NCBI GenBank assembly: GCA_964481135.1
Contig: CAYZSW010000001.1
Span: 7,963 to 71,962, forward strand
Direction of reading: 5' to 3'
Source: an uncultured Candidatus Saccharibacteria bacterium
GTDB lineage: Bacteria > Patescibacteriota > UBA1384 > JAMDBS01 > DAOVQR01
Length of the DNA: 64,000 nt
Below are positions 1 to 64,000 of this stretch, in pieces (positions within the stretch are counted from its first letter, which is position 1; every line of letters begins with the position of its first letter). The notes beneath the pieces were generated by a model. It had not been told where the DNA came from. It saw nothing but the letters and a program-made list of their open reading frames with translations, and did not search any database. The translations under genes and the position numbers were made by a program.

Positions 1-483
1 CTTTTCAGAATAATCATGGCCTGATGGGATGAAGCCAACAGTTGTAATCTTATTTAAAATTTCTTTAGGAAGATTGTAATGACCGCCATTTTCTTTTAAT
101 CCAGCTTGAAAAACTTTTTTAGGCATTACTGTAACATAACTACTAACAAATTCAATAACAGGAAATGGGCTTTTTTCTGGAACAAATAGCCAGTTTGAAT
201 CTAAAGTTAAAATATTATCAGCTTTAGGTTTTTTGGTTATTAAATCATAAACTGTTTTAGAATTGCATAAAAATAAATAGCTAGGATTAATTTTACTGAT
301 TATTTCATCAGCGTTATTTTCTATTAACTGATAATTAAAATTATCTGATTTAACTGCTTTTTCTAATTGAGTAGGAACAATAAATAAACTCTCAATCTTT
401 TGTTTTTCAAGGTACAAAGCAAATGAACTTGCCTGAGCATATTCACCCATACCACTTACCAAAAATAATACTGGTTTTTTCAA
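1..483 (-). CDS. hypothetical protein, 5' part only (runs off the window). Glycine-rich N-terminal loop is reminiscent of GT-B glycosyltransferases such as MurG.
   Basis: Minus-strand reading from an ATG near 483 gives MKKPVLFLVSGMGEYAQASSFALYLEKQ..., open to the window edge. No ORF-track entry because it is truncated. Confidence 0.3.
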   Translation of the reverse strand, partial: MKKPVLFLVSGMGEYAQASSFALYLEKQKIESLFIVPTQLEKAVKSDNFNYQLIENNADEIISKINPSYLFLCNSKTVYDLITKKPKADNILTLDSNWLFVPEKSPFPVIEFVSSYVTVMPKKVFQAGLKENGGHYNLPKEILNKITTVGFIPSGHDYSEK

Positions 484-516
484 GATTAAGTCCTCCTCTT
501 AATAATATTTTACCTA

Positions 517-1533
517 TTATTTTTCCTGTCCTTCCCAAACTTTGGTTTTCTTGGTTTTATCTTTCAAATAATAAGCTGTTTGTTCTGGACTAACTACATT
601 AATAACATTGCCTGAACCCATTTCATAACCACCATAACCTGTAACTCTAGGGGCAATTTCAATATGCCAATGGTAATAATCTGAATTAGTAATAGTATTT
701 GGCGTAGTATGAAAAAAGAAATTTACAGGTGGATCATTTAAAGTTGAATCTAGCTTACCAAAAACATCTATTAGGCATTCTGAAAGACTCAGATATAAAC
801 TTTTAGTTTCATTTTCAAATTTTGAAGCATGGTTTTTTGGCAATATCCAGATCTCAAAAGGAAAACGGGCCGCATAAAATGTAAAAGCAATAAAATTTGA
901 ATTTTCAAAAATAATTCTTTTTTTAAATTTTTGTTCATGTTTAATGAGATCGCAAAAAGCACAACTTCCATTGTGTTCAAAATATTTCTCCGTATGGTGA
1001 ACTTCTTTTGAAATTAAATTGGGAATTATATTTGAGGCAAAAATTTGAGCATGTGGATGCTCAATAGATGCACCTGCCGCCTGATTGTGATTGTAAATTG
1101 GCATTGTATATGCAACATTACAATTTTCATCAAAATATTTATATCTAGCACTAAATGTAAGTAAAAGCTCATACCAGATTTGTCTAGTAAATTTTGGCAT
1201 ATCTATATCGTGATCTTTTATAACAACTACATCATGACCACCCGTAGAAGGACGAGCTCTATAAAAATCATTCTCGACTTTATAAGACCTAATAATATCT
1301 TTTGCCGCAACTTCAATAAATGCTGGGTATTTATTTTCAATAACCCAAATATTTTTTGTATCGAATCGCTTGATTCTTCTTTTGTATTCACTTTTATCAA
1401 TACAGAATGGGCAAGTGCCTTTGTTTTGAGTTTTAATAGTATCTGAAGTAATAAAATCGCTTGGTCGCTTCGCGCGCTCTGGAGCAATAACCACCCAATC
1501 ACCAGTTATTATATTTTGTCTTAGTTCAGGCAC
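517..1533 (-). CDS. galT: galactose-1-phosphate uridylyltransferase family protein (GalT-like, HIT superfamily)
   Basis: ORF 517..1617 has CPFC zinc-ligand and HPHAQIF (HxHxQ) active-site motifs in two half-domains. The likely true start is GTG at ~1533, preceded by GGAGG, giving MPELRQNIITGDWVV and an N-terminus length like E. coli GalT. The upstream extension only translates a repeat. Confidence 0.7.
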   Translation of the reverse strand: MPELRQNIITGDWVVIAPERAKRPSDFITSDTIKTQNKGTCPFCIDKSEYKRRIKRFDTKNIWVIENKYPAFIEVAAKDIIRSYKVENDFYRARPSTGGHDVVVIKDHDIDMPKFTRQIWYELLLTFSARYKYFDENCNVAYTMPIYNHNQAAGASIEHPHAQIFASNIIPNLISKEVHHTEKYFEHNGSCAFCDLIKHEQKFKKRIIFENSNFIAFTFYAARFPFEIWILPKNHASKFENETKSLYLSLSECLIDVFGKLDSTLNDPPVNFFFHTTPNTITNSDYYHWHIEIAPRVTGYGGYEMGSGNVINVVSPEQTAYYLKDKTKKTKVWEGQEK

Positions 1534-1544
1534 AATTTCCTCCA

Positions 1545-1654
1545 AAATTTCGAATTTCGAATATCGAAGTTCGAAACAATTTTCAAAAATTAAATAATTT
1601 ATTATTTGACCATTCAAATTTGTTTCGGTTTTCGGATTTCGTTTTTTCGAATTT
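1545..1654. repeat. two RPE-like repeat units between galT and ruvC
   Basis: 1545-1580 is a degenerate TTTCGAA heptamer array. 1611-1654 CATTCAAATTTGTTTCGGTTTTCGGATTTCG is ~29/31 identical to 2150-2180 inside ruvC. Confidence 0.7.
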
Positions 1655-2369
1655 AATACTTATTTGTTTGTAAGTGGGTAAGGCCTATAGCTATAGCATC
1701 TGTCGTATCGTCTTGTTTGGAAAAATGTCCGCACGGTAAATGAAACTTGACCATTTTTTGAATTTGATCTTTTGTCGCTTTACCATATCCTACCACTGCC
1801 TGTTTTACTTGTAAAGGAGTATATTCTGATACTCCTAATTTATGATTTTTTGCACAAACAATAATTACTCCACGAGCTTGTGAAACATTCATGGCAGTTT
1901 TCTGATTTTTAAACCAAAAAAGAGACTCTATTGCAAGTTCTGTAGGTTTATACTTTTTAATTAAATATTCAACTGCTTTATAAATTTCTGTTAATCTGTC
2001 TGGCAAATTTTTTCTTTTTTCTGTTTCAATTAAACCACAATCTCTTAGTTCAATCTCAAAATTCGAGTCTCGATATTCAAAACAATAATCTAAATCCAAA
2101 TTTTTTAATTTTTTAAACTGTTTTTTGTTTTTGTCATTATAATTTTGAACATTCGAATTTGTTTCGTGCTTCGGATTTCGCCCCTCGACCGACTCGGGAC
2201 GATCTGAACCTGTTGAAGATCGGGCTTTAGATTTTACTGGCTTTACAAGGATTGCCCAACCGCATCTTCCATAACCCGGATCTATTGCAAGAATGCGTTG
2301 AAGAGATGTTGAGCTATTCACCTTATTCGCTCGTTGAAGTTGTTGAAATTGTTTTTTTGTAATTTTCAT
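1653..2369 (-). CDS. ruvC: crossover junction endodeoxyribonuclease RuvC with a ~55-aa lineage-specific in-frame insertion
   Basis: N-terminal ILAIDPGYGRCGWAI and C-terminal DDTTDAIAIGLTH match RuvC. At 238 aa it is longer than the ~170-aa norm; the extra segment lies between the second beta-strand and the LPDRL helix. Confidence 0.7.
   Translation of the reverse strand: MKITKKQFQQLQRANKVNSSTSLQRILAIDPGYGRCGWAILVKPVKSKARSSTGSDRPESVEGRNPKHETNSNVQNYNDKNKKQFKKLKNLDLDYCFEYRDSNFEIELRDCGLIETEKRKNLPDRLTEIYKAVEYLIKKYKPTELAIESLFWFKNQKTAMNVSQARGVIIVCAKNHKLGVSEYTPLQVKQAVVGYGKATKDQIQKMVKFHLPCGHFSKQDDTTDAIAIGLTHLQTNKY
2150..2230. repeat. RPE-like repeat copy embedded in frame in ruvC, plus an adjacent GC-rich segment
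   Basis: CATTCGAATTTGTTTCGTGCTTCGGATTTCG followed by CCCCTCGACCGACTCGGGACGATCTGAACC, which encodes part of the RuvC extra segment. Confidence 0.7.
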
Positions 2370-2465
2370 AATTAAATTTCATTTTATTCTTAATATCTTT
2401 ACAATTTTAATAAACAAAGCGATCCAATAAGTTCAACAAACGGAGTGATTCAACATTTTCAACAT

Positions 2466-3170
2466 CTAAAGATCTGCATTTGTATAAACTTCACTAACAT
2501 CATCGAGTTCTTCTAAAGATGTAAGTAATTTAATTACACTTTCTTTTTTGTTTTCATCAAGATTTATATAACTTTTAGGACACATCTGTAATTTAGCAGA
2601 ATCAATTTTTAATGATTTGAATTCAAGTGCTTTTTTTATTTCTGACAATTTTTTAGGTTCTGTATAAACATAAATTATACCATCGTCGATTGAATAATTT
2701 TTGGCACCCGAGTCAATGATAATCATTTCTAAATCATCACCAGCAACAGTTTGACCATCTTTTTTAAATTGAACAACTCCTTCTTGGTCAAACAAATAAC
2801 TGACCGCTCCAGAACTAGCAAGTTTGCCATTATATTTATTTAAAACTGATTTAATTTCCGATAAAGATCTGTTTTTATTATCAGTTAAAACATCGATAAT
2901 TATTCCTATACCTCCAGGACCATATGACTCGTAACTCATTGAGTTTATTTCTTCACCGCCTAATTCTCCAAGACCTCTTTGAAGAGCTCTTTCAATATTT
3001 TCTTTAGGCATATTTGCTTTTTTCGCTTGTTCGATAGCCAAATCTAAATTTTTACTCTCTTTAGCGGCAATTGTTATTGCTCGAGCAAGTTTAGTAAATT
3101 GATTAGATCTTTTTGAGTCTGCAACACCTTTTTTGCGTTTAATTGTTGACCACTTACTATGTCCTGACAT
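2466..3170 (-). CDS. yebC: YebC/PmpR family DNA-binding transcriptional regulator
   Basis: MSGHSKWSTIKRKKGVADSKRSNQFTKLARAITIAAKE is the canonical YebC/TACO1 N-terminus. The gene is adjacent to ruvC, as in many bacteria. Confidence 0.85.
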   Translation of the reverse strand: MSGHSKWSTIKRKKGVADSKRSNQFTKLARAITIAAKESKNLDLAIEQAKKANMPKENIERALQRGLGELGGEEINSMSYESYGPGGIGIIIDVLTDNKNRSLSEIKSVLNKYNGKLASSGAVSYLFDQEGVVQFKKDGQTVAGDDLEMIIIDSGAKNYSIDDGIIYVYTEPKKLSEIKKALEFKSLKIDSAKLQMCPKSYINLDENKKESVIKLLTSLEELDDVSEVYTNADL

Positions 3171-3174
3171 AAAA

Positions 3175-3365
3175 TATCCTTATATATAAATTTTCTAATT
3201 GCACCCTGCCTCGACGGCAGGCGGGTAATTGACCTAATTATTCTAAATAAATTTCAATGACTTAAATCCTAATTAGACATTAGAACTCGGTTCTTGTTTA
3301 GGTTAATTAGAATAATTAGGAACTAATTAGGTTAATTAAGAGTATCTTTAGAATATATTATATTT
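3175..3365. repeat. repeated leader element (TAGGTTAATTA and AATTAG motifs plus a GC hairpin), copy A
   Basis: Shares TTAGAATAATTAGGTCAATTACC and a GC hairpin with 49120-49326. Confidence 0.5.
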
Positions 3366-4252
3366 TATTTTCGGGTTTTAGTCCAATATGATTGTCCGTC
3401 AGAAATAATTTTAATAGTTGAATTTGCATCGGTTCTTAAAATTTTACTTCCCTGTTTTGTTAAATTATCTAATAAAATTTGATGCGGGTGACCAAATCTA
3501 TTTTTATCACCTACGCAAATTATTGAAATTTCCGGATTTATAATGTTGATAAATTCTTCTAATACCCCATTTTTTGATCCATGATGTGCAACTTTGTAAA
3601 TTTCTGAATCTAATTCATCTTTAAAAAGTTCGATAATCTCTTTCTGTGCCTCATCTTCAGCGTCTCCCGAAAACAATACATCAAAATCGTAATAACTTAA
3701 TTTACCAACAATCGAAGTGTTATTCAAGTTAGTAACACTTTTATCTTTATATGACGAATTGGGCCAAAAAACTTTAAACTTGGTATGATTATCTAGGTGA
3801 ATTTCATCGCCACTTCTTACAATTTTTGTTGGGATATTTTTTTGGTTTATAATTGTTAGAAATTCTAAATAATCTTTAGATGAAGATGTTGCGTCTGTTA
3901 AAATTACTTGACCAACATCAAATCTTTTAATTACTTCTATCAGCCCACTTACATGGTCAGAATGAGGATGTGTTAATAAAATAAAATCAATTTTTCTATC
4001 ATAAAAAGGCATTGCGTTTGCTAGCTCATATATTACTTTCGAACCAGGTCCTCCGTCTATCAACATATCTATATTATTAATTGTACGAATGTATATTGAA
4101 TCTCCTTGTCCGACATCTAAAAAATAAATGTTTAAATTATTGTCCGGCTTTTCAAATACTAAAGCCCAAACCAAAATAGCAAAAATAAGTAAAAATCCTA
4201 ATATATATTTAGTAATAATATTTTTTTTATTTTTAAATTTATTTTTAATCAT
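3365..4252 (-). CDS. membrane-anchored MBL-fold metallo-hydrolase (ComEC C-terminal-domain-like)
   Basis: N-terminal TM helix, then LIDGGPGSKV, HPHSDHVSGL and AHHGSKNG metallo-beta-lactamase motifs. It overlaps the upstream ComEC membrane ORF by 8 nt. Confidence 0.7.
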   Translation of the reverse strand: MIKNKFKNKKNIITKYILGFLLIFAILVWALVFEKPDNNLNIYFLDVGQGDSIYIRTINNIDMLIDGGPGSKVIYELANAMPFYDRKIDFILLTHPHSDHVSGLIEVIKRFDVGQVILTDATSSSKDYLEFLTIINQKNIPTKIVRSGDEIHLDNHTKFKVFWPNSSYKDKSVTNLNNTSIVGKLSYYDFDVLFSGDAEDEAQKEIIELFKDELDSEIYKVAHHGSKNGVLEEFINIINPEISIICVGDKNRFGHPHQILLDNLTKQGSKILRTDANSTIKIISDGQSYWTKTRK

Positions 4253-5756
4253 ACAAATATTTTTGTTTTAATTTATATTTCTTTTGGAAAAAGTAAATAA
4301 TAAGTACTAAAATTATATAATAGAAACTAATTGCTTGCCACGATGAGAGCGCTATGTTTATTTTTGATATTTGCAACTTAGAAAATTCATTTGTTATATA
4401 TATAATATATTTTAATATAATCCAAACTAAGATTGATATACATTTTGCTATCGTGAAATTTATAAAAGAAAAAATAAGCATCAAAAAGCTCAAAGGAATT
4501 ACTATTGGTAAAGCAGGTAATATTAACAAATTTACAACAGGAGAGATAATACTTATTTGGCCAAAATTTAATATAATAATTGGCATTGTAGCAATCTGAG
4601 CTGAAAATGTAGCGGACAATATATCTCGTAATATTTTTGGAACAAAGTTTAAGTACTTATTAAATAATAAATTAAATAATGGGCTTAGATAAACAATACC
4701 AAGAACTGCTAAAAATGAGAGTTGAAAACCAATATCATAGTGCAAGATAAGTGGATTTTGTAAGACCATCAAAAAAGCAATAAAAACTAAGACATTGACA
4801 ACGCTAGCTTTTCTACCAATTTGTCTTGCAAAAAGAAAAGAACCGGCCAAAATTGAAGCCCTAACAACTGAAGACCTTAACCCAGTCAGAATACAATAAA
4901 AAGATAATCCAGCAATACCTAAAATAAAAACCATTTTTTGGGGCCATCTTTTTGTAAAAATTTGATAATATTTCACTAAAATCGCAATATGTAATCCAGA
5001 AATTGCAATAATATGGGAAGTACCGGTAGCATTAAATGCATCAAGAATATTTTGCGGGATACCTCGTCTTAAACCCAAAATTAAACCATTTAAAAATGAA
5101 GCAAATGGTTCTGGAAGCAATCTCCTAATATTATTCGCAGACCTCGCCTTTATCTTATATATATTATTTAGTAATAAATTACCTCTGTTAATATCTATTA
5201 AGCTGGCTTTTGCATTTTTGACAATATAAAAAATATTATATCTGCTTAAATAATTTTTATAGTCGAAATCTTCAAATTTTTGAGGTTCCTCTATTTCCCC
5301 CTTAAATTGGATTATGTCACCATACTTATATTGAGGATATTTTTCTAAAGTTACTAAAACATTTCTACTAATAATATTATCATTCGCCTCAATTGCATTT
5401 GTGATATTAACTTTTAATTGCGTTTTTGTCTCTTTTTCGTCTGGCTCTTCATAGATAATACCTTCTAATTCAACTTCGCTACCTAACTCAATTTTTGGCG
5501 GTGTAATTTTTATTCTAAACCAATTGTAATATAACAAGCCACTAAAAAAAATTATCCCGCACACAAAAATTATTGTTAGTTCCTTTTGATAAAACGAAAA
5601 TATTAAAAAAACAAATATTAAAATTATACTAAAGACGTAAATTACATCAGTATTATCAATTATTATATATTTACCAAAAAATATTCCTGCAATTAAAATT
5701 AATTCAAAAACAATAAATATTTGCGATTTTGTTATTTTTGATAATTGCTTAAACAT
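4245..5756 (-). CDS. comEC: ComEC/Rec2-family competence membrane channel (N-terminal and core membrane part only)
   Basis: 503-aa polytopic membrane protein with the DUF4131-like N-terminal region and the competence domain. The MBL domain is encoded by the next ORF. Confidence 0.65.
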   Translation of the reverse strand: MFKQLSKITKSQIFIVFELILIAGIFFGKYIIIDNTDVIYVFSIILIFVFLIFSFYQKELTIIFVCGIIFFSGLLYYNWFRIKITPPKIELGSEVELEGIIYEEPDEKETKTQLKVNITNAIEANDNIISRNVLVTLEKYPQYKYGDIIQFKGEIEEPQKFEDFDYKNYLSRYNIFYIVKNAKASLIDINRGNLLLNNIYKIKARSANNIRRLLPEPFASFLNGLILGLRRGIPQNILDAFNATGTSHIIAISGLHIAILVKYYQIFTKRWPQKMVFILGIAGLSFYCILTGLRSSVVRASILAGSFLFARQIGRKASVVNVLVFIAFLMVLQNPLILHYDIGFQLSFLAVLGIVYLSPLFNLLFNKYLNFVPKILRDILSATFSAQIATMPIIILNFGQISIISPVVNLLILPALPIVIPLSFLMLIFSFINFTIAKCISILVWIILKYIIYITNEFSKLQISKINIALSSWQAISFYYIILVLIIYFFQKKYKLKQKYLYD

Positions 5757-5962
5757 TGATTTTATTGTATCATATGATTGATTTTGTCAAATAAATCAAA
5801 GACATTTAATCTAGAGTAATCTCTAGAGTTAAGATCGTGCAACTTGCTACAAGCAATTCAACCAAACAATCTTGCCCAATAAAACTTTAGTAAAAAGAAA
5901 TAAAACAATATTTACGAAAAATAAAGATATTTAATCATTTATTAAAAATTAAAGAGGATTTT

Positions 5963-6451
5963 ATGAAAAAGAAAAATCAAATAAATCATAGTGACGAAGA
6001 ATTAAAAAAACTGAATATGAGAATCGAAGAACTTGAAAACGGATGGAAAAGAACTCAAGCTGATTTTGTAAATTTTCAAAAAAGAACCGAAAAAGAAAAA
6101 ATGGGTTTAATTAAATATGCAAATAAAGAATTGATTTTAGAGCTTTTACCTATCTTAGATAATTTTTCGCGTGCTTTAAATTCTACAAAAATACAAAAGT
6201 CAGACGAATTAAACACATACTCTGAAGGAATAAAACAGATAAAAGAGCAGCTCGAAAGAGTATTGCAAAATAATGGACTAAAAGAAATTCCAGTAAACAC
6301 TGGAGATGAATTTAACCCAGAAATTCATGAAGCTGTAATGACTGAGGAATCTGATAAATTTGAAACTGATAAAATAATTGAAATTATGGAGAACGGCTAC
6401 AAGCTTGGCGATGAGCTAATAAGACCTGTTAAAGTTAAAGTTGCCAAATAA
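5963..6451 (+). CDS. grpE: nucleotide exchange factor GrpE
   Basis: 162-aa coiled-coil N-terminus and GrpE C-terminal fold (ILDNFSRAL, GDEFNPEIHEAV). Lies upstream of dnaK. Confidence 0.85.
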   Translation: MKKKNQINHSDEELKKLNMRIEELENGWKRTQADFVNFQKRTEKEKMGLIKYANKELILELLPILDNFSRALNSTKIQKSDELNTYSEGIKQIKEQLERVLQNNGLKEIPVNTGDEFNPEIHEAVMTEESDKFETDKIIEIMENGYKLGDELIRPVKVKVAK

Positions 6452-6548
6452 ATCAGCCATTGAACAACAGGTCTCGCAATATTAATTAAAATAGTTAAAA
6501 AATACTATCTATTTGTATTTAGTAAATTGAAAGATTAATAAACCTTTA

Positions 6549-6689
6549 ATAAACTACCTCCCAGCAAGCTACGAGATATAAATTGAAATAATTTATACGA
6601 AGCAACCTGCCTGCCTGTCTGCTGATAAGGCAGGCAAGGCAGGGCTTCGGGGAATTCACCCACTTGTCCGCCTTTGGCGGATTAAATTT
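6549..6689 (+). promoter_or_regulatory. conserved upstream element, copy 1: ATAAACTACCTC..GCAAGCT (6549-6575) and GGAATTCACCCACTTGTCCGCCTTTGGCGGATTAAATTT (6651-6689), split by a GC-rich hairpin insert
   Basis: A near-identical ~65-nt sequence recurs at 16143-16206. Both copies end ~30 bp before a sigma70-like promoter. Confidence 0.4.
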
Positions 6690-6718
6690 ATTTTTTATAA
6701 ACACAATGTAAAGTTAAC

Positions 6719-6747
6719 TTGACATTTTTTTTACAGTATTTTATAAT
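6719..6747 (+). promoter_or_regulatory. sigma70-type promoter for dnaK (TTGACA, 17 bp, TATAAT)
   Basis: Perfect TTGACA and TATAAT hexamers with a 17-bp spacer, ~160 bp upstream of the dnaK start. Confidence 0.6.
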
Positions 6748-6904
6748 ACAATTACAAATAAAAATATTAATGATGCTAGTCTGCAAATTATACATAAATG
6801 ATCTGAACAAATGATCACAACACGGATATAAAAAATATGATTTAAATATATTCGTGGCAATCAAATAATAATTAGCAGCTTTCGCATTATATTAAGGAGT
6901 TTTT

Positions 6905-8800
6905 ATGTCTAAAGTTATTGGAATTGATTTAGGAACAACTAATTCAGTTGTAGCCGTCATGGAAGGTGGAAAGGCTAAAGTAATCCCAACTGCAGAAGGA
7001 GCTAACACTTGTCCTTCTATTGTTGCAGTTAATAAAAAAGGTGAAAGATTGGTTGGACAGGTAGCAAAAAGGCAATCTATAACAAACCCGGAAAATACAA
7101 TCTTTTCAGTTAAAAGATTTATCGGGCGAAAATTTGATGATGCTGAGTCAAAAAAAGATGAAGAACTTATGCCGTATAAGATGGTAGAGGCTAATGATGG
7201 TTCAATTAAAGTTAAAATGGGAGAAAAAGATTATACTCCACAAGAAATATCTGCTTTTATCTTACAAAAACTTAAAACTGACGCTGAAAGCTATTTAGGA
7301 GAAACGATTACCGATGCAGTTATCACAGTTCCTGCATATTTTAATGATTCTCAAAGAAAAGCTACAAAAGATGCTGGAAAAATTGCCGGACTTGAAGTTA
7401 AAAGAATTATTAATGAACCAACTGCAGCAGCACTTGCTTATGGGCTTGATAAGAAAAAAGAAGGTAAAATTGCAGTGTTCGACTTAGGTGGTGGAACATT
7501 TGATATTACAATTTTAGAAATTGGCGACGGAGTTTTTGAGGTTAAATCAACAAACGGAGACACTCACCTTGGAGGTGATGATTTTGATCAAAAAATTATG
7601 GACTATATTATTGATGAATTTAAAAAATCCGAAGCTATTGATTTAAAGAATGATAAAATGGCAATACAAAGAGTTAAAGAAGCAGCAGAAAAAGCAAAAG
7701 TAGAACTTTCAAGCGCACAAGAAACTGATATTAATTTACCATTTATTACAGCTGATGCGAATGGTCCAAAACATCTAAATATTAAATTAACTCGTCCAAA
7801 GTTGGAACAGCTTGTTGAAGATTTAGTCCAAAAAACCCGTAAACCGTGCGAAAAAGCAATTGATGATGCAAAAATTGATAAAAATGAAATTGTGGAAGTA
7901 ATACTGGTAGGCGGGATGACAAGGATGCCTTTAGTACAACAAACCGTTAAAGACATCTTTGGAAAAGAACCTTCTAAAGGAGTAAACCCTGATGAAGTCG
8001 TAGCGCTCGGTGCCGCAATTCAAGGTGGAGTTCTTTCAGGCGAAGTAAAAGATTTACTTTTACTTGATGTAACACCTTTGTCACTTGGTATTGAAACTCT
8101 TGGTGGAATTTGCACAAAATTAATTGAAAAAAATACAACAATTCCTGCAAATAAAAAACAAATTTTTTCCACAGCAGCAGATAACCAAACTTCGGTTGAA
8201 ATTCATGTTTTGCAGGGTGAAAGAGAAATGGCACAAGACAATAAAACTTTGGGTAGGTTTATGTTAGACGGAATACCTCCAGCTCCTAGAGGGGTACCGC
8301 AAATTGAAGTAAGTTTTGATATAGATGCAAACGGAATATTAAATGTTAAAGCTCAAGATAAAGCCACAGGCAAAGAACAAAAAATTACTATTACTGCATC
8401 AAGCGGACTGTCAGATGAAGAAGTTGAAAAAATGAAAAAAGATGCTGACGCACATCAAGAAGAAGATAAAAAGAAAAAAGAACAAATTGAAACTAAGAAT
8501 AAAGCTGAAAACTTAATTTATACTGCACAAAAAACTTTAAAAGATGCTGGTGATAAAGCTAATCCTGAAGACAAAAGAAAAGTTGAAGATATTATTATGC
8601 AACTGAAAAATGAAATGGAAAAAGACAATATTGAAGAAATCACGAAAAAAACTGACGAGCTTTCAACTGCAATACAAGAAATTGGAACTAAAATGTATCA
8701 ATCTGCAAATAAAGATAAAAAAGAAAACAACAAAAAAGAAAATGAATCAGAAAATAAGGAAAAAGAAAAAGAAGAAAAAAAAGATAGTGAAAAAAAATAA
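6905..8800 (+). CDS. dnaK: molecular chaperone DnaK (Hsp70)
   Basis: [18 protein letters not shown] and a GGMTRMP-type motif; 631 aa with a K/E-rich C-terminal tail. Confidence 0.97.
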
Positions 8801-8956
8801 TTCAAGAATTAACTAATATTAAATTTTGAATTGTATAAAATACTAAATTTGTGATATAGTAATAGTAGCATAAAAAATTTGCTGCTATTACTTTATTATT
8901 AGGGATTTGTTTTAATAATACTGATAAAAACCAATTAAATAATGTAGGGAGGAACT

Positions 8957-9703
8957 GTGGATAAAAAATTTTTGTTAATTGGAATTATAATAAGTTTATT
9001 TTTAATTGTTCCTGGGTGTAATAAAAAAACTGACGAACCAGAACCAATTCCAGCTGAAGAAGCAGTGATAAATCCTGATTTAAATCTAGCAGTATCTAAT
9101 TTAACTATAATTGATCCGGTAACTATTGATACTGTTACTAAACAAAATTATAATTTAGCCCAAGTAAAAGCTCAAGAATGGCAACCAGATGCTGTTTTAG
9201 TTTCCTTTTCAATTAAATTTCCTCAAAATTTAGCTGTTGGACAATCAGACGAAACATTTATTTTTGGATCAGCAAATGATACAAAAAACTGGTGGAGTTT
9301 TTCTATATCGGAAGAAACATCGCGCTACATTAGGGCAATTATTCCTAAAGAAGATTATTTAGGAGTAGATATTAAACCAATTGATAAAAAATTCTGGCAA
9401 CTAAATTATGCTCAAGCATTTCAATTGGCAGAATTAAATGGAGGACAACAATTTAGACAAACTAATCCTAATACATCAATTACGGCTACTTTACATAACA
9501 CTCAACCAAGAGAATGGTTATGGTGGGTTATTGAATACAAATCAGGTGTTAACAAATATGTAATAAAGGTTAATCCATTTGATTCCCAAGTTGTAGATGA
9601 AAGTGGCAACCCTCTTTCTGCAGGAACAACAACTCAAGATTTTAATACTAGCACAACAGATATGCAACAACCGCAAACATATCAAGGACAAACTACCTAT
9701 TAG
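8957..9703 (+). CDS. hypothetical secreted protein or lipoprotein
   Basis: GTG start after GGAGG. Signal peptide ends in VPGC (lipobox-like). No recognisable domain. Confidence 0.5.
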   Translation: MDKKFLLIGIIISLFLIVPGCNKKTDEPEPIPAEEAVINPDLNLAVSNLTIIDPVTIDTVTKQNYNLAQVKAQEWQPDAVLVSFSIKFPQNLAVGQSDETFIFGSANDTKNWWSFSISEETSRYIRAIIPKEDYLGVDIKPIDKKFWQLNYAQAFQLAELNGGQQFRQTNPNTSITATLHNTQPREWLWWVIEYKSGVNKYVIKVNPFDSQVVDESGNPLSAGTTTQDFNTSTTDMQQPQTYQGQTTY

Positions 9704-9744
9704 TTTTTTCTATAAATATTATTCGTTCTAAATTATTAAAAAAC

Positions 9745-9773
9745 TTGTCAAAGTAACTATTTTAAGGTATAAT
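9745..9773 (+). promoter_or_regulatory. sigma70-type promoter (TTGTCA, 17 bp, TATAAT) for the J-domain gene
   Basis: Hexamers and spacing read directly from the sequence. Confidence 0.5.
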
Positions 9774-9796
9774 ACTATTAAAAATTTAAGGAATTA

Positions 9797-10429
9797 ATGA
9801 GCAAAGATTATTATCAAATTTTAGGCGTAAATAAAAACTCGTCTGCCGAAGAAATTAAAAAAGCTTATCGAAAACTTGCTTTAAAACATCACCCTGATAA
9901 AGGTGGGAATCAAGAAAAATTTAAAGAAATTAACGAAGCATATCAAATACTTTCTAATACTCAAAAACGCGCGCAATACGATCAATTCGGATCAGCTGGA
10001 TTTGAACAAGGTGCGGGTTCTCAAGGCAGTGGTTTTCATCAAGGTTATTATTCTGGCAACATGGATGATATTTTTAGTAATTTTGGAGGTTTTGGCAGAA
10101 CTAGTGATATTTTTGAAGATTTTTTTGGACAAGCTTTTTCGCAAATTCAAGTAGAAATTCCTATTAAACTAACTCAAGCAATATTAGGTACTAAAATACA
10201 ATTTCAGATAGAAAATGGTGAAACAATTGTTCTTGAAATTCCTCCAGGAACCCAAGATGGACAATCATTTAAAATGAGGGGCAAAGGTAGAAAACATCGA
10301 AAAGGAAAAGGAGATTTAATCGCAACCATAAGAGTTGAAATTCCAAAAAAAATTACTCAAGAAGAAAAAAAATTATACGAAAAAATTCGTGAAATTGAAG
10401 AAAAGAAAAAATCTTGGAAATTTTGGTAA
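9797..10429 (+). CDS. dnaJ: J-domain co-chaperone (DnaJ-like, no zinc-finger domain)
   Basis: YYQILGV...HPDK J-domain, G/F-rich linker, truncated C-terminal domain; 210 aa, with no CxxCxGxG repeats. Confidence 0.8.
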
Positions 10430-10467
10430 AAATAATACAATTATTATATTCATATAAATGCACTTAA

Positions 10468-10500
10468 TTGTTTTTATGTTTAATCGACATGTGATATAAT
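10468..10500 (+). promoter_or_regulatory. extended -10 promoter (TGTGATATAAT)
   Basis: TGnTATAAT ~50 bp upstream of the 10546 start. The same TGATATAAT form recurs near 19410 and 44680. Confidence 0.4.
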
Positions 10501-10545
10501 ATAAATGTTTTAAAAAAATAAACAAATTTCTAATTAGGGAGGGAT

Positions 10546-11058
10546 ATGACTGTTTTACCAACATGGGACCTTTTTATAACATTATTTTTTGTTATAGGTA
10601 TCGCTTACGGGCTAATACTTCAAAAAGATAAAACAATTTTAACAATTATATCAACTTATGCTGCTCTTATAGTAGTAAATGCAATTGCTCCAACAATTCA
10701 AAGCTATATGGTAGGCGAACAAAATATCATGGGGCAAGTATTTATAAAAAGTAATACTAATCTATTTACCATTAAGTCAGTAATATTTATCCTAATAATT
10801 GCACTAGTTTCCACAAAAAGTGGACTTTCTGGTAAAGACACTGGCGGCGTACTCTCTCCAATAGAGCTTTTTGCTTATAGTTTTTTTAGTACAATGCTAG
10901 TAATTGCCTCTATCTTCAGTTTTATGACTGTTGAAACGCGTACTGGTTTTGCTGCAAGTTCGAAAATTGCTTCGCTTATTATGCAGTACGAAGTCTGGTG
11001 GGTTGTACTACCCGTAGTCTTGCTGATAATCACAGGATTTATGCATAAAAGTGAATAA
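10546..11058 (+). CDS. hypothetical integral membrane protein
   Basis: 170 aa, ~5 predicted TM helices, preceded by an AGGGAGGG RBS. Confidence 0.55.
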   Translation: MTVLPTWDLFITLFFVIGIAYGLILQKDKTILTIISTYAALIVVNAIAPTIQSYMVGEQNIMGQVFIKSNTNLFTIKSVIFILIIALVSTKSGLSGKDTGGVLSPIELFAYSFFSTMLVIASIFSFMTVETRTGFAASSKIASLIMQYEVWWVVLPVVLLIITGFMHKSE

Positions 11059-11080
11059 TTAATTTTTAAATTAATAAAAT

Positions 11081-11110
11081 AAAAAACTTGAGATAATCTC
11101 AAGTTTTTTA
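11081..11110. terminator. bidirectional rho-independent terminator
   Basis: AAAAAACTTGAGATAATCTCAAGTTTTTT hairpin flanked by A and T runs, between convergent genes. Confidence 0.75.
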
Positions 11111-11130
11111 TATAAATAAGTAATAATATT

Positions 11131-11892
11131 TTATCTTAATTGATTAAATTCTGCTTGGATATCAGATTCTAATTTATTGAATGTTTCTAATTCTTGCTGA
11201 GAAATAATTTTTTCTTGCAAAGAATCCATCTCTTTTTGAAATGTATCGTTTGCTTTATTGATTTTATCTTCAAATTCTTTTTCTTTAATTACATCTGATT
11301 TTTTAACATCAATGGCAGTAATAACTGAATTTAAAAATTCAATATAAAAAGTTGACATATCTATTAATGCTTGTTTTGATTTAGTAAACATAGCATCCAT
11401 ATCTTTTTCTTTTAAATCATCTAAAATTTTTTGTTGTTCATTTTTTGCATTTTCAAATTTAACTTTTGTTGCAGATAAATCTTTAGAAAAATCAGTTGGC
11501 AAAGATTTAGTTGAATCCTCTAAACTTTTTGCGATTTTTTCAGTTATATCAATAAATTCAAATAAATTATTAATTTTAATAATTAACTCACCAATTTTAG
11601 CGTAATAATCAAGTAAATTCTGATTTAAATTCTGTGCTTTTTGTGGAGCTTTTAGAGATTCTAATTCTAGTTTTGCATTTTTCGCTTTAGTTGATAGATC
11701 TGATCCATTTTGAATTTTTTGAGAAGCAGAGACAGCCTCATTATTTAAAATATTGCCATAACTATCTGCCAAACTATAAACCTCGTTAAATTTTGGTTCA
11801 GTCTTTTGCACATAATTTTTAGCTGTCATTGAAAAACAACCACTTAAAAACACAATTAGCAAAAAAGCAATAGATAATTTTATTTTATGCAT
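11131..11892 (-). CDS. hypothetical coiled-coil lipoprotein
   Basis: Signal peptide with LSGC lipobox; the rest is a K/E/Q-rich predicted coiled coil. Confidence 0.55.
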   Translation of the reverse strand: MHKIKLSIAFLLIVFLSGCFSMTAKNYVQKTEPKFNEVYSLADSYGNILNNEAVSASQKIQNGSDLSTKAKNAKLELESLKAPQKAQNLNQNLLDYYAKIGELIIKINNLFEFIDITEKIAKSLEDSTKSLPTDFSKDLSATKVKFENAKNEQQKILDDLKEKDMDAMFTKSKQALIDMSTFYIEFLNSVITAIDVKKSDVIKEKEFEDKINKANDTFQKEMDSLQEKIISQQELETFNKLESDIQAEFNQLR

Positions 11893-11915
11893 TTTATCTT
11901 CTCCTTTATTTTTTA

Positions 11916-12041
11916 TTTAAATACTAATTAAGTTTAATGCAAATAGAATTAAAACAGTTAAAATTACTATTAATAAACTAACAACAAATATTATTATTTG
12001 GGTAAAATCGCTTGGTGGTTTATTAATATTTTTTTTCATAG
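11916..12041 (-). CDS. possible 41-aa small membrane protein
   Basis: MKKNINKPPSDFTQIIIFVVSLLIVILTVLILFALNLISI read on the minus strand. Single TM helix, weak RBS. Below the ORF-track size cut-off. Confidence 0.2.
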
Positions 12042-12046
12042 ATATT

Positions 12047-12577
12047 TTACTTTTTAATTTGAAAACTAAACATTGTAAGTGAAATTCCAAATATTAAAGC
12101 ATAAACGCCAATCACCCAAACAATAAATTCTAAACTAATAATTGGGAAAAATAAAATTGTTATACCAACAATTAAAGATATCGCTCCGACAGTACTTAAA
12201 AGCCATTTGCCGATAACCTCTCCTTTTGTGGAAAAACCAACTATTAATTCCATAATTCCTGCAATAACTGCCCATATTGCAACAAAATAAATTAGTGTTA
12301 ATACTGTAATAGCTGGCCAAACAAAAATTAATACTCCAATTATAATCCCTAAAATACCATTTAATAAGTAAATCCACCACTTTTCATGATGATCCTTTGC
12401 TGAAAAAGATCCGATGATCATAATGATACCACTTAAAGAAGCATAGATTGCAAACAATACTACAATTGTTTTAATAGTAAGTCCTGTCCAAAAAAGTGCT
12501 ATTAATCCAAATAAAATCGCTAAAATTCCCCTAAATAAAATTACTCCAGAATACTTTGACAAATAATTTTTATTCAT
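12047..12577 (-). CDS. DUF308/HdeD-like membrane protein
   Basis: 176 aa, six short TM helices with the repeated small-residue pattern typical of the HdeD family. Confidence 0.5.
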   Translation of the reverse strand: MNKNYLSKYSGVILFRGILAILFGLIALFWTGLTIKTIVVLFAIYASLSGIIMIIGSFSAKDHHEKWWIYLLNGILGIIIGVLIFVWPAITVLTLIYFVAIWAVIAGIMELIVGFSTKGEVIGKWLLSTVGAISLIVGITILFFPIISLEFIVWVIGVYALIFGISLTMFSFQIKK

Positions 12578-12631
12578 ATTAATCCTTTCATAATTTTAAT
12601 TATAACAAAAATTATAAAAGTTGTATAATTA

Positions 12632-12660
12632 TTGACCAAAAAAAATATATCTGTTATAAT
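12632..12660 (+). promoter_or_regulatory. sigma70-type promoter (TTGACC, 17 bp, TATAAT) upstream of tRNA-Lys
   Basis: Hexamers and spacing read directly; ~55 nt upstream of the tRNA. Confidence 0.5.
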
Positions 12661-12715
12661 CATTTTTGACCTCATCAAATTGTAAAAAGAAAATTATTAA
12701 TCATGCACTCAGGAA

Positions 12716-12790
12716 GGGCCTGTAGCTCAGTGGTAGAGCAGGAGCCTTTTAAGCTCTGTGTCATGGGTTCAATCCCCATCAGGCCCTCCA
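12716..12790 (+). tRNA. tRNA-Lys (anticodon UUU), CCA encoded
   Basis: GGGCCTG/TA/GCTC-AGTGGTA-GAGC/A/GGAGC-CTTTTAA-GCTCT/GTGTC/ATGGG-TTCAATC-CCCAT/CAGGCCC/T/CCA. Complete cloverleaf with a TTCAATC T-loop and anticodon TTT. Confidence 0.9.
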
Positions 12791-12829
12791 GATACAAGCC
12801 CTTCCTGAGTGCATATATAAATAAATTAA

Positions 12830-13072
12830 GCCTTTTAAAGTCCGGCGGGGATAACTGTGCCAATCTGTATCATAGTTTCGACCTCGTGCCGTATACCACG
12901 ATTCTGTAATAACAGGATGTAATCCGTTTTACAGAAAGCTGTGCCCAGTATACGACGATTCTGTCATATTAGAACATAATTCAATTGACAGAAAGGAGTT
13001 TTACCGGGGAGTTATGCTGGTATTCCCATATGACCCTCCAAAAAATCACCAGAAATTTGGTGATTTTTTTAT
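12830..13072 (+). ncRNA. candidate small structured RNA: two tandem hairpin modules plus an intrinsic terminator
   Basis: Repeated units GTATAC(C/G)ACGATTCTGT(A/C)A..loop..T(T/G)ACAGAAAG, then CCGGGG..CCC, then the terminator at 13043-13072. No ORF, in a large noncoding gap. Confidence 0.3.
13043..13072 (+). terminator. rho-independent terminator
   Basis: AAAATCACCAGAAATTTGGTGATTTTTTTATT: 8-bp stem and a T run. Confidence 0.7.
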
Positions 13073-13223
13073 TGTATATATTGCCATATAAAAAATATAA
13101 TTAACATTTTGTCTAGTATTCTTCAACAGCTTTTCAAGCTCTTTCATATGCGATTTCAAAATCTACTTGCACTTTTTTAACTTCTTCTTTTGAGATTTTA
13201 TTTCTTTCATTCCATTGATTACC

Positions 13224-13295
13224 TTTTACTAACCTCCGGGGTTAGTAAAAGGTTTGAACCTGCAAATCTTTTGCAAACCCCGGAGGTTAGTAAAA
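13224..13295. repeat. 18-bp perfect inverted repeat (TTTTACTAACCTCCGGGG / CCCCGGAGGTTAGTAAAA) enclosing a 36-nt sub-hairpin
   Basis: Read directly. It sits in a ~400-bp stretch free of ORFs. Confidence 0.5.
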
Positions 13296-13473
13296 TCAGG
13301 TGATAATTTTAGTATTAGCAAATTTTTGAAGTAACTCATAGCATATTAGGTTTTTGCAAAAAAATATAATTACAAAAAAAATAAAAGACAGAATTTACTG
13401 TCTCTTTTTTTATAACCTATTTTAAAAAGTAATGTATAATATACTTAATAATAAAAATCAAAGGAGGTAAATT

Positions 13474-13788
13474 ATGGATAAGTGTTTTTGCAAAACATGG
13501 TGGGGAATTTTGTTAATGATAATAATTACAGGATTATTGATTTATTTTTTTATGAACATATCAAAAAATAAAAATAGTGATGATAATATTGATGCAAATG
13601 TATTACCGCCTAAATATTTGTCTCAAATGGAAAAATGCGAAATTTTTGGCGGAACAATTGAAAAACAAGATGAAAGCGTGGACTCGTGGCAACAACTAAA
13701 TAAGTGGCGATGTGTTTGCCAAGAAGAAAAAATATTCGATACACAAAGCCAATTGATGTGTAACAAGTGGTACGAACCAGAAATATAA
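13474..13788 (+). CDS. hypothetical small Cys-containing membrane-anchored protein
   Basis: GGAGG RBS, N-terminal TM helix, 6 Cys in the ectodomain. Confidence 0.45.
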   Translation: MDKCFCKTWWGILLMIIITGLLIYFFMNISKNKNSDDNIDANVLPPKYLSQMEKCEIFGGTIEKQDESVDSWQQLNKWRCVCQEEKIFDTQSQLMCNKWYEPEI

Positions 13789-13811
13789 TATCAAAAAATT
13801 ATCAAAATATT

Positions 13812-15086
13812 TTAGGTACCTTGTTGCCAAGAATTAAGATATTTAATTTGTTCTTGAGTTAGTTTATCTATTTTTATATCCAAAGCTTTAAGTTGAAGTT
13901 TAGAGATTTTTTCATCAAACTCATCCGGTAAAAGATAAACTTTATTTTCTAATTTATTTTGATTATCAACCAAATATTTACAAGCAAAAAATTGATTACA
14001 AAAACTCATTGCCATAATAGTTGAAGGGTGGCCTTCCGCAGCTGCTAAATTACATAATCTGCCCTGTGCAACTAAATATAAACTTTTTTTACCTGTAGTG
14101 TATTTGTCTAAATAAGGACGAATAAATTCTTTTCTATTAGAAATTTTTTCTAAACCATTAACATTAATTTCCACATCAAAATGTCCAGAATTTGCTAAAA
14201 TTGCTCCATCTTTCATAATTTTCATATGAGGAGCGTCAATAACATGAATATTACCAGTCAGTGTAATAAATATATCCCCTATTTTTGCTGCTTGGTTTAA
14301 AGGCATAACTCTATAACCTTCCATTATCGCTTGTAAAGCACAAAAAGGATCAACTTCAGTAACAATTACATTGGCTCCGAGTCCACTGGCTCTGCGGGCA
14401 ACACCTTTGCCGCAATTTCCAAATCCAATAATTACAACTACTTTACCAGCAAATAAAGTATTTGTTGCGCGCAAGATACCGTCAATAGTAGATTGACCAG
14501 TTCCAATATAATTATCCATTAAATGTTTAGTTTTAGAATCATTTACAGCAATAACTGGGTATTGCAGAGCTTTTTCTTTTTCCATTGATTTAAGTCGAAT
14601 AATACCTGTTGTAGTTTCTTCTGCGCCTCCAATTATATACTTAAGCAATTCTCTGTGTCGTGTATGAATTTCAAACACCAGATCACAGCCATCATCAATT
14701 GTAATTAATTTCATCTTTTTTTGTGCCATATCTTTCATAAAATTAATTACAGATTTAATATTTTGATAATATTCTTTTTTACTTTCACCTTTATGCGCAA
14801 AAACTGCAACACCTTCTTTGGCTAAAGCAGCAGCTACATCATCTTGAGATGAAAGCGGATTACAGCTAGCAATTGCAACTTGAGCCCCTGCATGTTTTAA
14901 AGTTCTTACTAAAACTGCGGTTTCTTTTGTAACATGTAATGCCATACCAATCGCAATGTTTTTTAGTGGTTTGGTTTTTTTAAATTCTTGTTGAACTTCA
15001 ATTAAAGCACCCATTTGATTTTCTGCCCAAGTAATATTTTTTTGTCCTTGCGGGGCAAGTTTAATGTCTTTTACAGAATATTTCAT
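13812..15086 (-). CDS. ahcY: adenosylhomocysteinase (S-adenosyl-L-homocysteine hydrolase)
   Basis: NAD-binding GFGNCGKG and catalytic-domain motifs; 424 aa. Confidence 0.9.
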   Translation of the reverse strand: MKYSVKDIKLAPQGQKNITWAENQMGALIEVQQEFKKTKPLKNIAIGMALHVTKETAVLVRTLKHAGAQVAIASCNPLSSQDDVAAALAKEGVAVFAHKGESKKEYYQNIKSVINFMKDMAQKKMKLITIDDGCDLVFEIHTRHRELLKYIIGGAEETTTGIIRLKSMEKEKALQYPVIAVNDSKTKHLMDNYIGTGQSTIDGILRATNTLFAGKVVVIIGFGNCGKGVARRASGLGANVIVTEVDPFCALQAIMEGYRVMPLNQAAKIGDIFITLTGNIHVIDAPHMKIMKDGAILANSGHFDVEINVNGLEKISNRKEFIRPYLDKYTTGKKSLYLVAQGRLCNLAAAEGHPSTIMAMSFCNQFFACKYLVDNQNKLENKVYLLPDEFDEKISKLQLKALDIKIDKLTQEQIKYLNSWQQGT

Positions 15087-15995
15087 TTAAAACTCCCTTA
15101 TTTTATTAAATATATTATATCTTTCTTGAATATCTTTAAAGCTAATATTTGTTAATTTATTAATAGAAAAATCTTCTGTACAAAAAGAAGCAATCGAAGA
15201 TCCATAAATAATTGCTCTTCTAATGTTTGATTCTGACGCATCGGAAGTTTTTGCTAAATAACCAATAAGAGAACCTGCAAAAGAATCACCTGCTCCAGTA
15301 GGATCAACCAAATCTTCTAAAGGATAAGCTGGTGCAGAAAAAAAACCGCGGTGAGAAAAAAGTAAAGACCCATGTTCTCCTTTTTTTATAATTACAAATT
15401 CTGGACCCATTTGTAAAGCTAAATGACCAGCTTTAATTAGATTTGGTGTTTTGTAAAGTTGTCTGGCCTCTTGCTCATTTAAAAGTAAAATATTACTTTT
15501 ATTAATAACCTTTACAAGCGAAGTATATTTTTTATCAATCCAATAGTTCATCGTGTCAATTAAAACAACTTTAGGTAAGGTGAATTGTTTTAATACTTTT
15601 AATTGCAAATCTGGATCGTTGTTGGCTAAAAATACATATTCTGAGTTTTTATGTTGCTCTGAAATATTTGGATTAAATGCTTCTAAACAATTTAAACAAG
15701 TTTTAATGGTCTGTGCCTCGTTCATATCATATTTATACTCACCCTGCCAACGAAAAGTTTTACCATTTTTTGTTAAATTGGAAATATCAATATTTTTTTT
15801 CTTAAGTGTTTGAAAATATTTTTCAGGAAAATCTTCACCAACCGCACTAACTAAAGCAATTGAAAAATTACTTGCAAAATATGATGCGCAAATTGATGCA
15901 TAAATAGCACTTCCGCCTAAAACATTTTTTTGTCTACCAAAAGGTGTTTTAATATCATCAATACCAATTGATCCAAAAATTACTAACTTTTTCAT
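15087..15995 (-). CDS. PfkB-family carbohydrate/nucleoside kinase (possible adenosine kinase given the ahcY neighbour)
   Basis: DPTGAGDSFAGSLIGYLA anion-hole motif of the ribokinase/PfkB family. Confidence 0.7.
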   Translation of the reverse strand: MKKLVIFGSIGIDDIKTPFGRQKNVLGGSAIYASICASYFASNFSIALVSAVGEDFPEKYFQTLKKKNIDISNLTKNGKTFRWQGEYKYDMNEAQTIKTCLNCLEAFNPNISEQHKNSEYVFLANNDPDLQLKVLKQFTLPKVVLIDTMNYWIDKKYTSLVKVINKSNILLLNEQEARQLYKTPNLIKAGHLALQMGPEFVIIKKGEHGSLLFSHRGFFSAPAYPLEDLVDPTGAGDSFAGSLIGYLAKTSDASESNIRRAIIYGSSIASFCTEDFSINKLTNISFKDIQERYNIFNKIREF

Positions 15996-16142
15996 AATAA
16001 TGATTAATACCTAATATTATCTGTTTTATTATAGCACTACTCTGTATTTTTCCAAACTTTTAATGAACTTCCCTGTGGCTTAAAGACCACAGGGTTTTCC
16101 CCGGCCTCGCTCCGCGAAGCGGGGCGGGCTGGCGAAGGGTGA

Positions 16143-16206
16143 TAAACTACCTCACGGCAAGCTTCGCGGAATTCATCCACTTGTCCGCCTTGAGCAAATT
16201 AAATTT
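16143..16206 (+). promoter_or_regulatory. conserved upstream element, copy 2 (ATAAACTACCTCACGGCAAGCTTCGCGGAATTCATCCACTTGTCCGCCTTGAGCAAATTAAATTT)
   Basis: Matches the dnaK-upstream element. Followed ~20 bp later by TTTACA, 17 bp, ATAATA, and then the 16295 start. Confidence 0.4.
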
Positions 16207-16294
16207 TTAAAAGTTACTCTTTACAAATCACAAAAAAAACAGATAATATAAATAACATCTAATTGTATTTTAAAAATTAAAAGGAGGAAGTGTT

Positions 16295-17374
16295 ATGAAA
16301 AAGCTAGAACCGCTTTATATTGGAGATTTGGAGATAAAAACACCTATCATCCAAGGAGCAATGGGAGTGCAAATCTCAACTGCGCCACTTGCGGGTGCAG
16401 TCGCTGATTGTGGCGGAGCAGGCACTATTGCCAGTGTGGGTTTGGGGTATGGAACTAAAGAAAATGAAATGAATTTTGTTCAAGCTTCAAGAGATGGATT
16501 GATAAATCAATATCATAATGTAAGATTGATCACAAAAGGAATCGTTGGTGTTAATATAATGGTTGCTTTAAGTAATTATCGCGACTTAATACAAACTGCA
16601 GATTCTTTAGGATTTGATTTTATTGTTTCAGGAGCAGGATTACCTCTAGATTTACCAAGTATTGCTAAAAATACAAAAACATTAATACCCATAGTTTCTT
16701 CTGCACGAGCTGCGAAAATAATAATCCAAAAATGGATGAAACAAAATCATCCACCTGATGCGATAATCGTAGAAGGTCCCCTGGCAGGCGGACATCTGGG
16801 TTTCAAATCTGAATTTCTCAGGACCGATCTTAACGATGTTCTGGAGGAAATTGTCGGTGAGATCATAAAAGTTGCTCATCAGGCAGAGGAAGAAAACGGA
16901 ATTCATCTTCCGGTTATCGCTGCAGGCGGAGTTTTTGACGGCAAAGACATAGCCCGTTTTATAAAAATGGGAGCCAGCGGGGTACAGATTGCTACCCGGT
17001 TTGTTGCTACACGCGAATGCTCAGTGGCTGATGAGTTCAAACAGATATACCTTTCCGCATCCAACAGTGATGTTTTAATTATCGACAGCCCTGTGGGCAT
17101 GCCGGGAAGAGCTATCAGAACATCTTTCATCGATAAAGTTACAGGCGGTGAAAGAATTCCCTTCAAATGTAATTACAGATGCCTGAAAACCTGCAACCCT
17201 CATACAGCTCCATATTGCATTGCAAAGGCGCTTTTCGCTGCTGTTCGTGGCGACATGAACAATGCAGTGGTCTTTGCAGGAAGCAATGTCTCAAGGATAG
17301 ATAAAATTGTATCTGTAAAAGAGCTGATGAATGAACTCATTCAGGAAGCTAACAAAGAGTTATCAGCTGGTTAA
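16295..17374 (+). CDS. nitronate monooxygenase / FabK-like FMN-dependent oxidoreductase (NMO family)
   Basis: PIIQGAMG...ST and GGAGTIAS at the N-terminus, TIM-barrel FMN-binding pattern; 359 aa. The 3' two-thirds is visibly GC-richer than its surroundings. Confidence 0.6.
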   Translation: MKKLEPLYIGDLEIKTPIIQGAMGVQISTAPLAGAVADCGGAGTIASVGLGYGTKENEMNFVQASRDGLINQYHNVRLITKGIVGVNIMVALSNYRDLIQTADSLGFDFIVSGAGLPLDLPSIAKNTKTLIPIVSSARAAKIIIQKWMKQNHPPDAIIVEGPLAGGHLGFKSEFLRTDLNDVLEEIVGEIIKVAHQAEEENGIHLPVIAAGGVFDGKDIARFIKMGASGVQIATRFVATRECSVADEFKQIYLSASNSDVLIIDSPVGMPGRAIRTSFIDKVTGGERIPFKCNYRCLKTCNPHTAPYCIAKALFAAVRGDMNNAVVFAGSNVSRIDKIVSVKELMNELIQEANKELSAG

Positions 17375-17379
17375 AAATC

Positions 17380-17420
17380 CAAACCACTTAAATAAAAATT
17401 AAGTGGTTTTTTATTTTTGC
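17380..17420 (+). terminator. rho-independent terminator
   Basis: AACCACTTAAATAAAAATTAAGTGGTT followed by a T run. Confidence 0.7.
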
Positions 17421-17457
17421 ACTAAACAAACCTATTAAATTGTAGTAATATATAAGC

Positions 17458-18000
17458 ATGTCGAAAAAAATTTCTGATCAGGAATTAGCTGAAAAATGTT
17501 TGAAAAATTCTGAGTATTTTAATCAATTAGTAGATAGATATGCAGACAAGATTCGTAGATATATTGCTAGAATTACAGGAAACTGGACGGAATCAGAAGA
17601 TATCACCCAAGATGTTTTTTTCAAAGCATATAAAAACATTGCCTCGTTTAATCCCCAAATGAGTTTTTCAGCATGGCTGTATAGAATCGCCCATAATGAA
17701 TCTGTTAATTTTATAAAAAAACATTATAGATTTAAAAATGTAGAATTCAATGATGAAATTAAAAATAAATTAACAGAAGACAACGAGGCACTTAAAAAAA
17801 TATTTTCTCTTGAAAATGTTGAAACAGTACAAAACGGACTGAAAAAATTAAATCAAAAGGATAGAGAAATATTGGAATTAGTTTTCTTTGAAGAAAAATC
17901 TTATATTGAAATTGCAGATATTTTACAAATGCATATTAATTCAGTTGGGCCAACAATAAAAAGAGCAAAAAATAAATTAAAAACAATAATTAAACAATAA
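17458..18000 (+). CDS. RNA polymerase ECF-type sigma factor (sigma-70 regions 2 and 4)
   Basis: Region 2 DITQDVFFKAY...WLYRIAHN; region 4 EILELVFFEEKSYIEIADIL; 180 aa. Confidence 0.8.
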   Translation: MSKKISDQELAEKCLKNSEYFNQLVDRYADKIRRYIARITGNWTESEDITQDVFFKAYKNIASFNPQMSFSAWLYRIAHNESVNFIKKHYRFKNVEFNDEIKNKLTEDNEALKKIFSLENVETVQNGLKKLNQKDREILELVFFEEKSYIEIADILQMHINSVGPTIKRAKNKLKTIIKQ

Positions 18001-18010
18001 TTTTAATAAA

Positions 18011-18736
18011 ATGAAAAATTTAAAAGATAAAATTAAAGAAAAAATTAAAAAAGAAAAGCCAAATCCAAAATGGCAATATACCACTAATGAAATTTTAAAA
18101 AATTTAATTTTAATAATACTCTGGATATCAATTGTCATAGGCATTGGAGCATTTACTTACATATTAATCCATTACAACCCGTGGACTAAAGTTCCATACG
18201 CTTTCAAATATTTTTGGAATAATTTGTTCGGATTGCCGTGGGAATTTATGATAATTCTAGGTATTTTAATAATTATTTCCTACTATTTAGTTAAAAAAAT
18301 TCATTTTATATATCGATTAAACAGATGGTTAATTGTAGGAATTATTCTTTTATCATTAATACTCGGTTACTTTATCGCAGAAAAAATTGGAATAAATCAA
18401 AAAATTGCCAATATTGAGCTAATCAGAAAAATATATCAAAGTCAAGGCAAATTAATTCAAACAAAGAGAACTGCAATTGTAATCGGATTAATTACGGAAA
18501 TTGATAAAGAGAAATTAACCATCAAAGACACCGCTGGATACAATTGGAGCGTAGTAATTGATAAAAACACAATTTTTCCACAAGGTAGTAAATTTTTCCT
18601 AGGAGAAATAGTTAAAATTCAAGGAATAACCAACAAAAATTCAATAAATGCAATTATTATGCAACCACTCAATATTAAGTTAAGAGGTTATCGCAAGATA
18701 AATTATAACCCAAACTGTAATGATTTAAAATTATAA
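18011..18736 (+). CDS. hypothetical membrane protein (positionally a candidate anti-sigma factor)
   Basis: Starts 11 nt after the sigma-factor stop. Short cytoplasmic N-terminus, 3-4 TM helices, extracytoplasmic C-terminal domain. Confidence 0.4.
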   Translation: MKNLKDKIKEKIKKEKPNPKWQYTTNEILKNLILIILWISIVIGIGAFTYILIHYNPWTKVPYAFKYFWNNLFGLPWEFMIILGILIIISYYLVKKIHFIYRLNRWLIVGIILLSLILGYFIAEKIGINQKIANIELIRKIYQSQGKLIQTKRTAIVIGLITEIDKEKLTIKDTAGYNWSVVIDKNTIFPQGSKFFLGEIVKIQGITNKNSINAIIMQPLNIKLRGYRKINYNPNCNDLKL

Positions 18737-18823
18737 TGTACGAAAATTTTTATAATGTTGTAGTATTTTATGCAAGTCTGGGCAACAATGTTTAAAAATT
18801 AATAAAAAAACAAAAGGATTTTT

Positions 18824-19225
18824 ATGTCTAAAACAAGTACAATTATTACAGGAGCAGTTATTGCTGTAGTATTGACCGCTGGCGTATCTGCGTATGTAAA
18901 AGCAGAAAACAATAATACACTCGCAAATCGTCAAGAAATAATACAAGAAGCTGTAGATGAAGGAATTATTGATCAAAAGTCAGCTAATAAATTATCAGAA
19001 TACACTCGGGCAAAAAGAAACCAAATGACGAAAGAAAGAATACAAGAAAAAATTAATAACGCATTAGAAAACGGAACAATTACACAAGAAGAAGCACAGC
19101 AAATTATTGATTGGCATAATTCAAAACCAGAAGCTATGAAAAAAATTGGTGGTAGAAAAATGAATAGAGAAAATAGAATGAACAATCATACAACCTGCCC
19201 GTACGAGGAAACAGAACAAAACTAA
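18824..19225 (+). CDS. hypothetical secreted or membrane-anchored coiled-coil protein
   Basis: N-terminal hydrophobic helix then a charged helical region. Confidence 0.45.
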   Translation: MSKTSTIITGAVIAVVLTAGVSAYVKAENNNTLANRQEIIQEAVDEGIIDQKSANKLSEYTRAKRNQMTKERIQEKINNALENGTITQEEAQQIIDWHNSKPEAMKKIGGRKMNRENRMNNHTTCPYEETEQN

Positions 19226-19312
19226 TATACAAAATTTACATGTACTAAAATAAAAAATACGATGTAACACTATATGAAGATAAAGATTGAAAAATTAATT
19301 AACTTACAAAAA

Positions 19313-19345
19313 AACAGCCATTTCCCTCCAATGGCTGTTTTTTAA
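19313..19345 (+). terminator. rho-independent terminator
   Basis: CAGCCATTTCCCTCCAATGGCTG followed by TTTTTT. Confidence 0.7.
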
Positions 19346-19499
19346 TTGATCTATCTTAAACTATTTAAAGTTATCCACTAGCGTTATTAATTATTTGTAT
19401 GATATAATACTAATTGAGGTGAATATTAATTAATAAGTAAGTTAATTATTTCCTATTTTAAAATAGGAAATCCCATAATTATGGGATACGGAGGAAAAA

Positions 19500-19952
19500 A
19501 TGGATTACGATTACACGACTACCTATTCGGGCGATTTAAGTCCAGCAGCAGCATTAGGTATTTTCAGCGCAATTATGATTCCGCTTTTGATAGTTGGACT
19601 TGTGCTGTATATTTATTCTTCGTGGGCACTGATGACAATTGCTAAAAAAACTAATACTCCAAATGCATGGCTTGCATGGATTCCAATTGCAAATTTGTAT
19701 CTTATGACACAAATTGCCCAGGTTCCATGGTGGACATTTTTGTTAGTATTTTTAGCTTGGATTCCTGTCGTAGGTTCATTGGGAATACTTGCTCTAATGA
19801 TTTGGTGGTGGTGGAAAATCTGTGAGAGAAGAAACAGACCTGGTTGGTGGAGTTTATTAATCGGTTTAGTCCCGATTCTAAATTTAGTTATGATTGGATT
19901 ATTGGCATGGACCGAAGCTGAATCTTCTTCAAAACCAGCAAAACAAGCATAA
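19500..19952 (+). CDS. hypothetical Trp-rich integral membrane protein
   Basis: 150 aa, 4 TM helices, WWWWK motif. Preceded by two adjacent palindromes (19448-19487) and a GGAGG RBS. Confidence 0.5.
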   Translation: MDYDYTTTYSGDLSPAAALGIFSAIMIPLLIVGLVLYIYSSWALMTIAKKTNTPNAWLAWIPIANLYLMTQIAQVPWWTFLLVFLAWIPVVGSLGILALMIWWWWKICERRNRPGWWSLLIGLVPILNLVMIGLLAWTEAESSSKPAKQA

Positions 19953-19969
19953 AAATATTATCAATTATA

Positions 19970-20008
19970 AAAAACAATCCTTTGACTCAGGTCAGGATTG
20001 TTTTTTAA
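19970..20008. terminator. bidirectional rho-independent terminator
   Basis: AAAAACAATCCT...AGGATTGTTTTTT between convergent genes. Confidence 0.7.
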
Positions 20009-20049
20009 TATCATTTTTATTTCCTATGTACAACCTAAAAATGAAAATT

Positions 20050-21819
20050 TTAATATTTCAATAACTTAATAAAAACATCGGAAGGAATATCTACTTTCCC
20101 GAGCTTTTTCATTTTCTGCTTACCTTTTGCCTGTTTTTCCCAAAGCTTTCTTTTACGAGTAATATCCCCACCATAAAGATGACCAGTAACATCTTTTTTC
20201 ATAGCAGAAATATCTTCTCTGGCTAAAATTTTTCCTCCAACTGCTGCTTGGACTGTTATCTGAAACATTTGTTTTGGAATTAAATCTTTTAATCTTTTAG
20301 TGATTTCATGTGCTTTTGAATTTAATTCTAATCTATGTACTATTTGAGAAAGAACATCGATTTTTTCACCAGCAATTAGAATATCCATTTTTACTAGGTC
20401 TTCGTAGCGATAGTCTATGAGCTCATAATTCATTGAGGCATATCCACTAGAAATACTTTTGAGTTTATCATAAAAATTAATAATTATTGATGCAAGCGGA
20501 GCCTCGTATTTCAAAATTACTCTATCTGAAATATATTCTGTAGAAATATATTTTGCACGCGATTTTTGGGCTAAATCCATTACAGACCCAATAAATTGCC
20601 CAGGACAAACTATTTCAAGCGCGACCCATGGTTCTTTATAACTCAATTTCCCATCTAAATTTTGAACTATATAATCAACTTGTGGGGTAGTCACAATTAA
20701 ATCTAAATCATATTCTCTTTCTAAACGCTCCTTCACTATCTCCATATGAAGTAAACCCAAAAAACCACATTTAAATCCAAAACCAAACGCTCTAGAGCTT
20801 TCTGGCTCAAAAGATAGGGAAGAATCATTTAATTTTAATTTATTTAATGCTTCGCGAAGCTTATTAATATTTCCTTCCTGAGAATAAAGACTCGCAAAAA
20901 TCATTGGTCTAATTTTTTTATAACCTGGCAGGGGAGAGAGTCCGATTTGATTTTTCAAATCGTTAATTTTCGAATTTCGAATTTCGAATTTCGAATTATC
21001 TACAGTAAGAGTATCTCCAACTTGACACAAAGAAATATTTTTTAATCCTGTCACAACATATCCAATATCCCCTACTTCTAGTTTTTCTTTTTTAGTATAA
21101 TTTGGAGAAAAAATACCAACGTCTAACGCATCGTCTTCGGCGCGGGTTTGCATGAGGCTAATCTTATCTCCAGAATAAATCTGACCATCAACAACTCGAA
21201 TATATGCTATTACCCCCCTATATGAATCATAAACTGAATCAAAAATTAAAGCTCTTGTTGGACTTAAATCTCCTTTTGGAGGCTTAACTCTTTTAATTAC
21301 CGCTTCCAAAATTTGCTCTACACCTTCTCCTGTCTTTGCTGATGTATATAAAATTTGAGATCTGTCAATTTTTAGTAATTCGACAATTTCACTGACAACT
21401 TTTTCTTTGTCTGCCGCCGGAAGATCAATTTTATTTATTACTGGAATAATATCTAAATTTTGTTTTTGAGCATAATAAAGATTTGCAAGAGTTTGTGCTT
21501 GAATTCCTTGGGTTGCATCAATTAACAATATTGCGCCTTCTACAGCAGCAAGAGATCGAGAAACTTCATACGAAAAATCTACATGGCCGGGAGTATCAAT
21601 TAAATTTAACTGGTAGTTATTAAAATTAATTGTAACAGGTTGTAATTTGATTGTTATCCCTCGCTCTCTCTCAAGATCCATTTTATCTAAATACTGTTCT
21701 CGCATATTTCTATCTTCTACTGTTTTTGTAATTTCTAAAAAACGATCAGCGAGCGTTGATTTGCCGTGATCTACATGAGCAATAATGCAAAAATTGCGAA
21801 TATTTTCTTTTGTTACCAT
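20050..21819 (-). CDS. lepA: elongation factor 4 (LepA)
   Basis: IIAHVDHGKSTL G1 motif, DTPGH, NKID, and a LepA-specific C-terminal domain. The likely start is MVTKENIRNF, the second Met of the ORF. A 15-aa extra segment NSKFEIRNSKINDLK is encoded by a 7-nt tandem repeat. Confidence 0.9.
   Translation of the reverse strand: MVTKENIRNFCIIAHVDHGKSTLADRFLEITKTVEDRNMREQYLDKMDLERERGITIKLQPVTINFNNYQLNLIDTPGHVDFSYEVSRSLAAVEGAILLIDATQGIQAQTLANLYYAQKQNLDIIPVINKIDLPAADKEKVVSEIVELLKIDRSQILYTSAKTGEGVEQILEAVIKRVKPPKGDLSPTRALIFDSVYDSYRGVIAYIRVVDGQIYSGDKISLMQTRAEDDALDVGIFSPNYTKKEKLEVGDIGYVVTGLKNISLCQVGDTLTVDNSKFEIRNSKINDLKNQIGLSPLPGYKKIRPMIFASLYSQEGNINKLREALNKLKLNDSSLSFEPESSRAFGFGFKCGFLGLLHMEIVKERLEREYDLDLIVTTPQVDYIVQNLDGKLSYKEPWVALEIVCPGQFIGSVMDLAQKSRAKYISTEYISDRVILKYEAPLASIIINFYDKLKSISSGYASMNYELIDYRYEDLVKMDILIAGEKIDVLSQIVHRLELNSKAHEITKRLKDLIPKQMFQITVQAAVGGKILAREDISAMKKDVTGHLYGGDITRKRKLWEKQAKGKQKMKKLGKVDIPSDVFIKLLKY
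20968..20995. repeat. 4x tandem heptanucleotide repeat (TTTCGAA) in frame inside lepA
   Basis: TTTCGAATTTCGAATTTCGAATTTCGAA read directly. The same heptamer is repeated at 1545-1580. Confidence 0.85.
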
Positions 21820-21914
21820 ATTTGTTCCTATTTTATGTGATTTTAACACAAATAATAAATCATTTCCAGGTTGAAAGCTTAAAAAGATAATCGATTTAAG
21901 CTATAATATAATAA

Positions 21915-22982
21915 ATGAATAAACAAGAACAACAAAAACCAATAGACCAAACTTGGGGTGATGATAGTTTTGATCAAAATAAAACTATAGACACCCAGAC
22001 ACAAATTCCCATATCAACAAAACCGCAAAAAAAACAAAAAAGCGAACAAATTGTCGATATGTATAAAAATGACAAACCAGAAAATGAAAACAAAACAACT
22101 CTACCTCCAGAAGATCAACTAGATAAGCCCAAGAAAAAATCGATTTTTTTTCAGATACTAAAAGCAATTGGTATCTTTGTCGGGGTGTTTATTTTTGTAT
22201 ATCTGTTTTTAACCTTTCCTGCTCAATATGCAAAAATTAAATACTGGGTAGATAATTTAGGAAAAAAAGAAGAAGTTACAACAATTGAAGTCCCTCAGGT
22301 AATAGACGATTCTTCAGATTTATTTTTATCTACAATAAAAACTGCGTTAGAAAGTGAAAAACCAGACATACCACAAACACAAAGCTCTGTATCTCAAAGA
22401 CATTCCCTTGATTTATCAGATCTAAAAAATAATCATTTACTTATTCCAAAACTAAATATAAATGTTCCGATAATTTGGAATTCGCCACCAGATGAAGACA
22501 TTATGATGAAAAATTTGCAGAATGGTGTAGTACATTACAATGGAACAGGACTCCCAAACGAAACAACTGGAAATGTTTTTATATCTGGACACAGTTCTTA
22601 CTGGTGGTGGGACAAAGGAAAATATAAAACTGTATTTGCAAATTTAAATAAACTTGAAAATGATGATGAGTTTGCTATTGCTTATGAAGAAAAGGTATAT
22701 ATTTATAAAGTTTATGAAAAATTTGAAGTTAAACCTGAAGAAGTTGGAGTTTTGGATTCAGTGGGAAAACCAATAGTGAGCTTAATGACATGTGTACCAG
22801 TTGGTACTAATCTAAGGAGATTAATAGTTCGAGCCGAAAGAATAGTCAGTGGTGCAAACCAAGACCAAACCAAGCAACAAGAACCAGAAATCAAAGACGA
22901 CACTGAGCCATCGCCACTACCCACAAAATTACCCGAGTTAAATCCAATAAATATAATTAATTTACTACCCTGGAGAAGATAA
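21915..22982 (+). CDS. sortase-family transpeptidase
   Basis: N-terminal TM anchor. Sortase fold signatures: LLIPKLNINVPI, GNVFISGHSS (His), LENDDEFAIAYEEKVYIYKV, LMTCVP (Cys) and RRLIVRA (Arg). Confidence 0.75.
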   Translation: MNKQEQQKPIDQTWGDDSFDQNKTIDTQTQIPISTKPQKKQKSEQIVDMYKNDKPENENKTTLPPEDQLDKPKKKSIFFQILKAIGIFVGVFIFVYLFLTFPAQYAKIKYWVDNLGKKEEVTTIEVPQVIDDSSDLFLSTIKTALESEKPDIPQTQSSVSQRHSLDLSDLKNNHLLIPKLNINVPIIWNSPPDEDIMMKNLQNGVVHYNGTGLPNETTGNVFISGHSSYWWWDKGKYKTVFANLNKLENDDEFAIAYEEKVYIYKVYEKFEVKPEEVGVLDSVGKPIVSLMTCVPVGTNLRRLIVRAERIVSGANQDQTKQQEPEIKDDTEPSPLPTKLPELNPINIINLLPWRR

Positions 22983-23084
22983 TCAACTTCTTGAAAAATA
23001 AAATTTATTCGATAATTTTTCTTTGGCTAAATTTATTTTTACAATATTTCAGAATCTAAAAACAATATAAATAAGGATAAAACC

Positions 23085-23903
23085 GTGAATCAATTACTAA
23101 ACAATCAAAAAGAAAAATATCCACAAGATTCTAAGTATCAAAATGAATCTCAAAATAATTTTATTTTACAAATTGAAAAAAATATTGAAGATGGAAATTT
23201 GAATGAAATAAAAAAAATTATTGATGATTTTAAAAAAGAGAAAAAAAATTTAGATTTTAAAAAAATATTTTTGGATTTTTTTGTAAAACATATAAAACAA
23301 CAATCCCATCAAACAATTGACCAATTAAAAAATATTTCTAATATTGTTAATGAAATAAAAATTGATGTTGATTTAAAACCTTTTTATATAAGTGCTTTGT
23401 TAGTAAATATTGGTTCAGCTTCTACGGGGACAATCATTAGTATTATCGCACTTGCCAAAGAAAATAATCTAGACGATATTTTAAATTCAGATATTATCAA
23501 AAAAGCTTTTATGGAAAAAATATCTTGGATGCTAAAGGACAATCAAACCAATAAAGCCGAAGAATTAATAGACATTATTATAAAATATAACATTTTAAAT
23601 AAAAAAGAGATCCAAACATCATTTTACACGGGAATATCTAAAGCGCTCGCAAATAATAATTTAAAAAAGATTGCAGATGTATTAAACTTAACAAAATTAA
23701 ACGATTTAGAACTATATGATTTTTTTACAAGTCAAGAATTTAAAAACGAAATGCAAAATAATAGTTTTTTAAATAATTTTTTAATAATTAATGAAAAAAA
23801 TGATATTCGTACACTTCAGGGTTTAATTAATTTTATTAATAAAGCAGAAATTAAAAATGAACTAGGAAAATGCTTTAACGAAAAAAGGCAAATAAATTTT
23901 TAG
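23085..23903 (+). CDS. hypothetical N/K-rich protein
   Basis: 272-aa low-complexity ORF with no recognisable domain. Confidence 0.4.
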   Translation: MNQLLNNQKEKYPQDSKYQNESQNNFILQIEKNIEDGNLNEIKKIIDDFKKEKKNLDFKKIFLDFFVKHIKQQSHQTIDQLKNISNIVNEIKIDVDLKPFYISALLVNIGSASTGTIISIIALAKENNLDDILNSDIIKKAFMEKISWMLKDNQTNKAEELIDIIIKYNILNKKEIQTSFYTGISKALANNNLKKIADVLNLTKLNDLELYDFFTSQEFKNEMQNNSFLNNFLIINEKNDIRTLQGLINFINKAEIKNELGKCFNEKRQINF

Positions 23904-25531
23904 TGCTCATTGAAACCAGAAATATTATCATCTGGTTTATTTTTTGATGAAGATAATTTAAAACGAGTTAAAATAATTTTTTTAATTTCACTAAATTCCT
24001 CACATCTTAACAGCCAAGTCAATACAAAATAAACCAATGAACCCAAAAGCGAACTTATTAAAAGTTGCGAAAAAACTCCCCACCCGCGAGTCATATCAAT
24101 ATATGGTTCAATGTTTATTTTAGTAATTTGAATAACAAACGCCATAATTAAACTAGATAATAATACTTTTAAAAAAAATATTGTTCCTGAGTATTCAAAA
24201 CTTGTTAATATTTTTACTTGCTTTCTTAAAAATAAATACAAAAGTATTGCATTAACAAAGCTTCCTACAGAAAAAGAAATTGCAAGACCCAAAACTCCCC
24301 ATTTAGCAATCAAAAAATAGGCAGTTAAAATACTTATAATAATTGAAACAATACTAATTATTGTAGGTGTCTTAGTGTTATGTAGCGCGTAAAAAGATCT
24401 GGCAAAGAGTGGGATCATGCCTTGCACCACAAGAGAAATTGCAAAAAAACCAAGTGTGTTAGCAGTAGTTATGGTTTGCTCCCATCCAAAATAACCTGAT
24501 CCTAAAATTACTCTTACTATTTGGGCTCTTAATAAAATAATTAATACTGAAATTGGTATTAAAATATAAATTATAGTTCTAATACCTCGCCAGACATAAC
24601 TAGAAAAATCTGAAAACTTTTTAAGAGAAATTTGTTCTGATAAAGTTGGAAAAATTGCCGTAGCTATTGAAGTTGCAAAAACAACAGTTGGCATTGTCTG
24701 AATATTATCTGCTAAATTAAAAACTGCAACTGCGCCAGAGGAAACAGTTGAAGCTAGTGCAGTATAAATCATAAGCATTATTTGCATTGATCCTAGCCCA
24801 ACAGCTCTTGGCAACATCAGTAGACCAATTTTTCTTACAGCTTTATTATGCCAATCAAACAAAAAACAATATCTGTAACCTAATTTTAAAACAACTGGGA
24901 GTTGGATTATCATATGAAAAAATGCTCCGCAAATCACACCAATAGCAACACCATAAACACTAAAACGAGAGGTTAGAAATAAGGTAGCAAGAATAATTGA
25001 AAGGTTATAAATTAATGGCGCTAAAGAATAAACAAGAAATCTTTTAAATGAATTTAATATTCCGCCGAAAATATAAGAGATACTAAAAAAAATTGGTGAA
25101 ATTAAAAACATCCTTGCTAAATTAACAGTCATTTGCTGTTTTTCTAAATTAAAGTCAGGAACTAATTTCGAAATAGCCCAAGGCATAATAAAAAACAAGA
25201 TTATTAAAAAAACAATTAATAGTGTTAAGATTATATTTAAAAATGAATTAGTAACCTTCCAGGCCTCTTGAAGTTTATTTTTACTTATAAAGCCAGTAAA
25301 TACTGGAATAAAAGCAGCAGAAATTGCACCTAATACTAAAATATTAAAAACTAAATCAGGAATTCTAAAGGCCGCATAATAAGTATCTAATAAATCAGTT
25401 GGTATTCTTTGAGCTAAAAAACGATCTCTTAATAGACCTAAAAAATTTGAAGCAATTAGTGTTATTACCAAAATAAAAGTTGCAGACTTAACAGTATTTT
25501 GAGAATTAATGATTTTCTTTATTTTTTCCAT
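23900..25531 (-). CDS. murJ: lipid II flippase MurJ (MviN family)
   Basis: 543 aa, 14 TM helices. N-terminal LRDRFLAQRIP...YYAAFRIPDLVFN is characteristic of MurJ. Confidence 0.85.
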   Translation of the reverse strand: MEKIKKIINSQNTVKSATFILVITLIASNFLGLLRDRFLAQRIPTDLLDTYYAAFRIPDLVFNILVLGAISAAFIPVFTGFISKNKLQEAWKVTNSFLNIILTLLIVFLIILFFIMPWAISKLVPDFNLEKQQMTVNLARMFLISPIFFSISYIFGGILNSFKRFLVYSLAPLIYNLSIILATLFLTSRFSVYGVAIGVICGAFFHMIIQLPVVLKLGYRYCFLFDWHNKAVRKIGLLMLPRAVGLGSMQIMLMIYTALASTVSSGAVAVFNLADNIQTMPTVVFATSIATAIFPTLSEQISLKKFSDFSSYVWRGIRTIIYILIPISVLIILLRAQIVRVILGSGYFGWEQTITTANTLGFFAISLVVQGMIPLFARSFYALHNTKTPTIISIVSIIISILTAYFLIAKWGVLGLAISFSVGSFVNAILLYLFLRKQVKILTSFEYSGTIFFLKVLLSSLIMAFVIQITKINIEPYIDMTRGWGVFSQLLISSLLGSLVYFVLTWLLRCEEFSEIKKIILTRFKLSSSKNKPDDNISGFNEH

Positions 25532-25579
25532 AAAAAACTTTAGTTTTTGTTTTTAGAATGTTATTTGAAAATATAGTTT

Positions 25580-26311
25580 TTATTTTTTATTAAAAGAATT
25601 AACAGTTTTTTCCACTAAAGGTGAAAAATTATTTACAAATTTGTTAGGAATACGAGTTACAAATTGATAAAACTCATTTCCAGCATAAATATAATAATCT
25701 TTGCCCGAAATTAAGTCATATTCATCATAATCTTCTACAACAGTCCACTTGCCGTCGATTGCAGAACTCTTAGTGACATTTTTTAATTTATAATTTTTCG
25801 AAAGTTGTTCATGACTTACAAAATCATTGACTTTAGATTTAATGTAATCTAACCAATCATCTAAAGATTTAATTACAGAACTATCTTCTAAAACAAATCT
25901 AAGCAGTTTAATACTTGTAGTTGCTGTATTAGGATCGTCTTTGTTGATTTCAGAATTATTGATATAAAAAAATCCAATATTTTCACGCATGAGCGGTTCT
26001 GTAACTTTTTTTTCTCCTCCAAGATCTACTTGCTGCCAACTTGCGGGATATTGCATGCTGATATTATGATCTTTGTTGTAAAAATCTTTCATATCTGACA
26101 AATCATCGCTACTAGCAATTTCAGCAGGATCAATATTATCAATAGTTGCCTCAATAATATCTTTTTGCTCTTGTGAGCTAATTTCTGAAAATTTGTCAAT
26201 ATTATTTACGCTTTTGTTTTTATTTTGGTTAAAATAATAAAAACCTAGACCAGCCAAAACAATTACTAATACAACAATTAAAATATAAATTTGTTTTTTT
26301 TCGTTCGACAT
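25580..26311 (-). CDS. hypothetical membrane-anchored protein
   Basis: Single N-terminal TM helix and a 200-aa extracytoplasmic domain. Confidence 0.45.
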   Translation of the reverse strand: MSNEKKQIYILIVVLVIVLAGLGFYYFNQNKNKSVNNIDKFSEISSQEQKDIIEATIDNIDPAEIASSDDLSDMKDFYNKDHNISMQYPASWQQVDLGGEKKVTEPLMRENIGFFYINNSEINKDDPNTATTSIKLLRFVLEDSSVIKSLDDWLDYIKSKVNDFVSHEQLSKNYKLKNVTKSSAIDGKWTVVEDYDEYDLISGKDYYIYAGNEFYQFVTRIPNKFVNNFSPLVEKTVNSFNKK

Positions 26312-26322
26312 TATTCCTCCGC

Positions 26323-27663
26323 TTAAAAATTACTTAATTTTTTTATTGCTAAATTAATTCGTTTAATTGATTCTTCTTTTCCTAAAACCCAAAGTAATTC
26401 TTTGGGTGAAGGACTTTTTTCTAAACCAGAAAGTGCTACCCTTACCGGCCAAAAGACATCTCCATTGGATAGTTTTTCATGATTTACAACATCTATCAAA
26501 TTTTTATTAATACTTTCAATTTTTTTCCATTTTGAATTATCAATTTTATCTAAAGTTTCAAGTGTTGATTTTAGACCACGCAATGTAAGATTTCTATTTG
26601 ATTTTTTAAATATTAGCATGTTTGTTTTATATTTATCAAGACAATAAAAATAGCTAGTTGTAGCAAAAAAATCCTGCAAATTATTAGCACGACTTTTCGT
26701 AACTGAAATAATTTTTAATGTAAAAGATTTATTTTTTTTAATTTTTAAAAATGCATTTTTATCTTTATAATCAATTTTTTCATTTATTAACAAATCGTAA
26801 ATTTTTTTGTCTTGAAGTTGACGCAAATAATAATTATTGAACCAATTCAATTTTTCTACATCAAATATTGCTCCTGATCTATTTATTTTTGTCAAACTAA
26901 ATTCTTTTATTAACTCCTGGAGTGAAAAAATTTCTTTTTCAGTTTTTGAATTCCAACCTAAAAAAGCCATATAATTTAACATTGCTTCTGGTAGATAACC
27001 TTTTGAACGAAAATCATTACTAATAGAAACTGGGTTTTTGCGCTTACTCATTTTTGTTTTATCTTGATTCAAAATTAAGGGTATATGAGCGAATTTTGGC
27101 ATTCTAAACCCCAATAGTTTATACAACATAATTTGCTGAGGAGTACTATTTATATGGTCATCTCCTCTAATTATATGAGTTAGACCCATTTCATAATCAT
27201 CTACCACGGCAGCAAACATATAAAGAGGTACCCCATCAGATTTAATAATTACAAAATCATTAAAATTATCTCTCTTAAATGTTAGTTCGCCCATTATTAA
27301 ATCATTATATTTAATAATTGTTTGTGGATAGGAATTGATTTTAAACCATACAGCACCATCTTTTATGTAAGCATTTTTGTTTTGTATAAGTTTTTTGGCA
27401 TAGTTTGAATATATATTTTTTCTTTGACTTTGATAAAAAATTTTCCCGTCGTGTTTGATGCCAAGCCATTTCATTCCTTCAATGATATCTATCTCGTATT
27501 CCTTTTTAGATCTTTTTAAATCAGTATCTTCTATTCTTAGAATAAATTTACCTTGGTTTTTCTTTGCAAATAAATAATTAAAAAGAGCGGTACGCGCTGT
27601 ACCAATATGTAAAAAACCTGTCGGAGAAGGTGCTACCCGAGTTACAATTGTGTTTTTTTTCAT
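26323..27663 (-). CDS. gltX: glutamate--tRNA ligase
   Basis: Class I HIGH (HIGT) and KMSKR (KMSKRK) motifs; RVAPSPTGFLHIGTARTALFN N-terminus. Confidence 0.9.
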   Translation of the reverse strand: MKKNTIVTRVAPSPTGFLHIGTARTALFNYLFAKKNQGKFILRIEDTDLKRSKKEYEIDIIEGMKWLGIKHDGKIFYQSQRKNIYSNYAKKLIQNKNAYIKDGAVWFKINSYPQTIIKYNDLIMGELTFKRDNFNDFVIIKSDGVPLYMFAAVVDDYEMGLTHIIRGDDHINSTPQQIMLYKLLGFRMPKFAHIPLILNQDKTKMSKRKNPVSISNDFRSKGYLPEAMLNYMAFLGWNSKTEKEIFSLQELIKEFSLTKINRSGAIFDVEKLNWFNNYYLRQLQDKKIYDLLINEKIDYKDKNAFLKIKKNKSFTLKIISVTKSRANNLQDFFATTSYFYCLDKYKTNMLIFKKSNRNLTLRGLKSTLETLDKIDNSKWKKIESINKNLIDVVNHEKLSNGDVFWPVRVALSGLEKSPSPKELLWVLGKEESIKRINLAIKKLSNF

Positions 27664-27774
27664 ATGCTTATTGTAGCTTAATAAAACATGTTTGACAAAT
27701 CCTTTGCTCTAAAAAAAAGAGAAATTACACAACAACACATTCGTTAAATATAAATGGGTTATTTTGTAAGCTAT

Positions 27775-28137
27775 TTATGGATTTGGCAAATTGTCACTAC
27801 CGGTTGGGGTTACTGCAGGGCTTGCTACTGGACTAGTTGTTGTCTGTGCAGGAGTAGTTGGGGTTGCAACTGCTGTTGGAGAAGTAGTTGCCCTCTGAGT
27901 TGCGGTTGGAGTAACTTGGATATTAATTTCTTCTTGGACAAAAACAAAAGAAGAAGCGTAAAAATAACCACCAAAAGCGCCAAGTGCCAAACATACTACG
28001 GCGATTACTACAACCCAAACTGCCGGTAGACCAGCTTTTGTCTCTTGAGGTGCTTGTGAGGGTTGAGGCATTTGATTATTTGACATTTGTTGATTTTGCA
28101 TACCCTGACCCTGATCGGGCATCATTTGATCTTGCAT
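27775..28137 (-). CDS. hypothetical single-pass membrane protein with a Q-rich N-terminus and a Pro/Thr/Ala-rich C-terminal tail
   Basis: GC-richer low-complexity coding region. The opposite-strand ORF 27754..28029 is Cys/Trp-rich and judged spurious. Confidence 0.4.
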   Translation of the reverse strand: MQDQMMPDQGQGMQNQQMSNNQMPQPSQAPQETKAGLPAVWVVVIAVVCLALGAFGGYFYASSFVFVQEEINIQVTPTATQRATTSPTAVATPTTPAQTTTSPVASPAVTPTGSDNLPNP

Positions 28138-28317
28138 TTTCCTCCTAATTTTTCTGTGGTTATTTGTATAACAAAAATTTTTGTTATTAAAAAAACCACA
28201 GGGTTTATAAAATATTTTTATATCTTGTTATAGTTGATATTAATTAAAATAATCAATATTTTTTTTATTATATCACAATAATAAACAAAAATGTATTTAA
28301 AAAAATAATAAAACCAA

Positions 28318-28677
28318 TTATTTACCCTCAACTGCATTAACTAAATGATTAATTTTGAAATTATTATCAACAATATTAATTGCAATTACATCTATTCTAA
28401 TTGATTTATTTGGGTATTTTTGTTGTATAATTTGAGACAATAATCGAAGTTTTTTTTGTTTAAAAAAATCTACCATTTCTTCTGCACTACCTTGCGTAAA
28501 CTGTTTTTTTGTTTTAACCTCTATTAAAACAATATAATCGCCATCACTAGCGATTATATCAATTTCTCCAAATTTTAACTCGACATTTCTATCTAAAATT
28601 TTATAATTTTTTTTAATAAGATAACTAACCGCGATATCCTCCCCACTACTCCCCAGTTTTTTTCTCTGATGAATCAT
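28318..28677 (-). CDS. yraN: YraN-family (UPF0102) endonuclease
   Basis: GEDIAVSYL...GEIDIIA...VLIEVKTK motif pattern. Confidence 0.75.
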   Translation of the reverse strand: MIHQRKKLGSSGEDIAVSYLIKKNYKILDRNVELKFGEIDIIASDGDYIVLIEVKTKKQFTQGSAEEMVDFFKQKKLRLLSQIIQQKYPNKSIRIDVIAINIVDNNFKINHLVNAVEGK

Positions 28678-29209
28678 TTTCCTTCTTATTAAGATTAGTA
28701 TCTTTTTTTGATTCCTCTTTCCCTCTTACAGATTCGAATTTTTTCTCTAGTTCTTCCTGTTTCTTTATTTTTTCCTCTTCTTTAGCTTTTGCTTCTGCTT
28801 CTTTTCGTGCTTTTTCTTTTTCCTCTTCTTCTTTGCCTTTTGCCTCTTCCCAAACAATAAATTCTTTAAACTCACCTTTTCTTTTAATCTGTTTATCTGT
28901 CAATTCTCTTAAATAATATAATTTTGATTTTTGAACATTTATTCTTTTTGTTTTTTCAATTTTTACAATCAATGGAGAGTGTAAAGCAAAAGTAATTTCA
29001 ACTCCTACTCCGAAAGATTTTCTTCTAACTGTAAATGTAGCATCTAACGATTTGCCGCCCGATTTTTTAATAACTATTCCATCAAAAATTTGAATTCTGG
29101 ATTTATTACCTTCTTTAATTTTTTGATGAACTCTAATAACATCTCCTGTCATAAGGTCAGGAATATTTTTCTTAAGATATTTTTTTTGTGTTTGCTTAAT
29201 TAATTGCAT
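28646..29209 (-). CDS. rplS: 50S ribosomal protein L19 with a K/E-rich C-terminal extension
   Basis: GDVIRVHQKIKEGNKSRIQIFDGIVIK...SFGVGVEITF core; 187 aa. Confidence 0.85.
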   Translation of the reverse strand: MQLIKQTQKKYLKKNIPDLMTGDVIRVHQKIKEGNKSRIQIFDGIVIKKSGGKSLDATFTVRRKSFGVGVEITFALHSPLIVKIEKTKRINVQKSKLYYLRELTDKQIKRKGEFKEFIVWEEAKGKEEEEKEKARKEAEAKAKEEEKIKKQEELEKKFESVRGKEESKKDTNLNKKENDSSEKKTGE

Positions 29210-29212
29210 AGT

Positions 29213-29503
29213 TTATTTCACACTCCCAGAAGATTCAACTTCAACAAAAGTTGTGTTTACTAATTTACCATCATATTTTTTAATTTTTTTCTTATAAAAC
29301 CTAACTTTCCCATCGCAAGTAGCAAAAATCGTATAATCTTTGCCATATCTAACATTTTCACCAGCCCTAAACTTGCTACCTCTTTGCCGAATAATTATAT
29401 TACCCGACTTAACAATTTGACTTCCAAATTTTTTTACACCTAATCTTTTTGATTGCGATTCACGACCAAGCTTAGATGTTCCTTTCGCCTTTGTATGGGC
29501 CAT
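29213..29503 (-). CDS. rpmA: 50S ribosomal protein L27
   Basis: [27 protein letters not shown]...IIIRQRG. Confidence 0.9.
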
Positions 29504-29678
29504 ATTTTACTCCACGATATAAATTATAAATAAACATAAAAACAGAAAAACTAATGAGTTTATTGTTTTTACATATATTATTTCTTATGCTCTTAAGCAA
29601 ATATACCTAAAATTTTTCTTTTTGTCAATTCTTAGTTTATAATAGGTTTAGAAATTAGTAATTAGGAATTAGTATTTT

Positions 29679-32600
29679 ATGAGTAAAACAAAATTTATCC
29701 ACTTGCATGTTCATAGTCATTATTCATTATTAGACGGCTTGTCAAAAATTCCTGAACTTGTATCAAAAGCAAAAGAATTTAACATGCCTGCCCTGGCATT
29801 AACTGATCACGGTAATATGTATGGAGCGATAGAATTTTATGAAGAGTGCCAAAAACAAGCAATAAAACCAATTATTGGTTGTGAAGTCTATATTGCTCCT
29901 AGAAATATGCAAGACAAACAAGCCAAAATTGACACACGACCTTACCACCTAGTATTACTGGCAAAAAACCTAGAAGGATATAAAAATTTAATTTATTTGG
30001 TGAGCCAAGCACATCTAACCGGATATTATTATAAACCAAGAATAGACAAAAAAATATTAAAAGAACACACTAAAGGGTTAATTGCTACTAGCGCTTGTCT
30101 TAATGGTGAAATTCCTCGATTAATTTTATCTGATAAACCAGATGTTGCTGAACAAACAATTAAATTTTATAAAAATATTTTTGGTGATGATAATTTTTAT
30201 TTAGAAATTCAATATCACCCCAAACTCATTGAACAAAATATTGTTAATAAAAAAATATTAGAATTATCAAAAAAAACTAAAACAAAAGTAATTTTAACAA
30301 ACGATTCACACTATTTAGAAAAAGAAGACCAAAAAGCCCATGAGGTGCTACTTTCAGTACAAACAGGTAAAGATTTTGACGACAAAGCGCGTCTTTCAAT
30401 GGTTGATATTGATGCTTCTTTTTACTCGCCAGAATATGCACAAAAAATCTTATCCGACCATCCAGAAGTTATTGAAAACACTTTAGAAATTGCACAAAAA
30501 TGTAATCTAAAATTAGATTTGGGAAAAAATATTTTACCTGAATTTGAAATACCAAAAAACGAACAAGATTCTTTTTCATATTTAAAAAAACTTACCCTAA
30601 ATGGATTTAAATATAAATACCTACAAAAAGACAATGTAGCAAAAAAAAGATTAGATTACGAACTACAAATAATCAAGAAAACTGGATTTGCTGATTATTT
30701 TTTAATTGTGTCTGATTTTATAAACTGGGCTAAAAATCAAGGCATTATTGTTGGCCCTGGTCGTGGTTCAGCTGCGGGATCTATTGTGTCTTATTGCCTT
30801 GGAATCACTGATCTTGAGCCACTGTCACAAAACTTAATTTTTGAAAGATTTCTAAACCCAGAAAGAATATCTATGCCTGATATCGATATTGATTTTGCAG
30901 ACGACAGGCGTGGAGAGGTTATTAAATATGTTCAAAATAAATACGGTGAAAACCATGTAGCACAAATAATCACTTTTGGAACCATGGCTGCAAGAGGATC
31001 TATAAGAGATACTGCGAGATCTTTAGGATTTTCTTATGATCAAGGAGATAAAATCGCAAAACTAGTTCCTTTTGGTATGAGTTTAAACCAATCTATGCAG
31101 GAGGTTGCCGAATTAAAAGATTTATACAATCAAGATGTTAATACTAAAGAAATTATTGATTACGCAAAAAAATTAGAAGGAGTAGCAAGGCATGCTGGAA
31201 CACATGCCTGTGGAGTAGTAATTTCGAAAAAACCTCTTATTGAATATTGCCCATTACAAACTGCCGCAAAAGGTGAAACAAATATTACTACTCAGTATTC
31301 AATGAAATATATTGAAGATATCGGATTATTAAAAATTGATTTTCTAGGATTATCTAATCTTACAGTAATTAAAAATGCTTTAAAAATTATTAATAAAATT
31401 CACAATACTAAAATTGAGATTGATAAAATCCCAATAAATGATAAACCTACATTTACATTGCTTTCCAGGGCACAAACTACGGGCATATTTCAATTGGAAT
31501 CAAACGGTATGAAAAGATATCTTAAACAACTAAAACCAAACTGTTTTGATGATATTATTGCCATGGTTGCACTTTACAGGCCAGGACCAATAGAACTAAT
31601 TCCAGACTTTATCGATAGAAAACACGGCAAAAAACAAATTAAATACTTACATCCAAAATTAGAACCGATCTTAAAAAATACTTATGGTATAGCTGTATAT
31701 CAAGAACAAATCATGCAAACTGCAAGAGAATTGGCAGGTTTTAGTATGAGTGAGGCAGATGTTTTAAGAAAAGCTGTAGGTAAAAAAATTAAATCCTTAC
31801 TTCAAAAACAAAAGTCAAAACTAATAAATGGTATGGTAAAAAATAAAATACCTCAATCGGTAGCAATAAAAATTTGGCAATACATTGAGCCTTTTGCAAA
31901 ATACGGTTTTAATAAATCACATGCCGCCTGCTATGCATTAATTGCATATCAAACCGCATATTTAAAAGCCCATTATCCAAAAGAATTTATGGCGGCACTT
32001 CTAACTTCTGATTTTGGCAATTTAGATAGGGTGGCTATTGAAATCGAAGAATGCACCAGATTAGGAATTCAAGTAATCCCGCCTGATGTTAACACCTCGT
32101 TTGAAAAATTTGGAGTAATTCCAGATAAAAATAATATATCATTTGGGTTAGAAGCAATTAAAGGAGTTGGTCAAAAAGTAGCACAGTTAATCGTGGAAGA
32201 AAGAAAGAAAAATGGAAAATACGAATCATTAGAAGATTTTTGTTCTAGATTAGGCCCTGAAGTAATTAATAAAAAAACTATTGAATCTTTGGCAAAATCA
32301 GGTGCATTAGATAAAATTGGTGAAAGAAACCAAATAATAGGTTCTGTTGACATAATTTGTAAATTTGCCAACCAATTATCTAAAAATAAAATTGCCAATC
32401 AAGCAAGTTTATTTGCTGACAACACTCAAAAAAATCAATTAATTAAGCTTTCTTTGAACTCAATTGACAAAGCATCAAAAAACCAAAGATTGTCTTGGGA
32501 AAGAGAATTTTTAGGAATATACTTAAGTGATCATCCACTTTTAGAATATAAAGAAATAATGCGACAATTTAACAGTAAAGATATTAATTTACTTAGATCC

Positions 32601-33101
32601 AATGAACAAAATATTAGAATTGCTGGAGTTATTACTTCTATAAAGAAAATTACTACCAAAAAGGGTGAACCTATGATATTTGCTAATATTGAAGATTTTA
32701 GCGGGAAAATTGAAGCTTTAGTTTTTCCGAAAATTCTTAAAGACAATGATTTAATATGGAAAGTTGATAATATTTTAGCAATTAAAGGTAAGGTTAATAG
32801 TAAAGATGGAAACTTAAAATTAATTGTTGAAAAATGCAAAGAATTAACTGAAATAAAAAAACAACACACTGTTAATAAAGAAAGAAAACTTGTCATATCT
32901 TTATTACAAAATGCCAACCTTAAAACACTTCAAGAAATTAAAAATATTCTAAAAGAATTTCCCGGAAAAGAAACTGTAATTTTAAAAATTATTCAAAATC
33001 ATGAGGAAAAAATTGTCATTCCAAAAATTAAGATAAATATTACAAAACAATTAATTAGCGAGCTTGATAAAATTCAAAATATTAAAAGTAATCAATTGTA
33101 A
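29679..33101 (+). CDS. dnaE: DNA polymerase III alpha subunit
   Basis: PHP domain (HLHVHSHYSLLDG), polymerase core and OB-fold; 1140 aa. Leader carries AATTAG repeats. Confidence 0.95.
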   Translation: MSKTKFIHLHVHSHYSLLDGLSKIPELVSKAKEFNMPALALTDHGNMYGAIEFYEECQKQAIKPIIGCEVYIAPRNMQDKQAKIDTRPYHLVLLAKNLEGYKNLIYLVSQAHLTGYYYKPRIDKKILKEHTKGLIATSACLNGEIPRLILSDKPDVAEQTIKFYKNIFGDDNFYLEIQYHPKLIEQNIVNKKILELSKKTKTKVILTNDSHYLEKEDQKAHEVLLSVQTGKDFDDKARLSMVDIDASFYSPEYAQKILSDHPEVIENTLEIAQKCNLKLDLGKNILPEFEIPKNEQDSFSYLKKLTLNGFKYKYLQKDNVAKKRLDYELQIIKKTGFADYFLIVSDFINWAKNQGIIVGPGRGSAAGSIVSYCLGITDLEPLSQNLIFERFLNPERISMPDIDIDFADDRRGEVIKYVQNKYGENHVAQIITFGTMAARGSIRDTARSLGFSYDQGDKIAKLVPFGMSLNQSMQEVAELKDLYNQDVNTKEIIDYAKKLEGVARHAGTHACGVVISKKPLIEYCPLQTAAKGETNITTQYSMKYIEDIGLLKIDFLGLSNLTVIKNALKIINKIHNTKIEIDKIPINDKPTFTLLSRAQTTGIFQLESNGMKRYLKQLKPNCFDDIIAMVALYRPGPIELIPDFIDRKHGKKQIKYLHPKLEPILKNTYGIAVYQEQIMQTARELAGFSMSEADVLRKAVGKKIKSLLQKQKSKLINGMVKNKIPQSVAIKIWQYIEPFAKYGFNKSHAACYALIAYQTAYLKAHYPKEFMAALLTSDFGNLDRVAIEIEECTRLGIQVIPPDVNTSFEKFGVIPDKNNISFGLEAIKGVGQKVAQLIVEERKKNGKYESLEDFCSRLGPEVINKKTIESLAKSGALDKIGERNQIIGSVDIICKFANQLSKNKIANQASLFADNTQKNQLIKLSLNSIDKASKNQRLSWEREFLGIYLSDHPLLEYKEIMRQFNSKDINLLRSNEQNIRIAGVITSIKKITTKKGEPMIFANIEDFSGKIEALVFPKILKDNDLIWKVDNILAIKGKVNSKDGNLKLIVEKCKELTEIKKQHTVNKERKLVISLLQNANLKTLQEIKNILKEFPGKETVILKIIQNHEEKIVIPKIKINITKQLISELDKIQNIKSNQL

Positions 33102-33210
33102 TAATTTGTTTTTTTGCAAAAAAAAATTTTTTTGTAGTTTGGATTAGTAATAAGCATATCTGGCAACAGATAAGCAAACACTTACGAAATGAAACTAGAT
33201 GATTTGTTAA

Positions 33211-33759
33211 CTATCTAATTAAATAATTTTTTGATTTTTTGGGTGCATTTTTGGACGGATTTTTTTTCTGATTTTTTAGCTTGATAATATATTCCTGAAT
33301 TTTATATGGATCTGAAATATTTTTAAGTAATATTTCTTGAGAAGAATCTGCTATTCTTAACCCCACATTACCAAAATTTAGCATATGCTGTATAAAACCT
33401 TTTATTTCGTAATCGGTGCTTAAGATTTTATTAAAATTTAACTCTGTAACTTTTCTATCAAAAAAATTTTTTTGGTATATACAAATTACTCTTTTATTGG
33501 TAATTAGATAAACTCTATTTTTCCAAATAAAATATTCTTTATAAATAACATAGATTGCAACTGATAAGCATAATATAAATATAATTATTGATAAATTTCC
33601 AAATCCAAAAATCAAAATAAAAATTATTAAAAACAGCAAGATTACTAAAACCTTGGAAAATGGCATAAAAAAATAAGAAAAATGAGTTCTTATTGCGATT
33701 TTAATAAACTCGTCTTTGTCTTCTGCAGGTAAGTCAAAATCTTGTAGCTCATCTTGCAT
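33211..33759 (-). CDS. membrane protein with a bacterial PH-like (YdbS/DUF304-type) domain
   Basis: Two TM helices then a beta-rich C-terminal domain. Confidence 0.4.
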   Translation of the reverse strand: MQDELQDFDLPAEDKDEFIKIAIRTHFSYFFMPFSKVLVILLFLIIFILIFGFGNLSIIIFILCLSVAIYVIYKEYFIWKNRVYLITNKRVICIYQKNFFDRKVTELNFNKILSTDYEIKGFIQHMLNFGNVGLRIADSSQEILLKNISDPYKIQEYIIKLKNQKKNPSKNAPKKSKNYLIR

Positions 33760-33771
33760 TAATACCTCCCT

Positions 33772-33870
33772 TTATCTAAGCAAGGCAAAAGGAACTATCA
33801 TGCCTATCACAAAAACAACAAGTATAATAATAAAAACAATTTTAACCCACTTTGGTTTTTCTTCACCCAT
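33772..33870 (-). CDS. possible 32-aa small membrane protein
   Basis: MGEEKPKWVKIVFIIILVVFVIGMIVPFALLR, with AAAAGG upstream. Below the ORF-track size cut-off. Confidence 0.2.
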   Translation of the reverse strand: MGEEKPKWVKIVFIIILVVFVIGMIVPFALLR

Positions 33871-33999
33871 AATTTACCTTTTGAATTTAGTCTATAGATT
33901 AAGGTTAGGATACCGGTTTGGTTTAGAGGTTAGGTTATAGGTTTTTGCTACTTCTAACTTTACCCTTTAACCATACTGGCTTCATTACCTTTACCAAAA

Positions 34000-35040
34000 T
34001 TACCTATTATTTTGCTTATATTTTTTGATAAATAAAACTATACTTAAAATAATCATAGCTATTAAAAGCCACACTAAAGCTTTAACTTTTCCTTGTGTTT
34101 CGCTTTCTAGTGCTATTATACCAAAACCAGCGCAAATCGCATAAATAATAATTACGGTTTGTTTTGTTGTAAACCCAGCTTCCAAAAACTTATGATGAAG
34201 GTGATTTTTATCTGCATAAAAAGGAGATTTTTTACTTAATATCCTCCTAATAATAACCCAACAAGCGTCGATAATTGGAACTCCTAAAACTAGGGCAGCT
34301 GTCGCAAGTTTTGCCCCAGAAATTATTGAAAAAACACCAATCATAAGTCCTAAAAACATACTACCAGAATCACCTAAAAATATTTTTGCTGGCGACCAAT
34401 TGTAAGGTAAAAAACCTAAAACTGAACCTGCCAAAATTATACAAAGCAATGCTGTAGCAGGCTGATTGACTTGTGGATTTATTGAAAGAATAAATAAAAT
34501 TATTAATGCTATTGTTGATACTCCTGGCGTCAAACCATCAATGCCATCAAACCAATTTAAAGCATTCATAATAAGCACAATCCAAACTGGTACTAAAAAA
34601 TAATTCCAATCACCAATTATAAAAGCTCCGCCTGTAATAGGATTTGAAAGCCACCAAATTTTTATTCCGAAAATGACAATAATTAAACCGCAAATAAATT
34701 GCCAAAAAAGTTTACTAAAAGGATTCATGCCCTTTAAATCATCGTATAATCCTACTACTATCCAAACCAAACCAGCCGAAAGAAGTCCAAAAAGATTTTC
34801 ATCAATACCGAGAATTTTATAATCTACAAAACTTAATTTTTCTGGGCTGATTAAATATAAAATTAAAACATTAAAATAAAAAACAATAAAAAGGACAACA
34901 CCGCCTAAACGAGGAATTGGTTTTACTTTCTTTTCTCTAGACCGTAAACCGATATTATGTTTTAGAGCATAATTTCTAACCAAAGGAGTACAGATTAAAG
35001 ATAAAATAAATGATGATAAAAAAAGAATAATATAATTCAT
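34000..35040 (-). CDS. glycosyltransferase family 4 (WecA/MraY-type polyprenyl-phosphate N-acetylhexosamine-1-phosphate transferase)
   Basis: NALNWFDGIDGL and IPRLGG motifs in a 10-11 TM architecture. The likely start is MNYIILF; the ORF-track N-terminal extension only translates a GC-rich leader. Confidence 0.65.
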   Translation of the reverse strand: MNYIILFLSSFILSLICTPLVRNYALKHNIGLRSREKKVKPIPRLGGVVLFIVFYFNVLILYLISPEKLSFVDYKILGIDENLFGLLSAGLVWIVVGLYDDLKGMNPFSKLFWQFICGLIIVIFGIKIWWLSNPITGGAFIIGDWNYFLVPVWIVLIMNALNWFDGIDGLTPGVSTIALIILFILSINPQVNQPATALLCIILAGSVLGFLPYNWSPAKIFLGDSGSMFLGLMIGVFSIISGAKLATAALVLGVPIIDACWVIIRRILSKKSPFYADKNHLHHKFLEAGFTTKQTVIIIYAICAGFGIIALESETQGKVKALVWLLIAMIILSIVLFIKKYKQNNR

Positions 35041-35044
35041 AATT

Positions 35045-35290
35045 AAAATCCGAAATACTAAACCCGAAATTTCTGCCCGCCGCTCAATCTCATCGAGAAA
35101 TAGGTGATTATTCCCCTTCTCGATATATGTTTCACCTCGGCAGGTGGGCAAAACAATATTGAAGCTCCGCGGGTTAAAAACCGCGGATTCCACTTAGGCG
35201 GAGCTGAAATCCGCCGTAGCGAAATCTTACCTTGCTTCATCCCCGGGCTAAAGCCCTGGAATTTCGCGAAGGCTGGATTAAAATTCTAAT
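35045..35290 (-). promoter_or_regulatory. GC-rich structured leader or candidate cis-regulatory RNA upstream of the GT4 gene
   Basis: ~250-nt island of much higher GC with nested perfect hairpins (CCGCGGTTTTTAACCCGCGG, GCTCCGC...GCGGAGC). No credible ORF. Confidence 0.3.
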
Positions 35291-35382
35291 ATACAATGTT
35301 CAAAACAAATGTTTAGGATTTTGTATTTTGTTCATTGAAATTTGTTTAAGATTTCAAAATTCGAAATTCAGATTTGAATGAT

Positions 35383-35856
35383 TTACAATCGTTCGTCTAC
35401 TGCGTAAATTGCTTCCCAATCAATTTTCTTGTAAGAAAAGATTTCTGCGGATTTAAAAAATCTTTTTATTTCAATTTTTGCTTGTTTTGCATCCTCTGAA
35501 GCATGAACAACATTATGAGAAATACTAGAAGAATAGTCGCCTCTTATGGTTCCAGGAGGAGCAGTATAACCACTGGTTGGCCCCGCCATAGCTCTTACAA
35601 CACTAACAGCGTGATTACCCTCCAAAATCATAATTACAGTTGGAGAAAGTTGCATAAAATCTTTTAGATCTTTAAAAAACGGCTTATCTTTATGGTGAAA
35701 ATAATGCTCTTCTAAAATTTTATCATCTAATTTAACCATCTTTAAAGCAGCCAATTTTAAACCCTTTCTTTCAAATCTATGAATTATTTCACCAATTATA
35801 CCTCTATTGATTCCGTCTGGCTTAATTAAAACTAAAGTTTGTTCTTGTTGTGCCAT
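35383..35856 (-). CDS. ndk: nucleoside diphosphate kinase
   Basis: LVLIKPDG, catalytic-His region NVVHASE. Confidence 0.9.
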   Translation of the reverse strand: MAQQEQTLVLIKPDGINRGIIGEIIHRFERKGLKLAALKMVKLDDKILEEHYFHHKDKPFFKDLKDFMQLSPTVIMILEGNHAVSVVRAMAGPTSGYTAPPGTIRGDYSSSISHNVVHASEDAKQAKIEIKRFFKSAEIFSYKKIDWEAIYAVDERL

Positions 35857-35955
35857 AATGACTCCAAAATATTATCCTACTGGATTTTTTATTAGTAATT
35901 TAATTTATTTTTAATAATAACTTATAAAAATATATTAACTTTTTACATACCCATA

Positions 35956-37230
35956 TTACCAAGCATTGACAATTTTTTCAAACCTATTGTTATCTTTAAA
36001 TGGACCTAGAATTGTTAAATTTAATGAATTTAATTTTATAAATTCATTTGCGAGTTTTTTAAGATCTTGATTTTGTAAAGAAAAAATTTTCTTTAAATGT
36101 TCTTCTGGCTGTGTAATCTCATCATACAACAATTCCTGTTCTGCTAAATAATCTGCTATCGAAGAAGAACTTTCTAAATCAATGTATGTCCTGCCTTTAA
36201 TATTGTCTTTAGATCTTTTTATTTCTTCTTGCAGTAGACCTTTAGAAATTATTTTTTGATATTCTGAAAGAATAACTTTTATCGCTTCGTCAATTCTTTT
36301 GTTATCAACTCCTGCATAAGCAAAATGCATACCTGTATCTGCAAACTCTGCAATACTAGAACCAATATAATAAGCTAAACCTCTTTTTTCTCTTATTTCG
36401 GTGAATAATCTCGAACTCATATTTGCTCCAAAAATATTATTAAGTAATTTAAGAGGATATCTTCTCTTGTCTAATCTCGAAAAAGTAGGAAAACCTAGAA
36501 CAAGATGTGACTGATCGGTTTTTTTATAATAGGTATTTATCACCGGGCTATTTTGTATTTTAATATTTTTTTGTGGCTTTGCAACTTCACCTTGAGTAAT
36601 TTTTGATAATTTCTGTTTAATTGCAGATTCCCAGTTTAATTTTTCTTGATTACCGGCTACAACAACCAAAGTATTTTTAGCACAATAATTTTTTTTAAAA
36701 ACATCAATAAAATCTTTTCTACTAAAACTAGAAACAGTTTGAGATGTTCCTAAAGTTGATCTACCCAAAGGAGTATTGCCAAACATTTGCTTTTTGGCTA
36801 ACTCCATCACATATCTTTGAGGCAAATCCTTATACATATTTATTTCCTCTAAAATAACTCCTTTTTCTTTTTCAATTTCTGGGCTGGGAAACATAGAATT
36901 TAAAAAAATATCAGACAATATATCTAAAGATAAATTAAATTTGTCTGATGCTGATGTAATATAAAATCCGGTATATTCTTCGGAAGTAAAAGCATTAAAA
37001 TCTGCACCGATTCCGTCTAACTGACGAGATATATCTATAGCTCTAGGTCTTTTTTTGGTGCCTTTAAAAATCATATGTTCCATAAAATGAAAAATGCCAT
37101 TTTGTTTCTGGCTTTCATGTCTACTGCCCGCTTTAACTAAAAATAAAATTGTAACTGCTTTAGTTTCCTTCATCGGCGCAGTAATAATTCTTAAGCCACT
37201 ATCTAAAACCGTTTTATAAAAATTAATCAT
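35956..37230 (-). CDS. M16-family zinc peptidase (pitrilysin/insulinase-like)
   Basis: HFMEH inverted zinc motif (HxxEH). Confidence 0.8.
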   Translation of the reverse strand: MINFYKTVLDSGLRIITAPMKETKAVTILFLVKAGSRHESQKQNGIFHFMEHMIFKGTKKRPRAIDISRQLDGIGADFNAFTSEEYTGFYITSASDKFNLSLDILSDIFLNSMFPSPEIEKEKGVILEEINMYKDLPQRYVMELAKKQMFGNTPLGRSTLGTSQTVSSFSRKDFIDVFKKNYCAKNTLVVVAGNQEKLNWESAIKQKLSKITQGEVAKPQKNIKIQNSPVINTYYKKTDQSHLVLGFPTFSRLDKRRYPLKLLNNIFGANMSSRLFTEIREKRGLAYYIGSSIAEFADTGMHFAYAGVDNKRIDEAIKVILSEYQKIISKGLLQEEIKRSKDNIKGRTYIDLESSSSIADYLAEQELLYDEITQPEEHLKKIFSLQNQDLKKLANEFIKLNSLNLTILGPFKDNNRFEKIVNAW

Positions 37231-37243
37231 AATAAAAAATTAA

Positions 37244-37717
37244 TTAATGTTTAATAAAAATTGAAACATTTAACACTCCGACACTGACCAATGTAACAAC
37301 AGCTCCCGCAATTAGAACTCCAAGGAAAATTAAAGGTAATGCTTTTTTATAAGGTATTCCAAATAAAAATGCTGCTAAACTTCCTGTCCATGCACCTGTT
37401 AACGGAAGAGGAATTGCTACTAAAATAACTAGTGCCAATTCTCGATATATTTCCATTTTTTTAGCATGTCTTTTTCTATTATAATCAAATAGCCAAGTAA
37501 AAAACTTATTAAAAAATTTAAAGTTTTTCATAAGCCATTTTGAAACTGGATCTAAAAACCATAAAATAAAAAAAACAGGAATCATATTTCCAACAACAGC
37601 GATAACAAATGCCTGCCACCATGGCATATTATAGATACCAATAGCAACAGGAATCGCTCCACGAAGTTCAGAGATAGGCATTGCAGAAAGTAAAAGTGTT
37701 TGTATTATTCCATTCAT
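37244..37717 (-). CDS. small membrane protein (COG2426-like putative small multidrug export protein)
   Basis: 157 aa, 4 TM helices, overlaps the PAP2 gene by 4 nt. Confidence 0.35.
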   Translation of the reverse strand: MNGIIQTLLLSAMPISELRGAIPVAIGIYNMPWWQAFVIAVVGNMIPVFFILWFLDPVSKWLMKNFKFFNKFFTWLFDYNRKRHAKKMEIYRELALVILVAIPLPLTGAWTGSLAAFLFGIPYKKALPLIFLGVLIAGAVVTLVSVGVLNVSIFIKH

Positions 37718-38301
37718 GCTAACCTTATAAATTTGGCTATTTTTAAAATTGGTTCTGCCAAATATAACTGTATGTATTTATCTAAATAATGCAATAAGTA
37801 TGCGCCCAGAAAACCAAGCATCAAACCACACACTACATCTAGTGGATAATGAATCCCAGAGATTACTCTAGAAAATCCTACTAAAAACGAACCGATAATA
37901 ATTAAAATACCAATTTTTTTGTATTTAAGCAAATAAAAGTATGTTCCTAGCGCCATTAAAAAAGTAGCATGATCTGAAGGAAAAGAATAGCTTGGTAAAT
38001 GGAAAAATAATTCTTTTGTTTGACCCAATTCGACAAATGGTCGCGGTCTATACCAAAAATAAGCTATGATTCTTGTTGGAACCTGCCAAACAAAAACTGA
38101 AACTAATGTTGTTTTAATCATAGCTATTCTGTCTTGATTAGAATTATAGATGAACCAAGATACAAGCAATCCAATAGGAACAAAATATACAAGATATTTG
38201 CCAATAAATAGAATTATGTAATCAAGTATTTGATTAAATCCTAAAATTGAATGGAACCAATAAAAAAGAGATTGATCGAATTGTAATAATTGATTAATCA
38301 T
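37714..38301 (-). CDS. PAP2-family phosphatase (undecaprenyl-diphosphatase-like)
   Basis: KX6RP (RPRPF), PSDHA (PSGH) and SRVISGIHYPLD (SRX5HX3D) motifs. Confidence 0.8.
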   Translation of the reverse strand: MINQLLQFDQSLFYWFHSILGFNQILDYIILFIGKYLVYFVPIGLLVSWFIYNSNQDRIAMIKTTLVSVFVWQVPTRIIAYFWYRPRPFVELGQTKELFFHLPSYSFPSDHATFLMALGTYFYLLKYKKIGILIIIGSFLVGFSRVISGIHYPLDVVCGLMLGFLGAYLLHYLDKYIQLYLAEPILKIAKFIRLA

Positions 38302-38371
38302 AAGCTAATTTTAGCATATTAACAAATGGAATAAAAGTTAAAAATGTCGTACAATATAAATAGAATACTAA

Positions 38372-38788
38372 TTGCTAATTCAACAAATTACAAATAATAT
38401 TAAAAACATTATGGATAATTTAATATATCCAGAATTAAGCTATAAGATAGTGGGTTTGCTTTTTGAAGTATATAATAAATTAGGATATGGTTTGAGAGAA
38501 AAAGATTATCAAAAAGCGATATCAATTTTCTTGAGTGAAAATAATATTATATTTCAAGAACAAGTATCCGCAAATCTTAAAATTAATAATCAGAATATAA
38601 GAAAATATTATTTGGATTTTATAATTGATAATAAAATTGTTTTGGGATTAAAAACTGAAAATAGATTTAATAAAAATAATATTGCTCAAATATACAGTTA
38701 TTTAAAATCAACTAACAAAAAATTAGGAATTATAGCAAACTTTTCAAAATATGGAGTTAAATTTAAAAGAATTGTAAATATTAAATAA
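38372..38788 (+). CDS. GxxExxY family protein (PD-(D/E)XK-like)
   Basis: IVGLLFEVYNKLGYGLREKDYQKAI matches the family signature; 138 aa. Confidence 0.75.
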   Translation: MLIQQITNNIKNIMDNLIYPELSYKIVGLLFEVYNKLGYGLREKDYQKAISIFLSENNIIFQEQVSANLKINNQNIRKYYLDFIIDNKIVLGLKTENRFNKNNIAQIYSYLKSTNKKLGIIANFSKYGVKFKRIVNIK

Positions 38789-38824
38789 TATTAGCAACCA
38801 GTTGAATTCGTAATAGGTATTAAT

Positions 38825-39835
38825 ATGGATAAGTATATTAAAGATTTTTTAGGTTATTGTGAAATAGAAAAAGGACACTCTGACCATACAATTAAAAATT
38901 ATGATCATTATTTAACACGCTTTAATAATTGGGCAAGAGCTAATAAAATTATTAAACCAGAACAAATTGATCTTGAAGTTTTAAAAAAATACCGCTTATA
39001 TTTAAATCGCTTAAAAGTTTTGAATAAAAAAACTCAGGGCTTTCATATTATTGCACTCCGTTCATTTTTAAAGTATTTAGCACAACACGATGTAAAAACT
39101 CTGGCAGCTGAAAAAATCGAGTTACCAGATATTCCAGATAGACAAATAACATTTATGGAAGAAAATGAATTAGATAAATTACTTTCCCAACCCCATACTA
39201 CAAAAATCACCGACTTAAGAGACAAAGCGATTTTAGAAGTTTTATTCTCCACTGGATTGCGTGTTTCAGAACTTGTTAAATTAAACCGTGATGAAATTAA
39301 CTTAAATAAAAATGAATTTTCAGTTGTTGGTAAAGGTGGTAAAAACAGAATAGTGTTTTTGTCAAAAAGTGCGCTTGATGCGTTAAAAAACTATTTAGCA
39401 AAAAGATTTGATAAAGATAAAGCGCTATTTATTTCACATCAAAATATTGGAAGAGACTTCAAAACTAAAGAACTTAAGAACCAAGAAACAAAAGAAAAAC
39501 AAAATAATAATAAATCAGACGACAATATTGAAAAAAGAACAAAAGAAAATTCGCAATTGCGCTTAACGACGCGCTCGGTTCAAAGAATCGTAAAAAAATA
39601 CGCAATCGCTGCAGGATTAAATAAAAAAATTACACCCCATACTTTACGGCACTCTTTTGGTACTGATTTGCTGCGTTCTGGTGCAGATTTGCGTGCTGTT
39701 CAACAGCTTCTGGGACATTCTTCAATAACTACTACTCAGATATACACACATGTCACTGACGAGCATCTAAAAGAAGTACACGATGCCTTTCATGGACAAA
39801 GAAGAGAAGATCTAAACACTAAAAAAAATAAATAG
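38825..39835 (+). CDS. tyrosine site-specific recombinase (XerC/XerD-like integrase family)
   Basis: SAM-like N-domain, catalytic R...HxxR...Y region (LRHSFGTDLL...LGHSSITTTQIYTHV) and a K/N-rich insertion. Confidence 0.8.
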   Translation: MDKYIKDFLGYCEIEKGHSDHTIKNYDHYLTRFNNWARANKIIKPEQIDLEVLKKYRLYLNRLKVLNKKTQGFHIIALRSFLKYLAQHDVKTLAAEKIELPDIPDRQITFMEENELDKLLSQPHTTKITDLRDKAILEVLFSTGLRVSELVKLNRDEINLNKNEFSVVGKGGKNRIVFLSKSALDALKNYLAKRFDKDKALFISHQNIGRDFKTKELKNQETKEKQNNNKSDDNIEKRTKENSQLRLTTRSVQRIVKKYAIAAGLNKKITPHTLRHSFGTDLLRSGADLRAVQQLLGHSSITTTQIYTHVTDEHLKEVHDAFHGQRREDLNTKKNK

Positions 39836-39855
39836 TAAGTTATCGTTTTTTCCTA

Positions 39856-39884
39856 CCATATTCCACTTACGGAGTGGAATATGG
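39856..39884. repeat. perfect palindrome CCATATTCCAC-TTACGGA-GTGGAATATGG, 20 bp after the recombinase stop
   Basis: 11-bp perfect arms with a 7-nt spacer and no T-run. A separate classic terminator follows at 39929-39966. Confidence 0.6.
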
Positions 39885-39928
39885 TTGGTGAATGTCAATA
39901 ATATAACGCTTAAAAAAATCGGGTATTA

Positions 39929-39966
39929 AAAAACTGCCCTAAGTTCTAAGGCAGTTTTTTATTTTC
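39929..39966 (+). terminator. rho-independent terminator
   Basis: ACTGCCCTAAGTTCTAAGGCAGT followed by a T run. Confidence 0.7.
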
Positions 39967-40031
39967 ATTTAGGTAGATTCAAGAATAATTGGGTTTGGCT
40001 TCATTCTCCCTCCGTTAAATAATTGATTAGG

Positions 40032-42230
40032 TTATTTTTTCTCCCAAATATCTTTTCTAAATATTAAGTATGCAAATCCGCCAGTCAATAAAATCGCAAG
40101 TAAAATATTAAACCAAAGCGCTGACCCCGTAGAAACTAAAGTACCTAAGCTAGAGCCATCTTTAATGCTTGTTGTAATTGAACAAGATTCTGTTGATACT
40201 TTTACTTCATCAGACTTCATAGATTTTTCACCTGCAGCATTATGAGCAATCACATAATAGCAGATTTCTACATCACAATTTAAACCAGTAAATACATAAC
40301 CGGTATCAGATGTTGATGTAATATATTTTCCAGTACAATCGAAAATATCATATCCTACGGCACCATCTACAGCATCCCATGTTAAAGTAGCCATACCTCC
40401 ACCGTTATAAACAAGCTCAATGTTTTCAGGTTTTTTGTCAGAAATATCCTGACCAGTTGAACACTTACCAGTGTTAACACTGGCTGTATTGCTAGGATTA
40501 GATTCCAATTCCTCATAACCAGCTGTTACATAATAACCGTAATTTGTTTCACAATTAAGTCCATCGATTACAAAACTCAAAGTATTCATATCAACTTGTG
40601 CTATCAACACTCCGCTTTCCGCGTTATAAATTCTATAATAACCAACACTGCTTCCTTCTAGTTTGTTCCATGCCAATTTTATTGAACTATTGGAAATCGG
40701 GGTGGCGGTTAGATTAATAGGTGATGGAGGGGGTGTCGGTGATACAGTTGGACTGGCCGTTGGACTAGATGTTGGGGTTAAAGTTGGAGAAGGTGTTGGG
40801 GTTATGCCACAATAAGTTTGCATACATTCTGTTCCATCTCCATATTGCGTACAATCAATTCTATATGCCCATTTAAAATAAACTGGTCCACCTGGAGTAT
40901 CAGTAGTCGCATCACACCCATAAACCTTTGTTCCTTCACATTTAAATTGACCTGATTCACATTCTGAGGGTGGAGTAACTGTTGGTGTCGGTGTTGGTGA
41001 CGAAGTTGGTGTCTCTGCTGGACAATTTAAATTTTGTGCTATCATTTCATTTGAATCGGCATATCTACCAGCACCAGTAGAGTTAACATATTTTGTCTGA
41101 ATTTTATAGGAAACATTATCATAACTTGGATAAAATTCTTCATGGGTTAGTGTAGATTCTTTATAAATAGTTGAATTGGTCGCAGACCACTGATTATTAG
41201 TTACAGATGATTTTACATAAGGCTGATAATAGTAAAAAGTGTATCCAGAGTAAGGAGTACCTTTTTGCCAACTGAGAGTATTTCTTTGTCTTCCAACTGT
41301 TGGATATCCACTAACACAAGTGGATTGAATTTTATTTAGAACAGGACTTTCATTGGCAGGAGTAGGAACTGGCGTAACACTTCCACATGAATTAGCGTAA
41401 GTTTCATAACTTCTATATGTTTTTCCATCGGCTTTATTTTTTACATATACTCGATAAGTGTAATTTGTAGATCCATCACTAAATGTATCTGTATGAGAAC
41501 ATTGTCCAGAAGAATTACATGGCCAAGTGGAAGTAATCGGTCTTTGATTAATTTGTGGACTACCAAGTGTAAATGTGCCACTCCCTGTTCTTCTCTGAAC
41601 TGTTACCCATTCGTATTTATCCCAAGGATTTGATCCTAAATTCCAAGTAAGTTGATTAGTTTTATTATTACAATTTTGATTTAAATTTAATGTAAAAGCA
41701 TTTATACATACATTTGGGTCAGTTGATGAAGTTGTACAGGTTGTACTTGGAGTTGTAGTAGGAGCGGGAGAAGTTGTAGGACTAACAGAACAAGATGCGA
41801 CCTGAACTGGACCATGTCTTTGACCTCCAGTACAATTACATTGAGCTGAAAAACTTCTTGAAAGAGAGTCTGCTGGTCCCCAGACACATTGTTGATCTCT
41901 TAATAAATTTTGGCATTGACTAATAGTTGACCATTCTGCGGAATTACCTAAACGAGTATAATAAGTACACTTACAGGCAGAAATCCCAATACCGGGGTTA
42001 ACTCTTAATGTGTCTGTTTGCATTCCGTTTGCACAAGTCGTTACAGCAGTCAAATTATTATTAGTAACAGTTCTAGTGGTACTCGCCCATAAACTAATTT
42101 TTCCTGTTTGATTGGCCCAAACTAGCGTTGCAAGTGAAAGAAAAAATATTCCTAAAACTATTACTAAGTAAGTCTTGCTCTTTTTAGTAGCAAATAATGG
42201 CTGATGCCAAATTGATTTTTTTTCTGACAT
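40032..42230 (-). CDS. large Cys-rich surface protein with Ser/Thr/Pro linkers and a C-terminal LVSTG-type cell-wall sorting signal
   Basis: Signal peptide, many Cys, TPTSSPTPTPT linkers, Ig/FN3-like repeats. C-terminus is LGTLVSTGSALWFNILLAILL...FRKDIWEKK. GC-richer than the backbone. Confidence 0.6.
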   Translation of the reverse strand: MSEKKSIWHQPLFATKKSKTYLVIVLGIFFLSLATLVWANQTGKISLWASTTRTVTNNNLTAVTTCANGMQTDTLRVNPGIGISACKCTYYTRLGNSAEWSTISQCQNLLRDQQCVWGPADSLSRSFSAQCNCTGGQRHGPVQVASCSVSPTTSPAPTTTPSTTCTTSSTDPNVCINAFTLNLNQNCNNKTNQLTWNLGSNPWDKYEWVTVQRRTGSGTFTLGSPQINQRPITSTWPCNSSGQCSHTDTFSDGSTNYTYRVYVKNKADGKTYRSYETYANSCGSVTPVPTPANESPVLNKIQSTCVSGYPTVGRQRNTLSWQKGTPYSGYTFYYYQPYVKSSVTNNQWSATNSTIYKESTLTHEEFYPSYDNVSYKIQTKYVNSTGAGRYADSNEMIAQNLNCPAETPTSSPTPTPTVTPPSECESGQFKCEGTKVYGCDATTDTPGGPVYFKWAYRIDCTQYGDGTECMQTYCGITPTPSPTLTPTSSPTASPTVSPTPPPSPINLTATPISNSSIKLAWNKLEGSSVGYYRIYNAESGVLIAQVDMNTLSFVIDGLNCETNYGYYVTAGYEELESNPSNTASVNTGKCSTGQDISDKKPENIELVYNGGGMATLTWDAVDGAVGYDIFDCTGKYITSTSDTGYVFTGLNCDVEICYYVIAHNAAGEKSMKSDEVKVSTESCSITTSIKDGSSLGTLVSTGSALWFNILLAILLTGGFAYLIFRKDIWEKK

Positions 42231-42259
42231 TTTATCCCTCCCTATTGATAGAAGCAGAA

Positions 42260-42697
42260 TTACGCAGATAGTGACGCAGAAGTACGCGGAACTTTACTGC
42301 GAGCTTTATCATAAACTCTGCGTATTATTTCTAACTTTTCCGCTCCAAAATTTATTAATAATCCTAATTTATATTTTGAACCTTTTAAATATAACCAAAA
42401 TTGTCGCTTATCTTCTTTAGTTATAAATGGTTTGCATTTAAGTTCTAAAAGAATTTTATCATTTATTATTTTATCTGGTTGATATATTCCAACCTTTTTA
42501 TTATTGAAATAAATATTAATTTTTACTTGATTTTTTACTTTAAGATTTTTGTTTTCTAGAGCAATAGTTAATGCCCTGTCAACAATTTTTTCTTTAAATG
42601 CTCCACCAAAGCATTTCCATACTTCAAAACATGCTCCTCTGACCTTGTAAGTTATATCTTTATAAAGTAATTTGTCTTGATTCATATGCTTCTGCAT
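42260..42697 (-). CDS. GxxExxY family protein
   Basis: GACFEVWKCFGGAFKEKIVDRAL signature. Flanked by imperfect inverted repeats rich in CTGCGTAATT and ACGCAGATA. Confidence 0.7.
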   Translation of the reverse strand: MQKHMNQDKLLYKDITYKVRGACFEVWKCFGGAFKEKIVDRALTIALENKNLKVKNQVKINIYFNNKKVGIYQPDKIINDKILLELKCKPFITKEDKRQFWLYLKGSKYKLGLLINFGAEKLEIIRRVYDKARSKVPRTSASLSA

Positions 42698-42775
42698 TAT
42701 TCTGCGTAATTATCTGCGTTTATCGGCTTCTACAATTTATTAAATCAAAAATATTAATATTTCACAAGTGGATAA

Positions 42776-43876
42776 CTATTTATTTTTTTTCCAAATATCA
42801 TCTCTAAACATTAAATAACCTATAGCCGAGGCCAGTAAAACTGCAAGTATAAGATTAAACCATAAAGAAGAACCTGTAGAAACTAGGGTTTTTAAATTAT
42901 TTAAACCAATCTCGCCTGAACTTATAGCATTAATATCGTCTTCGTTGTTGCTTTGATTCACACTAGTAATAACCTTTCCACCTGCCATATAAGTTCCGTC
43001 ATCTAAAAAACTATCATCCGACGAACCTTCTTTGCTCGTTTCAAAACCTAAATTATCCATAACCTTGTAATTAACTCTAATATCACAACCATTTAAAAAT
43101 GGAGTTAACCTGTTCGGAGAAAGGGTTTGTCCTAGCATGATTCCATCAAAATAATCTATTGGAGTAAATTCAATCACCGAATATGCTCCGGGCTGATTAG
43201 TACCTGCGTAATAAATATCACCATATTGTTGACAGTGTGCGTCGAGATCTAAATCTGGAATTTGATCAAAATCAAAACCTCTAGGTTTATTTTGAATTAC
43301 TCCATAATATGTATCGTATCTACCAGCATTATCTTGTTTATCCCCTTCTTTAGGAGTTGGAGCGTTGTGATAATTTACATCTGGCAAACGCCGATTCCCG
43401 ATTTTTGTTTTTATATTTTTAAAGTTTTTTGGATCATAAAAGTTTGGACTAATTCCTGCAAATATAAAATTCGGCAAGACATCAAGAGATGCGTTAATAT
43501 AATCCCATTTTCCGTTTTGTATACATTTTAAATATGGCGCCTTATAAACTAAATCCCCATCTATTTGGTGATAATCGAAATCTCCCATAGTGTAAGTAAC
43601 GGTATATGGTTGATTTTTTTCTAAATAAACAATTTCAGGTATTTCGACTACATCTTTTGCTAAATCAAAAAAACATTTTTCTGTAATCTTTTTGTTGTCT
43701 ACTATCATCTTTCCACTAATACATAAAGTACCTGGTGATTTATTTAAGCTAGCACTAATTTGTAGCAAATTTTTATGATTTAAATAAATTAAAACTGCAA
43801 AAAAAATTAATATTATTGATATCAAAACAAAACTAATAGTTTTAATTTTTTTATTTATTGGATTACTCACAATCAA
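42776..43876 (-). CDS. surface protein, paralogous C-terminal sorting signal
   Basis: Signal peptide. C-terminus is LKTLVSTGSSLWFNLILAVLL...FRDDIWKKNK. Confidence 0.55.
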   Translation of the reverse strand: MIVSNPINKKIKTISFVLISIILIFFAVLIYLNHKNLLQISASLNKSPGTLCISGKMIVDNKKITEKCFFDLAKDVVEIPEIVYLEKNQPYTVTYTMGDFDYHQIDGDLVYKAPYLKCIQNGKWDYINASLDVLPNFIFAGISPNFYDPKNFKNIKTKIGNRRLPDVNYHNAPTPKEGDKQDNAGRYDTYYGVIQNKPRGFDFDQIPDLDLDAHCQQYGDIYYAGTNQPGAYSVIEFTPIDYFDGIMLGQTLSPNRLTPFLNGCDIRVNYKVMDNLGFETSKEGSSDDSFLDDGTYMAGGKVITSVNQSNNEDDINAISSGEIGLNNLKTLVSTGSSLWFNLILAVLLASAIGYLMFRDDIWKKNK

Positions 43877-43915
43877 TCCTCCTGAATTATAAACCTCAAA
43901 ATAATTATTATATTA

Positions 43916-44494
43916 TTACTTTTTTCTTTTTTTCCAAATATCTTCTCTAAACATCAAATAGCCAATTGCCAGAGCAAGTAACACCGCAAGTACAAGATTA
44001 AACCACAAAGATGCGCCTGTAGAAATTAAAACAGCTGGATTTTTATGATAATCTGTTGGAAAATACAACTCTTCGTTTTCTAAATCCATTGGATCTGAGT
44101 ATATGGTTGGATAAGATATTGGGGAAATCTGTAGACAACAACAAGATTTACCCGCACCAAGAATTTGATCGTCTAAATAGCAATCTTCTGTTTGCCCAAT
44201 AGATATTTCCCCTTCTAGACAAATTTGCGGATCTTCTATAATTGGGTATTCTCTGCAAATTCCTGTTTCGTATCCCCTACTTAGACATTTTTCTTGACAA
44301 GTGTCGATAATAACAGTTGGCTGTGGAACTGGTGGGCTTGGGGTTGGAGTTTCCATAATAGGCACATACACATCAGCGGCAATTTTTAACTTTTGATTTG
44401 ACCCATACCAAATAATTACAGCTAAAAAAATTAAAAAAACACCTATTATAAAAAGCCAGGTCGTTTTAGTGTTATTTGAAAGTTTATTTTTCAA
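43916..44494 (-). CDS. small Pro/Cys-rich surface protein, paralogous C-terminal sorting signal
   Basis: TTG start after GGGAGGGG. C-terminus is AVLISTGASLWFNLVLAVLL...FREDIWKKRKK. Confidence 0.55.
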   Translation of the reverse strand: MKNKLSNNTKTTWLFIIGVFLIFLAVIIWYGSNQKLKIAADVYVPIMETPTPSPPVPQPTVIIDTCQEKCLSRGYETGICREYPIIEDPQICLEGEISIGQTEDCYLDDQILGAGKSCCCLQISPISYPTIYSDPMDLENEELYFPTDYHKNPAVLISTGASLWFNLVLAVLLALAIGYLMFREDIWKKRKK

Positions 44495-44787
44495 TTTTCC
44501 CCTCCCAGGTAGTAGAAATTTGATCGCTTTCTTAAAAATTTTCTATTCCTAATATTAATATTATAATATATTTATTCTTTGATGTTTTAATTTTATTATC
44601 AGATGCCAGAAAGCTTAAATTTTTATCAAATTTTCACTATCTGGCTCCGCTTGATCAATAATTGATACCATTTATATTATCTGATATTATTAATTTGATG
44701 TCAAATATATTATTATCAAAGTTTTATTTATTTTTGTAAAAAATTTATGCTAGCAAATATTAAATATTGTATTAATGCGGAGGAATT

Positions 44788-45309
44788 ATGAAATATCAAG
44801 AACATCGGGTAGGCATTTTTATTGATGTGCAAAATGTTTTTTATTCTGCAAAAAACTTATACGGTGCGTATCCTGATTATGGAAAAATATTAAATAAAGT
44901 TGTTGAAGGTAGAAAGCTGATTTGTGCATTTGCTTATGCCGTAAGAGCATATTTGCCAAAACAAGAAGATTTTTTTTCAGCACTAGAAAGTGTTGGATTT
45001 GAGGTCAAAACCAAAGATTTGCAGGTTTTCCCGGGTGGTATTAAAAAAGGAAATTGGGATGTTGGAATTGCAGTTGACATACTCCGTTTTTCTAAAAGAG
45101 TTGATGCAATAATTTTAGTTTCAGGTGATGGTGATTTCGCAGATCTTTTAAATTTTTTAAAACACGAGGGAGTTAAAACAGAAGTTGCTGCTTTTGGTAA
45201 AACATGTAGCGCAAAATTAAAAGAAGAAGCAGATGAATTTTTAGATTTAGACGAAAATCCAAAAAATTATTTAATAAAAAAATATTCAAAGTATAAATTT
45301 AAAAAATAA
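44788..45309 (+). CDS. NYN-domain (LabA-like) protein
   Basis: VGIFIDVQNV...ILVSGDGDFADLL pattern of the NYN/LabA PIN-like fold. Confidence 0.75.
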   Translation: MKYQEHRVGIFIDVQNVFYSAKNLYGAYPDYGKILNKVVEGRKLICAFAYAVRAYLPKQEDFFSALESVGFEVKTKDLQVFPGGIKKGNWDVGIAVDILRFSKRVDAIILVSGDGDFADLLNFLKHEGVKTEVAAFGKTCSAKLKEEADEFLDLDENPKNYLIKKYSKYKFKK

Positions 45310-45325
45310 ATTATTTTTGTCAAAT

Positions 45326-45364
45326 TAAAAAACGCTTTAGTTAAATATAAGCGTTTTTTAATTT
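45326..45364. terminator. bidirectional rho-independent terminator
   Basis: AAAAAACGCTTTAGTTAAATATAAGCGTTTTTT between convergent genes. Confidence 0.7.
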
Positions 45365-45369
45365 TAGAT

Positions 45370-45795
45370 TTATCTAGTTACTGAAATTGTAACGCCTAAT
45401 TCTGCTCCGGGAGCGTTTACAGTAAGACGACCATTACCGTCTTGACAGACAGTATAGTCGGTTCCACTTGGATCAGATGGCATCGAAGAAACATAAGTTG
45501 GCACTGTGGCATTTGACATATTTGCTGCGGCAGTTGTTGCAGGACAAGTAGCTATAGCATTGCCCGCATTGTCAGTTGGCAAGTTACCATTATTGTCAAC
45601 AGCATTTTGATGAATAGCATTTAAAATAGTATTTGTGTCATTGCTGCGTTGAGAATTTCTTGATTGAGCAAATTGTCTTGCTGGATTAACTGCAATTAAA
45701 ACTATTACAGCTAATATTGCAATAATTCCAATTACAACTAAAAGTTCGATTAGTGTGAACCCTTTTGTTTGAACAAAAGACAGATTTTTTTTCAT
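45370..45795 (-). CDS. pilA: type IV pilin (candidate major pilin)
   Basis: MKKNLSFVQTKG / FTLIELLVVIGIIAILA class III signal with Glu at +5, and a C-terminal Cys pair. Start taken at the second Met, after GGAGGGAAA. Confidence 0.75.
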   Translation of the reverse strand: MKKNLSFVQTKGFTLIELLVVIGIIAILAVIVLIAVNPARQFAQSRNSQRSNDTNTILNAIHQNAVDNNGNLPTDNAGNAIATCPATTAAANMSNATVPTYVSSMPSDPSGTDYTVCQDGNGRLTVNAPGAELGVTISVTR

Positions 45796-45849
45796 TTTCC
45801 CTCCTAAATACGCAAATCGTATAACACGAAAATGCATAAATTATTTTTA

Positions 45850-46059
45850 CTATTGTTTATCTAATTTTAATTTTACTTCATCTAATCCTTTTATGTCAAT
45901 GAAAGAATCTGAGCCGATGTTTTCTGGCGCTTTATTATATTTACTAACAAACATACTTAAAGAATATAAAAAATACATAAAAATAAAAAGTCCCGATAAT
46001 ATTGTTATTACCAAAATTAATTTTACCTTTCGCTGATCTTTATCTGAATTATCAATCAA
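45850..46059 (-). CDS. hypothetical small single-TM protein in the pilus cluster
   Basis: 69 aa, overlaps pilO by 8 nt. Confidence 0.4.
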   Translation of the reverse strand: MIDNSDKDQRKVKLILVITILSGLFIFMYFLYSLSMFVSKYNKAPENIGSDSFIDIKGLDEVKLKLDKQ

Positions 46060-46582
46060 AATATACCTCCGTTAAAATCTCCGCTTTGACATTATCTTTT
46101 ATATTACCCGAATCGCTAATTTTTATTGCCTTTATCGTAACTAGAATATTTCTGTGATTAGATAAATTATTAATGAAACTCATAACATTTTCGGTATAAC
46201 CAGAAACAGTAAACCTAGCAGTAATTTTGTGACCTGAAATCTCGGATTCAAATTTTGTTGATAAATCAACTTTGTTATCTTTCGCCATAGCTTCGATTCT
46301 TGAAATAATATTTATTGCTTCATCCTGATTTGGCAATAATTGATTAATATATTCCACATCGTTAGATATTTCTTGATAATCTTTTTGAAGTTTGTCTAAG
46401 TTTGCTATTCTGTCCCTAAGGGCAATTTCTTGTTTTTGTTTTTCTTTATAATTTTCTATCTGCTGATTAACCATTAAATTTCCTTGCATAAGAAGAAGGG
46501 TTGTAATTAATATAAAGAACACTAACAATAAAATTGATTGGCTGAATTTGATTGAAATTTTTTTGAATTTGTATTTTGGCAT
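46052..46582 (-). CDS. pilO: PilO-like pilus assembly protein
   Basis: N-terminal TM helix, coiled coil and a ferredoxin-like C-terminal region; sits after the PilM/N gene. Confidence 0.5.
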   Translation of the reverse strand: MPKYKFKKISIKFSQSILLLVFFILITTLLLMQGNLMVNQQIENYKEKQKQEIALRDRIANLDKLQKDYQEISNDVEYINQLLPNQDEAINIISRIEAMAKDNKVDLSTKFESEISGHKITARFTVSGYTENVMSFINNLSNHRNILVTIKAIKISDSGNIKDNVKAEILTEVYFD

Positions 46583-46609
46583 AAGTATTAATAATTATTT
46601 TTATAAAAA

Positions 46610-48001
46610 CTATTTTAATGTTGTGGATAACTCAAAATCTACATCCTCATTTTTTTCTAAAGCAGTGATGGGTAAATTAATTTGGTTCATGAAATTTAAT
46701 TTGTTTAAATTATCTTTGAAAATAATTAGATCATTTCTACTTTTAGCGACACCTTTAATTTTTACATTTTTGTTACTTTCAATATTTATTTCTTTTAATG
46801 AAATATTTGAATCTGCGGAATCCATAATTTCTTCAATAAAATTTGGGTTGAGTGAATTTTCTAAAGGAATTGATTTGATTGTTGCAATTTTTGAATTAAA
46901 TTTTTTTATTTGCGCCTCAAGCTCTTCTTGTTTTGAACTGGTCTCAATATTTTGCAATTGAGCATATTCTTTACTTAAATTTAAATTATCGTAATAAATT
47001 TTTCCCCAGATAAACACATACGACAAAGCCAAAAAAATTACAAACAATATAAAATAATTTACAATACTAGAAAGTTTATAATTAATATTTTCATTTTTTG
47101 CATTTTCGCGAACTTCTGTTGGAGATAAACTAAGGTCTTCTAGCGAGAGGTTGAGTCCTAGATTGTCTATATAAGAAATATATTCCTGTTTAATATTTCT
47201 AATAATTTTAATATCGCTAGAATCACCTATCTTAATATTTTTTCCAATAGTGCTAATAATTTTTTGTTCAATATCAGAAAGATTTGGCGGACCAAAAATT
47301 AAAATTTGTGCAATATCTTCATTAAGATATTTTTTATTGTAATAATTAACTGTTTCTCCTATTATTCTCTCTAATCCTTTATAATTTGAGTCAATATAGC
47401 GTGATGTACTAAAATGAACATCTTTATTTTTTGCAATAACTATTGAAATATTGTTTGTTCTTGATAAATCAACTATTGCTATCAATTTATCTGAACTAGA
47501 CAGCAAACCAGCAAGTCCAGCAGAAGGGAAGGTAATAACCAAAGGTTTACATTTAGCTAAAACCAATGATTCAAAAAAACTATCTACAATCTTTTTTTCA
47601 CAAGCTGCGATAAGAACTATTAGTGCATTAGCTTTAGTGCCAATTATTTTCCAGTTGAAATATACTTCTTGAAGTTTAAAAGGAATTACTGATTCAATTT
47701 GATAAGTAATGGCAGAATCTACCTTGCTTACAGGCATCTTTGGAATCTCAATTGTTTTCAAAAAAACTTTTTCTTCTGGCAGTGCAGCAATAACTTCTGA
47801 TTGAGTGATTTTTTTAGGTTTAGCTTTTGATTTTAATTCAACAATAAGATCAGAAAAAATTTTAATTCTTTCGATTTTTCCTGCATTAACAACCCCTGCC
47901 GGTATATTGGCAGAAGCCACAGAATCAATATTTTTGCCAGTAATTTTACACAAACGAATCACATTGTTTGAATATGTTAGTGTAAAAAAATTGCGTTTCA
48001 T
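46610..48001 (-). CDS. pilM: PilM (actin-like ATPase) fused to a PilN-like TM and coiled-coil region
   Basis: Actin/HSP70-fold N-terminal 330 aa, then a TM helix (IVNYFILFVIFLALSYVFI) and a coiled coil. Confidence 0.6.
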   Translation of the reverse strand: MKRNFFTLTYSNNVIRLCKITGKNIDSVASANIPAGVVNAGKIERIKIFSDLIVELKSKAKPKKITQSEVIAALPEEKVFLKTIEIPKMPVSKVDSAITYQIESVIPFKLQEVYFNWKIIGTKANALIVLIAACEKKIVDSFFESLVLAKCKPLVITFPSAGLAGLLSSSDKLIAIVDLSRTNNISIVIAKNKDVHFSTSRYIDSNYKGLERIIGETVNYYNKKYLNEDIAQILIFGPPNLSDIEQKIISTIGKNIKIGDSSDIKIIRNIKQEYISYIDNLGLNLSLEDLSLSPTEVRENAKNENINYKLSSIVNYFILFVIFLALSYVFIWGKIYYDNLNLSKEYAQLQNIETSSKQEELEAQIKKFNSKIATIKSIPLENSLNPNFIEEIMDSADSNISLKEINIESNKNVKIKGVAKSRNDLIIFKDNLNKLNFMNQINLPITALEKNEDVDFELSTTLK

Positions 48002-48134
48002 TGTCGGATGCCCCTCCCTGCACAGAACTACACAAATATGAACACGGATTATACACTAAAATTGATAGTTTCATCACAAGAGCAACTAATCAGTGTATTA
48101 TTTTGTGTTCCCGCCTGTGTGAATTTTGTGTGTT

Positions 48135-48596
48135 CTAATATATTTCTTCGATATTATTAATAATCAGAATTCCGCTTGCATTAAAAGTAGCTAAAGCTTC
48201 AACTTTACAGATGTATCTATTGTTATTAACACGGCTTACAATGTTTATGTTTTTTGGGTTATCCCCAGTTATATCTATTATAACACTTCCGTCATCAAAA
48301 ATTAAGTTTGTGCCAGCAAAAGATGGATCCCGCATAATTCTCAAAATGGATTCATCTATTGCTGATATTGCATTGTTGTAGGCCTCGTCAGATTTTTTTA
48401 AATTAAAACTCATATCAGTATCAATTAAAACATTTTGTAAAACAACAGTTACTGCCAACAAAGCAACGGCTAAAATTACCATAACAGCTACCATGGCAGA
48501 ACCCTTTTCACATACAGAACCACACAAAAATGAACACATATTTACACTCTTCTTATGTAACTTTAATTTATTTATTGATGGTAATTGATGTGTCAT
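48135..48596 (-). CDS. hypothetical membrane protein, possible minor pilin (PilX-like), start uncertain
   Basis: N-terminal hydrophobic helix but no canonical GFTLIE. An alternative start ~48494 (MVAVMVIL) follows an AAAAGGG RBS. The annotated start sits inside a CA-rich repeat. Confidence 0.35.
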   Translation of the reverse strand: MTHQLPSINKLKLHKKSVNMCSFLCGSVCEKGSAMVAVMVILAVALLAVTVVLQNVLIDTDMSFNLKKSDEAYNNAISAIDESILRIMRDPSFAGTNLIFDDGSVIIDITGDNPKNINIVSRVNNNRYICKVEALATFNASGILIINNIEEIY

Positions 48597-48624
48597 TTTG
48601 TGTTCCTATTTGTGTTGATTTGTG

Positions 48625-49119
48625 TTACTTAAGGTAGTATGTTGTTTCAAATTCCTGCGAAATATCACGCTTACCCTCAACCTCTCCAATAAAATTAATA
48701 TTTATTTTAATTTGTATACTAGGCCTGCCTCCGACATTGGCAATTTTACGAAATTCTAAACTTTCTACTTTAACTTGGTTTGAGGTAACATTATCAAAAT
48801 CACCGCTTTCTGATCGAATTAATGTACCCGATATCAAACCATAACTCACATCTCCAGCTATTAAATTATTTGTTGGGTTGTTATCGTTTGGCACATCGAC
48901 ACTACTTGCATTTTGCAAATCACGAATAATTAACTCTGTGACAAACCTACCATTTTTTTGAATTTCAAGTCGTGCAGTTTCTTCTTGAGAAAAATAACTG
49001 GCAGTAATTAATAAGTTTGTAATTATTAAAAGAATTATCGATAAAAGCCCCATATATATAATGGTTTCTATGAGGGTGAAACCACCTTCAAATTTTTTTC
49101 CACTTTTATATTTTTTCAT
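48625..49119 (-). CDS. pilin-like protein with prepilin-type N-terminal cleavage/methylation domain
   Basis: KFEGG / FTLIETIIYMGLLSIILLI. Confidence 0.65.
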   Translation of the reverse strand: MKKYKSGKKFEGGFTLIETIIYMGLLSIILLIITNLLITASYFSQEETARLEIQKNGRFVTELIIRDLQNASSVDVPNDNNPTNNLIAGDVSYGLISGTLIRSESGDFDNVTSNQVKVESLEFRKIANVGGRPSIQIKININFIGEVEGKRDISQEFETTYYLK

Positions 49120-49326
49120 AATTAAATAAAATTTCTAATTTTTCTAATTGATCTAATTATTCTAAACAAATACCAAACTATAATTTCTAATGTCTAAATG
49201 TATTTTCTCTTTTTTGTTATTGGTGTTTGGGTCATTTTTTAGGTTAATTACCTGCCCGCCATTAGCTATCGCTTCAAGCGATTAGCAGGCGGGGAAATTA
49301 GGTTAATTAGGTTAATTTCTACTCGC
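49120..49326. repeat. repeated leader element, copy B
   Basis: GAAATTAGGTTAATTAGGTTAATTTC, a CCTGCCCGCC...GGCGGG hairpin and TTAGAATAATTAGATCAATTAG, ending in CAATTAGAAAAATTAGAAATTT before an ATG. Confidence 0.5.
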
Positions 49327-51251
49327 TATGGTGAATAATTCACCGACACATCGTAAACAACCGGTGTTTTGCTATTCTCAAGTGTTGTTAAATATATTTT
49401 ATATTTTATATATCTTCCTAAAGAATGTGAAAGAGGAATTGCTTCTCCATCTGGATTGGTAAATCGCGTTGCTTCTGTTCCGTCTGGTCCTACAAAATTC
49501 CATGTTGCATTATCAGTATTAGTAGCAATTTGGAATTCTACATTTGTTACTCCGGGATCGATCAATTCTGTCCAAAAAATCCGATTAAATGAAACTTCAT
49601 CACCTGCATCAAAAGTACTTGATATATATTGCCCAGACGGAAAGTAACCAGTTTCTGCGATAGCTGAAAGTCGAAACATTGTATCTTGATTATTAAATAC
49701 ATTCCAATTTGTACCGGCATTATTGCTTTCTGTATATCTTGCATCTAAACCCAGATAATTAATATCATTGTCTGGGCTTCGGTCTAAATTTTCTGCGTGT
49801 TCTATGTGATATGATCGATTATGTGCAGTTCCAGGTGATTTTAGATAAAATCTATATTGCCTTCCTTCTATAAAAGCAATTTTTGGGTCAAGTGAAATTT
49901 CATGTAGTTGATAATCCATAGTAATATCTGTTCTTGTAACAAAAATTTCGTTAAATAAAATAGTATTGGTTGTCATATCTTCAATAACTAAATATAAATC
50001 ATCTTGAGGCTGAGCACCAACACTTTTTTTAACATAAATTGCCATTCTATTAAAAAACTCTGTACCCTCTTTGTAAGTAAAAATTTCTCCTTTATAAAAA
50101 TTTCCGTAAACATCTTTGTCTCGTGCTTCATGATATGGATTTCCTTCGGCTTCTGGGTTGCTATCAGTAAATAATAAAATATAAACAGGCGTATTATTAA
50201 CATCTGACCAGTTTGCGCCACCATTACTAGTCCAGCGGATCATAAGATTTAAATCATCTGCACTAGTTAAAGGCACAACCAAGTTTAAAGGATTTAAAGT
50301 TCTAAATATAATTGATCTTCCGGCATTTATTTGACCTGAATTATGCTCTATTACTAGGTGATAAATATTACCAGCTGTAATAGAAACATTTTCATTTAAA
50401 TTAAGTTCATGCCAGCCAGTGTTATTAGTTTGAAAATCTTTATAACCCTCATTATTACCTCCCAACCAATTACCACTTGGACTACCGTTATTATCTGATT
50501 GCAGTCCATATCTATATGTAGGAGTTTGATTTTGATGAGTAGAAGAAATGTAAATTCTAAGCGCTCTTACCTCTTTTGTATTTTGAGCAGTAAAACGAAA
50601 AGAAACTTTTTTACTTGAATTATCTAATGCATCTGTTTGGCTAGTACCAAAAACAGAGAATCTGTTACCAACTTGCTTGCCTTCACCTTGTCCATAAGCA
50701 AGCTTAATTTCACCACCTTGATCGTTTGTAACTTCTGTATCATTTACAGTCCCATCTATAAAATCATTATAAGTTGTTTCAATCCAATTAGCATTGTTTT
50801 GATAACGAGTCAGATATATTTCCTTAGATATAGATAAATTACGGGGTTTTTGCCAAGAAACAGAAATAATAAATTTTTTTGTCGATGGGTCCTCAATTCC
50901 ACTTTCTGATATTTCTCCGCTAACCGCATTACGGTAAACTGATTCGATAGAGATGCTTCTAGTAAAATTATCATCGATATTTTCTACACCATCTGCTAAA
51001 TTCCACACTCCGTTATTATTTATAATACGAGCGGGATATGTATGATAAACTAAGTCATTCCACGACCGCTCGTGTATTGAATAAAGAGCATTAACTGCTT
51101 CTTGAACATATTCTTCTGCTTGAGTTTGTTTTAATGAATTAAACTGAGCTTGTGAAATATCTACAAAAAGACCAATAACTGAACTAATTATTACACTAGC
51201 AATAGCAGTAGCAATAATAAGCTCAATTAGAATTTGACCTTTATTTGACAC
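49326..51251 (-). CDS. large (~640 aa) pilin-like protein, candidate tip or PilY1/PilV-like adhesin subunit
   Basis: The ORF-track N-terminal extension translates a CA-rich leader. A GTG ~51251 gives MSNKG / QILIELIIATAIASVII, a classic short prepilin leader, followed by 600 aa of beta-rich sequence. Confidence 0.5.
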   Translation of the reverse strand: MSNKGQILIELIIATAIASVIISSVIGLFVDISQAQFNSLKQTQAEEYVQEAVNALYSIHERSWNDLVYHTYPARIINNNGVWNLADGVENIDDNFTRSISIESVYRNAVSGEISESGIEDPSTKKFIISVSWQKPRNLSISKEIYLTRYQNNANWIETTYNDFIDGTVNDTEVTNDQGGEIKLAYGQGEGKQVGNRFSVFGTSQTDALDNSSKKVSFRFTAQNTKEVRALRIYISSTHQNQTPTYRYGLQSDNNGSPSGNWLGGNNEGYKDFQTNNTGWHELNLNENVSITAGNIYHLVIEHNSGQINAGRSIIFRTLNPLNLVVPLTSADDLNLMIRWTSNGGANWSDVNNTPVYILLFTDSNPEAEGNPYHEARDKDVYGNFYKGEIFTYKEGTEFFNRMAIYVKKSVGAQPQDDLYLVIEDMTTNTILFNEIFVTRTDITMDYQLHEISLDPKIAFIEGRQYRFYLKSPGTAHNRSYHIEHAENLDRSPDNDINYLGLDARYTESNNAGTNWNVFNNQDTMFRLSAIAETGYFPSGQYISSTFDAGDEVSFNRIFWTELIDPGVTNVEFQIATNTDNATWNFVGPDGTEATRFTNPDGEAIPLSHSLGRYIKYKIYLTTLENSKTPVVYDVSVNYSP

Positions 51252-51333
51252 AGAATTACACAAATTGGAACACAAATTACCACACCTATTAAGTTGATGT
51301 GTATTTCTGTGTTCTGTTTTGTGTTTTTCTGTG

Positions 51334-51858
51334 TTAATTAACATCAATTACTCCCAACTTATTAATTGTAAAATTTCTAGTTTCGCCGGAGCTTAACTCA
51401 GATAATGAAAAATTTTTATTTTGCTCATCGTAATTCCTTACATTACCAAAAACTTTCTCAAAGACAATTGTCGAATTATCTGGTAAATTTGAATCTAATG
51501 ATAAATTGTCTGGTAAATTTACATTGATATTATAATTATCACTCGGGTTATAAATAATTCCCCGATATAAAACAATTTTATTTTCAACTGAATCAAAATA
51601 TATGCTAAAATTTTCGCCCGACTCAGCTGTATCGCAATTTTGGGTACACATTCTACTCATTGCCTGATTCTGTGCCTGATATATAGTAGATAATATTTGA
51701 GTCGAAAAAGAATCCAAACTGTTGGTTCGTTGAAAATTTAAATAAGAAACCCACGATCCAGCTAAAATAATACCAAAAATTCCTATCGTCACTAATAGTT
51801 CAATTAAAGTAAAACCTTTTTTAACTTGTAGCTGGTAGCTTTTTAGCTTATTAGACAA
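51334..51858 (-). CDS. pilin-like protein (prepilin-type N-terminal domain)
   Basis: TTG start after GGAGGGGC. KKG / FTLIELLVTIGIFGIILA. Confidence 0.65.
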   Translation of the reverse strand: MSNKLKSYQLQVKKGFTLIELLVTIGIFGIILAGSWVSYLNFQRTNSLDSFSTQILSTIYQAQNQAMSRMCTQNCDTAESGENFSIYFDSVENKIVLYRGIIYNPSDNYNINVNLPDNLSLDSNLPDNSTIVFEKVFGNVRNYDEQNKNFSLSELSSGETRNFTINKLGVIDVN

Positions 51859-51948
51859 TGCCCCTCCGTTTACTAGCTTATTAGTTTGTAGCCTTTTAAC
51901 TTATTAGAGAAAAATATCTAAGAAGCTAATTAGCTAATTCCTAAGAAG

Positions 51949-52407
51949 CTATTTTAAATGCTCTTTAATCTTTTCTACAACTTGATTTGGTGTAAGGTTT
52001 GCTTTTACTAAATAATCATTTGCGCCAAGTTTTTTTGCTCTATCAATATCAGTTTGCTGGCCAAGATTAGAAAATACTACTACTGGTTTTTTGGCGTTCG
52101 GCCAACTACTGGCACGAAGTTTTTCTAATATTTCAAATCCATCTACTTTTGGAAGCATCAGGTCTAAAAGTATAATACTATAATCATTTTTCTCTAATTT
52201 TTCTAAAGCTTGTTGTCCATCAAGAGCATTATCAACTTCAAAACCTTCCATTGAACATTTTGTTGAATACATTTTTACTAGTAATTCATCGTCTTCTATA
52301 ATTAATAATTTACCACCATTTTTTTCCAATTGTGCTGATTGATTAGCTGTATTGTCTGCTGGCTGTGGTTGACCCTGAGGTTGAACTGGTATTTGTTGAT
52401 TTTGCAT
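51949..52407 (-). CDS. single-domain response regulator (CheY-like receiver only) with a Q/P-rich N-terminal tail
   Basis: REC-domain motifs (LLIIEDD, DLMLP, receiver lysine region). Start chosen at MQNQQ after GAAAGGAG. Confidence 0.7.
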   Translation of the reverse strand: MQNQQIPVQPQGQPQPADNTANQSAQLEKNGGKLLIIEDDELLVKMYSTKCSMEGFEVDNALDGQQALEKLEKNDYSIILLDLMLPKVDGFEILEKLRASSWPNAKKPVVVFSNLGQQTDIDRAKKLGANDYLVKANLTPNQVVEKIKEHLK

Positions 52408-52456
52408 AATTATACTCCTTTCTTTCACACAGAACTACACAAATAGGAATACAAAT

Positions 52457-52882
52457 TTACACTTTAGTTAAAAACGGTTTTCTATCATTGGTGTAAATGA
52501 TTCTTTTGACATATAGTTTTAGTGTAGAAAAATTTACTAAATAACCTATTTCATATTTACTATTTCTTAAATAATGATAAAGTTGTATTTCGTCTTGTTT
52601 AGTAGTGAATCTTGACGATTTCAATTCTATAATAATTTTATTATCGATAATTACATCTGGTTTATAACTTCCTACTTTTTTACCAGTCTGATTAGAATAA
52701 ATACTAATTAATTTTTCTTTTTCAATTTTTATTTGTTTATTTGTTAAATATTCAATCAATAAATTCTGATAAATTGATTCTTTGTGACCAGGTCCGTATT
52801 CCTTTCTTATTTCGAAAAAACATCCTTGAACAATATAGCTTAATTCCTTGTAAAGGAACAGCTTCTTATCTGGTGCGTTCAT
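52457..52882 (-). CDS. GxxExxY family protein
   Basis: [29 protein letters not shown]. Start MNAPDKK follows AGGAACACAA. Flanked by ~20-bp imperfect inverted repeats at 52425-52465 and 52870-52920. Confidence 0.7.
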
Positions 52883-53023
52883 TTGTGTTCCTGTTTGTGT
52901 TGTTTTGTGTTGTAACCAACGGTAATGTAAAGCTAAAATTGGAGCCATGCCCTTCGCGACTCTCTACCCATATTTTACCACCACATCCTTCAACTATCAA
53001 TCGGGAAATGTAAAGGCCTAAAC

Positions 53024-55201
53024 CTAATCCTGACCCTGACCTTCGATAACTTTTTTAGTTCCACCAGATACTTGATAATACTTAGTAAATAATGCCTCTT
53101 GTTTTTCTTCGGAAATACCTTGTCCAGAATCAGAAATAGAAAACTGGGCGAATTTATCTTTTAATTGTATATCAAATTTAACCCAACCACTTTTAGTATA
53201 TTTTATAGCGTTATCTATTAGATTAGTAAGAACTTGCTGAATTTTATCAGAATCAGTATAAACAAAAAGTTGCTCAGGAATTTCCTCAAGCTTAAATTCA
53301 AGACCTTTTTTCTCGGCTATTGGAGATATCTGTTTAATTAAAGTTTTTACAATGGGAATAATATCTATATTTTTTGGCTGAATAGTAATTTTCCCTTTTT
53401 CTATACGAGATGAAGTTAAAAAATCATTAACCATGCGAATTAATCTTTCGGAAGCAGATTGAGTTTCTTTAAGTGGTTCGCGTAAAGTTTCTGGAATTTG
53501 CCCAAAGTCACCATTTAAAATCATATCATTATATCCCTTAATGGCTGTCATTGGAGTTCTTAGATCGTGTGCGGCAATATTTAAAAATTCATCTTTCATT
53601 TTTGCAAGTTCTCTTTCTTTTGAAACATCATGAAACACTACCACGCAACCTATAATTTTATTGTTATTATCTCGTAGAGGAGAAGCACTATCTGCAACTG
53701 GAATTTTTTTATTATATTTTGTAAGTAGGTAAGTATGATTTGTCATATAGGTAATCGTGCCACTAGTCATAGCGTCTCGGACAAATTTATCATTTATTGA
53801 ATTGTCTTTTTCTAAATAAAATTTAAGTATATCTTTGTATACTTTGCCAACTGCTTCTTCTTTAGTATATCCAGAAATTTTTTCTGCAATAGAGTTAAAC
53901 ATAATTATCTTTTCATCTAGTCCAATTACAAATACAGCATCTCCAATAGAAGAAAGTATTGCTTGAATTTTATTTCGTTCGTGTTCAGTTTTTAGTTTTT
54001 CCTCATTTACATCTTCTAAAATATTTAAAATTGCCTTTTGTTGATTTTGCATTTTTTGATCGTTTAGTTTAATCTCTTTTGTTTGCTCTTCTACTTTTTT
54101 ATCAATTTCGGCACGAGATACTTTAATAGCACTAGTTAAATTATCAATTTCTCTTGATAGGTCTCCGATTTCATCTTTAGAATTATTACCAACCTTGTAA
54201 TCCAAATCTCCTTTTTGAATAATTTTTATGCCTTTATGCAAATTTTCAATTGGTTTAGAAAGAATGCGAGCAACAAATAGAGCTACCGCAAAAGAAAATA
54301 ATAAATAAACTAAACTAATAACTATCAAAATATTTATTTCATGATTAATTGGCGCAAAAACTTCCTTTTGATCAATCTTAACAACTAGTCCCCAGCCGGT
54401 GTGGTCAATATAACGAGACGCAGAAAAAACTTTTTCGTTACGATAATCAGCTAAATCTGTAAAGTAATCTTCGTTATTTAAAAGTGCCTGAACAAGTGGT
54501 ATGTGTGTATCTAATTTAGTTACTTTTACACCGGGTGGATAAGGATGTCTGGTTTCTAAAAAATACTCAACATCATTGTTTTCATCTAACCTAGCAATTA
54601 TTGTTTCTCCTGTTTCACCCAACCCAGAGTAATCATTCATAATATTAATTATTTCTTCTGGACTTGTTTGAACAATAGACACACCTAACACATTTTCATC
54701 TTTTTGTATTGGGCCGGCAAGATAAAACCAATTTTCTTTATTTTCTTCGTCTTTTACAAATGTAATATAATTTTTTTCCTTGCCAAATTCAAAATATTCT
54801 TCGCTAGAAAAATTTTTGTTTTCTTGATCTTTTTCACTTGAAGCAATAACTTTACCATCTTTATCTGTTATCCAAAGAGCGTTATAATCTGTACTTGATT
54901 TTTTAGCATCTTCTAATCGTCGCGAGAGGTCATCTTTGTCTATTGAATCAGGATTGTTATAATAATCCTGCATTAAATCAATAACCCCCACTCTTGAAGT
55001 AAAAATTTTAATTCGTTCTAAATTAATATTAATAAGATTTTCAACTCTTGATTCTTGTAAATCTGCTATTACATTTAATTTTTCCTCGGTATTATCTAAA
55101 GCATTTTTTCGCATCTCAAAATAACCATAAAAAATGGATATCAAAAAAGAGAAAAATGCTATACAAACTATGCTAATAATAATTCTTGTTCTGATTTTCA
55201 T
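53024..55201 (-). CDS. sensor histidine kinase (TM, extracytoplasmic domain, HAMP, PAS, HisKA, HATPase_c); 3' end frameshifted in an A6 run
   Basis: [14 protein letters not shown]-box and [10 protein letters not shown]1 box. The ORF stops at GQGQD, but the G2 box [41 protein letters not shown] continues in another frame down to ~52876. Confidence 0.75.
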
Positions 55202-55252
55202 AATAATTATATTGGTAACGCGTAATGGGTAATAAGTAACGCGTAATTAATA

Positions 55253-55789
55253 TTATCTAATATTTTTTCTTGCCGCATACATTCTTTCAGCTAAACCACC
55301 ATTTTGTAAAAAATCTTTTTCTAAACTCTGAAGCTGGCGATCTAATAGATAGTTAGCTTGGTGAATTAAACAAATTATTGAATTTGCTGCAGATTCTGGA
55401 TCTGACATATAGGTCATATAAGTCTCATAAGACCTATTCGACCTATAAGATAATTTTCTAATTTCCTGAATTCGTGAATCTTCTTTGTTCCAAAGTTTTA
55501 ATTTTTTCTGACGCAAAAAATCCAAATAATCTTCTAAAAGTTCTTCTAAACTTGCCCTAGCCACACCAATAAGTTTTATTTCAGATTTTTTTGATGTACC
55601 TGAAACTTGACTTCCTTCAACAATATTTTGCTTTCCACTTCTTGCGGCTTGGACCATTTGATCACGCGTCCTAGAAAATTTACTAACATATTTATTACAA
55701 AATTGGTCTGTCAAATCGTAAACTATAACCGAATTTTGATAGGATTTTAACTTTTTGTATCCTCCATGAATAGATATAAAATTTGACAT
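55253..55789 (-). CDS. four-helix-bundle protein (TIGR02436 / 23S rRNA intervening-sequence protein family)
   Basis: KSYQNSVIVYDL...GKQNIVEGS pattern; 178 aa. Confidence 0.65.
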   Translation of the reverse strand: MSNFISIHGGYKKLKSYQNSVIVYDLTDQFCNKYVSKFSRTRDQMVQAARSGKQNIVEGSQVSGTSKKSEIKLIGVARASLEELLEDYLDFLRQKKLKLWNKEDSRIQEIRKLSYRSNRSYETYMTYMSDPESAANSIICLIHQANYLLDRQLQSLEKDFLQNGGLAERMYAARKNIR

Positions 55790-55887
55790 TTAATTTTTCC
55801 TTAAATTTTATTTATTCTACTATCTTACCTACTTGCCTACAGGTCTTACTATTTATCTACCATCCTACTGGCCTACTTTCTACTAGC

Positions 55888-56208
55888 CTACTTGTCTAAT
55901 TTCTCCACTAACTTCATAATTTCTTCTTGGTGTTTTTTTACTACTTCCTGATTTCTAAATTTTTTGGCAAACTGGGCTAATTCTCTTAGGGAATTTATGA
56001 TTGATTCTTTGGTTGGATTTTCAAAATCCCCTCCGGAATCAACGAATGCTTTTTTAACAATTTCTACACAGTATTCTTTTTCCATAGATTCCTGATTAGA
56101 AACTCCTGCATCGCTACAATGTGCCTGGCTAAAACATTCGCTTATTGCATCGCGCACCATAAGTGGTGTAATTTTTTCATTTAAATCAACTCCGTAAATT
56201 TTTGTCAT
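55888..56208 (-). CDS. hypothetical protein
   Basis: 106-aa acidic ORF. Leader has (A)GTAGG repeats. Confidence 0.4.
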   Translation of the reverse strand: MTKIYGVDLNEKITPLMVRDAISECFSQAHCSDAGVSNQESMEKEYCVEIVKKAFVDSGGDFENPTKESIINSLRELAQFAKKFRNQEVVKKHQEEIMKLVEKLDK

Positions 56209-56259
56209 AATTTTCCTTTCTAATGGCCTACTAGCCTATCTTTCTACTAATCCAAAGGC

Positions 56260-56472
56260 CTAGCGTTTATCTAAATTAATTATTCTTAAAATTTCCTCGC
56301 AAATTTTCATATGTTCAATTTCTTCGTCACGGATTTTTTCCACAACTTCTCTTTTTTGAGGATCTTTTAAAGTAAGCAAATAATTAGAATACAAATCCTT
56401 TGCTTGTTTTTCTATAAAATACAAATCATAAAACATTTCCCTTAATGTATCGTGACTATTTTCCTTGTTCAT
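56260..56472 (-). CDS. hypothetical small protein
   Basis: 70 aa. DEEIEHM is faintly ferritin-like. Overlaps the upstream gene by 17 nt. Confidence 0.3.
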   Translation of the reverse strand: MNKENSHDTLREMFYDLYFIEKQAKDLYSNYLLTLKDPQKREVVEKIRDEEIEHMKICEEILRIINLDKR

Positions 56473-57631
56473 ATTTTATAAGCTCCTTAAATTTATTTTC
56501 ATGATCTATACTCTCCTCGACTAAGTGATTTAATCTGTTAATTATTTGCTGTTTTTTTTCATTATCTAAATCAGAATGCTCTACTTTTAGTAAATAATAT
56601 GATTTTAATTTTTGAATTACACTTTCTTCGACATCTATTGCTATTTGAAATTTTTCTTCCCAGGTTTCTGAATCTTCTGTTTTATATTCTTTATTTTTTC
56701 TTAATTTGCTAATTTGTTCTTTCAGTTCAATCATTCTGATTTCTCTGCCGACTAACACTTCATTAATTTTTTCTAATTCCTTAGTTCTTTGGGCAACTTT
56801 TCCTTCAATATTTGTTTTTTCTTCTTTAAGCTTGTTAGTCATTTGATTGATATTTTCACTAAGTAATCCTATTTCATCTCGTGATTTAATTTCTAATTTT
56901 TTATCTAAATCTCCATCAATAATCTTTTGTGAAATATCCTGAATCTGTCTAACTGGGTTTAAAATTGATCTAATAAAGATAAAATAAATTATTATTAGAA
57001 AAATAATAAAAATTATTATAAAAACAATATACAAATAAATTTGATAGTTGATTGATTTTTTTAAATTTTCATTTGATTGACTTAATTTTTTGGTGGATAA
57101 ATCTATAGCTTCATCGTATGCCGTATTGCGTTTAGTTAAATATTGATCTAGACCAGATTTATAAATTTCTTTTTGTTTCCAATACTCACTGCTTTCCAAT
57201 ATTTTTTGCGCCTCATCTTTATTGCCTTCATCAACTAATTTTATTGCCTCTTCTTCCATTGCAACAAGTGCAAGATTGGCTTCATCTACATTGGAAAATG
57301 CTTGTTTATCTTCATCGTCTCCTTTTTCTATAGCTTGATTTATTCTTAGCTCGAGTTTAGGCACAAATTCTTCATATCTAGTTTTCCACTTTTTATCTCC
57401 TGTAAAAGCATAATTTCTAGCCGATTGGGTTAATACTTCATCGTCATAGCGAATAAGCTCAGCTATACCATCAAGATATGAAGTTTCATTTAAATCATTA
57501 ACTAATTCGGTAAAATCAGTTTCTAAATAATTAATATTTTTACTTTCTTCAGAAATAATAAAATACCCGACTGAAATTGTCAGCATCATTAACGCAATCA
57601 AGATTAATAATATTTTTGTTCTGATTTTCAC
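56456..57631 (-). CDS. HAMP-domain membrane protein (MCP-like sensor module with no output domain)
   Basis: TM, 170-aa periplasmic domain, TM, HAMP (DEIGLLSENINQMTNKLK), coiled coil ending LVGREIRMIELKEQISKL. N-terminus MKIRTKI is paralogous to the kinase MKIRTRI. Confidence 0.6.
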   Translation of the reverse strand: MKIRTKILLILIALMMLTISVGYFIISEESKNINYLETDFTELVNDLNETSYLDGIAELIRYDDEVLTQSARNYAFTGDKKWKTRYEEFVPKLELRINQAIEKGDDEDKQAFSNVDEANLALVAMEEEAIKLVDEGNKDEAQKILESSEYWKQKEIYKSGLDQYLTKRNTAYDEAIDLSTKKLSQSNENLKKSINYQIYLYIVFIIIFIIFLIIIYFIFIRSILNPVRQIQDISQKIIDGDLDKKLEIKSRDEIGLLSENINQMTNKLKEEKTNIEGKVAQRTKELEKINEVLVGREIRMIELKEQISKLRKNKEYKTEDSETWEEKFQIAIDVEESVIQKLKSYYLLKVEHSDLDNEKKQQIINRLNHLVEESIDHENKFKELIKYEQGK

Positions 57632-57694
57632 ATTTGCTCCGCAAAACTTATAACTAATATTTCATAACTCATAACCATATCTAATAACTTAAAA

Positions 57695-58084
57695 CTATTT
57701 TTTGCCTTTTAAAGTCAATAAACTAGAAGCAAGCATTTTGGTTATTTGTTGACATTCGTCTAATAACGGTTCTGCCTCTTTTTTCTGAATTAATTTTGAA
57801 TCTTTCAATAAACTTAGCCAATACAATGTTTCATTGGCAGATTTTAAAGAAATATCATAATATTTAATAAATTCTTTTTTTGAACTAGATGATTTTGCTT
57901 CTACAATATTTGCTCCAATAGATGTTGATGATCTTAAAAGTTGATCTGAAACTATCCAATACATTTTTTTATTAGGCAAGCTATTTATAAACTTGATAAT
58001 GGATAATGAAAAATTATACGCTCTAATTTTTACATTAGAAGATTTAACATTTGAGTTATGATTATGAGTTATGAGTTTTAACAT
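57695..58084 (-). CDS. four-helix-bundle protein (TIGR02436 family)
   Basis: YNFSLSIIKFINSL...RSSTSIGANIVEAKS. Its ATG lies 3 nt after the PAS gene stop. ATAACTCAT-type inverted repeats occur at both ends. Confidence 0.65.
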   Translation of the reverse strand: MLKLITHNHNSNVKSSNVKIRAYNFSLSIIKFINSLPNKKMYWIVSDQLLRSSTSIGANIVEAKSSSSKKEFIKYYDISLKSANETLYWLSLLKDSKLIQKKEAEPLLDECQQITKMLASSLLTLKGKK

Positions 58085-58089
58085 ATGAA

Positions 58090-59337
58090 TTATTTTCCTT
58101 TCAACCTTTCAATCTCTTTTTTAAGCTCTATCATTTTAAGTTCGCGACCCACCATAAGATTATTCATTTTTTCTGTAAATTGCGTTTGTTTTTTTAATTT
58201 TTCTTGCGCTTCCATTTCTTTTGAAATATCAAAAATAAATCCTTCTAGGTGTTTAATATTTCCCTTATTATCTTTTATTGCAAGTCCCTTTTCATGAACC
58301 CAAATATTTTTTTCATCTTTACTTATGATACGATAATCAATTTCCCAGTATCTATTTTCTTTTACTGCCTTGGAAATTCCTTCTGATACTAGACTTCTAT
58401 CTTGTTTGTAAATTACACTTTCATAAGTTCTAATTTTATTTTCTACAAAATCACTTGCCTTATATCCACACAACTGCTCAATATAATTACTTACAAACAT
58501 CATGGTCCAATTTTTATCAAACTTACATTTGTAAATAATTCCCGGGATATTATTAACTAAATTTGAAAATTCTTTTTGAAACTGCTCAAGCTTAATTTTA
58601 TTTAGCTTATTTTCATTAATATCTCTATCTATTCCTCTATATCCGGTGGATCCATCTTGTTTTTTTACTGGTAGACCATAACTTAAAATCCAAAATATTT
58701 TTCCATTTTTATCTAAAAGACGATTTTCTAAATTGATTGTCTTTTTACCTTCTTTAATAAAAGCTAAGCCAATTTTTTTAATTTCTTCTTTGTCTGGAGA
58801 CAAATCATAAAAATGTTTTTTGCCAATGACCTCTTCTGGCTTATATCCCAAAACTTGTTCTATAGAAGGACTTACATATGTATACAAACCATTTTCATCA
58901 ACTTCCCAAATAAAAGATTTGCTTTCACTAACTAAACTTTCGTATGCCTTATTTAATTCAAGAATTTTTTGTTCGTTTTTAATTCTATTGGTAATATCGT
59001 GAGCTAAACTTAAAATTGCTTTTTTGCCATGAAAGTCAATAACTTGGGAATTAATTTCTACTGGAATTTCCCTGCCATTACTTGTAACATGAGCCGAACG
59101 AAATACTAACTTTCCTTTGGATTTTAACTCCTGGATTCTTTGGGGCACCATTTTAGCATATTTAGGTGAATCAATTTTCTGTGGGCCAATTTCTAATAAC
59201 TGTTCTTTGGTGTATCCTAACCGACTGCAAGCTTCTTTATTGACATCTAAAAAATTACCCTCTAAGTCGTGGATAAATACAGCTTCATTTAAATTTTCGA
59301 ATATTATTTGATATTTATCATCCATTTTTGCTTTCAT
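58090..59337 (-). CDS. multi-PAS sensor protein lacking a kinase domain
   Basis: Three PAS/PAC-like repeats, then a coiled coil ending MVGRELKMIELKKEIERLKGK. Confidence 0.6.
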   Translation of the reverse strand: MKAKMDDKYQIIFENLNEAVFIHDLEGNFLDVNKEACSRLGYTKEQLLEIGPQKIDSPKYAKMVPQRIQELKSKGKLVFRSAHVTSNGREIPVEINSQVIDFHGKKAILSLAHDITNRIKNEQKILELNKAYESLVSESKSFIWEVDENGLYTYVSPSIEQVLGYKPEEVIGKKHFYDLSPDKEEIKKIGLAFIKEGKKTINLENRLLDKNGKIFWILSYGLPVKKQDGSTGYRGIDRDINENKLNKIKLEQFQKEFSNLVNNIPGIIYKCKFDKNWTMMFVSNYIEQLCGYKASDFVENKIRTYESVIYKQDRSLVSEGISKAVKENRYWEIDYRIISKDEKNIWVHEKGLAIKDNKGNIKHLEGFIFDISKEMEAQEKLKKQTQFTEKMNNLMVGRELKMIELKKEIERLKGK

Positions 59338-59366
59338 TTTTGAAAAAAATTTTAATTTTCTTAATG

Positions 59367-60596
59367 TTATCTGTTGGAAAAATTACCAACTAAACCATAT
59401 ATCGGGCTAATAATTGTTAAAACTAAAGCAGCTACAATTATTCCCACTATTAACATTAATACTGGTTCAATAAGATCAGACAGTGTTTTCAGCATAATAT
59501 CAACCTGCTCGTCATAATACTCCCCTAGTTCACTCAAAACCTCATCCATCTTGCCTGATTTCTCACCAACTTTAGTAATTTTAATCAACATATTTGGAAT
59601 TACTTTTGAATGAGACGCAAAAGATTGAGACAATGATTTACCACCCCTGACTAATTTTTCTGAATCAATAATTGCATTTTTTAAATTTATATCAAAAATA
59701 CCTTCTGAAACGATTTTCAAAGAATCTGTCATTGGAACACCTGCATGTAATAAAAGTGATAAAGTAGAAGTTATTCTAGACATATCGTATGCCTGAGTAA
59801 GTTTTGAAACATAAGGAATCTTTCTTAAAAAAAAGGAATTGGTATTTTTTCCTGCAGAAGAACGAAAAAAAACAATAACAAAAATAATAATTATAAAAAG
59901 AATTGGAAAACTTAAATACCAAAAATTTATAAAAATCGTTGTTAGAAACTGTAGAATTTTTAAAGTAAAAGGTAAATCTATTTGCATTCTGGCAAAAACT
60001 TCTAATATTTTTGGCACAACTAAAATTAACATTACAAAACCCATAATAGCTAAAGCAACAAGCACAACAATTGGATAAGTAAAAGCAGAAACTACTTTTG
60101 TTTTCATACGAACAGTTTTTGAAAGTTGTTTATAAATACTAGCCAAAACTTCTGAAATTTTTCCACTAACTTCTCCTGCCGAAACCAAAGAAATAAAGGT
60201 TTTGTCAAAAATTTCAGGATATTTTGCTAATGCTTGGGAAAGTGGACGGCCACTTTCAATATCATATTTTATTTCAATTAGAATTTTATTAAATTTTTTT
60301 GATTTTGTATCTTGAGATATCACTTCAATAGAATCGGCAATTGGCATACCAGATTTAAGCATTGTAGAAAGATTTCTAGCAAATGTTGCCTTGTCATTAA
60401 TACTTACTCCGCCAGAAAACATCTCGGCAATCGAAAATTTGGAAAATGCAGAATCTTCTTTTTTTTGAATTGTAATTATCGTATATTTTTGAAGTTTTAA
60501 AAAACTAGCGATTTCATCTTCGCTTGAAGCGACTTTTTCGCCTTTGATTATTTCATTATTTGAACCCATTGCTTCATAATAAAAATTCATTATCAA
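59367..60596 (-). CDS. pilC: type IV pilus assembly platform protein PilC (GspF family)
   Basis: Two T2SSF repeats and 3 TM segments; 409 aa. Confidence 0.85.
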   Translation of the reverse strand: MIMNFYYEAMGSNNEIIKGEKVASSEDEIASFLKLQKYTIITIQKKEDSAFSKFSIAEMFSGGVSINDKATFARNLSTMLKSGMPIADSIEVISQDTKSKKFNKILIEIKYDIESGRPLSQALAKYPEIFDKTFISLVSAGEVSGKISEVLASIYKQLSKTVRMKTKVVSAFTYPIVVLVALAIMGFVMLILVVPKILEVFARMQIDLPFTLKILQFLTTIFINFWYLSFPILFIIIIFVIVFFRSSAGKNTNSFFLRKIPYVSKLTQAYDMSRITSTLSLLLHAGVPMTDSLKIVSEGIFDINLKNAIIDSEKLVRGGKSLSQSFASHSKVIPNMLIKITKVGEKSGKMDEVLSELGEYYDEQVDIMLKTLSDLIEPVLMLIVGIIVAALVLTIISPIYGLVGNFSNR

Positions 60597-60688
60597 CCGT
60601 TCTAAATGTTGAATATGTTCTATCTCTTTATTTGTTCAAATTGCTACAATTACAACACTTTGAACAATTAGAACATTTTGAACATTTT

Positions 60689-62377
60689 TTAAGCTTTTGT
60701 TACCCTCAGAACTTCTTCAATTGTTGTTACTCCTTCTCTAACTTTTTTAATCCCATCTTGATGAATAAAAACCATACCTTCTTTTTGTGCTTGTTTTTTA
60801 ACTTCTTCTATTGTTGGGTTTTTATTAATGATTTCTGAAATAGTTGGAGTAACATCTAAAATTTCATAAATTCCAATCCTACCTTTATACCCTGAATTAT
60901 TACATTGTTTACAACCTTTGCCTCGATAAAATTTAATATTTTCTGTTTCTTTCATTCCCAAAGAATCTAAAATACTTTTACTCGGTTCATAGCTTTCAAT
61001 ACAATTAGCACAAATTTTTCTAACTAGTCGCTGAGCAATAATCACATTTAGTGTTGAAGCTAAAAGAAAAGGTTGTATTTTTAAATCAATAAATCTAAAA
61101 ATAGCAGAAATAGAATCATTAGTATGAAGTGTAGAAAGCATAAGGTGTCCAGTTAGAGCAGAATGAACAGCAATTTCTGCAGTTTCAGTATCTCGAATTT
61201 CACCCACCATAATTATGTCTGGGTCATGACGCAAAAAAGCTCTAAGCCCGGATGCGAAAGTAAGTTTAATCTCTGGTTTTACTTGAGTTTGCTCTATACC
61301 TTCAATGCCATATTCTATAGGATCTTCAATAGTACAAATTTTAATATTTGAGGTATTTAAAATATTTAAAATCGAATACAAAGTAGTTGTTTTACCCGAA
61401 CCTGTTGGACCTGTTACTAAAATCATTCCAAAAGGTTTAGCAATAGATTTTTTTACCAGTTCTAAATTTTTGCCATCAAGGCCTAGCTCGTTCAAAGTTA
61501 AAACTCTTTGTGATTCTTTTAAAATTCTCAACACAACATCTTCACCATAAAACGAAGGCACGATTGAAACTCTAAGAGAAACAAATTCTTTTTTTCCTTT
61601 AGAAAATTTAAAACGACCATCTTGAGGCAGACGAGTTTCATCTATTTTTAAGCGTGCCAAAATTTTTATTCTAGCCACTAGTGCATCATCGATTTCTTTT
61701 GGAAGATCAATAACATTTTGTAGTACACCATCAACTCTAAATCTAATTCTTGTTTTATCTTCCCATTTTTCAATATGTATATCTGAAGCATCTTGCGATA
61801 GCGCATGGTCTAAAATTGTATCAATAATTTTTACAACCGGTACATCTTGAGCAACTTTTTGAATACCTTGAATTTCTTCTTCAGGTACTGAAACCTTTGA
61901 TTTTTCAACATTTTCATTAATAATTTTTGCAAAATCTTTTTGAATATCTGCTTTGTATTTACCCAGTGCTTCATCTATATCTCTTGCGCTTGCTAGATAC
62001 GGTTTAACACTATACCCAGTTTTTTTTCGAATAAAGTCAATTACTTCAAAATCAGAAGGATTCTCCATTGCCAAGTGAATTAAACTATTCTCTTTATTGA
62101 ATGCTACGATTCTGTATTCTCTTGCTGTTTCTTCTGGAATAAGACTTAAAACTTGCTCTGAAATTTTTTGGGAACTTAAATCAATATAATCAACACCCAA
62201 AACTTCTGCAATAGTTTTAGTTAGATATTCTTCGGAAATTAAACCTTCTTCTACTAAAATATTGCCCAGACTTTTATCTTGGCCTTTTGTTTTTTCAAAT
62301 GCTTTTTCTAAATCTTCTAGTTTAACTAAGTTTGATTTAGCAACTATTTCTTTTAATTGATCATCAGAAATTTGCAT
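60689..62377 (-). CDS. pilB: type IV pilus assembly ATPase PilB (GspE family)
   Basis: Walker A GPTGSGKTTTL, Asp box, His box and a CxxC-type tetracysteine. Start MQISDD follows CAGGGAGGGGC. Confidence 0.9.
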   Translation of the reverse strand: MQISDDQLKEIVAKSNLVKLEDLEKAFEKTKGQDKSLGNILVEEGLISEEYLTKTIAEVLGVDYIDLSSQKISEQVLSLIPEETAREYRIVAFNKENSLIHLAMENPSDFEVIDFIRKKTGYSVKPYLASARDIDEALGKYKADIQKDFAKIINENVEKSKVSVPEEEIQGIQKVAQDVPVVKIIDTILDHALSQDASDIHIEKWEDKTRIRFRVDGVLQNVIDLPKEIDDALVARIKILARLKIDETRLPQDGRFKFSKGKKEFVSLRVSIVPSFYGEDVVLRILKESQRVLTLNELGLDGKNLELVKKSIAKPFGMILVTGPTGSGKTTTLYSILNILNTSNIKICTIEDPIEYGIEGIEQTQVKPEIKLTFASGLRAFLRHDPDIIMVGEIRDTETAEIAVHSALTGHLMLSTLHTNDSISAIFRFIDLKIQPFLLASTLNVIIAQRLVRKICANCIESYEPSKSILDSLGMKETENIKFYRGKGCKQCNNSGYKGRIGIYEILDVTPTISEIINKNPTIEEVKKQAQKEGMVFIHQDGIKKVREGVTTIEEVLRVTKA

Positions 62378-62571
62378 GCCCCTCCCTGTAAACAAATATA
62401 CACAAATCAGAATACAAACCAACACGCTGAAATTGATATTTTGATCAGTAAAATAATATTACTAGTGTGTTATTTTATTTTCGCATCTGCGTATATTTGT
62501 ATTATAGAGTCTATTTCATTATATCAAAAATTAGGATATTTAGATATTGTTAATTGTCTAATAATATTATT

Positions 62572-63699
62572 TTATTTTAACTTTTTTACCGAATCTTGGG
62601 ATCCAAATGCTTTGATGAATTTTTTGGCACCGATATAGGACTTTTGTTTAAGAGCTTTTAGCGTGTCTGTTTTGAGATCTTTGTTTATTTCGTCATAAAA
62701 TTCTCTAATTGCATATTTTGAATTTTTGCCAAAAATTTCTTCTTTTGATTTCTTACTATCTTGATAATTTGTAAGTGTCCAATTATAAATTTTTTTATAA
62801 AGTTTTGGTTCAAATTTACGAAATACTTCCCAAACAATATTGCGCCAAAAAGTGCCGACATTACCTTTTAAAATATCACTCTTTGGAAATTTATTTTTAA
62901 TTATTGGAAGGGGAGTACCAGTAATTCCATGTTGCGCAATGCGAGTTTCAAATCCAGCATCTTTTATTGCCTTAGCTACTTTTTTTGTTTGTGCAATATT
63001 TATTGCAGATTGGGGAACTTCCTTGCCGTCTTTGTAAATGTTTCCATGAGCTGAGCCATTGGCAATTGCAAGCAAATGCGGGTTAATATTATTTTTATCT
63101 AATTCCTGTAAATATGTAACGGCTTCCTCTGGGGTGGTTAAGACCATTCCGTTTTCATCTTTTTTGCCAATCTCCCCCACTTCAACCTCTAAACCAAATT
63201 GATTATTTTTATAGTGTTTTTTAATAAAGTTTGCCAATCTTATAGTTATATCAGTATTATTTTTTAGTTTTTCTTTTTCTGTTTTTGCATTTAAATCGTA
63301 AAGAAAAGATGCATCAATAGCAAAAGAAGTATAGCCCACATCAATTTGAGCCTTAATTAATTTTTCTACAGCTCTAATTTTATCTTCTGATAATGATTTT
63401 ATTGTAAGATGGTCTGCATGTAAAACCCAATAATCAAACTTAACCTTACCGGCAGTTTCAAAACAAGCATTGGCAAAATCTTTTGGCATTAAACCAGTAT
63501 AACCACCCTCTAGATTACACTCAGATTTAGCAAGTTCTAAAATAATTGGACTTTGTAAATCTTTTGCTGCTTGCATAATTCCTTCTAAAATTCCAGGGAT
63601 TATTTGTACATTAGCAGCCATAATAATCAGTTTCTCATCACGCAAGGCATTATACATTTTAGCACCATCCATAGGAACAAAATGCTGTTTTTGATTCAT
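62572..63699 (-). CDS. fba: class II ketose-bisphosphate aldolase (fructose-bisphosphate aldolase family)
   Basis: Class II aldolase TIM-barrel His/Asp pattern. Start taken at MNQKQHFVPMDGAKMY after AAAAGGA. Confidence 0.6.
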   Translation of the reverse strand: MNQKQHFVPMDGAKMYNALRDEKLIIMAANVQIIPGILEGIMQAAKDLQSPIILELAKSECNLEGGYTGLMPKDFANACFETAGKVKFDYWVLHADHLTIKSLSEDKIRAVEKLIKAQIDVGYTSFAIDASFLYDLNAKTEKEKLKNNTDITIRLANFIKKHYKNNQFGLEVEVGEIGKKDENGMVLTTPEEAVTYLQELDKNNINPHLLAIANGSAHGNIYKDGKEVPQSAINIAQTKKVAKAIKDAGFETRIAQHGITGTPLPIIKNKFPKSDILKGNVGTFWRNIVWEVFRKFEPKLYKKIYNWTLTNYQDSKKSKEEIFGKNSKYAIREFYDEINKDLKTDTLKALKQKSYIGAKKFIKAFGSQDSVKKLK

Positions 63700-63787
63700 A
63701 AATATCCTTTTGTTTAAATTCAAATTACAAATTCTAAATTTCAAACAATATTTTGATATTTGATTATTGATAATTATTTGTATTTTG

Positions 63788-64000
63788 TTATTTGTGATTT
63801 TGCAATCTGTGTTCTGCTTCAATAAATCTAATTGTTTTAGATGTATTTCTCATAACAACAGAGTGGGTAATTACTTTATTTTTTGATTTGTAACGAACCC
63901 CGCGAAGCATCGGGCCATCAATGATTCCTGTTGCTACAAAAGAAACTTGATCGCCTTTAATAAAATCATTCATTTTTAAAAGTTTATCAATCTTTTTAAT
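63788..64000 (-). CDS. glpX: fructose-1,6-bisphosphatase class II (GlpX), 3' end only; the gene continues beyond the window
   Basis: C-terminal ...VSFVATGIIDGPMLRGVRY... matches the GlpX C-terminus. The open frame reaches the window edge. Confidence 0.5.
   Translation of the reverse strand: MKKIDKLLKMNDFIKGDQVSFVATGIIDGPMLRGVRYKSKNKVITHSVVMRNTSKTIRFIEAEHRLQNHK

What the first reader, a model, noticed from the sequence alone, without database searches (positions are those of the whole stretch)
42230..42760. Second GxxExxY gene between sorting-signal surface-protein paralogs, flanked by different imperfect inverted repeats
The left flank GTAGAAGC...ATTACGCAGATA...ACGCAGAAG (42235-42290) mirrors the right flank CTTCTGCATTATTCTGCGTAATTATCTGCGT...GCTTCTAC (42700-42745). 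So a second, sequence-unrelated pair of inverted repeats again brackets a lone GxxExxY ORF, this time inside a tandem surface-protein family. Cassette-like insertion of this family looks like a recurring feature rather than a coincidence.
Basis: seen in the sequence. Interest (0 to 1): 0.6.

Follow-up and report, generated by a model that had tools for sequence, protein, structure and literature searches.

The report
Nuclease gene bracketed by inverted heptamer arrays
The inverted repeat is real and is one copy of a widespread, apparently undescribed family of about 480-bp intergenic elements in which a small PD-(D/E)XK nuclease gene sits between two mirror-image arrays of four phased 7-base units, with gene-less hairpin and single-array relatives scattered through the same genomes.

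Summary
Confirmed. Arms 42249-42291 and 42690-42732 are inverted (43 nt, 77%; 0 of 500 shuffles reach the score) and give the best ORF-flanking inverted repeat among 64 ORFs in the window.

The arms are not plain repeats. Each has a TAGAAGC head followed by four ACGCNGA units starting 3, 13, 25 and 35 nt from the tip. They enclose a GxxExxY (PF13366) gene with an intact catalytic motif.

Among 80 homologous loci, from CPR phyla, Omnitrophota, Planctomycetes and others, 56 have a repeated hexamer upstream and its reverse complement repeated downstream. 33 carry both TAGAAGC and GCTTCTA ends, with the same geometry.

Cores match between the arms, but spacers do not. The variable base is homogenised within an element rather than paired by position, and there is no G-U bias. 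Sequence recognition is therefore favoured over pure stem pairing.

Gene-less 83-96-nt hairpins and intact single arrays of the same unit type are common. They occupy sites that hold the full element in related genomes.

Two more GxxExxY genes and a 23S-rRNA-IVS-protein gene in this window have the same layout with different units.

Best reading (0.45): a selfish palindromic element, REPIN/MITE-like, whose ends are binding arrays for its own nuclease. Mobility and cleavage were not shown. No paper in the searched library describes it.

The parts
42249..42732 (-). Whole element, 484 bp: 5' arm, GxxExxY gene, 3' arm.
   Evidence: Bounded by TAGAAGC (42249-42255 on the + strand) and GCTTCTA (42726-42732). 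Homologous elements with both termini are 449-567 bp, mostly 477-515 bp.
42689..42732 (-). 5' arm in gene orientation. On the - strand it reads TAGAAGCCGATAAACGCAGATAATTACGCAGAATAATGCAGAAGC. The head TAGAAGC is at 42732-42726. On the + strand the four units are TCGGCTT 42723-42729, TCTGCGT 42713-42719, TCTGCGT 42701-42707 and TCTGCAT 42691-42697, spaced 10, 12 and 10 nt.
   Evidence: Sequence. The same geometry (unit starts at 3, 13, 25 and 35 nt from the tip) is found in homologous elements.
42260..42697 (-). GxxExxY / PDDEXK_3 ORF of 145 aa. The likely true start is the second ATG at 42685 (MNQDK, 141 aa). The stop TAA at 42262-42260 lies inside the 3' arm.
42320..42661 (-). PD-(D/E)XK catalytic domain, residues 13-126 of the 145-aa ORF.
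   Evidence: Pfam envelope. This part of the structure model is confident.
42249..42291 (-). 3' arm. On the + strand it reads TAGAAGCAGAATTACGCAGATAGTGACGCAGAAGTACGCGGAA. The units are AAGCAGA 42252-42258, ACGCAGA 42262-42268, ACGCAGA 42274-42280 and ACGCGGA 42284-42290, spaced 10, 12 and 10 nt. The arm also encodes the last 12 or so residues of the protein (..PRTSASLSA*).
   Evidence: The tail ..PRxSASLSA or ..PRxSA recurs in homologues because it is the translated arm. It is predicted disordered, with pLDDT below 50 for residues 133-145.
42733..42775 (-). 43-nt spacer between the stop of the upstream 366-aa surface-protein gene (42776) and the head of the element.
   Evidence: No promoter-like site was found here on the - strand.
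42231..42248 (-). 18-nt spacer between the end of the element and the ATG (42230) of the downstream 732-aa gene. It contains the Shine-Dalgarno-like GGGAGGG.
38364..38821 (+). Sister element around GxxExxY gene 1 (ORF 38372-38788, likely start 38412). The arms are built of AT-rich units (TGCTAAT, ACAAAT, TACGAAT). The 5' end begins TAGAATAC.
   Evidence: score 13.5, reached by 8 of 500 shuffles.
52426..52913 (-). Sister element around GxxExxY gene 3 (ORF 52457-52882). The 5' units are ACACAAA repeated three times. The 3' units are TTTGTAT, TTTGTGT and TCTGTGT.
   Evidence: PF13366 at E 7e-27.

Best explanation
The 484-bp unit is one member of a large family of small palindromic intergenic elements.

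Structure:
- Each end is a 43-nt module: a TAGAAGC head plus four 7-nt units (ACGCNGA) at fixed 10, 12 and 10-nt spacing.
- That spacing averages about one helical turn, so the units lie on one face of the DNA.
- The two modules are inverted around a gene for a minimal, catalytically intact PD-(D/E)XK nuclease (GxxExxY).

Proposed mechanism, all of it inferred:
- The nuclease binds the phased units at both ends. Each element lineage has its own unit sequence.
- It cuts at or near the heads, or at the centre of gene-less palindromes.
- Cutting promotes the element's copying, either by excision and reinsertion or by break-and-repair homing into gene-less copies.
- The 83-96-nt hairpins (5' arm joined to 3' arm) and the single arrays are its non-autonomous or decayed derivatives.

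The system works like REPIN/RAYT or a MITE with its transposon, but with a restriction-endonuclease-fold enzyme.

The element sits between cistrons, in the same orientation as its neighbours, and is probably read through by host transcription.

Shown here: the architecture, its conservation, the derivatives, the occupancy of orthologous sites, the intact active site and the fold. Inferred: binding of the units by this protein, cleavage and mobility.
For: 1. The architecture is conserved across phyla. 56 of 80 loci have inverted unit arrays, against 5 and 3 in the controls. 33 carry both TAGAAGC and GCTTCTA. Unit starts are fixed at 3, 13, 25 and 35 nt in both arms, with spacings of 10 nt (72 cases) and 12 nt (38 cases).

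2. The constraint is on sequence, not on pairing.
- Cores are 70-90% identical between the arms, while spacers match only 12-27% of the time.
- Spacer columns are unpaired in 12-14 of 17 elements.
- The variable base N agrees no better between positionally paired units (0.60) than between any two units of one element (0.675), against 0.32 between elements.
- Mismatches show no wobble bias: 26 sense G-U, 27 antisense G-U, 63 transversions.
- Overall pairing is 81%, against 79% in shuffles.

3. Intact single arrays without a partner are common. Of 136 arm hits in an unbiased metagenome scan, 88 were solo arrays, 32 were mini hairpins and 10 lay next to a GxxExxY gene. A stem is therefore not needed for an array to persist.

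4. Every mini I examined has the unit type of the resident gene: L014, L029 (the rare ACGCAAA type), L047, L056 and L080. In the window, three ACACAAA-type minis lie within 5 kb of GxxExxY gene 3, which has ACACAAA arms.

5. Unit sequence changes with protein divergence. Relatives at 55-80% identity have ACGCNGA. A clade has ACGCNAA (L029 pairs with L055, L043 with L059). Paralogues at 33% identity have ACACAAA or GCTAAT. A Fusobacteria plasmid copy at 32% identity has CACAGAT with ATCNGTG.

7. Orthologous sites hold a full element in one genome and a solo array or mini in another. In three Omnitrophota genomes the same site holds a GxxExxY element (L036) or an IVS-protein element (L037, L057).

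8. A distant relative of the neighbouring genes has the paralogues only 32 nt apart, with no element between them.
Against: - No target-site duplication is seen outside the termini. Only the TA of TAGAAGC could be one.
- No near-identical copies in different places were found. The three minis in L080 look roughly 80-85% alike by eye; I did not compute this.
- No polymorphism within the species: every contig that carries this protein has the same context.
- A 125-aa PD-(D/E)XK domain has no strand-transfer activity, and the model shows no separate DNA-binding domain.
- Genes for a non-enzymatic four-helix-bundle protein (PF05635) sit in the same kind of bracket. The enclosed gene therefore need not be the mobility enzyme.
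- The 'empty' orthologous sites are never truly empty. That also fits a host function for the arrays, or old vertically inherited elements that are decaying.
- Both arms have A-rich spacers on the coding strand. This breaks the inverted symmetry and points to some transcript-level influence.
- The N base type (A, G or T) does not track protein similarity.
Confidence: 0.45

Rival explanations
1. An RNA-level 'intervening sequence'. The element is transcribed as part of the host operon. The two arms pair into an imperfect stem of about 40 bp that encloses the small ORF. RNase III (or the encoded nuclease) cuts the stem, releasing a small end-paired mRNA and separating the flanking cistrons. This is what happens with ORF-bearing intervening sequences in 23S rRNA. 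On this reading the arms exist for pairing, and tandem units are simply an easy way to keep two arms complementary.
For: - The RNA minimum-free-energy and centroid folds of 42240-42745(-) pair the two arms around the ORF. The energy is -109.1 kcal/mol against -81.6 +/- 5.5 in shuffles, z = -5.0.
- The element has the same orientation as the upstream gene in 27 of 33 loci. In 12 of 33 the upstream gene ends on the TAG of the head.
- No promoter-like site lies ahead of the gene.
- A PF05635 '23S rRNA IVS protein' gene in the same window has the same bracket.
- The Coxiella IVS is 428-444 nt, bordered by a 28-bp stem and cut by RNase III (PMC4990558).
- Spacers are A-rich on the sense strand in both arms.
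- The two central units show some positional covariation at N: 13 of 17 and 15 of 17 paired, with three Watson-Crick pair types. The covariation score is 0.138 against 0.089 in shuffles.
Against: - Pairing is barely above column-shuffled expectation, 81% against 79%.
- Spacers are systematically unpaired.
- N matches no better by position than between any two units of the element.
- There is no G-U bias on the sense strand.
- Intact solo arrays with no partner outnumber paired ones, 88 against 42.
- The head and core sequences are conserved across phyla, which a purely structural constraint does not require.
- Rfam finds nothing here.
Confidence: 0.25
2. The arrays are host intergenic repeats with a cellular role, such as REP-like transcript punctuation, DNA bending or binding of a host protein. 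The small genes (GxxExxY, IVS protein, GIY-YIG) are passengers that repeatedly lodge in, or are retained at, the centre of such palindromes. The nuclease would have an unrelated job, for example defence or repair.
For: - Most arrays are not next to a GxxExxY gene: 120 of 136 arm hits were solo arrays or minis.
- They lie between co-directional genes in 54 of 64 solo arrays and 19 of 22 minis.
- Every orthologous 'empty' site still carries some array or hairpin, sometimes of an unrelated unit type.
- Two unrelated protein families, plus a GIY-YIG gene in L065, occupy equivalent sites.
- The window holds many further array types without an enclosed gene: 22 arrays against 8.3 +/- 2.6 in shuffles.
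Against: - The gene always sits exactly between the two arms and shares its start and stop with them.
- Unit type follows the gene lineage, and minis match the resident gene's type.
- Two or more unit types coexist in one genome, each with its own gene (L059 and L065, L053 and L056, L064 and L078). This is hard to reconcile with a single host factor.
- No PADLOC defence family matches this protein.
Confidence: 0.2
3. Autoregulatory operator arrays. The enclosed protein binds the flanking arrays only to loop the DNA and repress its own expression. The element would be neither mobile nor selfish.
For: Phased binding-site-like units lie on both sides of the gene, next to the start codon. This arrangement recalls repressors that bind heptad arrays; that comparison rests on my own knowledge and was not tested.
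Against: It does not explain gene-less minis and solo arrays elsewhere in the genome. It does not explain the conserved terminal heads, nor presence and absence at orthologous sites. A conserved nuclease active site is not needed for repression.
Confidence: 0.07
4. A chance inverted repeat in AT-rich sequence.
For: The genome is AT-rich, and many weak inverted repeats are reported in the region.
Against: 0 of 100 and 0 of 500 shuffles reach the score. It ranks first of 64 ORFs. The same architecture is found in 56 of 80 homologous loci.
Confidence: 0.01

Closest known systems
REPIN / RAYT systems: REP doublets and their REP-associated tyrosine transposase (Bertels and Rainey, PMC3116915, PMC3337134)
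   Same: A single small gene is flanked by inverted copies of a short repeat. That repeat also occurs, without the gene, as about 100-nt hairpin doublets and as singletons in intergenic regions of the same genome. Each gene is associated with its own repeat type. Inheritance is largely vertical, with long persistence at a site.
   Different: - The protein has a PD-(D/E)XK fold, not an HUH/Y1 transposase fold.
- The repeat module is a non-palindromic array of four phased heptamers with a TAGAAGC head, not a 20-40-nt palindrome with a GTAG or CGTC head.
- There are several gene copies per genome: three in this 64-kb window.
- The hosts are CPR, Omnitrophota and other uncultured phyla.
ORF-bearing intervening sequences of 23S rRNA in Leptospira and Coxiella (Warrier et al. 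2016, PMC4990558)
   Same: Similar size (428-444 nt against 484 nt). One small ORF is enclosed by terminal inverted repeats predicted to form a stem. Both are regarded as selfish elements of unknown mobility. A gene of the IVS-protein family (PF05635) with the same kind of bracket lies in this very window, at 57645-58091.
   Different: This element lies between protein-coding genes, not in an rRNA helix. Its ORF is a PD-(D/E)XK nuclease, not a four-helix bundle. The arms are tandem-unit arrays with mismatched spacers, not a near-perfect 28-bp stem. RNase III processing was not tested.
TIR DNA transposons with subterminal repeats and their MITEs (Ac/Ds and CACTA in eukaryotes; Tn7 and Mu ends with multiple transposase sites). 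This comparison rests on my own knowledge.
   Same: Short conserved terminal inverted sequence, plus several phased subterminal binding-site-like repeats at both ends. Internally deleted gene-less derivatives consisting only of the two ends.
   Different: There is no DDE or other known transposase. No target-site duplication was detectable apart from a possible TA. No near-identical multi-copy families were seen. The whole element is under 0.5 kb.
Free-standing homing endonuclease genes, including PD-(D/E)XK examples such as I-Ssp6803I. This comparison rests on my own knowledge.
   Same: A small nuclease gene sits exactly in the middle of a sequence that also exists uninterrupted. Here that uninterrupted sequence would be the mini palindrome, which could serve as the cleavage target and the repair template.
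   Different: No intron or intein is involved. The presumed target is a dispersed palindrome rather than a unique conserved gene site. Cleavage of minis is hypothetical.

Membership tests
GxxExxY protein family (TIGR04256 / Pfam PF13366 PDDEXK_3) | Profile match above the curated cut-off. | tested here: met
   PF13366 scores 98.8 bits (cut-off 22). TIGR04256 scores 95.3 bits (cut-off 35).
GxxExxY protein family (TIGR04256 / Pfam PF13366 PDDEXK_3) | PD-(D/E)XK catalytic constellation: a glutamate in helix 1, then D...ExK. | tested here: met
   E36 and K87 are invariant. D75 and E85 are conserved in at least 90% of 33 sequences.
GxxExxY protein family (TIGR04256 / Pfam PF13366 PDDEXK_3) | Restriction-endonuclease-like alpha/beta fold. 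| tested here: met
23S rRNA intervening sequence (IVS) element | Inserted in a helix of the 23S rRNA gene. | tested here: not met
   The element lies between two protein-coding genes. Rfam finds no rRNA or other family in 37500-45500.
23S rRNA intervening sequence (IVS) element | Encloses an S23p / PF05635 four-helix-bundle ORF. | tested here: not met
   The ORF is PF13366. A different element in the window, with ORF 57695-58084, does carry PF05635.
23S rRNA intervening sequence (IVS) element | Terminal inverted repeats able to form a stem around the ORF. | tested here: met
   The MFE and centroid folds pair the arms, z = -5.0. Cross-element pairing statistics are weak.
23S rRNA intervening sequence (IVS) element | Excised from the transcript by RNase III. 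| not testable with these tools
REPIN / RAYT | The gene encodes an HUH/Y1 (IS200-like) transposase. | tested here: not met
   PF13366 is the only Pfam hit.
REPIN / RAYT | The repeat unit is itself a palindrome with a conserved GTAG or CGTC head. | tested here: not met
   The arm is a direct array of four heptamers with a TAGAAGC head. A single arm is not self-complementary.
REPIN / RAYT | The gene is flanked by inverted copies of a repeat that is also dispersed, without the gene, as hairpin doublets and singletons. | tested here: met
   Minis and solo arrays of the matching type occur in related loci. In the window this holds for the ACACAAA type. No gene-less ACGCNGA array lies within this 64-kb window itself.
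TIR transposon / MITE | Terminal inverted repeats. | tested here: met
   TAGAAGC and GCTTCTA are both present in 33 of 81 loci, against about 0.015 expected per flank.
TIR transposon / MITE | Target-site duplication flanking the ends. | tested here: inconclusive
   No direct repeat of 2-8 nt is seen outside the termini beyond chance. The TA inside TAGAAGC/GCTTCTA could be a duplication, but no clean empty site was found to decide this.
TIR transposon / MITE | Encodes a recognised transposase. | tested here: not met
   Only a minimal PD-(D/E)XK domain is present.
TIR transposon / MITE | Multiple near-identical copies at different sites in one genome. | tested here: inconclusive
   The three minis in L080 are all 83 nt long and look diverged, roughly 80-85% alike by eye. 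L026 and L028 share a larger duplicated segment. No complete genome could be scanned.
Integron gene cassette (attC) | A single attC with R''/R' core sites downstream of the ORF, in an array next to an integrase gene. | tested here: not met
   The repeats lie on both sides of the ORF and there is no GTTRRRY core. The only tyrosine recombinase nearby (38825-39835) is XerC-like and 3 kb away.

The most novel reading that the evidence does not exclude
A previously unrecognised class of prokaryotic selfish element. It consists of dispersed intergenic palindromes built from phased heptamer arrays, propagated by a minimal 125-aa PD-(D/E)XK nuclease encoded at the centre of the palindrome. The nuclease would recognise its own array type. 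It would either excise the element or cut gene-less palindromes, so that repair copies the gene in (homing into palindromes). This would be a restriction-fold analogue of the REPIN/RAYT partnership. It would also give a function to the GxxExxY family of unknown function (4,564 clusters at 50% identity) and, by extension, to the bracketed 23S-rRNA-IVS-protein genes.
Probability: 0.35. Interest if true: 0.85.

Novelty: new variant of a known kind. Interest (0 to 1): 0.7.

Why it matters
GxxExxY (PF13366) is a very large family listed as 'function unknown' (PMC3424549). This search alone found 4,564 clusters at 50% identity. Three copies lie in this 64-kb window.

Tying the family to a precise, conserved DNA architecture turns it into a testable system. 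The architecture is a TAGAAGC head and four heptamers at 10, 12 and 10-nt spacing, mirrored on both sides of the gene, with gene-less hairpins and solo arrays of the same type in the same genomes. The predicted binding or cleavage substrate is a defined 43-bp sequence.

If the nuclease acts on these arrays, this is a new enzyme class for REP/MITE-like repeats. It would also be a source of genome plasticity in the streamlined genomes of CPR bacteria.

The finding links the long-unexplained ORF-bearing 23S rRNA intervening sequences to a broader population of intergenic elements. IVS-protein genes carry the same kind of bracket and can occupy the same site as a GxxExxY element.

In practice the arrays distort gene calls. 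The arms add N- and C-terminal extensions to called proteins, including the ..PRxSASLSA tail. Many family representatives are 300-900-aa proteins with the domain embedded, which may be fusions or read-through calls; I did not check this.

Tried and rejected
1. Position-specific complementarity of the variable base, to support a hairpin. Rejected: 0.60 for paired units against 0.675 for unpaired units in the same element.

2. A sense-strand G-U wobble signature. Absent: 26 against 27.

3. A formal pair count on 17 elements. Pairing is 81% against 79% in shuffles, and spacers are unpaired.

4. Target-site duplications outside the termini. None found.

5. The idea that both arms act as stops in all three reading frames. 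Only the outside-in direction is enriched (3.67 against 2.46 stops per arm). The 3' arm in sense equals shuffled sequence. Dropped.

6. Correlation of the N base type (A, G or T) with protein similarity. None found; only deeper unit classes track protein clades. The script stopped with an error part-way through the nearest-neighbour table.

7. Rfam scan of 37.5-45.5 kb. Only two chance snoRNA hits.

8. Other library searches. PDB by sequence gave nothing. PADLOC gave nothing for this protein and only weak Cas4 hits for paralogue 3. PHROGs gave nothing.

9. Viral contigs. No relatives of the protein and only 4 arm matches. A phage origin is not supported.

10. Strain-level presence or absence. 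Every contig with this exact protein has the same neighbours.

11. Homologues of the 366-aa neighbour. Only one, at 38% identity. Its locus has no element, but it is too distant to define an empty site.

12. Promoter scan. No site upstream of the gene on its own strand, and fewer hits than in shuffles.

13. Ungapped search for a partner arm around metagenomic arm hits. It missed irregular hairpins, so I reclassified by unit counts and by an HMM.

14. Literature searches for GxxExxY, PDDEXK_3, PF05635, TIGR04256 and REP in CPR. No description of this architecture was found. One search failed on syntax.


Full report
**1. The observation**

The repeat finder reports arms 42249-42291 and 42690-42732, 43 nt long, 77% complementary and 398 nt apart. 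The best ungapped inverted-repeat score in 42100-42900 is 18, against 11.4 +/- 1.2 in 100 dinucleotide shuffles, and none reaches it. When only the two flanks of the ORF are compared, the score is 18 against 7.9 +/- 1.1, with 0 of 500 shuffles reaching it. This is the highest flank-to-flank score among all 64 ORFs of at least 100 aa in the window. The heptamer TCTGCGT occurs 9 times in 64 kb against 2.2 expected, and five of the nine are here.

The enclosed ORF 42260-42697(-) is PF13366 PDDEXK_3 (98.8 bits) and TIGR04256 GxxExxY (95.3 bits). The three neighbouring genes (192, 366 and 732 aa) share a C-terminal STG[SA][SA]LWFN, a hydrophobic stretch and a basic tail. The unit is 484 bp, not 440 bp.

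**2. Anatomy**

The arms are not simple repeats. Read from each tip inward, both show TAGAAGC followed by four 7-nt units (AAGCNGA, then ACGCNGA three times). The units start 3, 13, 25 and 35 nt from the tip, so the spacing is 10, 12 and 10 nt (coordinates are in the parts list).

The innermost 5' unit overlaps the first ATG. The database copy of the protein starts at the second ATG (141 aa, P0001). The ORF has no stop of its own. It runs into the 3' arm and ends at a TAA between two units, so the last 12 or so residues (..PRTSASLSA) are translated arm. The same tail (..PRxSASLSA or ..PRxSA) recurs in homologues from many phyla. It is predicted disordered (pLDDT below 50).

**3. Is the bracket a property of the family?**

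A scan of one genome per species returned 80 loci encoding relatives at 46-77% identity. They come from Roizman-, Uhr-, Doudna-, Sungii-, Portnoy- and Magasanik-bacteria and other CPR lineages, and from Omnitrophota, Methylomirabilis, Planctomycetia, Elusimicrobiota and Ignavibacteria. Almost all show the same layout by eye.

The counts:
- An exact hexamer present at least twice upstream, with its reverse complement at least twice downstream, occurs in 56 of 80 loci. The direct-orientation control gives 5 and windows displaced by 500 nt give 3 of 70.
- TAGAAGC lies upstream in 36 loci and GCTTCTA downstream in 41, with both in 33 of 81. About 0.015 is expected per flank.
- In those 33, element length is 449-567 bp. 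Unit starts are again at 3, 13, 25 and 35 nt in both arms, with 72 spacings of 10 nt and 38 of 12 nt.

The unit core differs between loci but is the same in both arms of a locus. The pairs seen are ACGCTGA with TCAGCGT, ACGCGGA with TCCGCGT, ACGCAAA with TTTGCGT, ACGCCAA with TTGGCGT, ACGCGAC with GTCGCGT, and ACGGAT with ATCCGT.

A 32%-identical gene on a plasmid of a cultured Fusobacteria bacterium also has CACAGAT and ATCNGTG arrays around it.

**4. Pairing or sequence recognition?**

Several tests argue that the arms are not conserved merely to pair.
- Core positions are 70-90% identical between the 5' arm and the reverse complement of the 3' arm. Spacer positions match only 12-27% of the time, below chance, because spacers are A-rich on the coding strand in both arms.
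- The variable base N agrees in 0.60 of positionally paired units, in 0.675 of non-paired units of the same element, and in 0.32 between elements. The units are therefore homogenised within an element, not compensated pair by pair.
- Mismatches at core positions are 26 sense G-U, 27 antisense G-U and 63 transversions.
- On 17 elements, the full hairpin gives 81.0% standard pairs against 79.0% after shuffling partners among sequences. Spacer columns are unpaired in 12-14 of 17. The two central units do show several Watson-Crick pair types at N (13 of 17 and 15 of 17 paired), and the covariation score is 0.138 against 0.089, which relatedness alone can produce.

Even so, the arms can pair. The RNA MFE and centroid structures of the whole element close the ORF with an arm-to-arm stem, z = -5.0.

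**5. Gene-less relatives**

Within the fetched loci there are hairpins consisting of only a 5' arm and a 3' arm. Examples are L014 4081-4164 (84 nt), L047 1879-1974 (96 nt), three 83-nt copies in L080 lying between the genes of a pilus operon, and further ones in L005, L029 and L056. Each has the unit type of the GxxExxY gene in the same locus.

I then ran an unbiased scan of metagenome contigs for the arm pattern TAGAAGCNGATNNACGCNGAT. Of 136 arm matches:
- 10 abut a GxxExxY gene, five as the 5' arm and five as the 3' arm;
- 32 are mini hairpins;
- 88 are single arrays with no partner, most still showing all four units by eye;
- 6 are cut by contig ends.

Solo arrays and minis lie between co-directional genes in 54 of 64 and 19 of 22 cases. 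Only four arm matches exist in 2.9 million viral contigs, and no relatives of the protein are found there.

**6. Orthologous sites**

- L037 has the full element between two genes. L057 has, at the same junction, a solo 5' array followed directly by the next gene's ATG.
- The junction before metG holds a full element in L015, L023 and L058, and a solo array in L152.
- The junction between two genes that look like nusG and rplK (names inferred by eye from the sequence) holds a full element in L029, L055 and L064, and a mini with ATGCGGAT units in L032. L032's own GxxExxY element lies one gene upstream.
- The junction that looks like atpD|atpC holds a full element in L017, and a mini with unrelated units in L038.
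- In L065, a small gene whose translated sequence looks like a GIY-YIG nuclease sits where L038 and L043 have GxxExxY.
- In three Omnitrophota genomes, the junction between what look like a SPOR-domain gene and miaA holds a GxxExxY element (L036) or a PF05635 element (L037, L057).
- For the window's own site, a 38%-identical homologue of the 366-aa neighbour is followed after 32 nt by the next paralogue, with no element. The adjacent paralogue junction in the window is 39 nt.
- All contigs of the same species carry the element.

No target-site duplication is seen outside the heads. In 12 of 33 loci the TAG of TAGAAGC is the stop codon of a long upstream gene. The upstream neighbour has the same orientation in 27 of 33.

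**7. The window as a whole**

- A third GxxExxY gene (52457-52882, PF13366 at E 7e-27) has ACACAAA and TTTGTGT arrays.
- Three gene-less hairpins of that same unit type lie in the nearby pilus-gene cluster, at 48021-48135, 48500-48628 and 51241-51341.
- A PF05635 '23S rRNA IVS protein' gene (57695-58084) has the second-best ORF-flanking inverted repeat in the window. Its arms are built of ACTCATA and TATGAGT units.
- Six further PF05635 genes in the fetched loci are bracketed in the same way, each with its own units.
- The window holds 22 phased short-unit arrays, against 8.3 +/- 2.6 in shuffles.

**8. Interpretation**

What is shown:
- a conserved modular architecture;
- its independence from strict pairing;
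- gene-less derivatives of matching type;
- alternation of full, solo and mini forms at orthologous sites;
- an intact nuclease.

What I infer is that the 43-nt module is a recognition array and that the enclosed nuclease is its reader. The grounds for the first are helical phasing, conserved cores and head, and the persistence of solo arrays. The grounds for the second are that the nuclease is the only protein physically and phylogenetically linked to the arrays, and that unit sequence changes with protein divergence.

The system then works like REPIN/RAYT or a MITE with its transposon, but with a restriction-fold enzyme. Break-and-repair 'homing' into gene-less palindromes is one concrete route that needs no strand-transfer activity.

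Three things weaken this reading:
- there is no evidence of recent movement;
- a non-enzymatic four-helix-bundle family occupies the same kind of bracket;
- 'empty' sites are never bare.

The main rival is an RNA-level reading modelled on 23S rRNA intervening sequences, which are 428-444 nt, have a 28-bp stem and are cut by RNase III (PMC4990558). The second rival treats the arrays as host intergenic repeats with passenger genes. The readings are not mutually exclusive. An element read through by host transcription could be recognised as DNA and also processed as RNA.

**9. What is known**

PF13366 is listed as 'function unknown' with multiple lateral transfers (PMC3424549). The few papers that mention GxxExxY do so in passing. 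PF05635 proteins are known from rRNA intervening sequences, including those in CPR rRNA genes (PMC11270868), and as Avd relatives (PMC10053308). Nothing in the searchable library describes array-bracketed GxxExxY genes, their minis or their solo arrays.

The family descriptions held by NCBI and InterPro could not be read here, so a curator's remark on flanking repeats cannot be excluded.

I rate this a new variant of a known kind: REP/MITE/IVS-like palindromic elements.

Noticed in passing
window 57645-58091 (-), ORF 57695-58084: A PF05635 '23S rRNA intervening sequence protein' gene (E 1e-27) lies between protein-coding genes, with no rRNA gene seen beside it. It is bracketed by inverted arrays of ACTCATA and TATGAGT units. 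This is the second-best ORF-flanking inverted repeat in the window (score 16).
   Followed up: partly
window 52426-52913 (-), ORF 52457-52882: A third GxxExxY gene (PF13366, E 7e-27), with ACACAAA units on the 5' side and TTTGTGT/TCTGTGT units on the 3' side. The 5' array appears to overlap the end of the upstream 725-aa gene (53024-55201), which looks like a histidine kinase.
   Followed up: partly
window 48021-48135, 48500-48628, 51241-51341: Three gene-less hairpins built of ACACAGA/ACACAAA units sit in intergenic spacers of a cluster of pilus-like genes. They have the same unit type as GxxExxY gene 3. They inflate the called N-terminus of ORF 48135-48596.
   Followed up: partly
window 62392-62500: A 109-nt hairpin with 51-nt arms (71% complementary) and a 7-nt loop. 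It has mixed units (ACAAAT, ACACAAAT, TCTGCGTAT) and abuts a CCCTCCC Shine-Dalgarno complement, as the other elements do.
   Followed up: no
window 55222-55247 and 55865-55892, around ORF 55253-55789 (-): A 178-aa ORF with a sub-threshold PF05635 match (30.9 bits, cut-off 33.8) is flanked by two short-unit arrays (GTAACGC/GTAATGG and CCTACT). The two arrays are not complementary to each other.
   Followed up: no
window 1535-1649, 20968-20997, 3200-3330, 29654-29672, 49134-49165: Further phased short-unit arrays with no enclosed small gene: a TTTCGAA type and an AATTAG type, each at several sites. In total the window has 22 such arrays, against 8.3 +/- 2.6 in shuffled sequence.
   Followed up: no
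window 13224-13295 and 12703-12814: Two strong hairpins that do not look like unit arrays. One has 33-nt arms, 91% complementary, with a 6-nt loop (TTTTACTAACCTCCGGGGTTAGTAAAAGG..). The other has 25-nt arms, 92% complementary, with a 62-nt loop. Neither was identified.
   Followed up: no
window 40032-44494 (-): Three tandem surface-protein paralogues (192, 366 and 732 aa) share a C-terminal STG[SA][SA]LWFN motif, a hydrophobic helix and a basic tail. The motif has no Pfam or NCBIfam match and may be a lineage-specific sorting signal. The 732-aa protein has an fn3 domain.
   Followed up: no
L036 422-847, L037 1818-2219, L057 1584-2015: In three Omnitrophota genomes, the same junction (between genes that look like a SPOR-domain gene and miaA) holds a GxxExxY element in one genome and a PF05635 element in the other two. 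Each element has its own unit arrays.
   Followed up: partly
L065 5083-5466: A small gene whose translated sequence looks like a GIY-YIG nuclease, preceded by a GC-rich hairpin, occupies the intergenic site where L038 and L043 carry a GxxExxY element. This may be a third family of small intergenic nuclease genes.
   Followed up: no
L080 1570-4458: In a Planctomycetia MAG, every spacer of a cluster of pilus/secretion-like genes carries an 83-nt TAGAAGC-type mini hairpin (3394, 3941, 4376). A 152-nt variant lies at 1570, and the GxxExxY gene at 2998-3396.
   Followed up: partly
proteins P0109, P0127-P0167: Many 50%-identity cluster representatives of the family are 300-900 aa long with the GxxExxY domain embedded. 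They may be fusions or read-through gene calls with the upstream host gene. Some carry two tandem domains (about 260 aa).
   Followed up: no
window 38825-39835 (+): A XerC/D-like tyrosine recombinase gene starts 4 nt after the 3' arm of GxxExxY element 1. The adjacency was not seen in other loci and is probably incidental.
   Followed up: no

What the first reader, a model, noticed from the sequence alone, without database searches (positions are those of the whole stretch)
40032..44494. Three tandem surface proteins share a conserved C-terminal L(V/I)STG(S/A)xLWFN + TM + (R/K)DIWKK sorting signal
The three C-termini are ...LGTLVSTGSALWFNILLAILL..FRKDIWEKK, ...LKTLVSTGSSLWFNLILAVLL..FRDDIWKKNK and ...AVLISTGASLWFNLVLAVLL..FREDIWKKRKK. 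This is the motif + hydrophobic + basic-tail architecture of sortase substrates, but with L-(V/I)-S-T-G in place of LPxTG or LAxTG. A sortase with a complete catalytic signature is encoded at 21915-22982. The N-terminal passenger domains differ (732, 366 and 192 aa; Cys-rich, Pro/Thr linkers). This looks like a diversified adhesin family using a variant sorting signal, possibly tied to a host-attached lifestyle.
Basis: partly seen in the sequence, partly recalled or inferred. Interest (0 to 1): 0.6.

Follow-up and report, generated by a model that had tools for sequence, protein, structure and literature searches.

The report
Variant LVSTG sortase signal in CPR bacteria
Three neighbouring secreted proteins of an uncultured ultra-small (CPR/Patescibacteria) bacterium end in a conserved L(V/I)STG + membrane helix + basic tail. 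In related genomes genes with this tail sit right next to an unclassified sortase, so it is very probably a previously undescribed variant of the Gram-positive LPXTG cell-wall sorting signal.

Summary
Three minus-strand genes (40032-42230, 42776-43876, 43916-44494) have unrelated passenger domains but share a C-terminal tail: L(V/I)STG, two small residues, LWFN, a hydrophobic helix and FRxDIWKK.

The tail is not a relic of recent duplication. Synonymous codons differ at 35-46% of conserved residues. A tail profile finds 58 protein clusters (at 50% identity) with the same tail at the extreme C-terminus of proteins up to 993 aa.

In relatives (LepA 57-69% identical), tail genes lie directly beside a sortase in five of seven loci found through tails. 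Starting from sortase homologues, tails appear within 5 kb in three of three loci with 43-48% identical sortases. The conserved order is LepA | substrates | sortase | MurJ. The window keeps that locus (sortase at 21915-22982), but its substrates lie 17 kb away.

The sortase has His226, Cys293 and Arg302 and a sortase fold. It fails every NCBIfam class A-F cutoff. It carries the class-E-type S3-subsite tyrosine, consistent with a non-proline P3 residue.

No curated sorting-signal model recognises the tails, and I found no literature mention. Verdict: a sortase sorting-signal variant with an unclassified CPR sortase clade. Cleavage, anchoring and any adhesin role are inferred, not shown.

The parts
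40032..42230 (-). Gene for a 732-aa secreted protein. It has an N-terminal leader, a Cys-rich region (28 Cys), Pro/Thr linkers, fn3 domain(s) and an LVSTG tail.
   Evidence: ORF; Pfam fn3 at 1e-06; an identical protein lies on 7 public contigs; homologue with the same tail in L001.
40032..40139 (-). C-terminal sorting signal of the 732-aa protein: LVSTG-SA-LWFN-ILLAILLTGGFAYLIF-RKDIWEKK-stop.
42081..42185 (-). N-terminal leader of the 732-aa protein: KKSK, a 17-residue hydrophobic core, then VWANQTGKISLWAS.
   Evidence: Gapless alignment of leaders; leader HMM 64.1 bits.
42776..43876 (-). Gene for a 366-aa secreted protein (public gene calls give 364 aa). It has a leader, an all-beta passenger of unknown fold, a disordered linker and an LVSTG tail.
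42776..42886 (-). C-terminal sorting signal of the 366-aa protein: LVSTG-SS-LWFN-LILAVLLASAIGYLMF-RDDIWKKNK-stop.
43745..43855 (-). N-terminal leader of the 366-aa protein: NKKIK, a hydrophobic core, then IYLNHKNLLQISASL.
   Evidence: 57.3 bits
43916..44494 (-). Gene for a 192-aa secreted protein. It has a leader, a Pro-rich linker, a small Cys-rich domain (8 Cys) and an LISTG tail.
43916..44029 (-). C-terminal sorting signal of the 192-aa protein: LISTG-AS-LWFN-LVLAVLLALAIGYLMF-REDIWKKRKK-stop.
44369..44476 (-). N-terminal leader of the 192-aa protein: NNTK, a hydrophobic core, then IWYGSNQKLKIAADV.
   Evidence: 56.8 bits
21915..22982 (+). Candidate cognate sortase, 355 aa. It has a cytoplasmic N-terminus, a TM helix (about residues 77-114), a linker and a catalytic barrel (174-315) with His226, Cys293, Arg302 and Tyr208.
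   Evidence: Pfam and NCBIfam; PDB sequence hits; AF2 model and Foldseek; conservation; orthologues flank LVSTG genes.
23900..25531 (-). MurJ lipid II flippase. It is the conserved neighbour of the sortase locus in all relatives.
   Evidence: Pfam MurJ at 2.1e-82; synteny.
20050..21849 (-). LepA. It is the other conserved border of the sortase/substrate locus. In relatives the LVSTG genes sit between LepA and MurJ.
42260..42697 (-). GxxExxY / PD-(D/E)XK_3 gene lying between the substrate genes. It is probably an unrelated insertion and is absent from the tail clusters of relatives.
   Evidence: TIGR04256 at 2.9e-27 and PF13366 at 3.3e-28; compare L001, L010, L011 and L016.

Best explanation
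The three genes encode Sec-exported surface proteins of a CPR (Patescibacteria; Berkelbacteria/Saccharibacteria-related) bacterium. Each carries a lineage-specific two-part address.

The first part is an N-terminal leader: a basic stretch, a 17-residue hydrophobic core, then [VI][WY]AxQxG[KR][ILV]x[IL]x[AG]. [quoted passage not shown]

Inferred mechanism:
1. The leader drives export.
2. The C-terminal helix and basic tail hold the precursor in the membrane.
3. The membrane-anchored sortase (21915-22982) attacks the Thr-Gly bond of LVSTG with Cys293.
4. The acyl-enzyme is resolved by an amino group of lipid II or peptidoglycan. MurJ is the conserved neighbour.
5. The passenger domain ends up covalently displayed on the cell wall.

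Shown here: the signal architecture, its recurrence on unrelated passengers, purifying selection on it, the tight gene linkage to one sortase clade, and that clade's catalytic residues and fold. Inferred only: cleavage, the scissile bond, the nucleophile and the surface function.
For: (a) Architecture. N-terminal hydrophobic leader, xxxTG motif, roughly 20 hydrophobic residues and a K/R tail in all three proteins.

(b) Modularity. A profile of the tail finds 61 cluster representatives among 1.84 billion proteins. 58 are real, and all match at the extreme C-terminus of proteins 103-993 aa long (plus one 34-aa fragment) with diverse passengers. In the 57 with a regular motif the counts are L55, V47/I10, S54, T55, G57, W56 and N57.

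(c) Not recent duplication. 35-46% of identical residues with degenerate codons use different codons.

(d) Forward linkage. Of 7 independent loci found through tails with at least 5 kb of flank, 5 have a sortase directly adjacent: L001 (two sortases flanking three tail genes), L006, L008, L011 and L013. The window and its syntenic relative L010 are the exceptions.

(e) Reverse linkage. Starting from sortase homologues at 43-48% identity, the neighbours carry the tail in L016, L017 and L021. L015 is cut off by the contig end. Sortases at 35-41% identity in other contexts (L018-L020) have no LVSTG neighbours.

(f) Core motif. In L017 the pentapeptide LVSTG is kept while the downstream LWFN is lost. 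In L021 a protein with the same leader next to the sortase has LAATG. So the conserved core is L-[VIA]-x-T-G, as expected for a sortase recognition site.

(g) The enzyme. It has a sortase domain, His226/Cys293/Arg302 invariant in 51 homologues, a barrel with pLDDT above 90, and Foldseek hits to class C, E and A sortases down to 2.8e-13.

(h) Tyr208. It is Tyr in 45 of 51 homologues. It aligns with the Phe of C. perfringens SrtD (4d70, 'IGHF'). PMC5148588 equates that position with SrtE1 Tyr229, the S3-subsite tyrosine proposed to favour a non-proline P3 residue.

(i) Closest known model. Among curated C-terminal sorting models, the one that most isolated tails match is TIGR01167 LPXTG_anchor, in 23 of 50.

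(j) No competitors. No LPxTG-type substrate was seen in the window or the fetched loci. The window membrane ORFs tested include no exosortase or rhomboid.
Against: There is no biochemical evidence of any kind.

In the window itself the sortase is 17 kb from the substrates.

The signature motif is separated from the hydrophobic segment by only two small residues. There is no charged spacer. Haft notes that this layout is typical of signals cut by intramembrane sorting enzymes rather than by sortases.

The strong conservation of LWxN, of Ala at +12 and of Tyr at +21 inside or near the helix goes beyond what a sortase pentapeptide needs.

The tails score below the TIGR01167 cutoff: 10-15 bits against 15.9.

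Only about 330 kb of related sequence was inspected, not whole genomes, so other substrates or enzymes elsewhere are not excluded.
Confidence: 0.75

Rival explanations
1. The tail is an uncleaved C-terminal membrane anchor, a stop-transfer module. Its conserved juxtamembrane motif (STGxxLWFN) docks to another membrane component. The proteins stay membrane-tethered, and the sortase neighbourhood is coincidental or reflects a different sortase substrate.
For: Conservation extends well into the helix, with W, N, A and Y at fixed spacing. There is no hydrophilic spacer. The AF2 model starts the C-terminal helix right at the TG. In the window and in L010 no sortase is nearby.
Against: The most conserved element across the widest divergence is the extracytoplasmic pentapeptide. 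LVSTG is kept in L017 and L021 where LWFN is lost. Tail genes are directly adjacent to a sortase in 5 of 7 tail-derived loci, and within 5 kb in 3 of 3 informative sortase-derived loci of the clade. Chance expectation is a few per thousand. No alternative substrate with any xPxTG tail was seen next to these sortases.
Confidence: 0.1
2. The signal is cut by the sortase, but the products are polymerised or cross-linked to each other in a pilus- or fibre-like assembly, rather than simply anchored to peptidoglycan.
For: The best sequence and structure matches of the sortase are pilus-type class C enzymes. Some relatives carry two paralogous sortases flanking the substrate genes (L001, L016), as in pilus islands. 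The substrates are clustered, and several contain fn3 or Ig-like modules.
Against: None of the 58 family members has a pilin motif (xVxVYPK or YPKN) or an E-box. Class C HMM scores are half the cutoff and comparable to those for classes D and E. Passenger domains are heterogeneous in size and fold rather than resembling shaft, tip and base pilins. The window has a single sortase.
Confidence: 0.1
3. The tail is a sorting signal for a different, still unidentified processing enzyme, for example an intramembrane protease of the exosortase, archaeosortase or rhombosortase type. The sortase acts on other proteins.
For: The spacer-less layout of signature motif and TM helix resembles PEP-CTERM, PGF-CTERM and GlyGly-CTERM signals. 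There are weak sub-threshold hits of some tails to the Loki-CTERM, JDVT-CTERM and PEP-CTERM models.
Against: All those hits are below cutoff and cover only the helix. No polytopic candidate enzyme is consistently present in the tail loci. The Pfam listings show none, and the 125-aa membrane ORF occurs in L001 only. The window membrane ORFs tested are not exosortase, rhomboid or CPBP. The only gene consistently adjacent is the sortase.
Confidence: 0.05

Closest known systems
LPXTG cell-wall sorting signal / sortase system of Gram-positive bacteria (TIGR01167 LPXTG_anchor; sortase PF04203)
   Same: It has the same tripartite C-terminal design: a motif ending in T-G, a hydrophobic helix and a basic tail. 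It has an N-terminal export signal and a membrane-anchored Cys transpeptidase with the His-Cys-Arg triad. Substrates cluster next to the sortase, and passengers are diverse.
   Different: P3 is Val or Ile (Ala in a Berkelbacteria relative) instead of Pro. There is no charged spacer after Gly. The downstream xxLW[FIV]N and the helix residues are strongly conserved. The tails fall below the TIGR01167 cutoff. The host is a CPR bacterium.
Class E sortases and their LAXTG signals (Streptomyces SrtE1/SrtE2; PMC5148588)
   Same: The P3 residue is non-proline. The sortase carries a Tyr at the position of SrtE1 Tyr229, the S3 subsite. It has a long N-terminal cytoplasmic extension plus a TM anchor. A relative (L021) actually uses LAATG next to an orthologous sortase.
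   Different: Class E HMM scores are 44-68 bits against a cutoff of 160. P3 is beta-branched Val or Ile in almost all members (57 of 57 regular tails). The conserved LWxN extension and the dedicated N-terminal leader are unknown for class E substrates.
Class C (pilus-assembly) sortases, e.g. Actinomyces oris SrtC1 (2xwg) and GBS SrtC1
   Same: They give the best sequence and structure matches for the catalytic domain (3e-15 and 2.8e-13). Some loci have paired sortases flanking the substrates.
   Different: The HMM score is half the class C cutoff. No DP[FWY] lid motif was identified. The substrates lack pilin and E-box motifs.
YSIRK-G/S type signal peptides that accompany LPXTG proteins in staphylococci and streptococci (from my own knowledge)
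   Same: A conserved, family-specific N-terminal leader co-occurs with a C-terminal sortase signal on otherwise unrelated surface proteins.
   Different: There is no sequence similarity. Here the conserved motif ([VI][WY]AxQxG[KR]) lies after the hydrophobic core, on the outer side of the membrane, not in the n-region. Its function is untested.

Membership tests
Sortase-dependent cell-wall sorting signal (LPXTG-type CWSS) | N-terminal export signal | tested here: met
   Basic n-region and a 17-20 residue hydrophobic core in all three proteins. The leader HMM scores 57-64 bits. No dedicated signal-peptide predictor was available.
Sortase-dependent cell-wall sorting signal (LPXTG-type CWSS) | Pentapeptide L-P-x-T-G (Pro at P3) | tested here: not met
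   LVSTG, LVSTG and LISTG in the window. Across 57 family tails P3 is Val in 47 and Ile in 10.
Sortase-dependent cell-wall sorting signal (LPXTG-type CWSS) | Leu at P4 and a Thr-Gly scissile dipeptide | tested here: met
   L in 55 of 57, T in 55 of 57, G in 57 of 57.
Sortase-dependent cell-wall sorting signal (LPXTG-type CWSS) | Hydrophobic segment followed by a positively charged C-terminal tail | tested here: met
   About 22 hydrophobic residues, then R/K-rich ends (FRKDIWEKK, FRDDIWKKNK, FREDIWKKRKK).
Sortase-dependent cell-wall sorting signal (LPXTG-type CWSS) | Hydrophilic spacer between the motif and the hydrophobic segment (typical, per Haft 2023) | tested here: not met
   Only two small residues ([ASG][SANV]) lie before LW[FIV]N and the helix.
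Sortase-dependent cell-wall sorting signal (LPXTG-type CWSS) | Score at or above the cutoff of the curated HMM TIGR01167 (15.9 bits) | tested here: not met
   Full-length proteins give no hit at E<=1. The isolated 732-aa tail scores 10.2 bits, and the other two window tails give no hit. In the relatives scanned individually the best was 15.2 bits.
Sortase-dependent cell-wall sorting signal (LPXTG-type CWSS) | Cognate sortase encoded in the genome and genetically linked to the substrates | tested here: met
   The sortase is at 21915-22982. In relatives it is directly adjacent in L001, L006, L008, L011, L013, L016 and L017, and within 5 kb in L021.
Sortase-dependent cell-wall sorting signal (LPXTG-type CWSS) | Cleavage after Thr and covalent transfer to lipid II / peptidoglycan | not testable with these tools
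   Requires a peptide cleavage assay or mass spectrometry of cell-wall fractions.
Sortase superfamily (PF04203 / TIGR01076) | Domain HMM above cutoff, catalytic His-Cys-Arg, eight-stranded barrel fold | tested here: met
   PF04203 scores 88.2 bits (cutoff 26.6) and TIGR01076 scores 66 bits (cutoff 39.35). H226, C293 and R302 are invariant in 51 sequences. The AF2 barrel has pLDDT above 90, and Foldseek hits sortases at 1e-13 to 1e-10.
Sortase classes A-F and GN (NCBIfam class models) | Score at or above the cutoff of any class-specific HMM (140-166 bits) | tested here: not met
   Window sortase: class C 82, SrtD 65, D 58, E 50, F 15.5. For nine orthologues from LVSTG loci the best class score per enzyme is 60-81 bits.
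Class E sortase / LAXTG system | Ala at P3 of the signal | tested here: not met
   The window tails have Val or Ile. One relative (L021) has LAATG next to the orthologous sortase.
Class E sortase / LAXTG system | Conserved Tyr in the beta3/beta4 loop (S3 subsite; SrtE1 Tyr229) | tested here: met
   Tyr208, in 'GVVHY', is Tyr in 45 of 51 homologues. It aligns with the Phe of CpSrtD 'IGHF' (4d70), which PMC5148588 equates with Tyr229. The alignment is indirect.
Intramembrane-enzyme sorting signals (PEP-CTERM, PGF-CTERM, GlyGly-CTERM, Loki/JDVT-CTERM) | Curated HMM above cutoff and a cognate polytopic enzyme nearby | tested here: not met
   The best hits are Loki-CTERM at 15.5 against 19.9, JDVT-CTERM at 16.2 against 27, and PEP-CTERM at E>=0.4. 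No exosortase or rhomboid family appears in the Pfam listings of the loci or in the window membrane ORFs tested.
Sortase-assembled pilins | Pilin motif (YPKN-type Lys) and E-box | tested here: not met
   A regex scan of 58 family members found none. This is a motif-level test only.

The most novel reading that the evidence does not exclude
A CPR lineage (Berkelbacteria/Saccharibacteria-related) uses a self-contained, previously undescribed surface-display system with three parts.
1. A sortase clade outside classes A-F, housed at a conserved LepA-MurJ locus.
2. A spacer-less signal L-[V/I/A]-x-T-G-xx-LWxN whose specificity is orthogonal to LPXTG.
3. A dedicated N-terminal leader ([VI][WY]AxQxG[KR]...) that marks exactly the same proteins. 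It may route them to the sortase, as YSIRK leaders do, or pair with the C-terminal helix.

Together the two signals would define the covalently displayed surface proteome that these episymbionts present to their hosts.
Probability: 0.45. Interest if true: 0.65.

Novelty: new variant of a known kind. Interest (0 to 1): 0.55.

Why it matters
Sortases are present in more than half of CPR genomes (PMC6744442). None of the CPR papers I could search names what they recognise, and CPR surface proteins are the prime candidates for host attachment.

A defined signal, L[V/I]STG plus LWxN together with the matching N-terminal leader, gives a simple sequence rule. With it the covalently displayed surface proteome of this lineage can be listed from metagenomes.

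It extends the known range of the sortase P3 position from Pro and Ala to beta-branched Val and Ile. It is also consistent with the class E 'S3 tyrosine' idea.

Finally, it offers a candidate enzyme/motif pair orthogonal to LPXTG for sortase-mediated ligation. The signal is directly testable with a peptide cleavage assay.

Tried and rejected
- Word-indexed protein search with the three-tail alignment found nothing. The query was too short for that index. The exhaustive HMMER search succeeded.
- The same search with the 732-aa protein returned only itself, plus a spurious low-complexity hit.
- The GTDB genome scan with the tail gave a single locus, L001. With 10 tails it gave only 4 loci. Wider context therefore had to come from exact-protein look-ups.
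- Literature searches gave no paper naming a recognition motif for CPR sortases. I tried 'LVSTG', and sortase combined with Patescibacteria, CPR, Saccharibacteria, Microgenomates or Berkelbacteria.
- Recent duplication or gene conversion is rejected on synonymous differences.
- Pilin identity is rejected at the motif level.
- Structure of the 366-aa passenger: the model is weak (pLDDT 61.7) and no PDB match reaches E<1e-3. No function can be assigned, and 'adhesin' remains a guess.
It could not place Tyr208, so the placement rests on the CpSrtD alignment.
- The ORF at 23085-23903 beside the sortase has no signal, no tail and no Pfam family. It is not a substrate.

Full report
**1. Observation**

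The three ORFs are present exactly as described, on the minus strand: 40032-42230 (732 aa), 42776-43876 (366 aa) and 43916-44494 (192 aa). Their C-termini are:
- ...LGTLVSTGSALWFNILLAILLTGGFAYLIFRKDIWEKK
- ...LKTLVSTGSSLWFNLILAVLLASAIGYLMFRDDIWKKNK
- ...AVLISTGASLWFNLVLAVLLALAIGYLMFREDIWKKRKK

A six-frame scan finds the motif nowhere else in the 64 kb. It also finds no protein with an LPxTG- or LAxTG-type tail. The back-translated pattern for STGxxLWFN occurs 3 times, against 0.00 expected in 100 dinucleotide shuffles.

The passengers do not align with one another, while 20 of about 48 tail columns are invariant. The 732-aa protein has 28 Cys, Pro/Thr linkers and an fn3 hit. The 366- and 192-aa proteins match no Pfam or NCBIfam family.

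The ORF at 21915-22982 is a sortase (PF04203 at 4.6e-25; TIGR01076 at 66 bits against a cutoff of 39.35).

**2. Is the tail a module or a relic of duplication?**

At the DNA level the three tails differ at many synonymous sites. Of the residues that are identical and have degenerate codons, 8/19, 6/17 and 11/24 use different codons in the three pairwise comparisons. So the similarity is maintained by selection on the peptide, not by recent duplication or conversion.

An exhaustive HMMER search with the tail profile against 1.84 billion cluster representatives gave 61 hits at E<=1e-3. Of these, 58 are genuine. All carry the match at the very C-terminus of proteins 103-993 aa long (plus one 34-aa fragment) with heterogeneous N-terminal parts.

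The logo from 57 regular tails is as follows:
- L (55), V/I (47/10), S (54), T (55), G (57)
- [A/S/G], [S/A/N/V]
- L (51), W (56), F/I/V, N (57)
- about 12 hydrophobic residues, with Ala at +12 (52)
- Y (52), [FL][MIL][FL], R (48), then [KR]...

The 'DIWKK' ending belongs to only a subset. Other members end in LRKK or RKRADY.

**3. A second shared signal**

The N-termini of the same proteins align without gaps. The pattern is K/R-x-K/R, a 17-residue hydrophobic core, then [VI][WY]-A-x-Q-x-G-[KR]-[ILV]-x-[IL]-x-[AG]-[DSN].

An HMM of this leader was run on 1,153 ORFs from the window and the fetched relatives. It hits 26 ORFs. Of these, 24 carry an LVSTG-type or LAATG tail, one is cut by a contig end, and one is a weak hit. 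In the window only the three genes of the finding match.

The leader probably includes a signal-peptidase site after I-x-[A/G]. That is an inference, since no predictor was available.

**4. Link to a sortase**

The one GTDB hit is L001, a MAG labelled Ca. Saccharibacteria. Its gene order is LepA | sortase | three tail proteins | second sortase | MurJ.

Further loci found through tails:

| Locus | Arrangement |
|---|---|
| L006 | four tail genes around one sortase |
| L008 | tail gene immediately followed by a sortase |
| L011 | LepA, two tail genes, sortase, MurJ |
| L013/L014 | LepA, one tail gene (LVKTG), sortase, MurJ |
| L010 | no sortase within 10 kb |

L010 is syntenic with the window's NYN - tails - XerC - PAP2 region. 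So five of seven informative tail-derived loci have a directly adjacent sortase.

In the reverse direction I started from homologues of the window sortase:

| Locus | Sortase identity | Result |
|---|---|---|
| L016 | 48% | sortase, two tail genes, sortase, MurJ |
| L017 (Berkelbacteria) | 44% | 830-aa Kelch/PKD protein with the leader and '...TLVSTGNPAWLIGLIAL...SRHK' next to the sortase |
| L021 (Berkelbacteria) | 43% | leader protein ending '...NLAATGVGDW...RGR' next to the sortase; leader/PKD protein with '...TLVSTGGNLLVNL...' 4 kb away |
| L015 | 49% | contig ends at the sortase |
| L018, L019, L020 | 35-41% | other genomic contexts, no LVSTG neighbours |

L020 has a small neighbour ending in DAETG, a TM helix and KRH.

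The element that survives the greatest divergence is therefore the extracytoplasmic pentapeptide L-[V/I/A]-x-T-G. That is what one expects of a sortase recognition site.

The window keeps the conserved backbone:
- LepA, 20050-21849
- sortase, 21915-22982
- MurJ, 23900-25531
- GltX, 26323-27663
- L19/L27
- DnaE, 29679-33101

Its substrates, however, lie 17 kb away, beside a type IV pilus cluster. LepA identities of 57-69% show that the compared genomes are only distantly related.

**5. The enzyme**

His226, Cys293 and Arg302 are invariant in 51 homologues. AlphaFold2 gives a confident barrel (residues 174-315, pLDDT mostly above 90), preceded by a long TM helix and a poorly defined linker. Foldseek matches class C sortases best (2xwg at 2.8e-13), followed by SrtE1 and class A enzymes.

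Against the NCBIfam class models, the window enzyme and nine orthologues from LVSTG loci all fall far below every cutoff. Their best class scores are 60-82 bits against cutoffs of 140-166. All pass the generic sortase model. So this is an unclassified clade, roughly equidistant from classes C, D and E.

Tyr208 ('GVVHY', Tyr in 45 of 51) aligns with the Phe of C. perfringens SrtD 'IGHF'. Kattke et al. equate that residue with SrtE1 Tyr229. They propose that this S3-subsite tyrosine hydrogen-bonds the amide of a non-proline P3 residue (PMC5148588). That fits a signal with Val, Ile or Ala at P3. The correspondence is indirect.

**6. Comparison with known signals**

None of the three full-length proteins hits any sorting-signal model at E<=1, apart from noise. 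When 50 isolated tails are scanned, the known model matched most often is TIGR01167 LPXTG_anchor (23 of 50). In the tails scanned individually the scores are 10-15 bits against a cutoff of 15.9, and the alignment covers only the TG, helix and basic part. Hits to Loki-, JDVT- and PEP-CTERM models are weaker still and cover the helix only.

Two features depart from typical LPXTG signals. First, there is no hydrophilic spacer: only two small residues separate Gly from the hydrophobic stretch. Haft associates that layout with intramembrane sorting enzymes. Second, LWxN and several helix positions are strongly conserved. These keep alive the minority readings of an uncleaved anchor or another enzyme. 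However, no other candidate enzyme is consistently nearby.

**7. Literature**

'LVSTG' retrieves nothing relevant. Papers on CPR genomes report sortases. Meheust et al. found a sortase family in more than half of CPR genomes (PMC6744442). Others mention them in passing. None of those I could search names a recognition motif. The library is incomplete, so this is absence of evidence only.

**8. Function of the passengers**

fn3, Kelch and PKD modules and Cys-rich regions suit surface or binding proteins but prove nothing. The 366-aa passenger is predicted to be all-beta with low confidence and has no significant PDB match. No pilin motifs were found.

**9. Verdict**

These are very probably substrates of an unclassified CPR sortase that recognises L-[V/I]-S-T-G. 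They carry an additional dedicated N-terminal leader.

This is a new variant of a known kind of system. It is moderately interesting: it defines the substrate rule for a widespread but uncharacterised CPR sortase clade, and it is directly testable. Cleavage, the acceptor and the biological role remain inferred.

Noticed in passing
window 42081-42185, 43745-43855, 44369-44476 (minus strand); also all tail proteins in L001, L006, L008, L010, L011, L013, L016, L017, L021: A conserved N-terminal leader marks essentially the same proteins as the LVSTG tail: a basic stretch, a 17-residue hydrophobic core, then [VI][WY]AxQxG[KR][ILV]x[IL]x[AG][DSN]. A leader HMM hits 26 of 1,153 ORFs, and 24 of those carry the tail. 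It may be a dedicated signal peptide analogous in role to YSIRK leaders.
   Followed up: partly
window 42186-42230 (first 15 residues of the 732-aa protein); P0008, P0026, P0028, P0029, P0039: A subfamily has an extra conserved cytoplasmic motif upstream of the leader, [SF]-[FIV]-W-[HD]-[QK]-x-[VL]-F-x-[NST]-x-[KR]-[SN]-[KR]. An example is SIWHQPLFATKKSK.
   Followed up: no
L021 9177-9989 and L020 10777-11100: Other tails sit next to related sortases. In a Berkelbacteria MAG, a protein with the same leader ends in NLAATG-VGDW-TM-RGR, a class-E-like LAxTG. Next to a more distant sortase (35% identity), a 107-aa protein ends in DDAETG-P-TM-KRH. This suggests a graded family of non-proline signals in CPR.
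   Followed up: partly
window 21915-22982 (sortase residues 134-146 and 345-355): The sortase clade has a conserved 'LFL' segment in a short helix between the TM anchor and the barrel (low pLDDT). It also has a conserved C-terminal '...LPW' ending after a Pro-rich extension. Whether either acts as a lid or a membrane tether is unknown.
   Followed up: no
window 38372-38788 (+), 42260-42697 (-), 52457-52948 (-): There are three paralogous GxxExxY / PD-(D/E)XK_3 genes (PF13366, E about 1e-27 each) in 64 kb. One is inserted between the substrate genes. The relatives' tail clusters lack it.
   Followed up: no
window 45370-62425 (minus strand): A type IV pilus gene cluster lies immediately next to the substrate genes. 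It contains a pilin with an N_methyl motif, PilO, a PilM/PilN fusion, several minor pilins including a 673-aa one, PilC (T2SSF) and PilB (T2SSE). It is interrupted by sensor/regulator-like ORFs.
   Followed up: partly
L001 6129-6506: A 125-aa, roughly four-helix membrane ORF with no Pfam family sits between two tail genes and overlaps the next gene's start. It is not seen in the other loci.
   Followed up: partly
window 23085-23903 (+): A 272-aa ORF between the sortase and MurJ has no signal, no tail and no Pfam family. Relatives have different small ORFs at this position.
   Followed up: partly
window 42776-43876: The 366-aa passenger and its homologues (P0018, P0023, P0025, P0060) share conserved Cys pairs (LCIxGK...KC). 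The predicted all-beta core has no significant match to solved structures.
   Followed up: partly

Follow-up and report, generated by a model that had tools for sequence, protein, structure and literature searches.

Palindromic elements of the pilus locus

Throughout, the window denotes the whole 64,000-nt stretch of DNA that was analysed. Nearly all junctions of its pilus locus are occupied by different word families of one general design, in which arms of tandem 7-12-nt words surround a GxxExxY gene, a four-helix-bundle gene or no ORF at all (Table 1). These elements make up five of the seven longest inverted repeats of the window. Ranked by how well upstream and downstream flanks complement each other, its cargo genes take places 1, 2 and 4 among 67.

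Table 1. Word-array elements of the window. Fold z-scores compare minus-strand RNA with dinucleotide shuffles; where given, a count out of 200 shuffles follows in brackets. I1 to I5 label inverted repeats.
Position	Strand	Label	Arms	ORF	Description	Fold z-score
52426-52916	-	E8	52426-52463 / 52880-52916	52457-52882	Full-length CA element; GxxExxY ORF (TIGR04256 95.6 bits, cut-off 35; PF13366 94 bits)	
62389-62502	-	E1, I2	62389-62427 / 62465-62502		ORF-less CA hairpin in pilB 5'UTR; second-longest inverted repeat	-5.26 (0/200)
51247-51337	-	E10	51247-51286 / 51296-51337		ORF-less CA hairpin in prepilin leader of large pilin	-6.64 (0/200)
48509-48628	-	E12	48509-48548 / 48590-48628		ORF-less CA hairpin	-1.56 (11/200)
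48021-48135	-	E13	48021-48057 / 48092-48135		ORF-less CA hairpin at minor pilin-pilM/N junction	-2.70 (3/200)
57647-58079	-	I1		57695-58084	Second-family element (ATAACTCATAAC words); arms around four-helix-bundle '23S rRNA IVS protein' gene (TIGR02436 106 bits, PF05635 96.6 bits); longest inverted repeat	-3.04 (476-nt fold)
60599-60688	-				ORF-less GAACA/TGTTC-word hairpin at pilB-pilC junction	-4.57
51874-51952	-				ORF-less AGCTTCTTAG/CTAATAAGCT-word hairpin at response regulator-pilin junction	-3.09
49129-49319	-				ORF-less TTCTAATT/AATTAGG-family element with inner GC-rich hairpin	-3.6
3191-3340	-				Second TTCTAATT-family copy, outside pilus locus, between YebC gene and metallo-beta-lactamase-fold gene	-4.65
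42249-42732	-	I3		42260-42697	Paralogous GxxExxY element (PF13366 98.8 bits), ACGCAGA/TCTGCGT-word arms; inverted repeat 43 nt, 77%; flank duplex rank 4 of 67	
38364-38821	+	I5		38372-38788	Third GxxExxY element (PF13366 95.8 bits), 41-nt inverted arms	
55202-56472	-			55253-55789, 55888-56208, 56260-56472	Cluster of small inserted ORFs with word arrays, from sequence and profile match	-0.8 to -1.3

The family with CA-rich and GT-rich arms was picked out by the initial annotation, and all five of its arm pairs are present at the coordinates given there and above chance. CA arms at pilus junctions are therefore real, but they represent only one of several word families there. The family pattern GTRTTCNNNTTTGTGTNNTTCTGT, with up to three mismatches, gives 8 matches against 0.09 expected, all within 48.0-62.4 kb; the rest of the window (~49 kb) and another 8.4 kb of L001 have no CA copy. 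Given this excess and a mean column identity of 62% when both arms of the five copies are aligned, the five palindromes are homologous copies of one repeat family.

Each copy runs from the upstream stop or coding end through the 5' arm, loop and 3' arm to the host ribosome-binding site (RBS) or coding sequence. The 5' arm consists of about three tandem ~11-nt words with consensus AACACAAA and the 3' arm of complementary words, so that every CA arm has a partner, while the loop is either occupied by a GxxExxY PD-(D/E)XK nuclease gene or just 10-60 nt long. The cargo Shine-Dalgarno (SD) sequence and AUG lie at the apical end of the 5' arm. E8 is the full-length form, and the other four copies are ORF-less, MITE-like derivatives.

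In E8, translation of the 5' arm gives the histidine kinase its C-terminal tail, and this arm also holds the cargo SD AGGAA and AUG (52882); beyond the 3' arm comes the response regulator's native RBS. In the pilB 5'UTR, E1 separates the -10 box from the native RBS GGAGGGGC, and its loop is related to that of E13 in the alignment of the five copies. E10, first described as an intercistronic junction, is in its entirety a 78-nt in-frame insertion within the prepilin leader of the large pilin, whose native ATG at 51344 overlaps the upstream stop (the ATGTTAATTAA overlap is conserved); the residues before Q read MLIKAKKISG in relative L135 versus MLINTEKHKTEHRNTHQLNRCGNLCSNLCNSVSNKG in the window. 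E12 keeps a cargo-type SD and an AUG (48596) whose frame is that of the minor pilin at 48135-48596, and its loop and 3' arm code for a leader of ~32 amino acids. Host genes now use element sequence as a C-terminal tail, in start contexts and in prepilin leader peptides.

These placements also revise where the translation signals lie. The 3' arm had been said to carry AGGAACACAAA-AUG or CAGGGAGGGGC-AUG. On minus-strand RNA the former is found instead at the apical end of the 5' (CA-rich) arm, as the SD and start of the cargo or a cargo remnant. The latter lies just 3' of the stem (48010-48020 beside E13) and is a native host RBS that is present in the element-free L135 too.

The stem of the second-family element persists in its 476-nt fold, and the AGCTTCTTAG/CTAATAAGCT words run on into the pilin leader. 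The cluster at 55202-56472 comprises a four-helix-bundle+suffix protein (55253-55789; TIGR04258 78.6 bits), a 106-aa ORF with direct GTAG-word repeats on both sides (55790-55887 and 56209-56259), a 70-aa ORF and TTACGCGTAA words at 55202-55252; no inverted pairing was found within it.

Folding of the junctions

The minus-strand operon mRNA can form a long imperfect hairpin at each CA site, as proposed. The stems are more stable than shuffled RNA at E10, E1 and E13, although E12 is weak, and the long-range stem of E8 persists in both the minimum-free-energy and centroid structures of the full 531-nt fold (flank duplex -33.4 kcal/mol, rank 1 of 67 genes). Stems that are stable on the mRNA strand, hairpins at almost all junctions, in relative L134 as in the window, and host start regions placed by E10 and E12 in or beside stems would all suit selected cis-regulatory RNAs that adjust pilins relative to assembly proteins, either through RNase processing or stability or as translational operators. 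The pairing itself argues against such selection: the sense duplex is less stable than its antisense counterpart in 9 of 11 elements, which leaves no sense-strand G·U preference, and covariation is almost absent (alifold covariation term +0.84; compensated pairs 3 of 28).

CA-rich, unstructured leaders are known translational enhancers, and the CA tracts could accordingly be general enhancers or standby sites for downstream host genes, with the GT arms incidental; a CA-rich stretch does occur upstream of fba, as reported, but it has no partner arm (z -0.74). Within the elements, however, each CA arm is paired with a complementary one. On the mRNA it comes after the upstream stop, and the only start that it precedes is the cargo AUG or what remains of it; host starts have the GU-rich arm before them. 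As orthologues in L135 have no CA tracts either, we regard a general enhancer as very improbable.

Filled and empty junctions in relatives

The orthologous operon of L135 is compact, with gaps of 4-14 nt at five of six junctions and no such hairpins, and the CA pattern is absent from both L135 and L136, where the pilB 5'UTR without the element measures 20-35 nt (about 35 nt in L135). In L134, the junctions filled in the window carry other word families, and the families of the window turn up at different junctions. The pilB-pilC junction, for instance, measures 92 nt in the window, where the GAACA hairpin fills it, and 4 nt in L135; L134 has a CA-type hairpin of 155 nt there, and L136 an element with a GxxExxY gene. 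The histidine kinase-response regulator junction that houses E8 is empty in L134, with stop and start 1 nt apart. The AGCTTCTTAG/CTAATAAGCT family occupies another junction in L006/L134, and in relative L007 a CA-family element has a TTCTAATT-family copy nested in its loop. Comparison by eye of filled and empty sites revealed no target-site duplication at any of them. Together with the conservation of the cargo described below, junctions that are compact or differently filled in orthologous operons show that the elements are insertions.

One leader position is occupied by a hairpin in both the window and L135, as cis-regulation might predict, but by different families; more generally, orthologous junctions hold unrelated word families, a cargo-bearing element or nothing. 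Hairpins missing from L135 and replaced by other families in L134 are at odds with the idea, raised in the initial annotation, that they are designed determinants of pilin and assembly-protein stoichiometry.

The word arrays also resemble iteron- or operator-like binding sites for a DNA-binding regulator of the pilus/two-component locus, in that a spacing of ~11 nt equals one helical turn and three words per arm recall multi-site operators. We consider such a regulator highly unlikely, as the words at different junctions are unrelated, the response regulator of the locus is receiver-only without a DNA-binding domain, and the same words stand beside GxxExxY genes in unrelated loci and organisms.

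Cargo genes and their spread

CA/GT arms surround GxxExxY ORFs of 65-88% identity in seven metagenome loci (L022, L041, L084, L070, L052, L076 and L031), and also in three loci picked by protein alone (L185, L188 and L192). These loci are unrelated and the arms flank the nuclease gene in either orientation relative to neighbouring genes. The same arms around a selfish-looking nuclease gene in so many contexts do not fit translational operators of this operon, and with the evidence on pairing and orthologous junctions they make a cis-regulatory origin unlikely. More distant GxxExxY genes (30-43% identity) have word arms of their own, as in the window element at 42249-42732, L119, L056, L027, L136 and a Bernardetia plasmid. 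Such arms are missing from many PDDEXK_3 genes on viral contigs, so not every member of the protein family has this architecture.

The closest homologue of the cargo (83% identity) lies in a different locus of a related MAG, and more than 120 GxxExxY clusters fall at 60-83% identity. For the four-helix-bundle cargo, the best 120 matches are at 59-71% identity and include proteins named Levybacteria, Kuenenbacteria and Patescibacteria. Host PilC, by comparison, has about ten relatives above 58% identity before identity falls to 36%. By these sequence comparisons, the cargo is more conserved than the host.

GxxExxY residues E35, D76 and K88 are invariant and E86 is nearly so, and the AF2 model (pLDDT 93) has a PD-(D/E)XK fold, which gives the nuclease an active-looking site and a putative activity. 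To our knowledge, PDDEXK_3 proteins have never been characterised.

A probable family of selfish palindromic elements

We conclude, with a probability of about 80%, that the five CA/GT palindromes are copies of one selfish palindromic element family and not purpose-built operon regulators; of the initial interpretation, hairpin folding is supported and regulatory design is not. The elements are very probably mobile, now or formerly. The arms would act as element ends, and the enzyme behind mobility or homing would probably be the GxxExxY nuclease. The co-transcribed stem would hide the cargo SD and AUG and, by analogy with rRNA intervening sequences (IVSs) and Correia elements, would be a substrate for RNase III, both of which would limit harm to the host operon. 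RNase III processing of the hairpins is thus plausible by analogy, secondary effects on mRNA processing or translation are plausible too, and any effect on pilus gene stoichiometry would be a by-product or later exaptation.

Some observations complicate this account of selfish elements. No known transposase, RAYT or mobile-type integrase was found in the 64-kb window. Because the four-helix-bundle cargo lacks any catalytic motif, it is also hard to see one mobility mechanism serving every family. The five CA copies cluster within 15 kb, which could reflect local duplication or gene conversion instead of transposition. Moreover, the high junction occupancy in two genomes (the window and L134) and the leader position filled in both the window and L135 mean that the elements may bring some host benefit.

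Comparison with known systems

The locus has ORFs that run in one direction with imperfect palindromes of varying sequence between them, which brings to mind integron attC-like cassette recombination sites or TIGR-Tas-like guide-RNA arrays, and TIGR arrays do occur in Patescibacteria (PMC12045711). The genes here, however, are syntenic pilus genes, the only recombinase is XerC/D-like (141 bits versus the 265-bit integron integrase cut-off), no Nop-domain protein was found in the window, and there is no layout of alternating dual repeats and 9-nt spacers with 5-15 units. With their defining proteins missing from the window, both possibilities are effectively refuted.

Classical 23S rRNA IVSs, known from Coxiella, Leptospira, Salmonella and others, have the same architecture as these elements. 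In Coxiella, a 28-bp terminal inverted-repeat stem carries the S23p ORF in its loop, the ATG is preceded by three tandem GACAGAT heptamers, and RNase III excises the IVS (PMC4990558). Shared features are terminal inverted repeats forming a long enclosing stem, an optional loop ORF (of the S23p/PF05635 family at 57695-58084 and 55253-55789) and three tandem repeats directly before the ORF ATG. The elements described here differ in lying in protein-coding operons (junctions, 5'UTR and leader codons) instead of rRNA helices, and the CA family carries a PD-(D/E)XK GxxExxY gene instead of S23p. Excision by RNase III, shown by experiment for IVSs, is a prediction for the present elements.

Operon MITEs (Correia/NEMIS of Neisseria, ERIC and Chunjie) are likewise small, ORF-less, multi-copy and intergenic, with terminal inverted repeats (TIRs), co-transcription, hairpin folding and nested insertions, and RNase III cleaves Correia MITEs at their TIRs within operon transcripts (PMC10969869). 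Unlike them, our elements have no detected target-site duplication, their arms are tandem short-word arrays, and the product of their full-length partner is a PD-(D/E)XK protein of ~140 aa and no known transposase, of DDE or other type. Rickettsia palindromic elements are also translated in frame within coding sequences, as are E10 and the E8 arm, but belong to another family and lineage; the insertions here are confined to gene termini and cleaved leader peptides and have a cognate ORF-bearing form. In REP/REPIN-RAYT systems (REPtrons), too, a gene lies between inverted palindromic-repeat copies and many ORF-less copies are intergenic, but there is no Y1 (HUH) RAYT transposase here, and the AT-rich 35-45-nt word arrays contrast with GC-rich 20-40-nt REPs bearing GTAG/CGTC tags.

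Free-standing phage homing endonuclease genes (seg and mob; GIY-YIG and HNH) similarly place a small nuclease gene between conserved genes, show presence/absence polymorphism among relatives and have the cargo RBS and AUG sequestered in a stem, and L136 has a GIY-YIG gene at an equivalent junction. What sets the present family apart is its ORF-less copies with the same arms at several sites, which suggest that the arms themselves are the mobile unit.

Homologous palindromes at a type IV pilus locus

All five of the CA-rich/GT-rich arm pairs described in the initial annotation (here E1, E8, E10, E12 and E13) were recovered where it had placed them, and a family-wide motif scan with GTRTTCNNNTTTGTGTNNTTCTGT, allowing up to three mismatches, returned eight matches against 0.09 expected, all between 48.0 and 62.4 kb. 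Both arms of the five copies can be aligned, with a mean column identity of 62%; by sequence, the palindromes are homologous copies of one repeat, a relationship beyond mere compositional likeness. This CA family is one among several word families at the locus. When minus-strand RNA was folded against dinucleotide shuffles, the hairpins that had been predicted at each junction were borne out for E10 (z -6.64), E1 (-5.26) and E13 (-2.70), with E12 reaching only -1.56. For E8, the long-range stem between the arms is retained in both MFE and centroid structures when all 531 nt are folded, and the duplex formed by its flanks is the best among 67 genes. Two start contexts had been misplaced: AGGAACACAAA-AUG, assigned to the 3' arm, is located in the 5' arm on the mRNA, and CAGGGAGGGGC-AUG, likewise assigned to the 3' arm, lies outside the stem as the native ribosome-binding site of the host, the element-free relative L135 having AAGGAGGGGCAUG. 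The CA-rich leader of fba, cited for a general CA-rich translational enhancer, forms no hairpin (z -0.74).

The window is chromosomal DNA with a GC content of about 30% and carries housekeeping genes (dnaK/grpE/dnaJ, dnaE, lepA, gltX, murJ and ribosomal protein genes). Between 45.3 and 63.8 kb every gene is on the minus strand and part of a type IV pilus locus, in which pilus genes are interspersed with PAS, HAMP and histidine-kinase genes and a receiver-only response regulator. Three public metagenome assemblies contain identical copies of the pilB region. For PilC, only some ten relatives reach 58-71% identity, those that come next being at 36% and named Patescibacteria or Saccharibacteria; because of these few relatives and the names attached to the homologues, we infer a sparsely sampled, CPR-like source lineage.

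At the Rfam gathering threshold, the whole window yielded tRNA-Lys only, and it contains no rRNA; an E-value search of 47900-53000 gave a single, spurious match of a plant miRNA precursor to E10. Scanning 44-64 kb for promoters and terminators gave 113 promoter-like sites against 106 expected, that is, no enrichment, and U-tracts are absent from the hairpins. An unusually long conserved Shine-Dalgarno-like motif, GGAGGGGCA(U), stands 5' of pilB, pilM and a pilin gene in the window and relatives. Separately, the histidine kinase ORF at 53024-55201 breaks off inside its HATPase_c domain, of whose 111 profile positions it covers 2-72; the remainder of the domain, ending ...FSFTLPL, follows in the -1 frame after an A6 run (ACTAAAAAAGTT; 53024-53060 on the minus strand, to about 52870); the orthologue in the related locus L134 is uninterrupted. 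Sequencing error, a pseudogene or programmed slippage could each account for this frame break.

Pilus genes, elements and associated features (window positions unless a relative is named)
Feature	Position	Strand	Remarks
pilB	60689-62377	minus	
pilC	59367-60596	minus	
pilM/N	46610-48001	minus	
Pilins	45370-45837, 48135-48596, 48625-49119, 49326-51344, 51334-51858	minus	
GGAGGGGCA(U) motif	48010-48020, 51862-51870, 62378-62388; L135 about 830-840		
E8	52426-52916	minus	encloses 141-aa GxxExxY / PDDEXK_3 ORF
Four-helix-bundle '23S rRNA IVS protein' gene	57695-58084		enclosed by inverted arms of ATAACTCATAAC words (element 57647-58079)
Four-helix-bundle+suffix gene			flanked by further word arrays
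106-aa ORF	55888-56208		flanked by further word arrays (55790-55887, 56209-56259)
70-aa ORF			flanked by further word arrays
GxxExxY element	42249-42732		own inverted word arms
GxxExxY element	38364-38821		own inverted word arms
ORF-less hairpin	pilB-pilC junction		GAACA words; z -4.57
ORF-less hairpin	response regulator-pilin junction		AGCTTCTTAG words; z -3.09
ORF-less element	pilin-pilin junction, 49129-49319		TTCTAATT words; second copy 3191-3340

Elements with and without an enclosed gene

From the CA copies and the other families of the window a general layout can be drawn, in which an arm of tandem 7-12-nt words is followed by a cargo ORF or a short loop and then by the complementary arm. 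The ORF-less copies E1, E10, E12 and E13 are 91-120 bp long with imperfect inverted arms of 35-45 nt, and the element termini read 5'-CACA...TGTG-3'. The cargo of E8, the full-length copy, has its Shine-Dalgarno sequence (AGGAA) and AUG at the apical end of the 5' arm and its stop abutting the 3' arm, so that the stem pairs the start of the ORF with sequence just beyond its end. The ATAACTCATAAC-word element is the longest inverted repeat of the window, its stem being retained in a 476-nt fold (z -3.04).

The E8 cargo is a clear GxxExxY / PDDEXK_3 protein (TIGR04256, 95.6 bits for a cut-off of 35; PF13366, 94 bits for a cut-off of 22), and across the GxxExxY alignment the catalytic residues E35, D76 and K88 are invariant and E86 is at least 90% conserved. 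An AF2 model (pLDDT 93) has the expected PD-(D/E)XK nuclease fold, with no close solved relative; the best PDB folds are Cas4, the AdnAB nuclease and lambda exonuclease, and a PDB sequence search with the GxxExxY profile gave no match. No specific enzymology, such as that of a junction resolvase, can be assigned, because Foldseek returned generic PD-(D/E)XK nucleases only, with a TM of about 0.45. GxxExxY homologues make up more than 120 clusters at 60-83% identity, and the best 120 matches to the four-helix-bundle protein, which include proteins named Levybacteria, Kuenenbacteria and Patescibacteria, lie at 59-71%. Measured by sequence identity, the cargo proteins are far more conserved than those of the host, for which PilC falls to 36%.

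Close GxxExxY homologues in metagenome contigs are flanked by CA/GT arms whether the search started from the DNA pattern or from the protein alone, and the cargo can be antisense to neighbouring genes. The GxxExxY gene of a Bernardetia plasmid has arms of CACAGAGA/TCTCTGTG. Such arms are not universal to PDDEXK_3 genes: most of 45 viral-contig loci are without inverted word arms, some having direct repeats.

For the 106-aa ORF, Pfam, NCBIfam and PDB gave no match; the repeats of GTAG-containing words on either side of it are direct and not inverted. Direct repeats that duplicate the upstream leader and ribosome-binding site also flank a GIY-YIG gene in the pilus locus of a relative (L136, 6272-7054) and the GxxExxY gene of a Fusobacteria plasmid (L137). 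In sequence, this arrangement looks like a second mode of insertion.

Across phyla, the words of GxxExxY arms resemble CAC-N-(G/A)-A-T (CACAAAT, CACAGAT, CACTGAT, CACGGAT and CGCAGAT), judged by resemblance in the elements of the window, L136, L138, L139, L047, L053 and L185. Such words, beside which the Coxiella IVS heptamer GACAGAT can be set, may represent a recognition motif common to the elements.

Filled and empty junctions in relatives

A related MAG, CSMAG_1580 (GCA_030628575.1; loci L006/L134 and L007), has pilus genes at 66-76% nucleotide identity and carries the same three word families at junctions other than those of the window. Its histidine kinase-response regulator junction, the site of E8 in the window, is empty, with stop and start 1 nt apart, and its nearest GxxExxY homologue, 83% identical and with conserved arms, is flanked by unrelated genes on a different contig. 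L007 also holds, between two co-directional genes, a CA/GT hairpin element whose loop contains an entire TTCTAATT/AATTAGG hairpin element (2225-2457, reverse-complement coordinates).

The operon of the more distant L135 is compact: 4 nt separate pilB from pilC, the other junctions span 9-14 nt or overlap, and pilB has a 5'UTR of about 35 nt. Its single hairpin (z -2.49) lies within one pilin leader and consists of TCAAAAC words; four-helix-bundle elements of Kuenenbacteria and other Patescibacteria have arms made of these words. In L136, a GxxExxY element separates pilB from pilC, and another junction holds a GIY-YIG gene. Neither L135 nor L136 contains the CA pattern. Orthologous sites of CA copies are empty in L134, L135 and L136. 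By these sequence comparisons the elements are insertions, and they are probably mobile; their dispersal within the source genome is only partly shown, because all CA copies of the window fall within 15 kb. No target-site duplication was seen at E1, E8, E10, E12 or E13 on comparison with empty sites, and the window contains no known transposase.

DNA ends or RNA structure

The elements have no sense-strand preference, the antisense duplex being the more stable in 9 of 11. Covariation in the CA family is minimal (3 of 28 consensus pairs compensated, covariation term +0.84), and cognate arms pair barely better than non-cognate ones (-33.9 versus -31.6 kcal/mol, p=0.025). With so little strand bias, covariation or cognate advantage, the arms act like inverted repeats conserved in DNA, as the ends of an element would, and not like an RNA structure selected on one strand. 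Because complementarity persists across families whose words are unrelated, pairing as such is conserved in the class.

The initial annotation had proposed that the hairpins set processing, stability or translation within the operon. The compact orthologue contradicts a dedicated regulatory role of this kind, as do family turnover at junctions and the missing strand bias; later exaptation of hairpins by the host is possible. Its other suggestion, that the CA tracts act as translational enhancers, fails because host starts follow the GU arm. The reading of the words as an operator array for a DNA-binding regulator fails too, since they differ between junctions and the local response regulator is without a DNA-binding domain.

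Arms that serve as DNA ends would still have to form stems once the elements are transcribed. The closest studied analogues are rRNA IVSs, with a 28-bp terminal stem, an S23p ORF in the loop, three tandem GACAGAT before the ATG and cleavage by RNase III (PMC4990558), and Correia MITEs, which RNase III cuts in operon transcripts (PMC10969869). Because both are cleaved in this way, the stems here would, by analogy, be RNase III substrates that sequester the Shine-Dalgarno sequence and AUG of the cargo.

Host genes read through inserted sequence

The 5' arm of E8 supplies the final 16 codons of the histidine kinase together with its stop, in place of the native tail that is seen in L134. E10, previously described as intercistronic, lies within coding sequence, as an exact in-frame insertion of 78 nt within the large pilin's prepilin leader. 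This gene's native start (ATGTTAATTAA) overlaps the upstream stop and is conserved with L135, and its leader, MLIKAKKISG followed by Q, becomes a 36-residue peptide through E10. E12 has a cargo-type Shine-Dalgarno sequence and AUG in frame with the following minor pilin, and AGCTTCTTAG words extend into the leader of another pilin. Judging from these reading frames, insertions are evidently tolerated at cleaved leader peptides and gene termini.

The response regulator begins with about 30 additional Gln/Pro-rich residues (MQNQQIPVQPQGQPQPADNTANQSAQLEKNGG; 52340-52428). CA-rich DNA that lies directly downstream of E8 encodes them, and the L134 orthologue (MAKVLMIEDDE) has no such extension.

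Other repeats and insertions in the window

The tRNA-Lys gene (12716-12790) lies within a 25-nt inverted repeat of 92% complementarity (12703-12814), the outer 13 nt of which (ATGCACTCAGGAA / TTCCTGAGTGCAT) lengthen the acceptor stem into a processing-stem-like structure. Downstream, a 564-nt intergenic region holds a near-perfect palindrome (13224-13295; TTTTACTAACCTCCGGGGTTAGTAAAAGG...) with 33-nt arms that are 91% complementary and separated by 6 nt. The AT-rich genome also has a GC-rich repeated element without an Rfam match, present in three copies (6545-6700, 16060-16215 and 35190-35300). These occupy long intergenic stretches, upstream of dnaK and of a nitronate monooxygenase gene and adjoining a glycosyltransferase gene; the core GCTTCGSGGAATTC is common to all three, and CCACTTGTCCGCC...ATTAAATTT to the first two.

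RuvC (ORF 1653-2369, minus strand) contains an insertion of about 65 residues (DNA about 2055-2249) after its N-terminal catalytic segment (ILAIDPGYGRCGWAIL), and its Pfam match begins at residue 106, profile position 23. Within the inserted DNA are two hairpins, one local and made of TTCAAAAT/TTCGAAT-type words, the other GC-rich, and the overall fold z is only -0.97; from its sequence the insertion may be another in-frame element.

Discussion

A joint reading, to which we would give only about three chances in ten, is that GxxExxY (PDDEXK_3) proteins serve as the nucleases of a mobile-element class not recognised before, whose ends would be tandem CAC-N-(G/A)-A-T words about one helical turn apart, which would give rise to ORF-less, MITE-like derivatives and insert at gene boundaries and in frame into cleavable leaders, and of which 23S rRNA IVSs would be members of the same superfamily that landed in rRNA. 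To our knowledge, the origin and mobility of the classical IVSs have been unsettled since 1990.

The elements described here tie these long-unexplained sequences to a broader class that is also at home in protein-coding operons. Two very abundant uncharacterised families, GxxExxY/PDDEXK_3 and the four-helix-bundle '23S rRNA IVS protein', gain a concrete genomic role, both occurring as cargo of hairpin-armed selfish elements. Genes of compact CPR-like genomes are remodelled by such elements, from which they receive C-terminal tails, start contexts and prepilin leader peptides. For annotation this is a warning, as ORF starts and 'intergenic regulatory hairpins' in such genomes are often element-derived. 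The series of filled and empty junctions makes mobility directly testable.

MITE-like operon hairpins, in-frame palindromic insertions (RPEs) and rRNA IVSs are already known, each separately. In the literature on GxxExxY, PF13366, PF05635 and Patescibacteria palindromes we found no description of these elements; apparently new are the linkage of GxxExxY/four-helix-bundle genes to word-array inverted arms and ORF-less derivatives, and the spread of these elements into operon junctions and leader peptides of CPR-like genomes.

Several known systems were compared. REP/REPIN-RAYT systems have a Y1 (HUH) RAYT gene flanked by inverted REPs, and GTAG/CGTC-tagged GC-rich palindromes; no Y1_Tnp domain occurs in the window ORFs scanned, and the arms are AT-rich word arrays. 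Integron attC sites come with an adjacent IntI and R''/R' core sites (GTTRRRY) bounding mobile cassettes; here the only recombinase is XerC/D-like and below the IntI cut-off, the genes are those of a syntenic pilus locus, and no core sites were seen by inspection. TIGR-Tas systems combine a Nop-domain Tas with 5-15 units of two alternating 8-12-nt repeats and 9-nt spacers (PMC12045711). No Nop-domain ORF is found among the window ORFs scanned, and the arms consist of about three words in inverted arrangement.

MITEs are non-coding, shorter than about 500 bp and dispersed in copies, with terminal inverted repeats, a target-site duplication and an autonomous partner that has a transposase. E1, E10, E12 and E13 resemble them as small non-coding elements with inverted arms, as do the several copies (five in the window) and the insertion polymorphism between genomes, but there is no target-site duplication here, and the full-length form, which has the same arms and is represented by E8 and many metagenomic copies, encodes a PD-(D/E)XK protein and no recognised transposase. 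The 23S rRNA IVSs sit in helix 9, 25 or 45 of 23S rRNA, whereas the elements here lie in mRNA junctions, a 5'UTR and leader codons. The likeness is in architecture: complementary termini enclose a four-helix-bundle ORF (57647-58079), the CA family has the same layout but with a GxxExxY ORF, and tandem words precede the ATG of the ORF, as in Coxiella.
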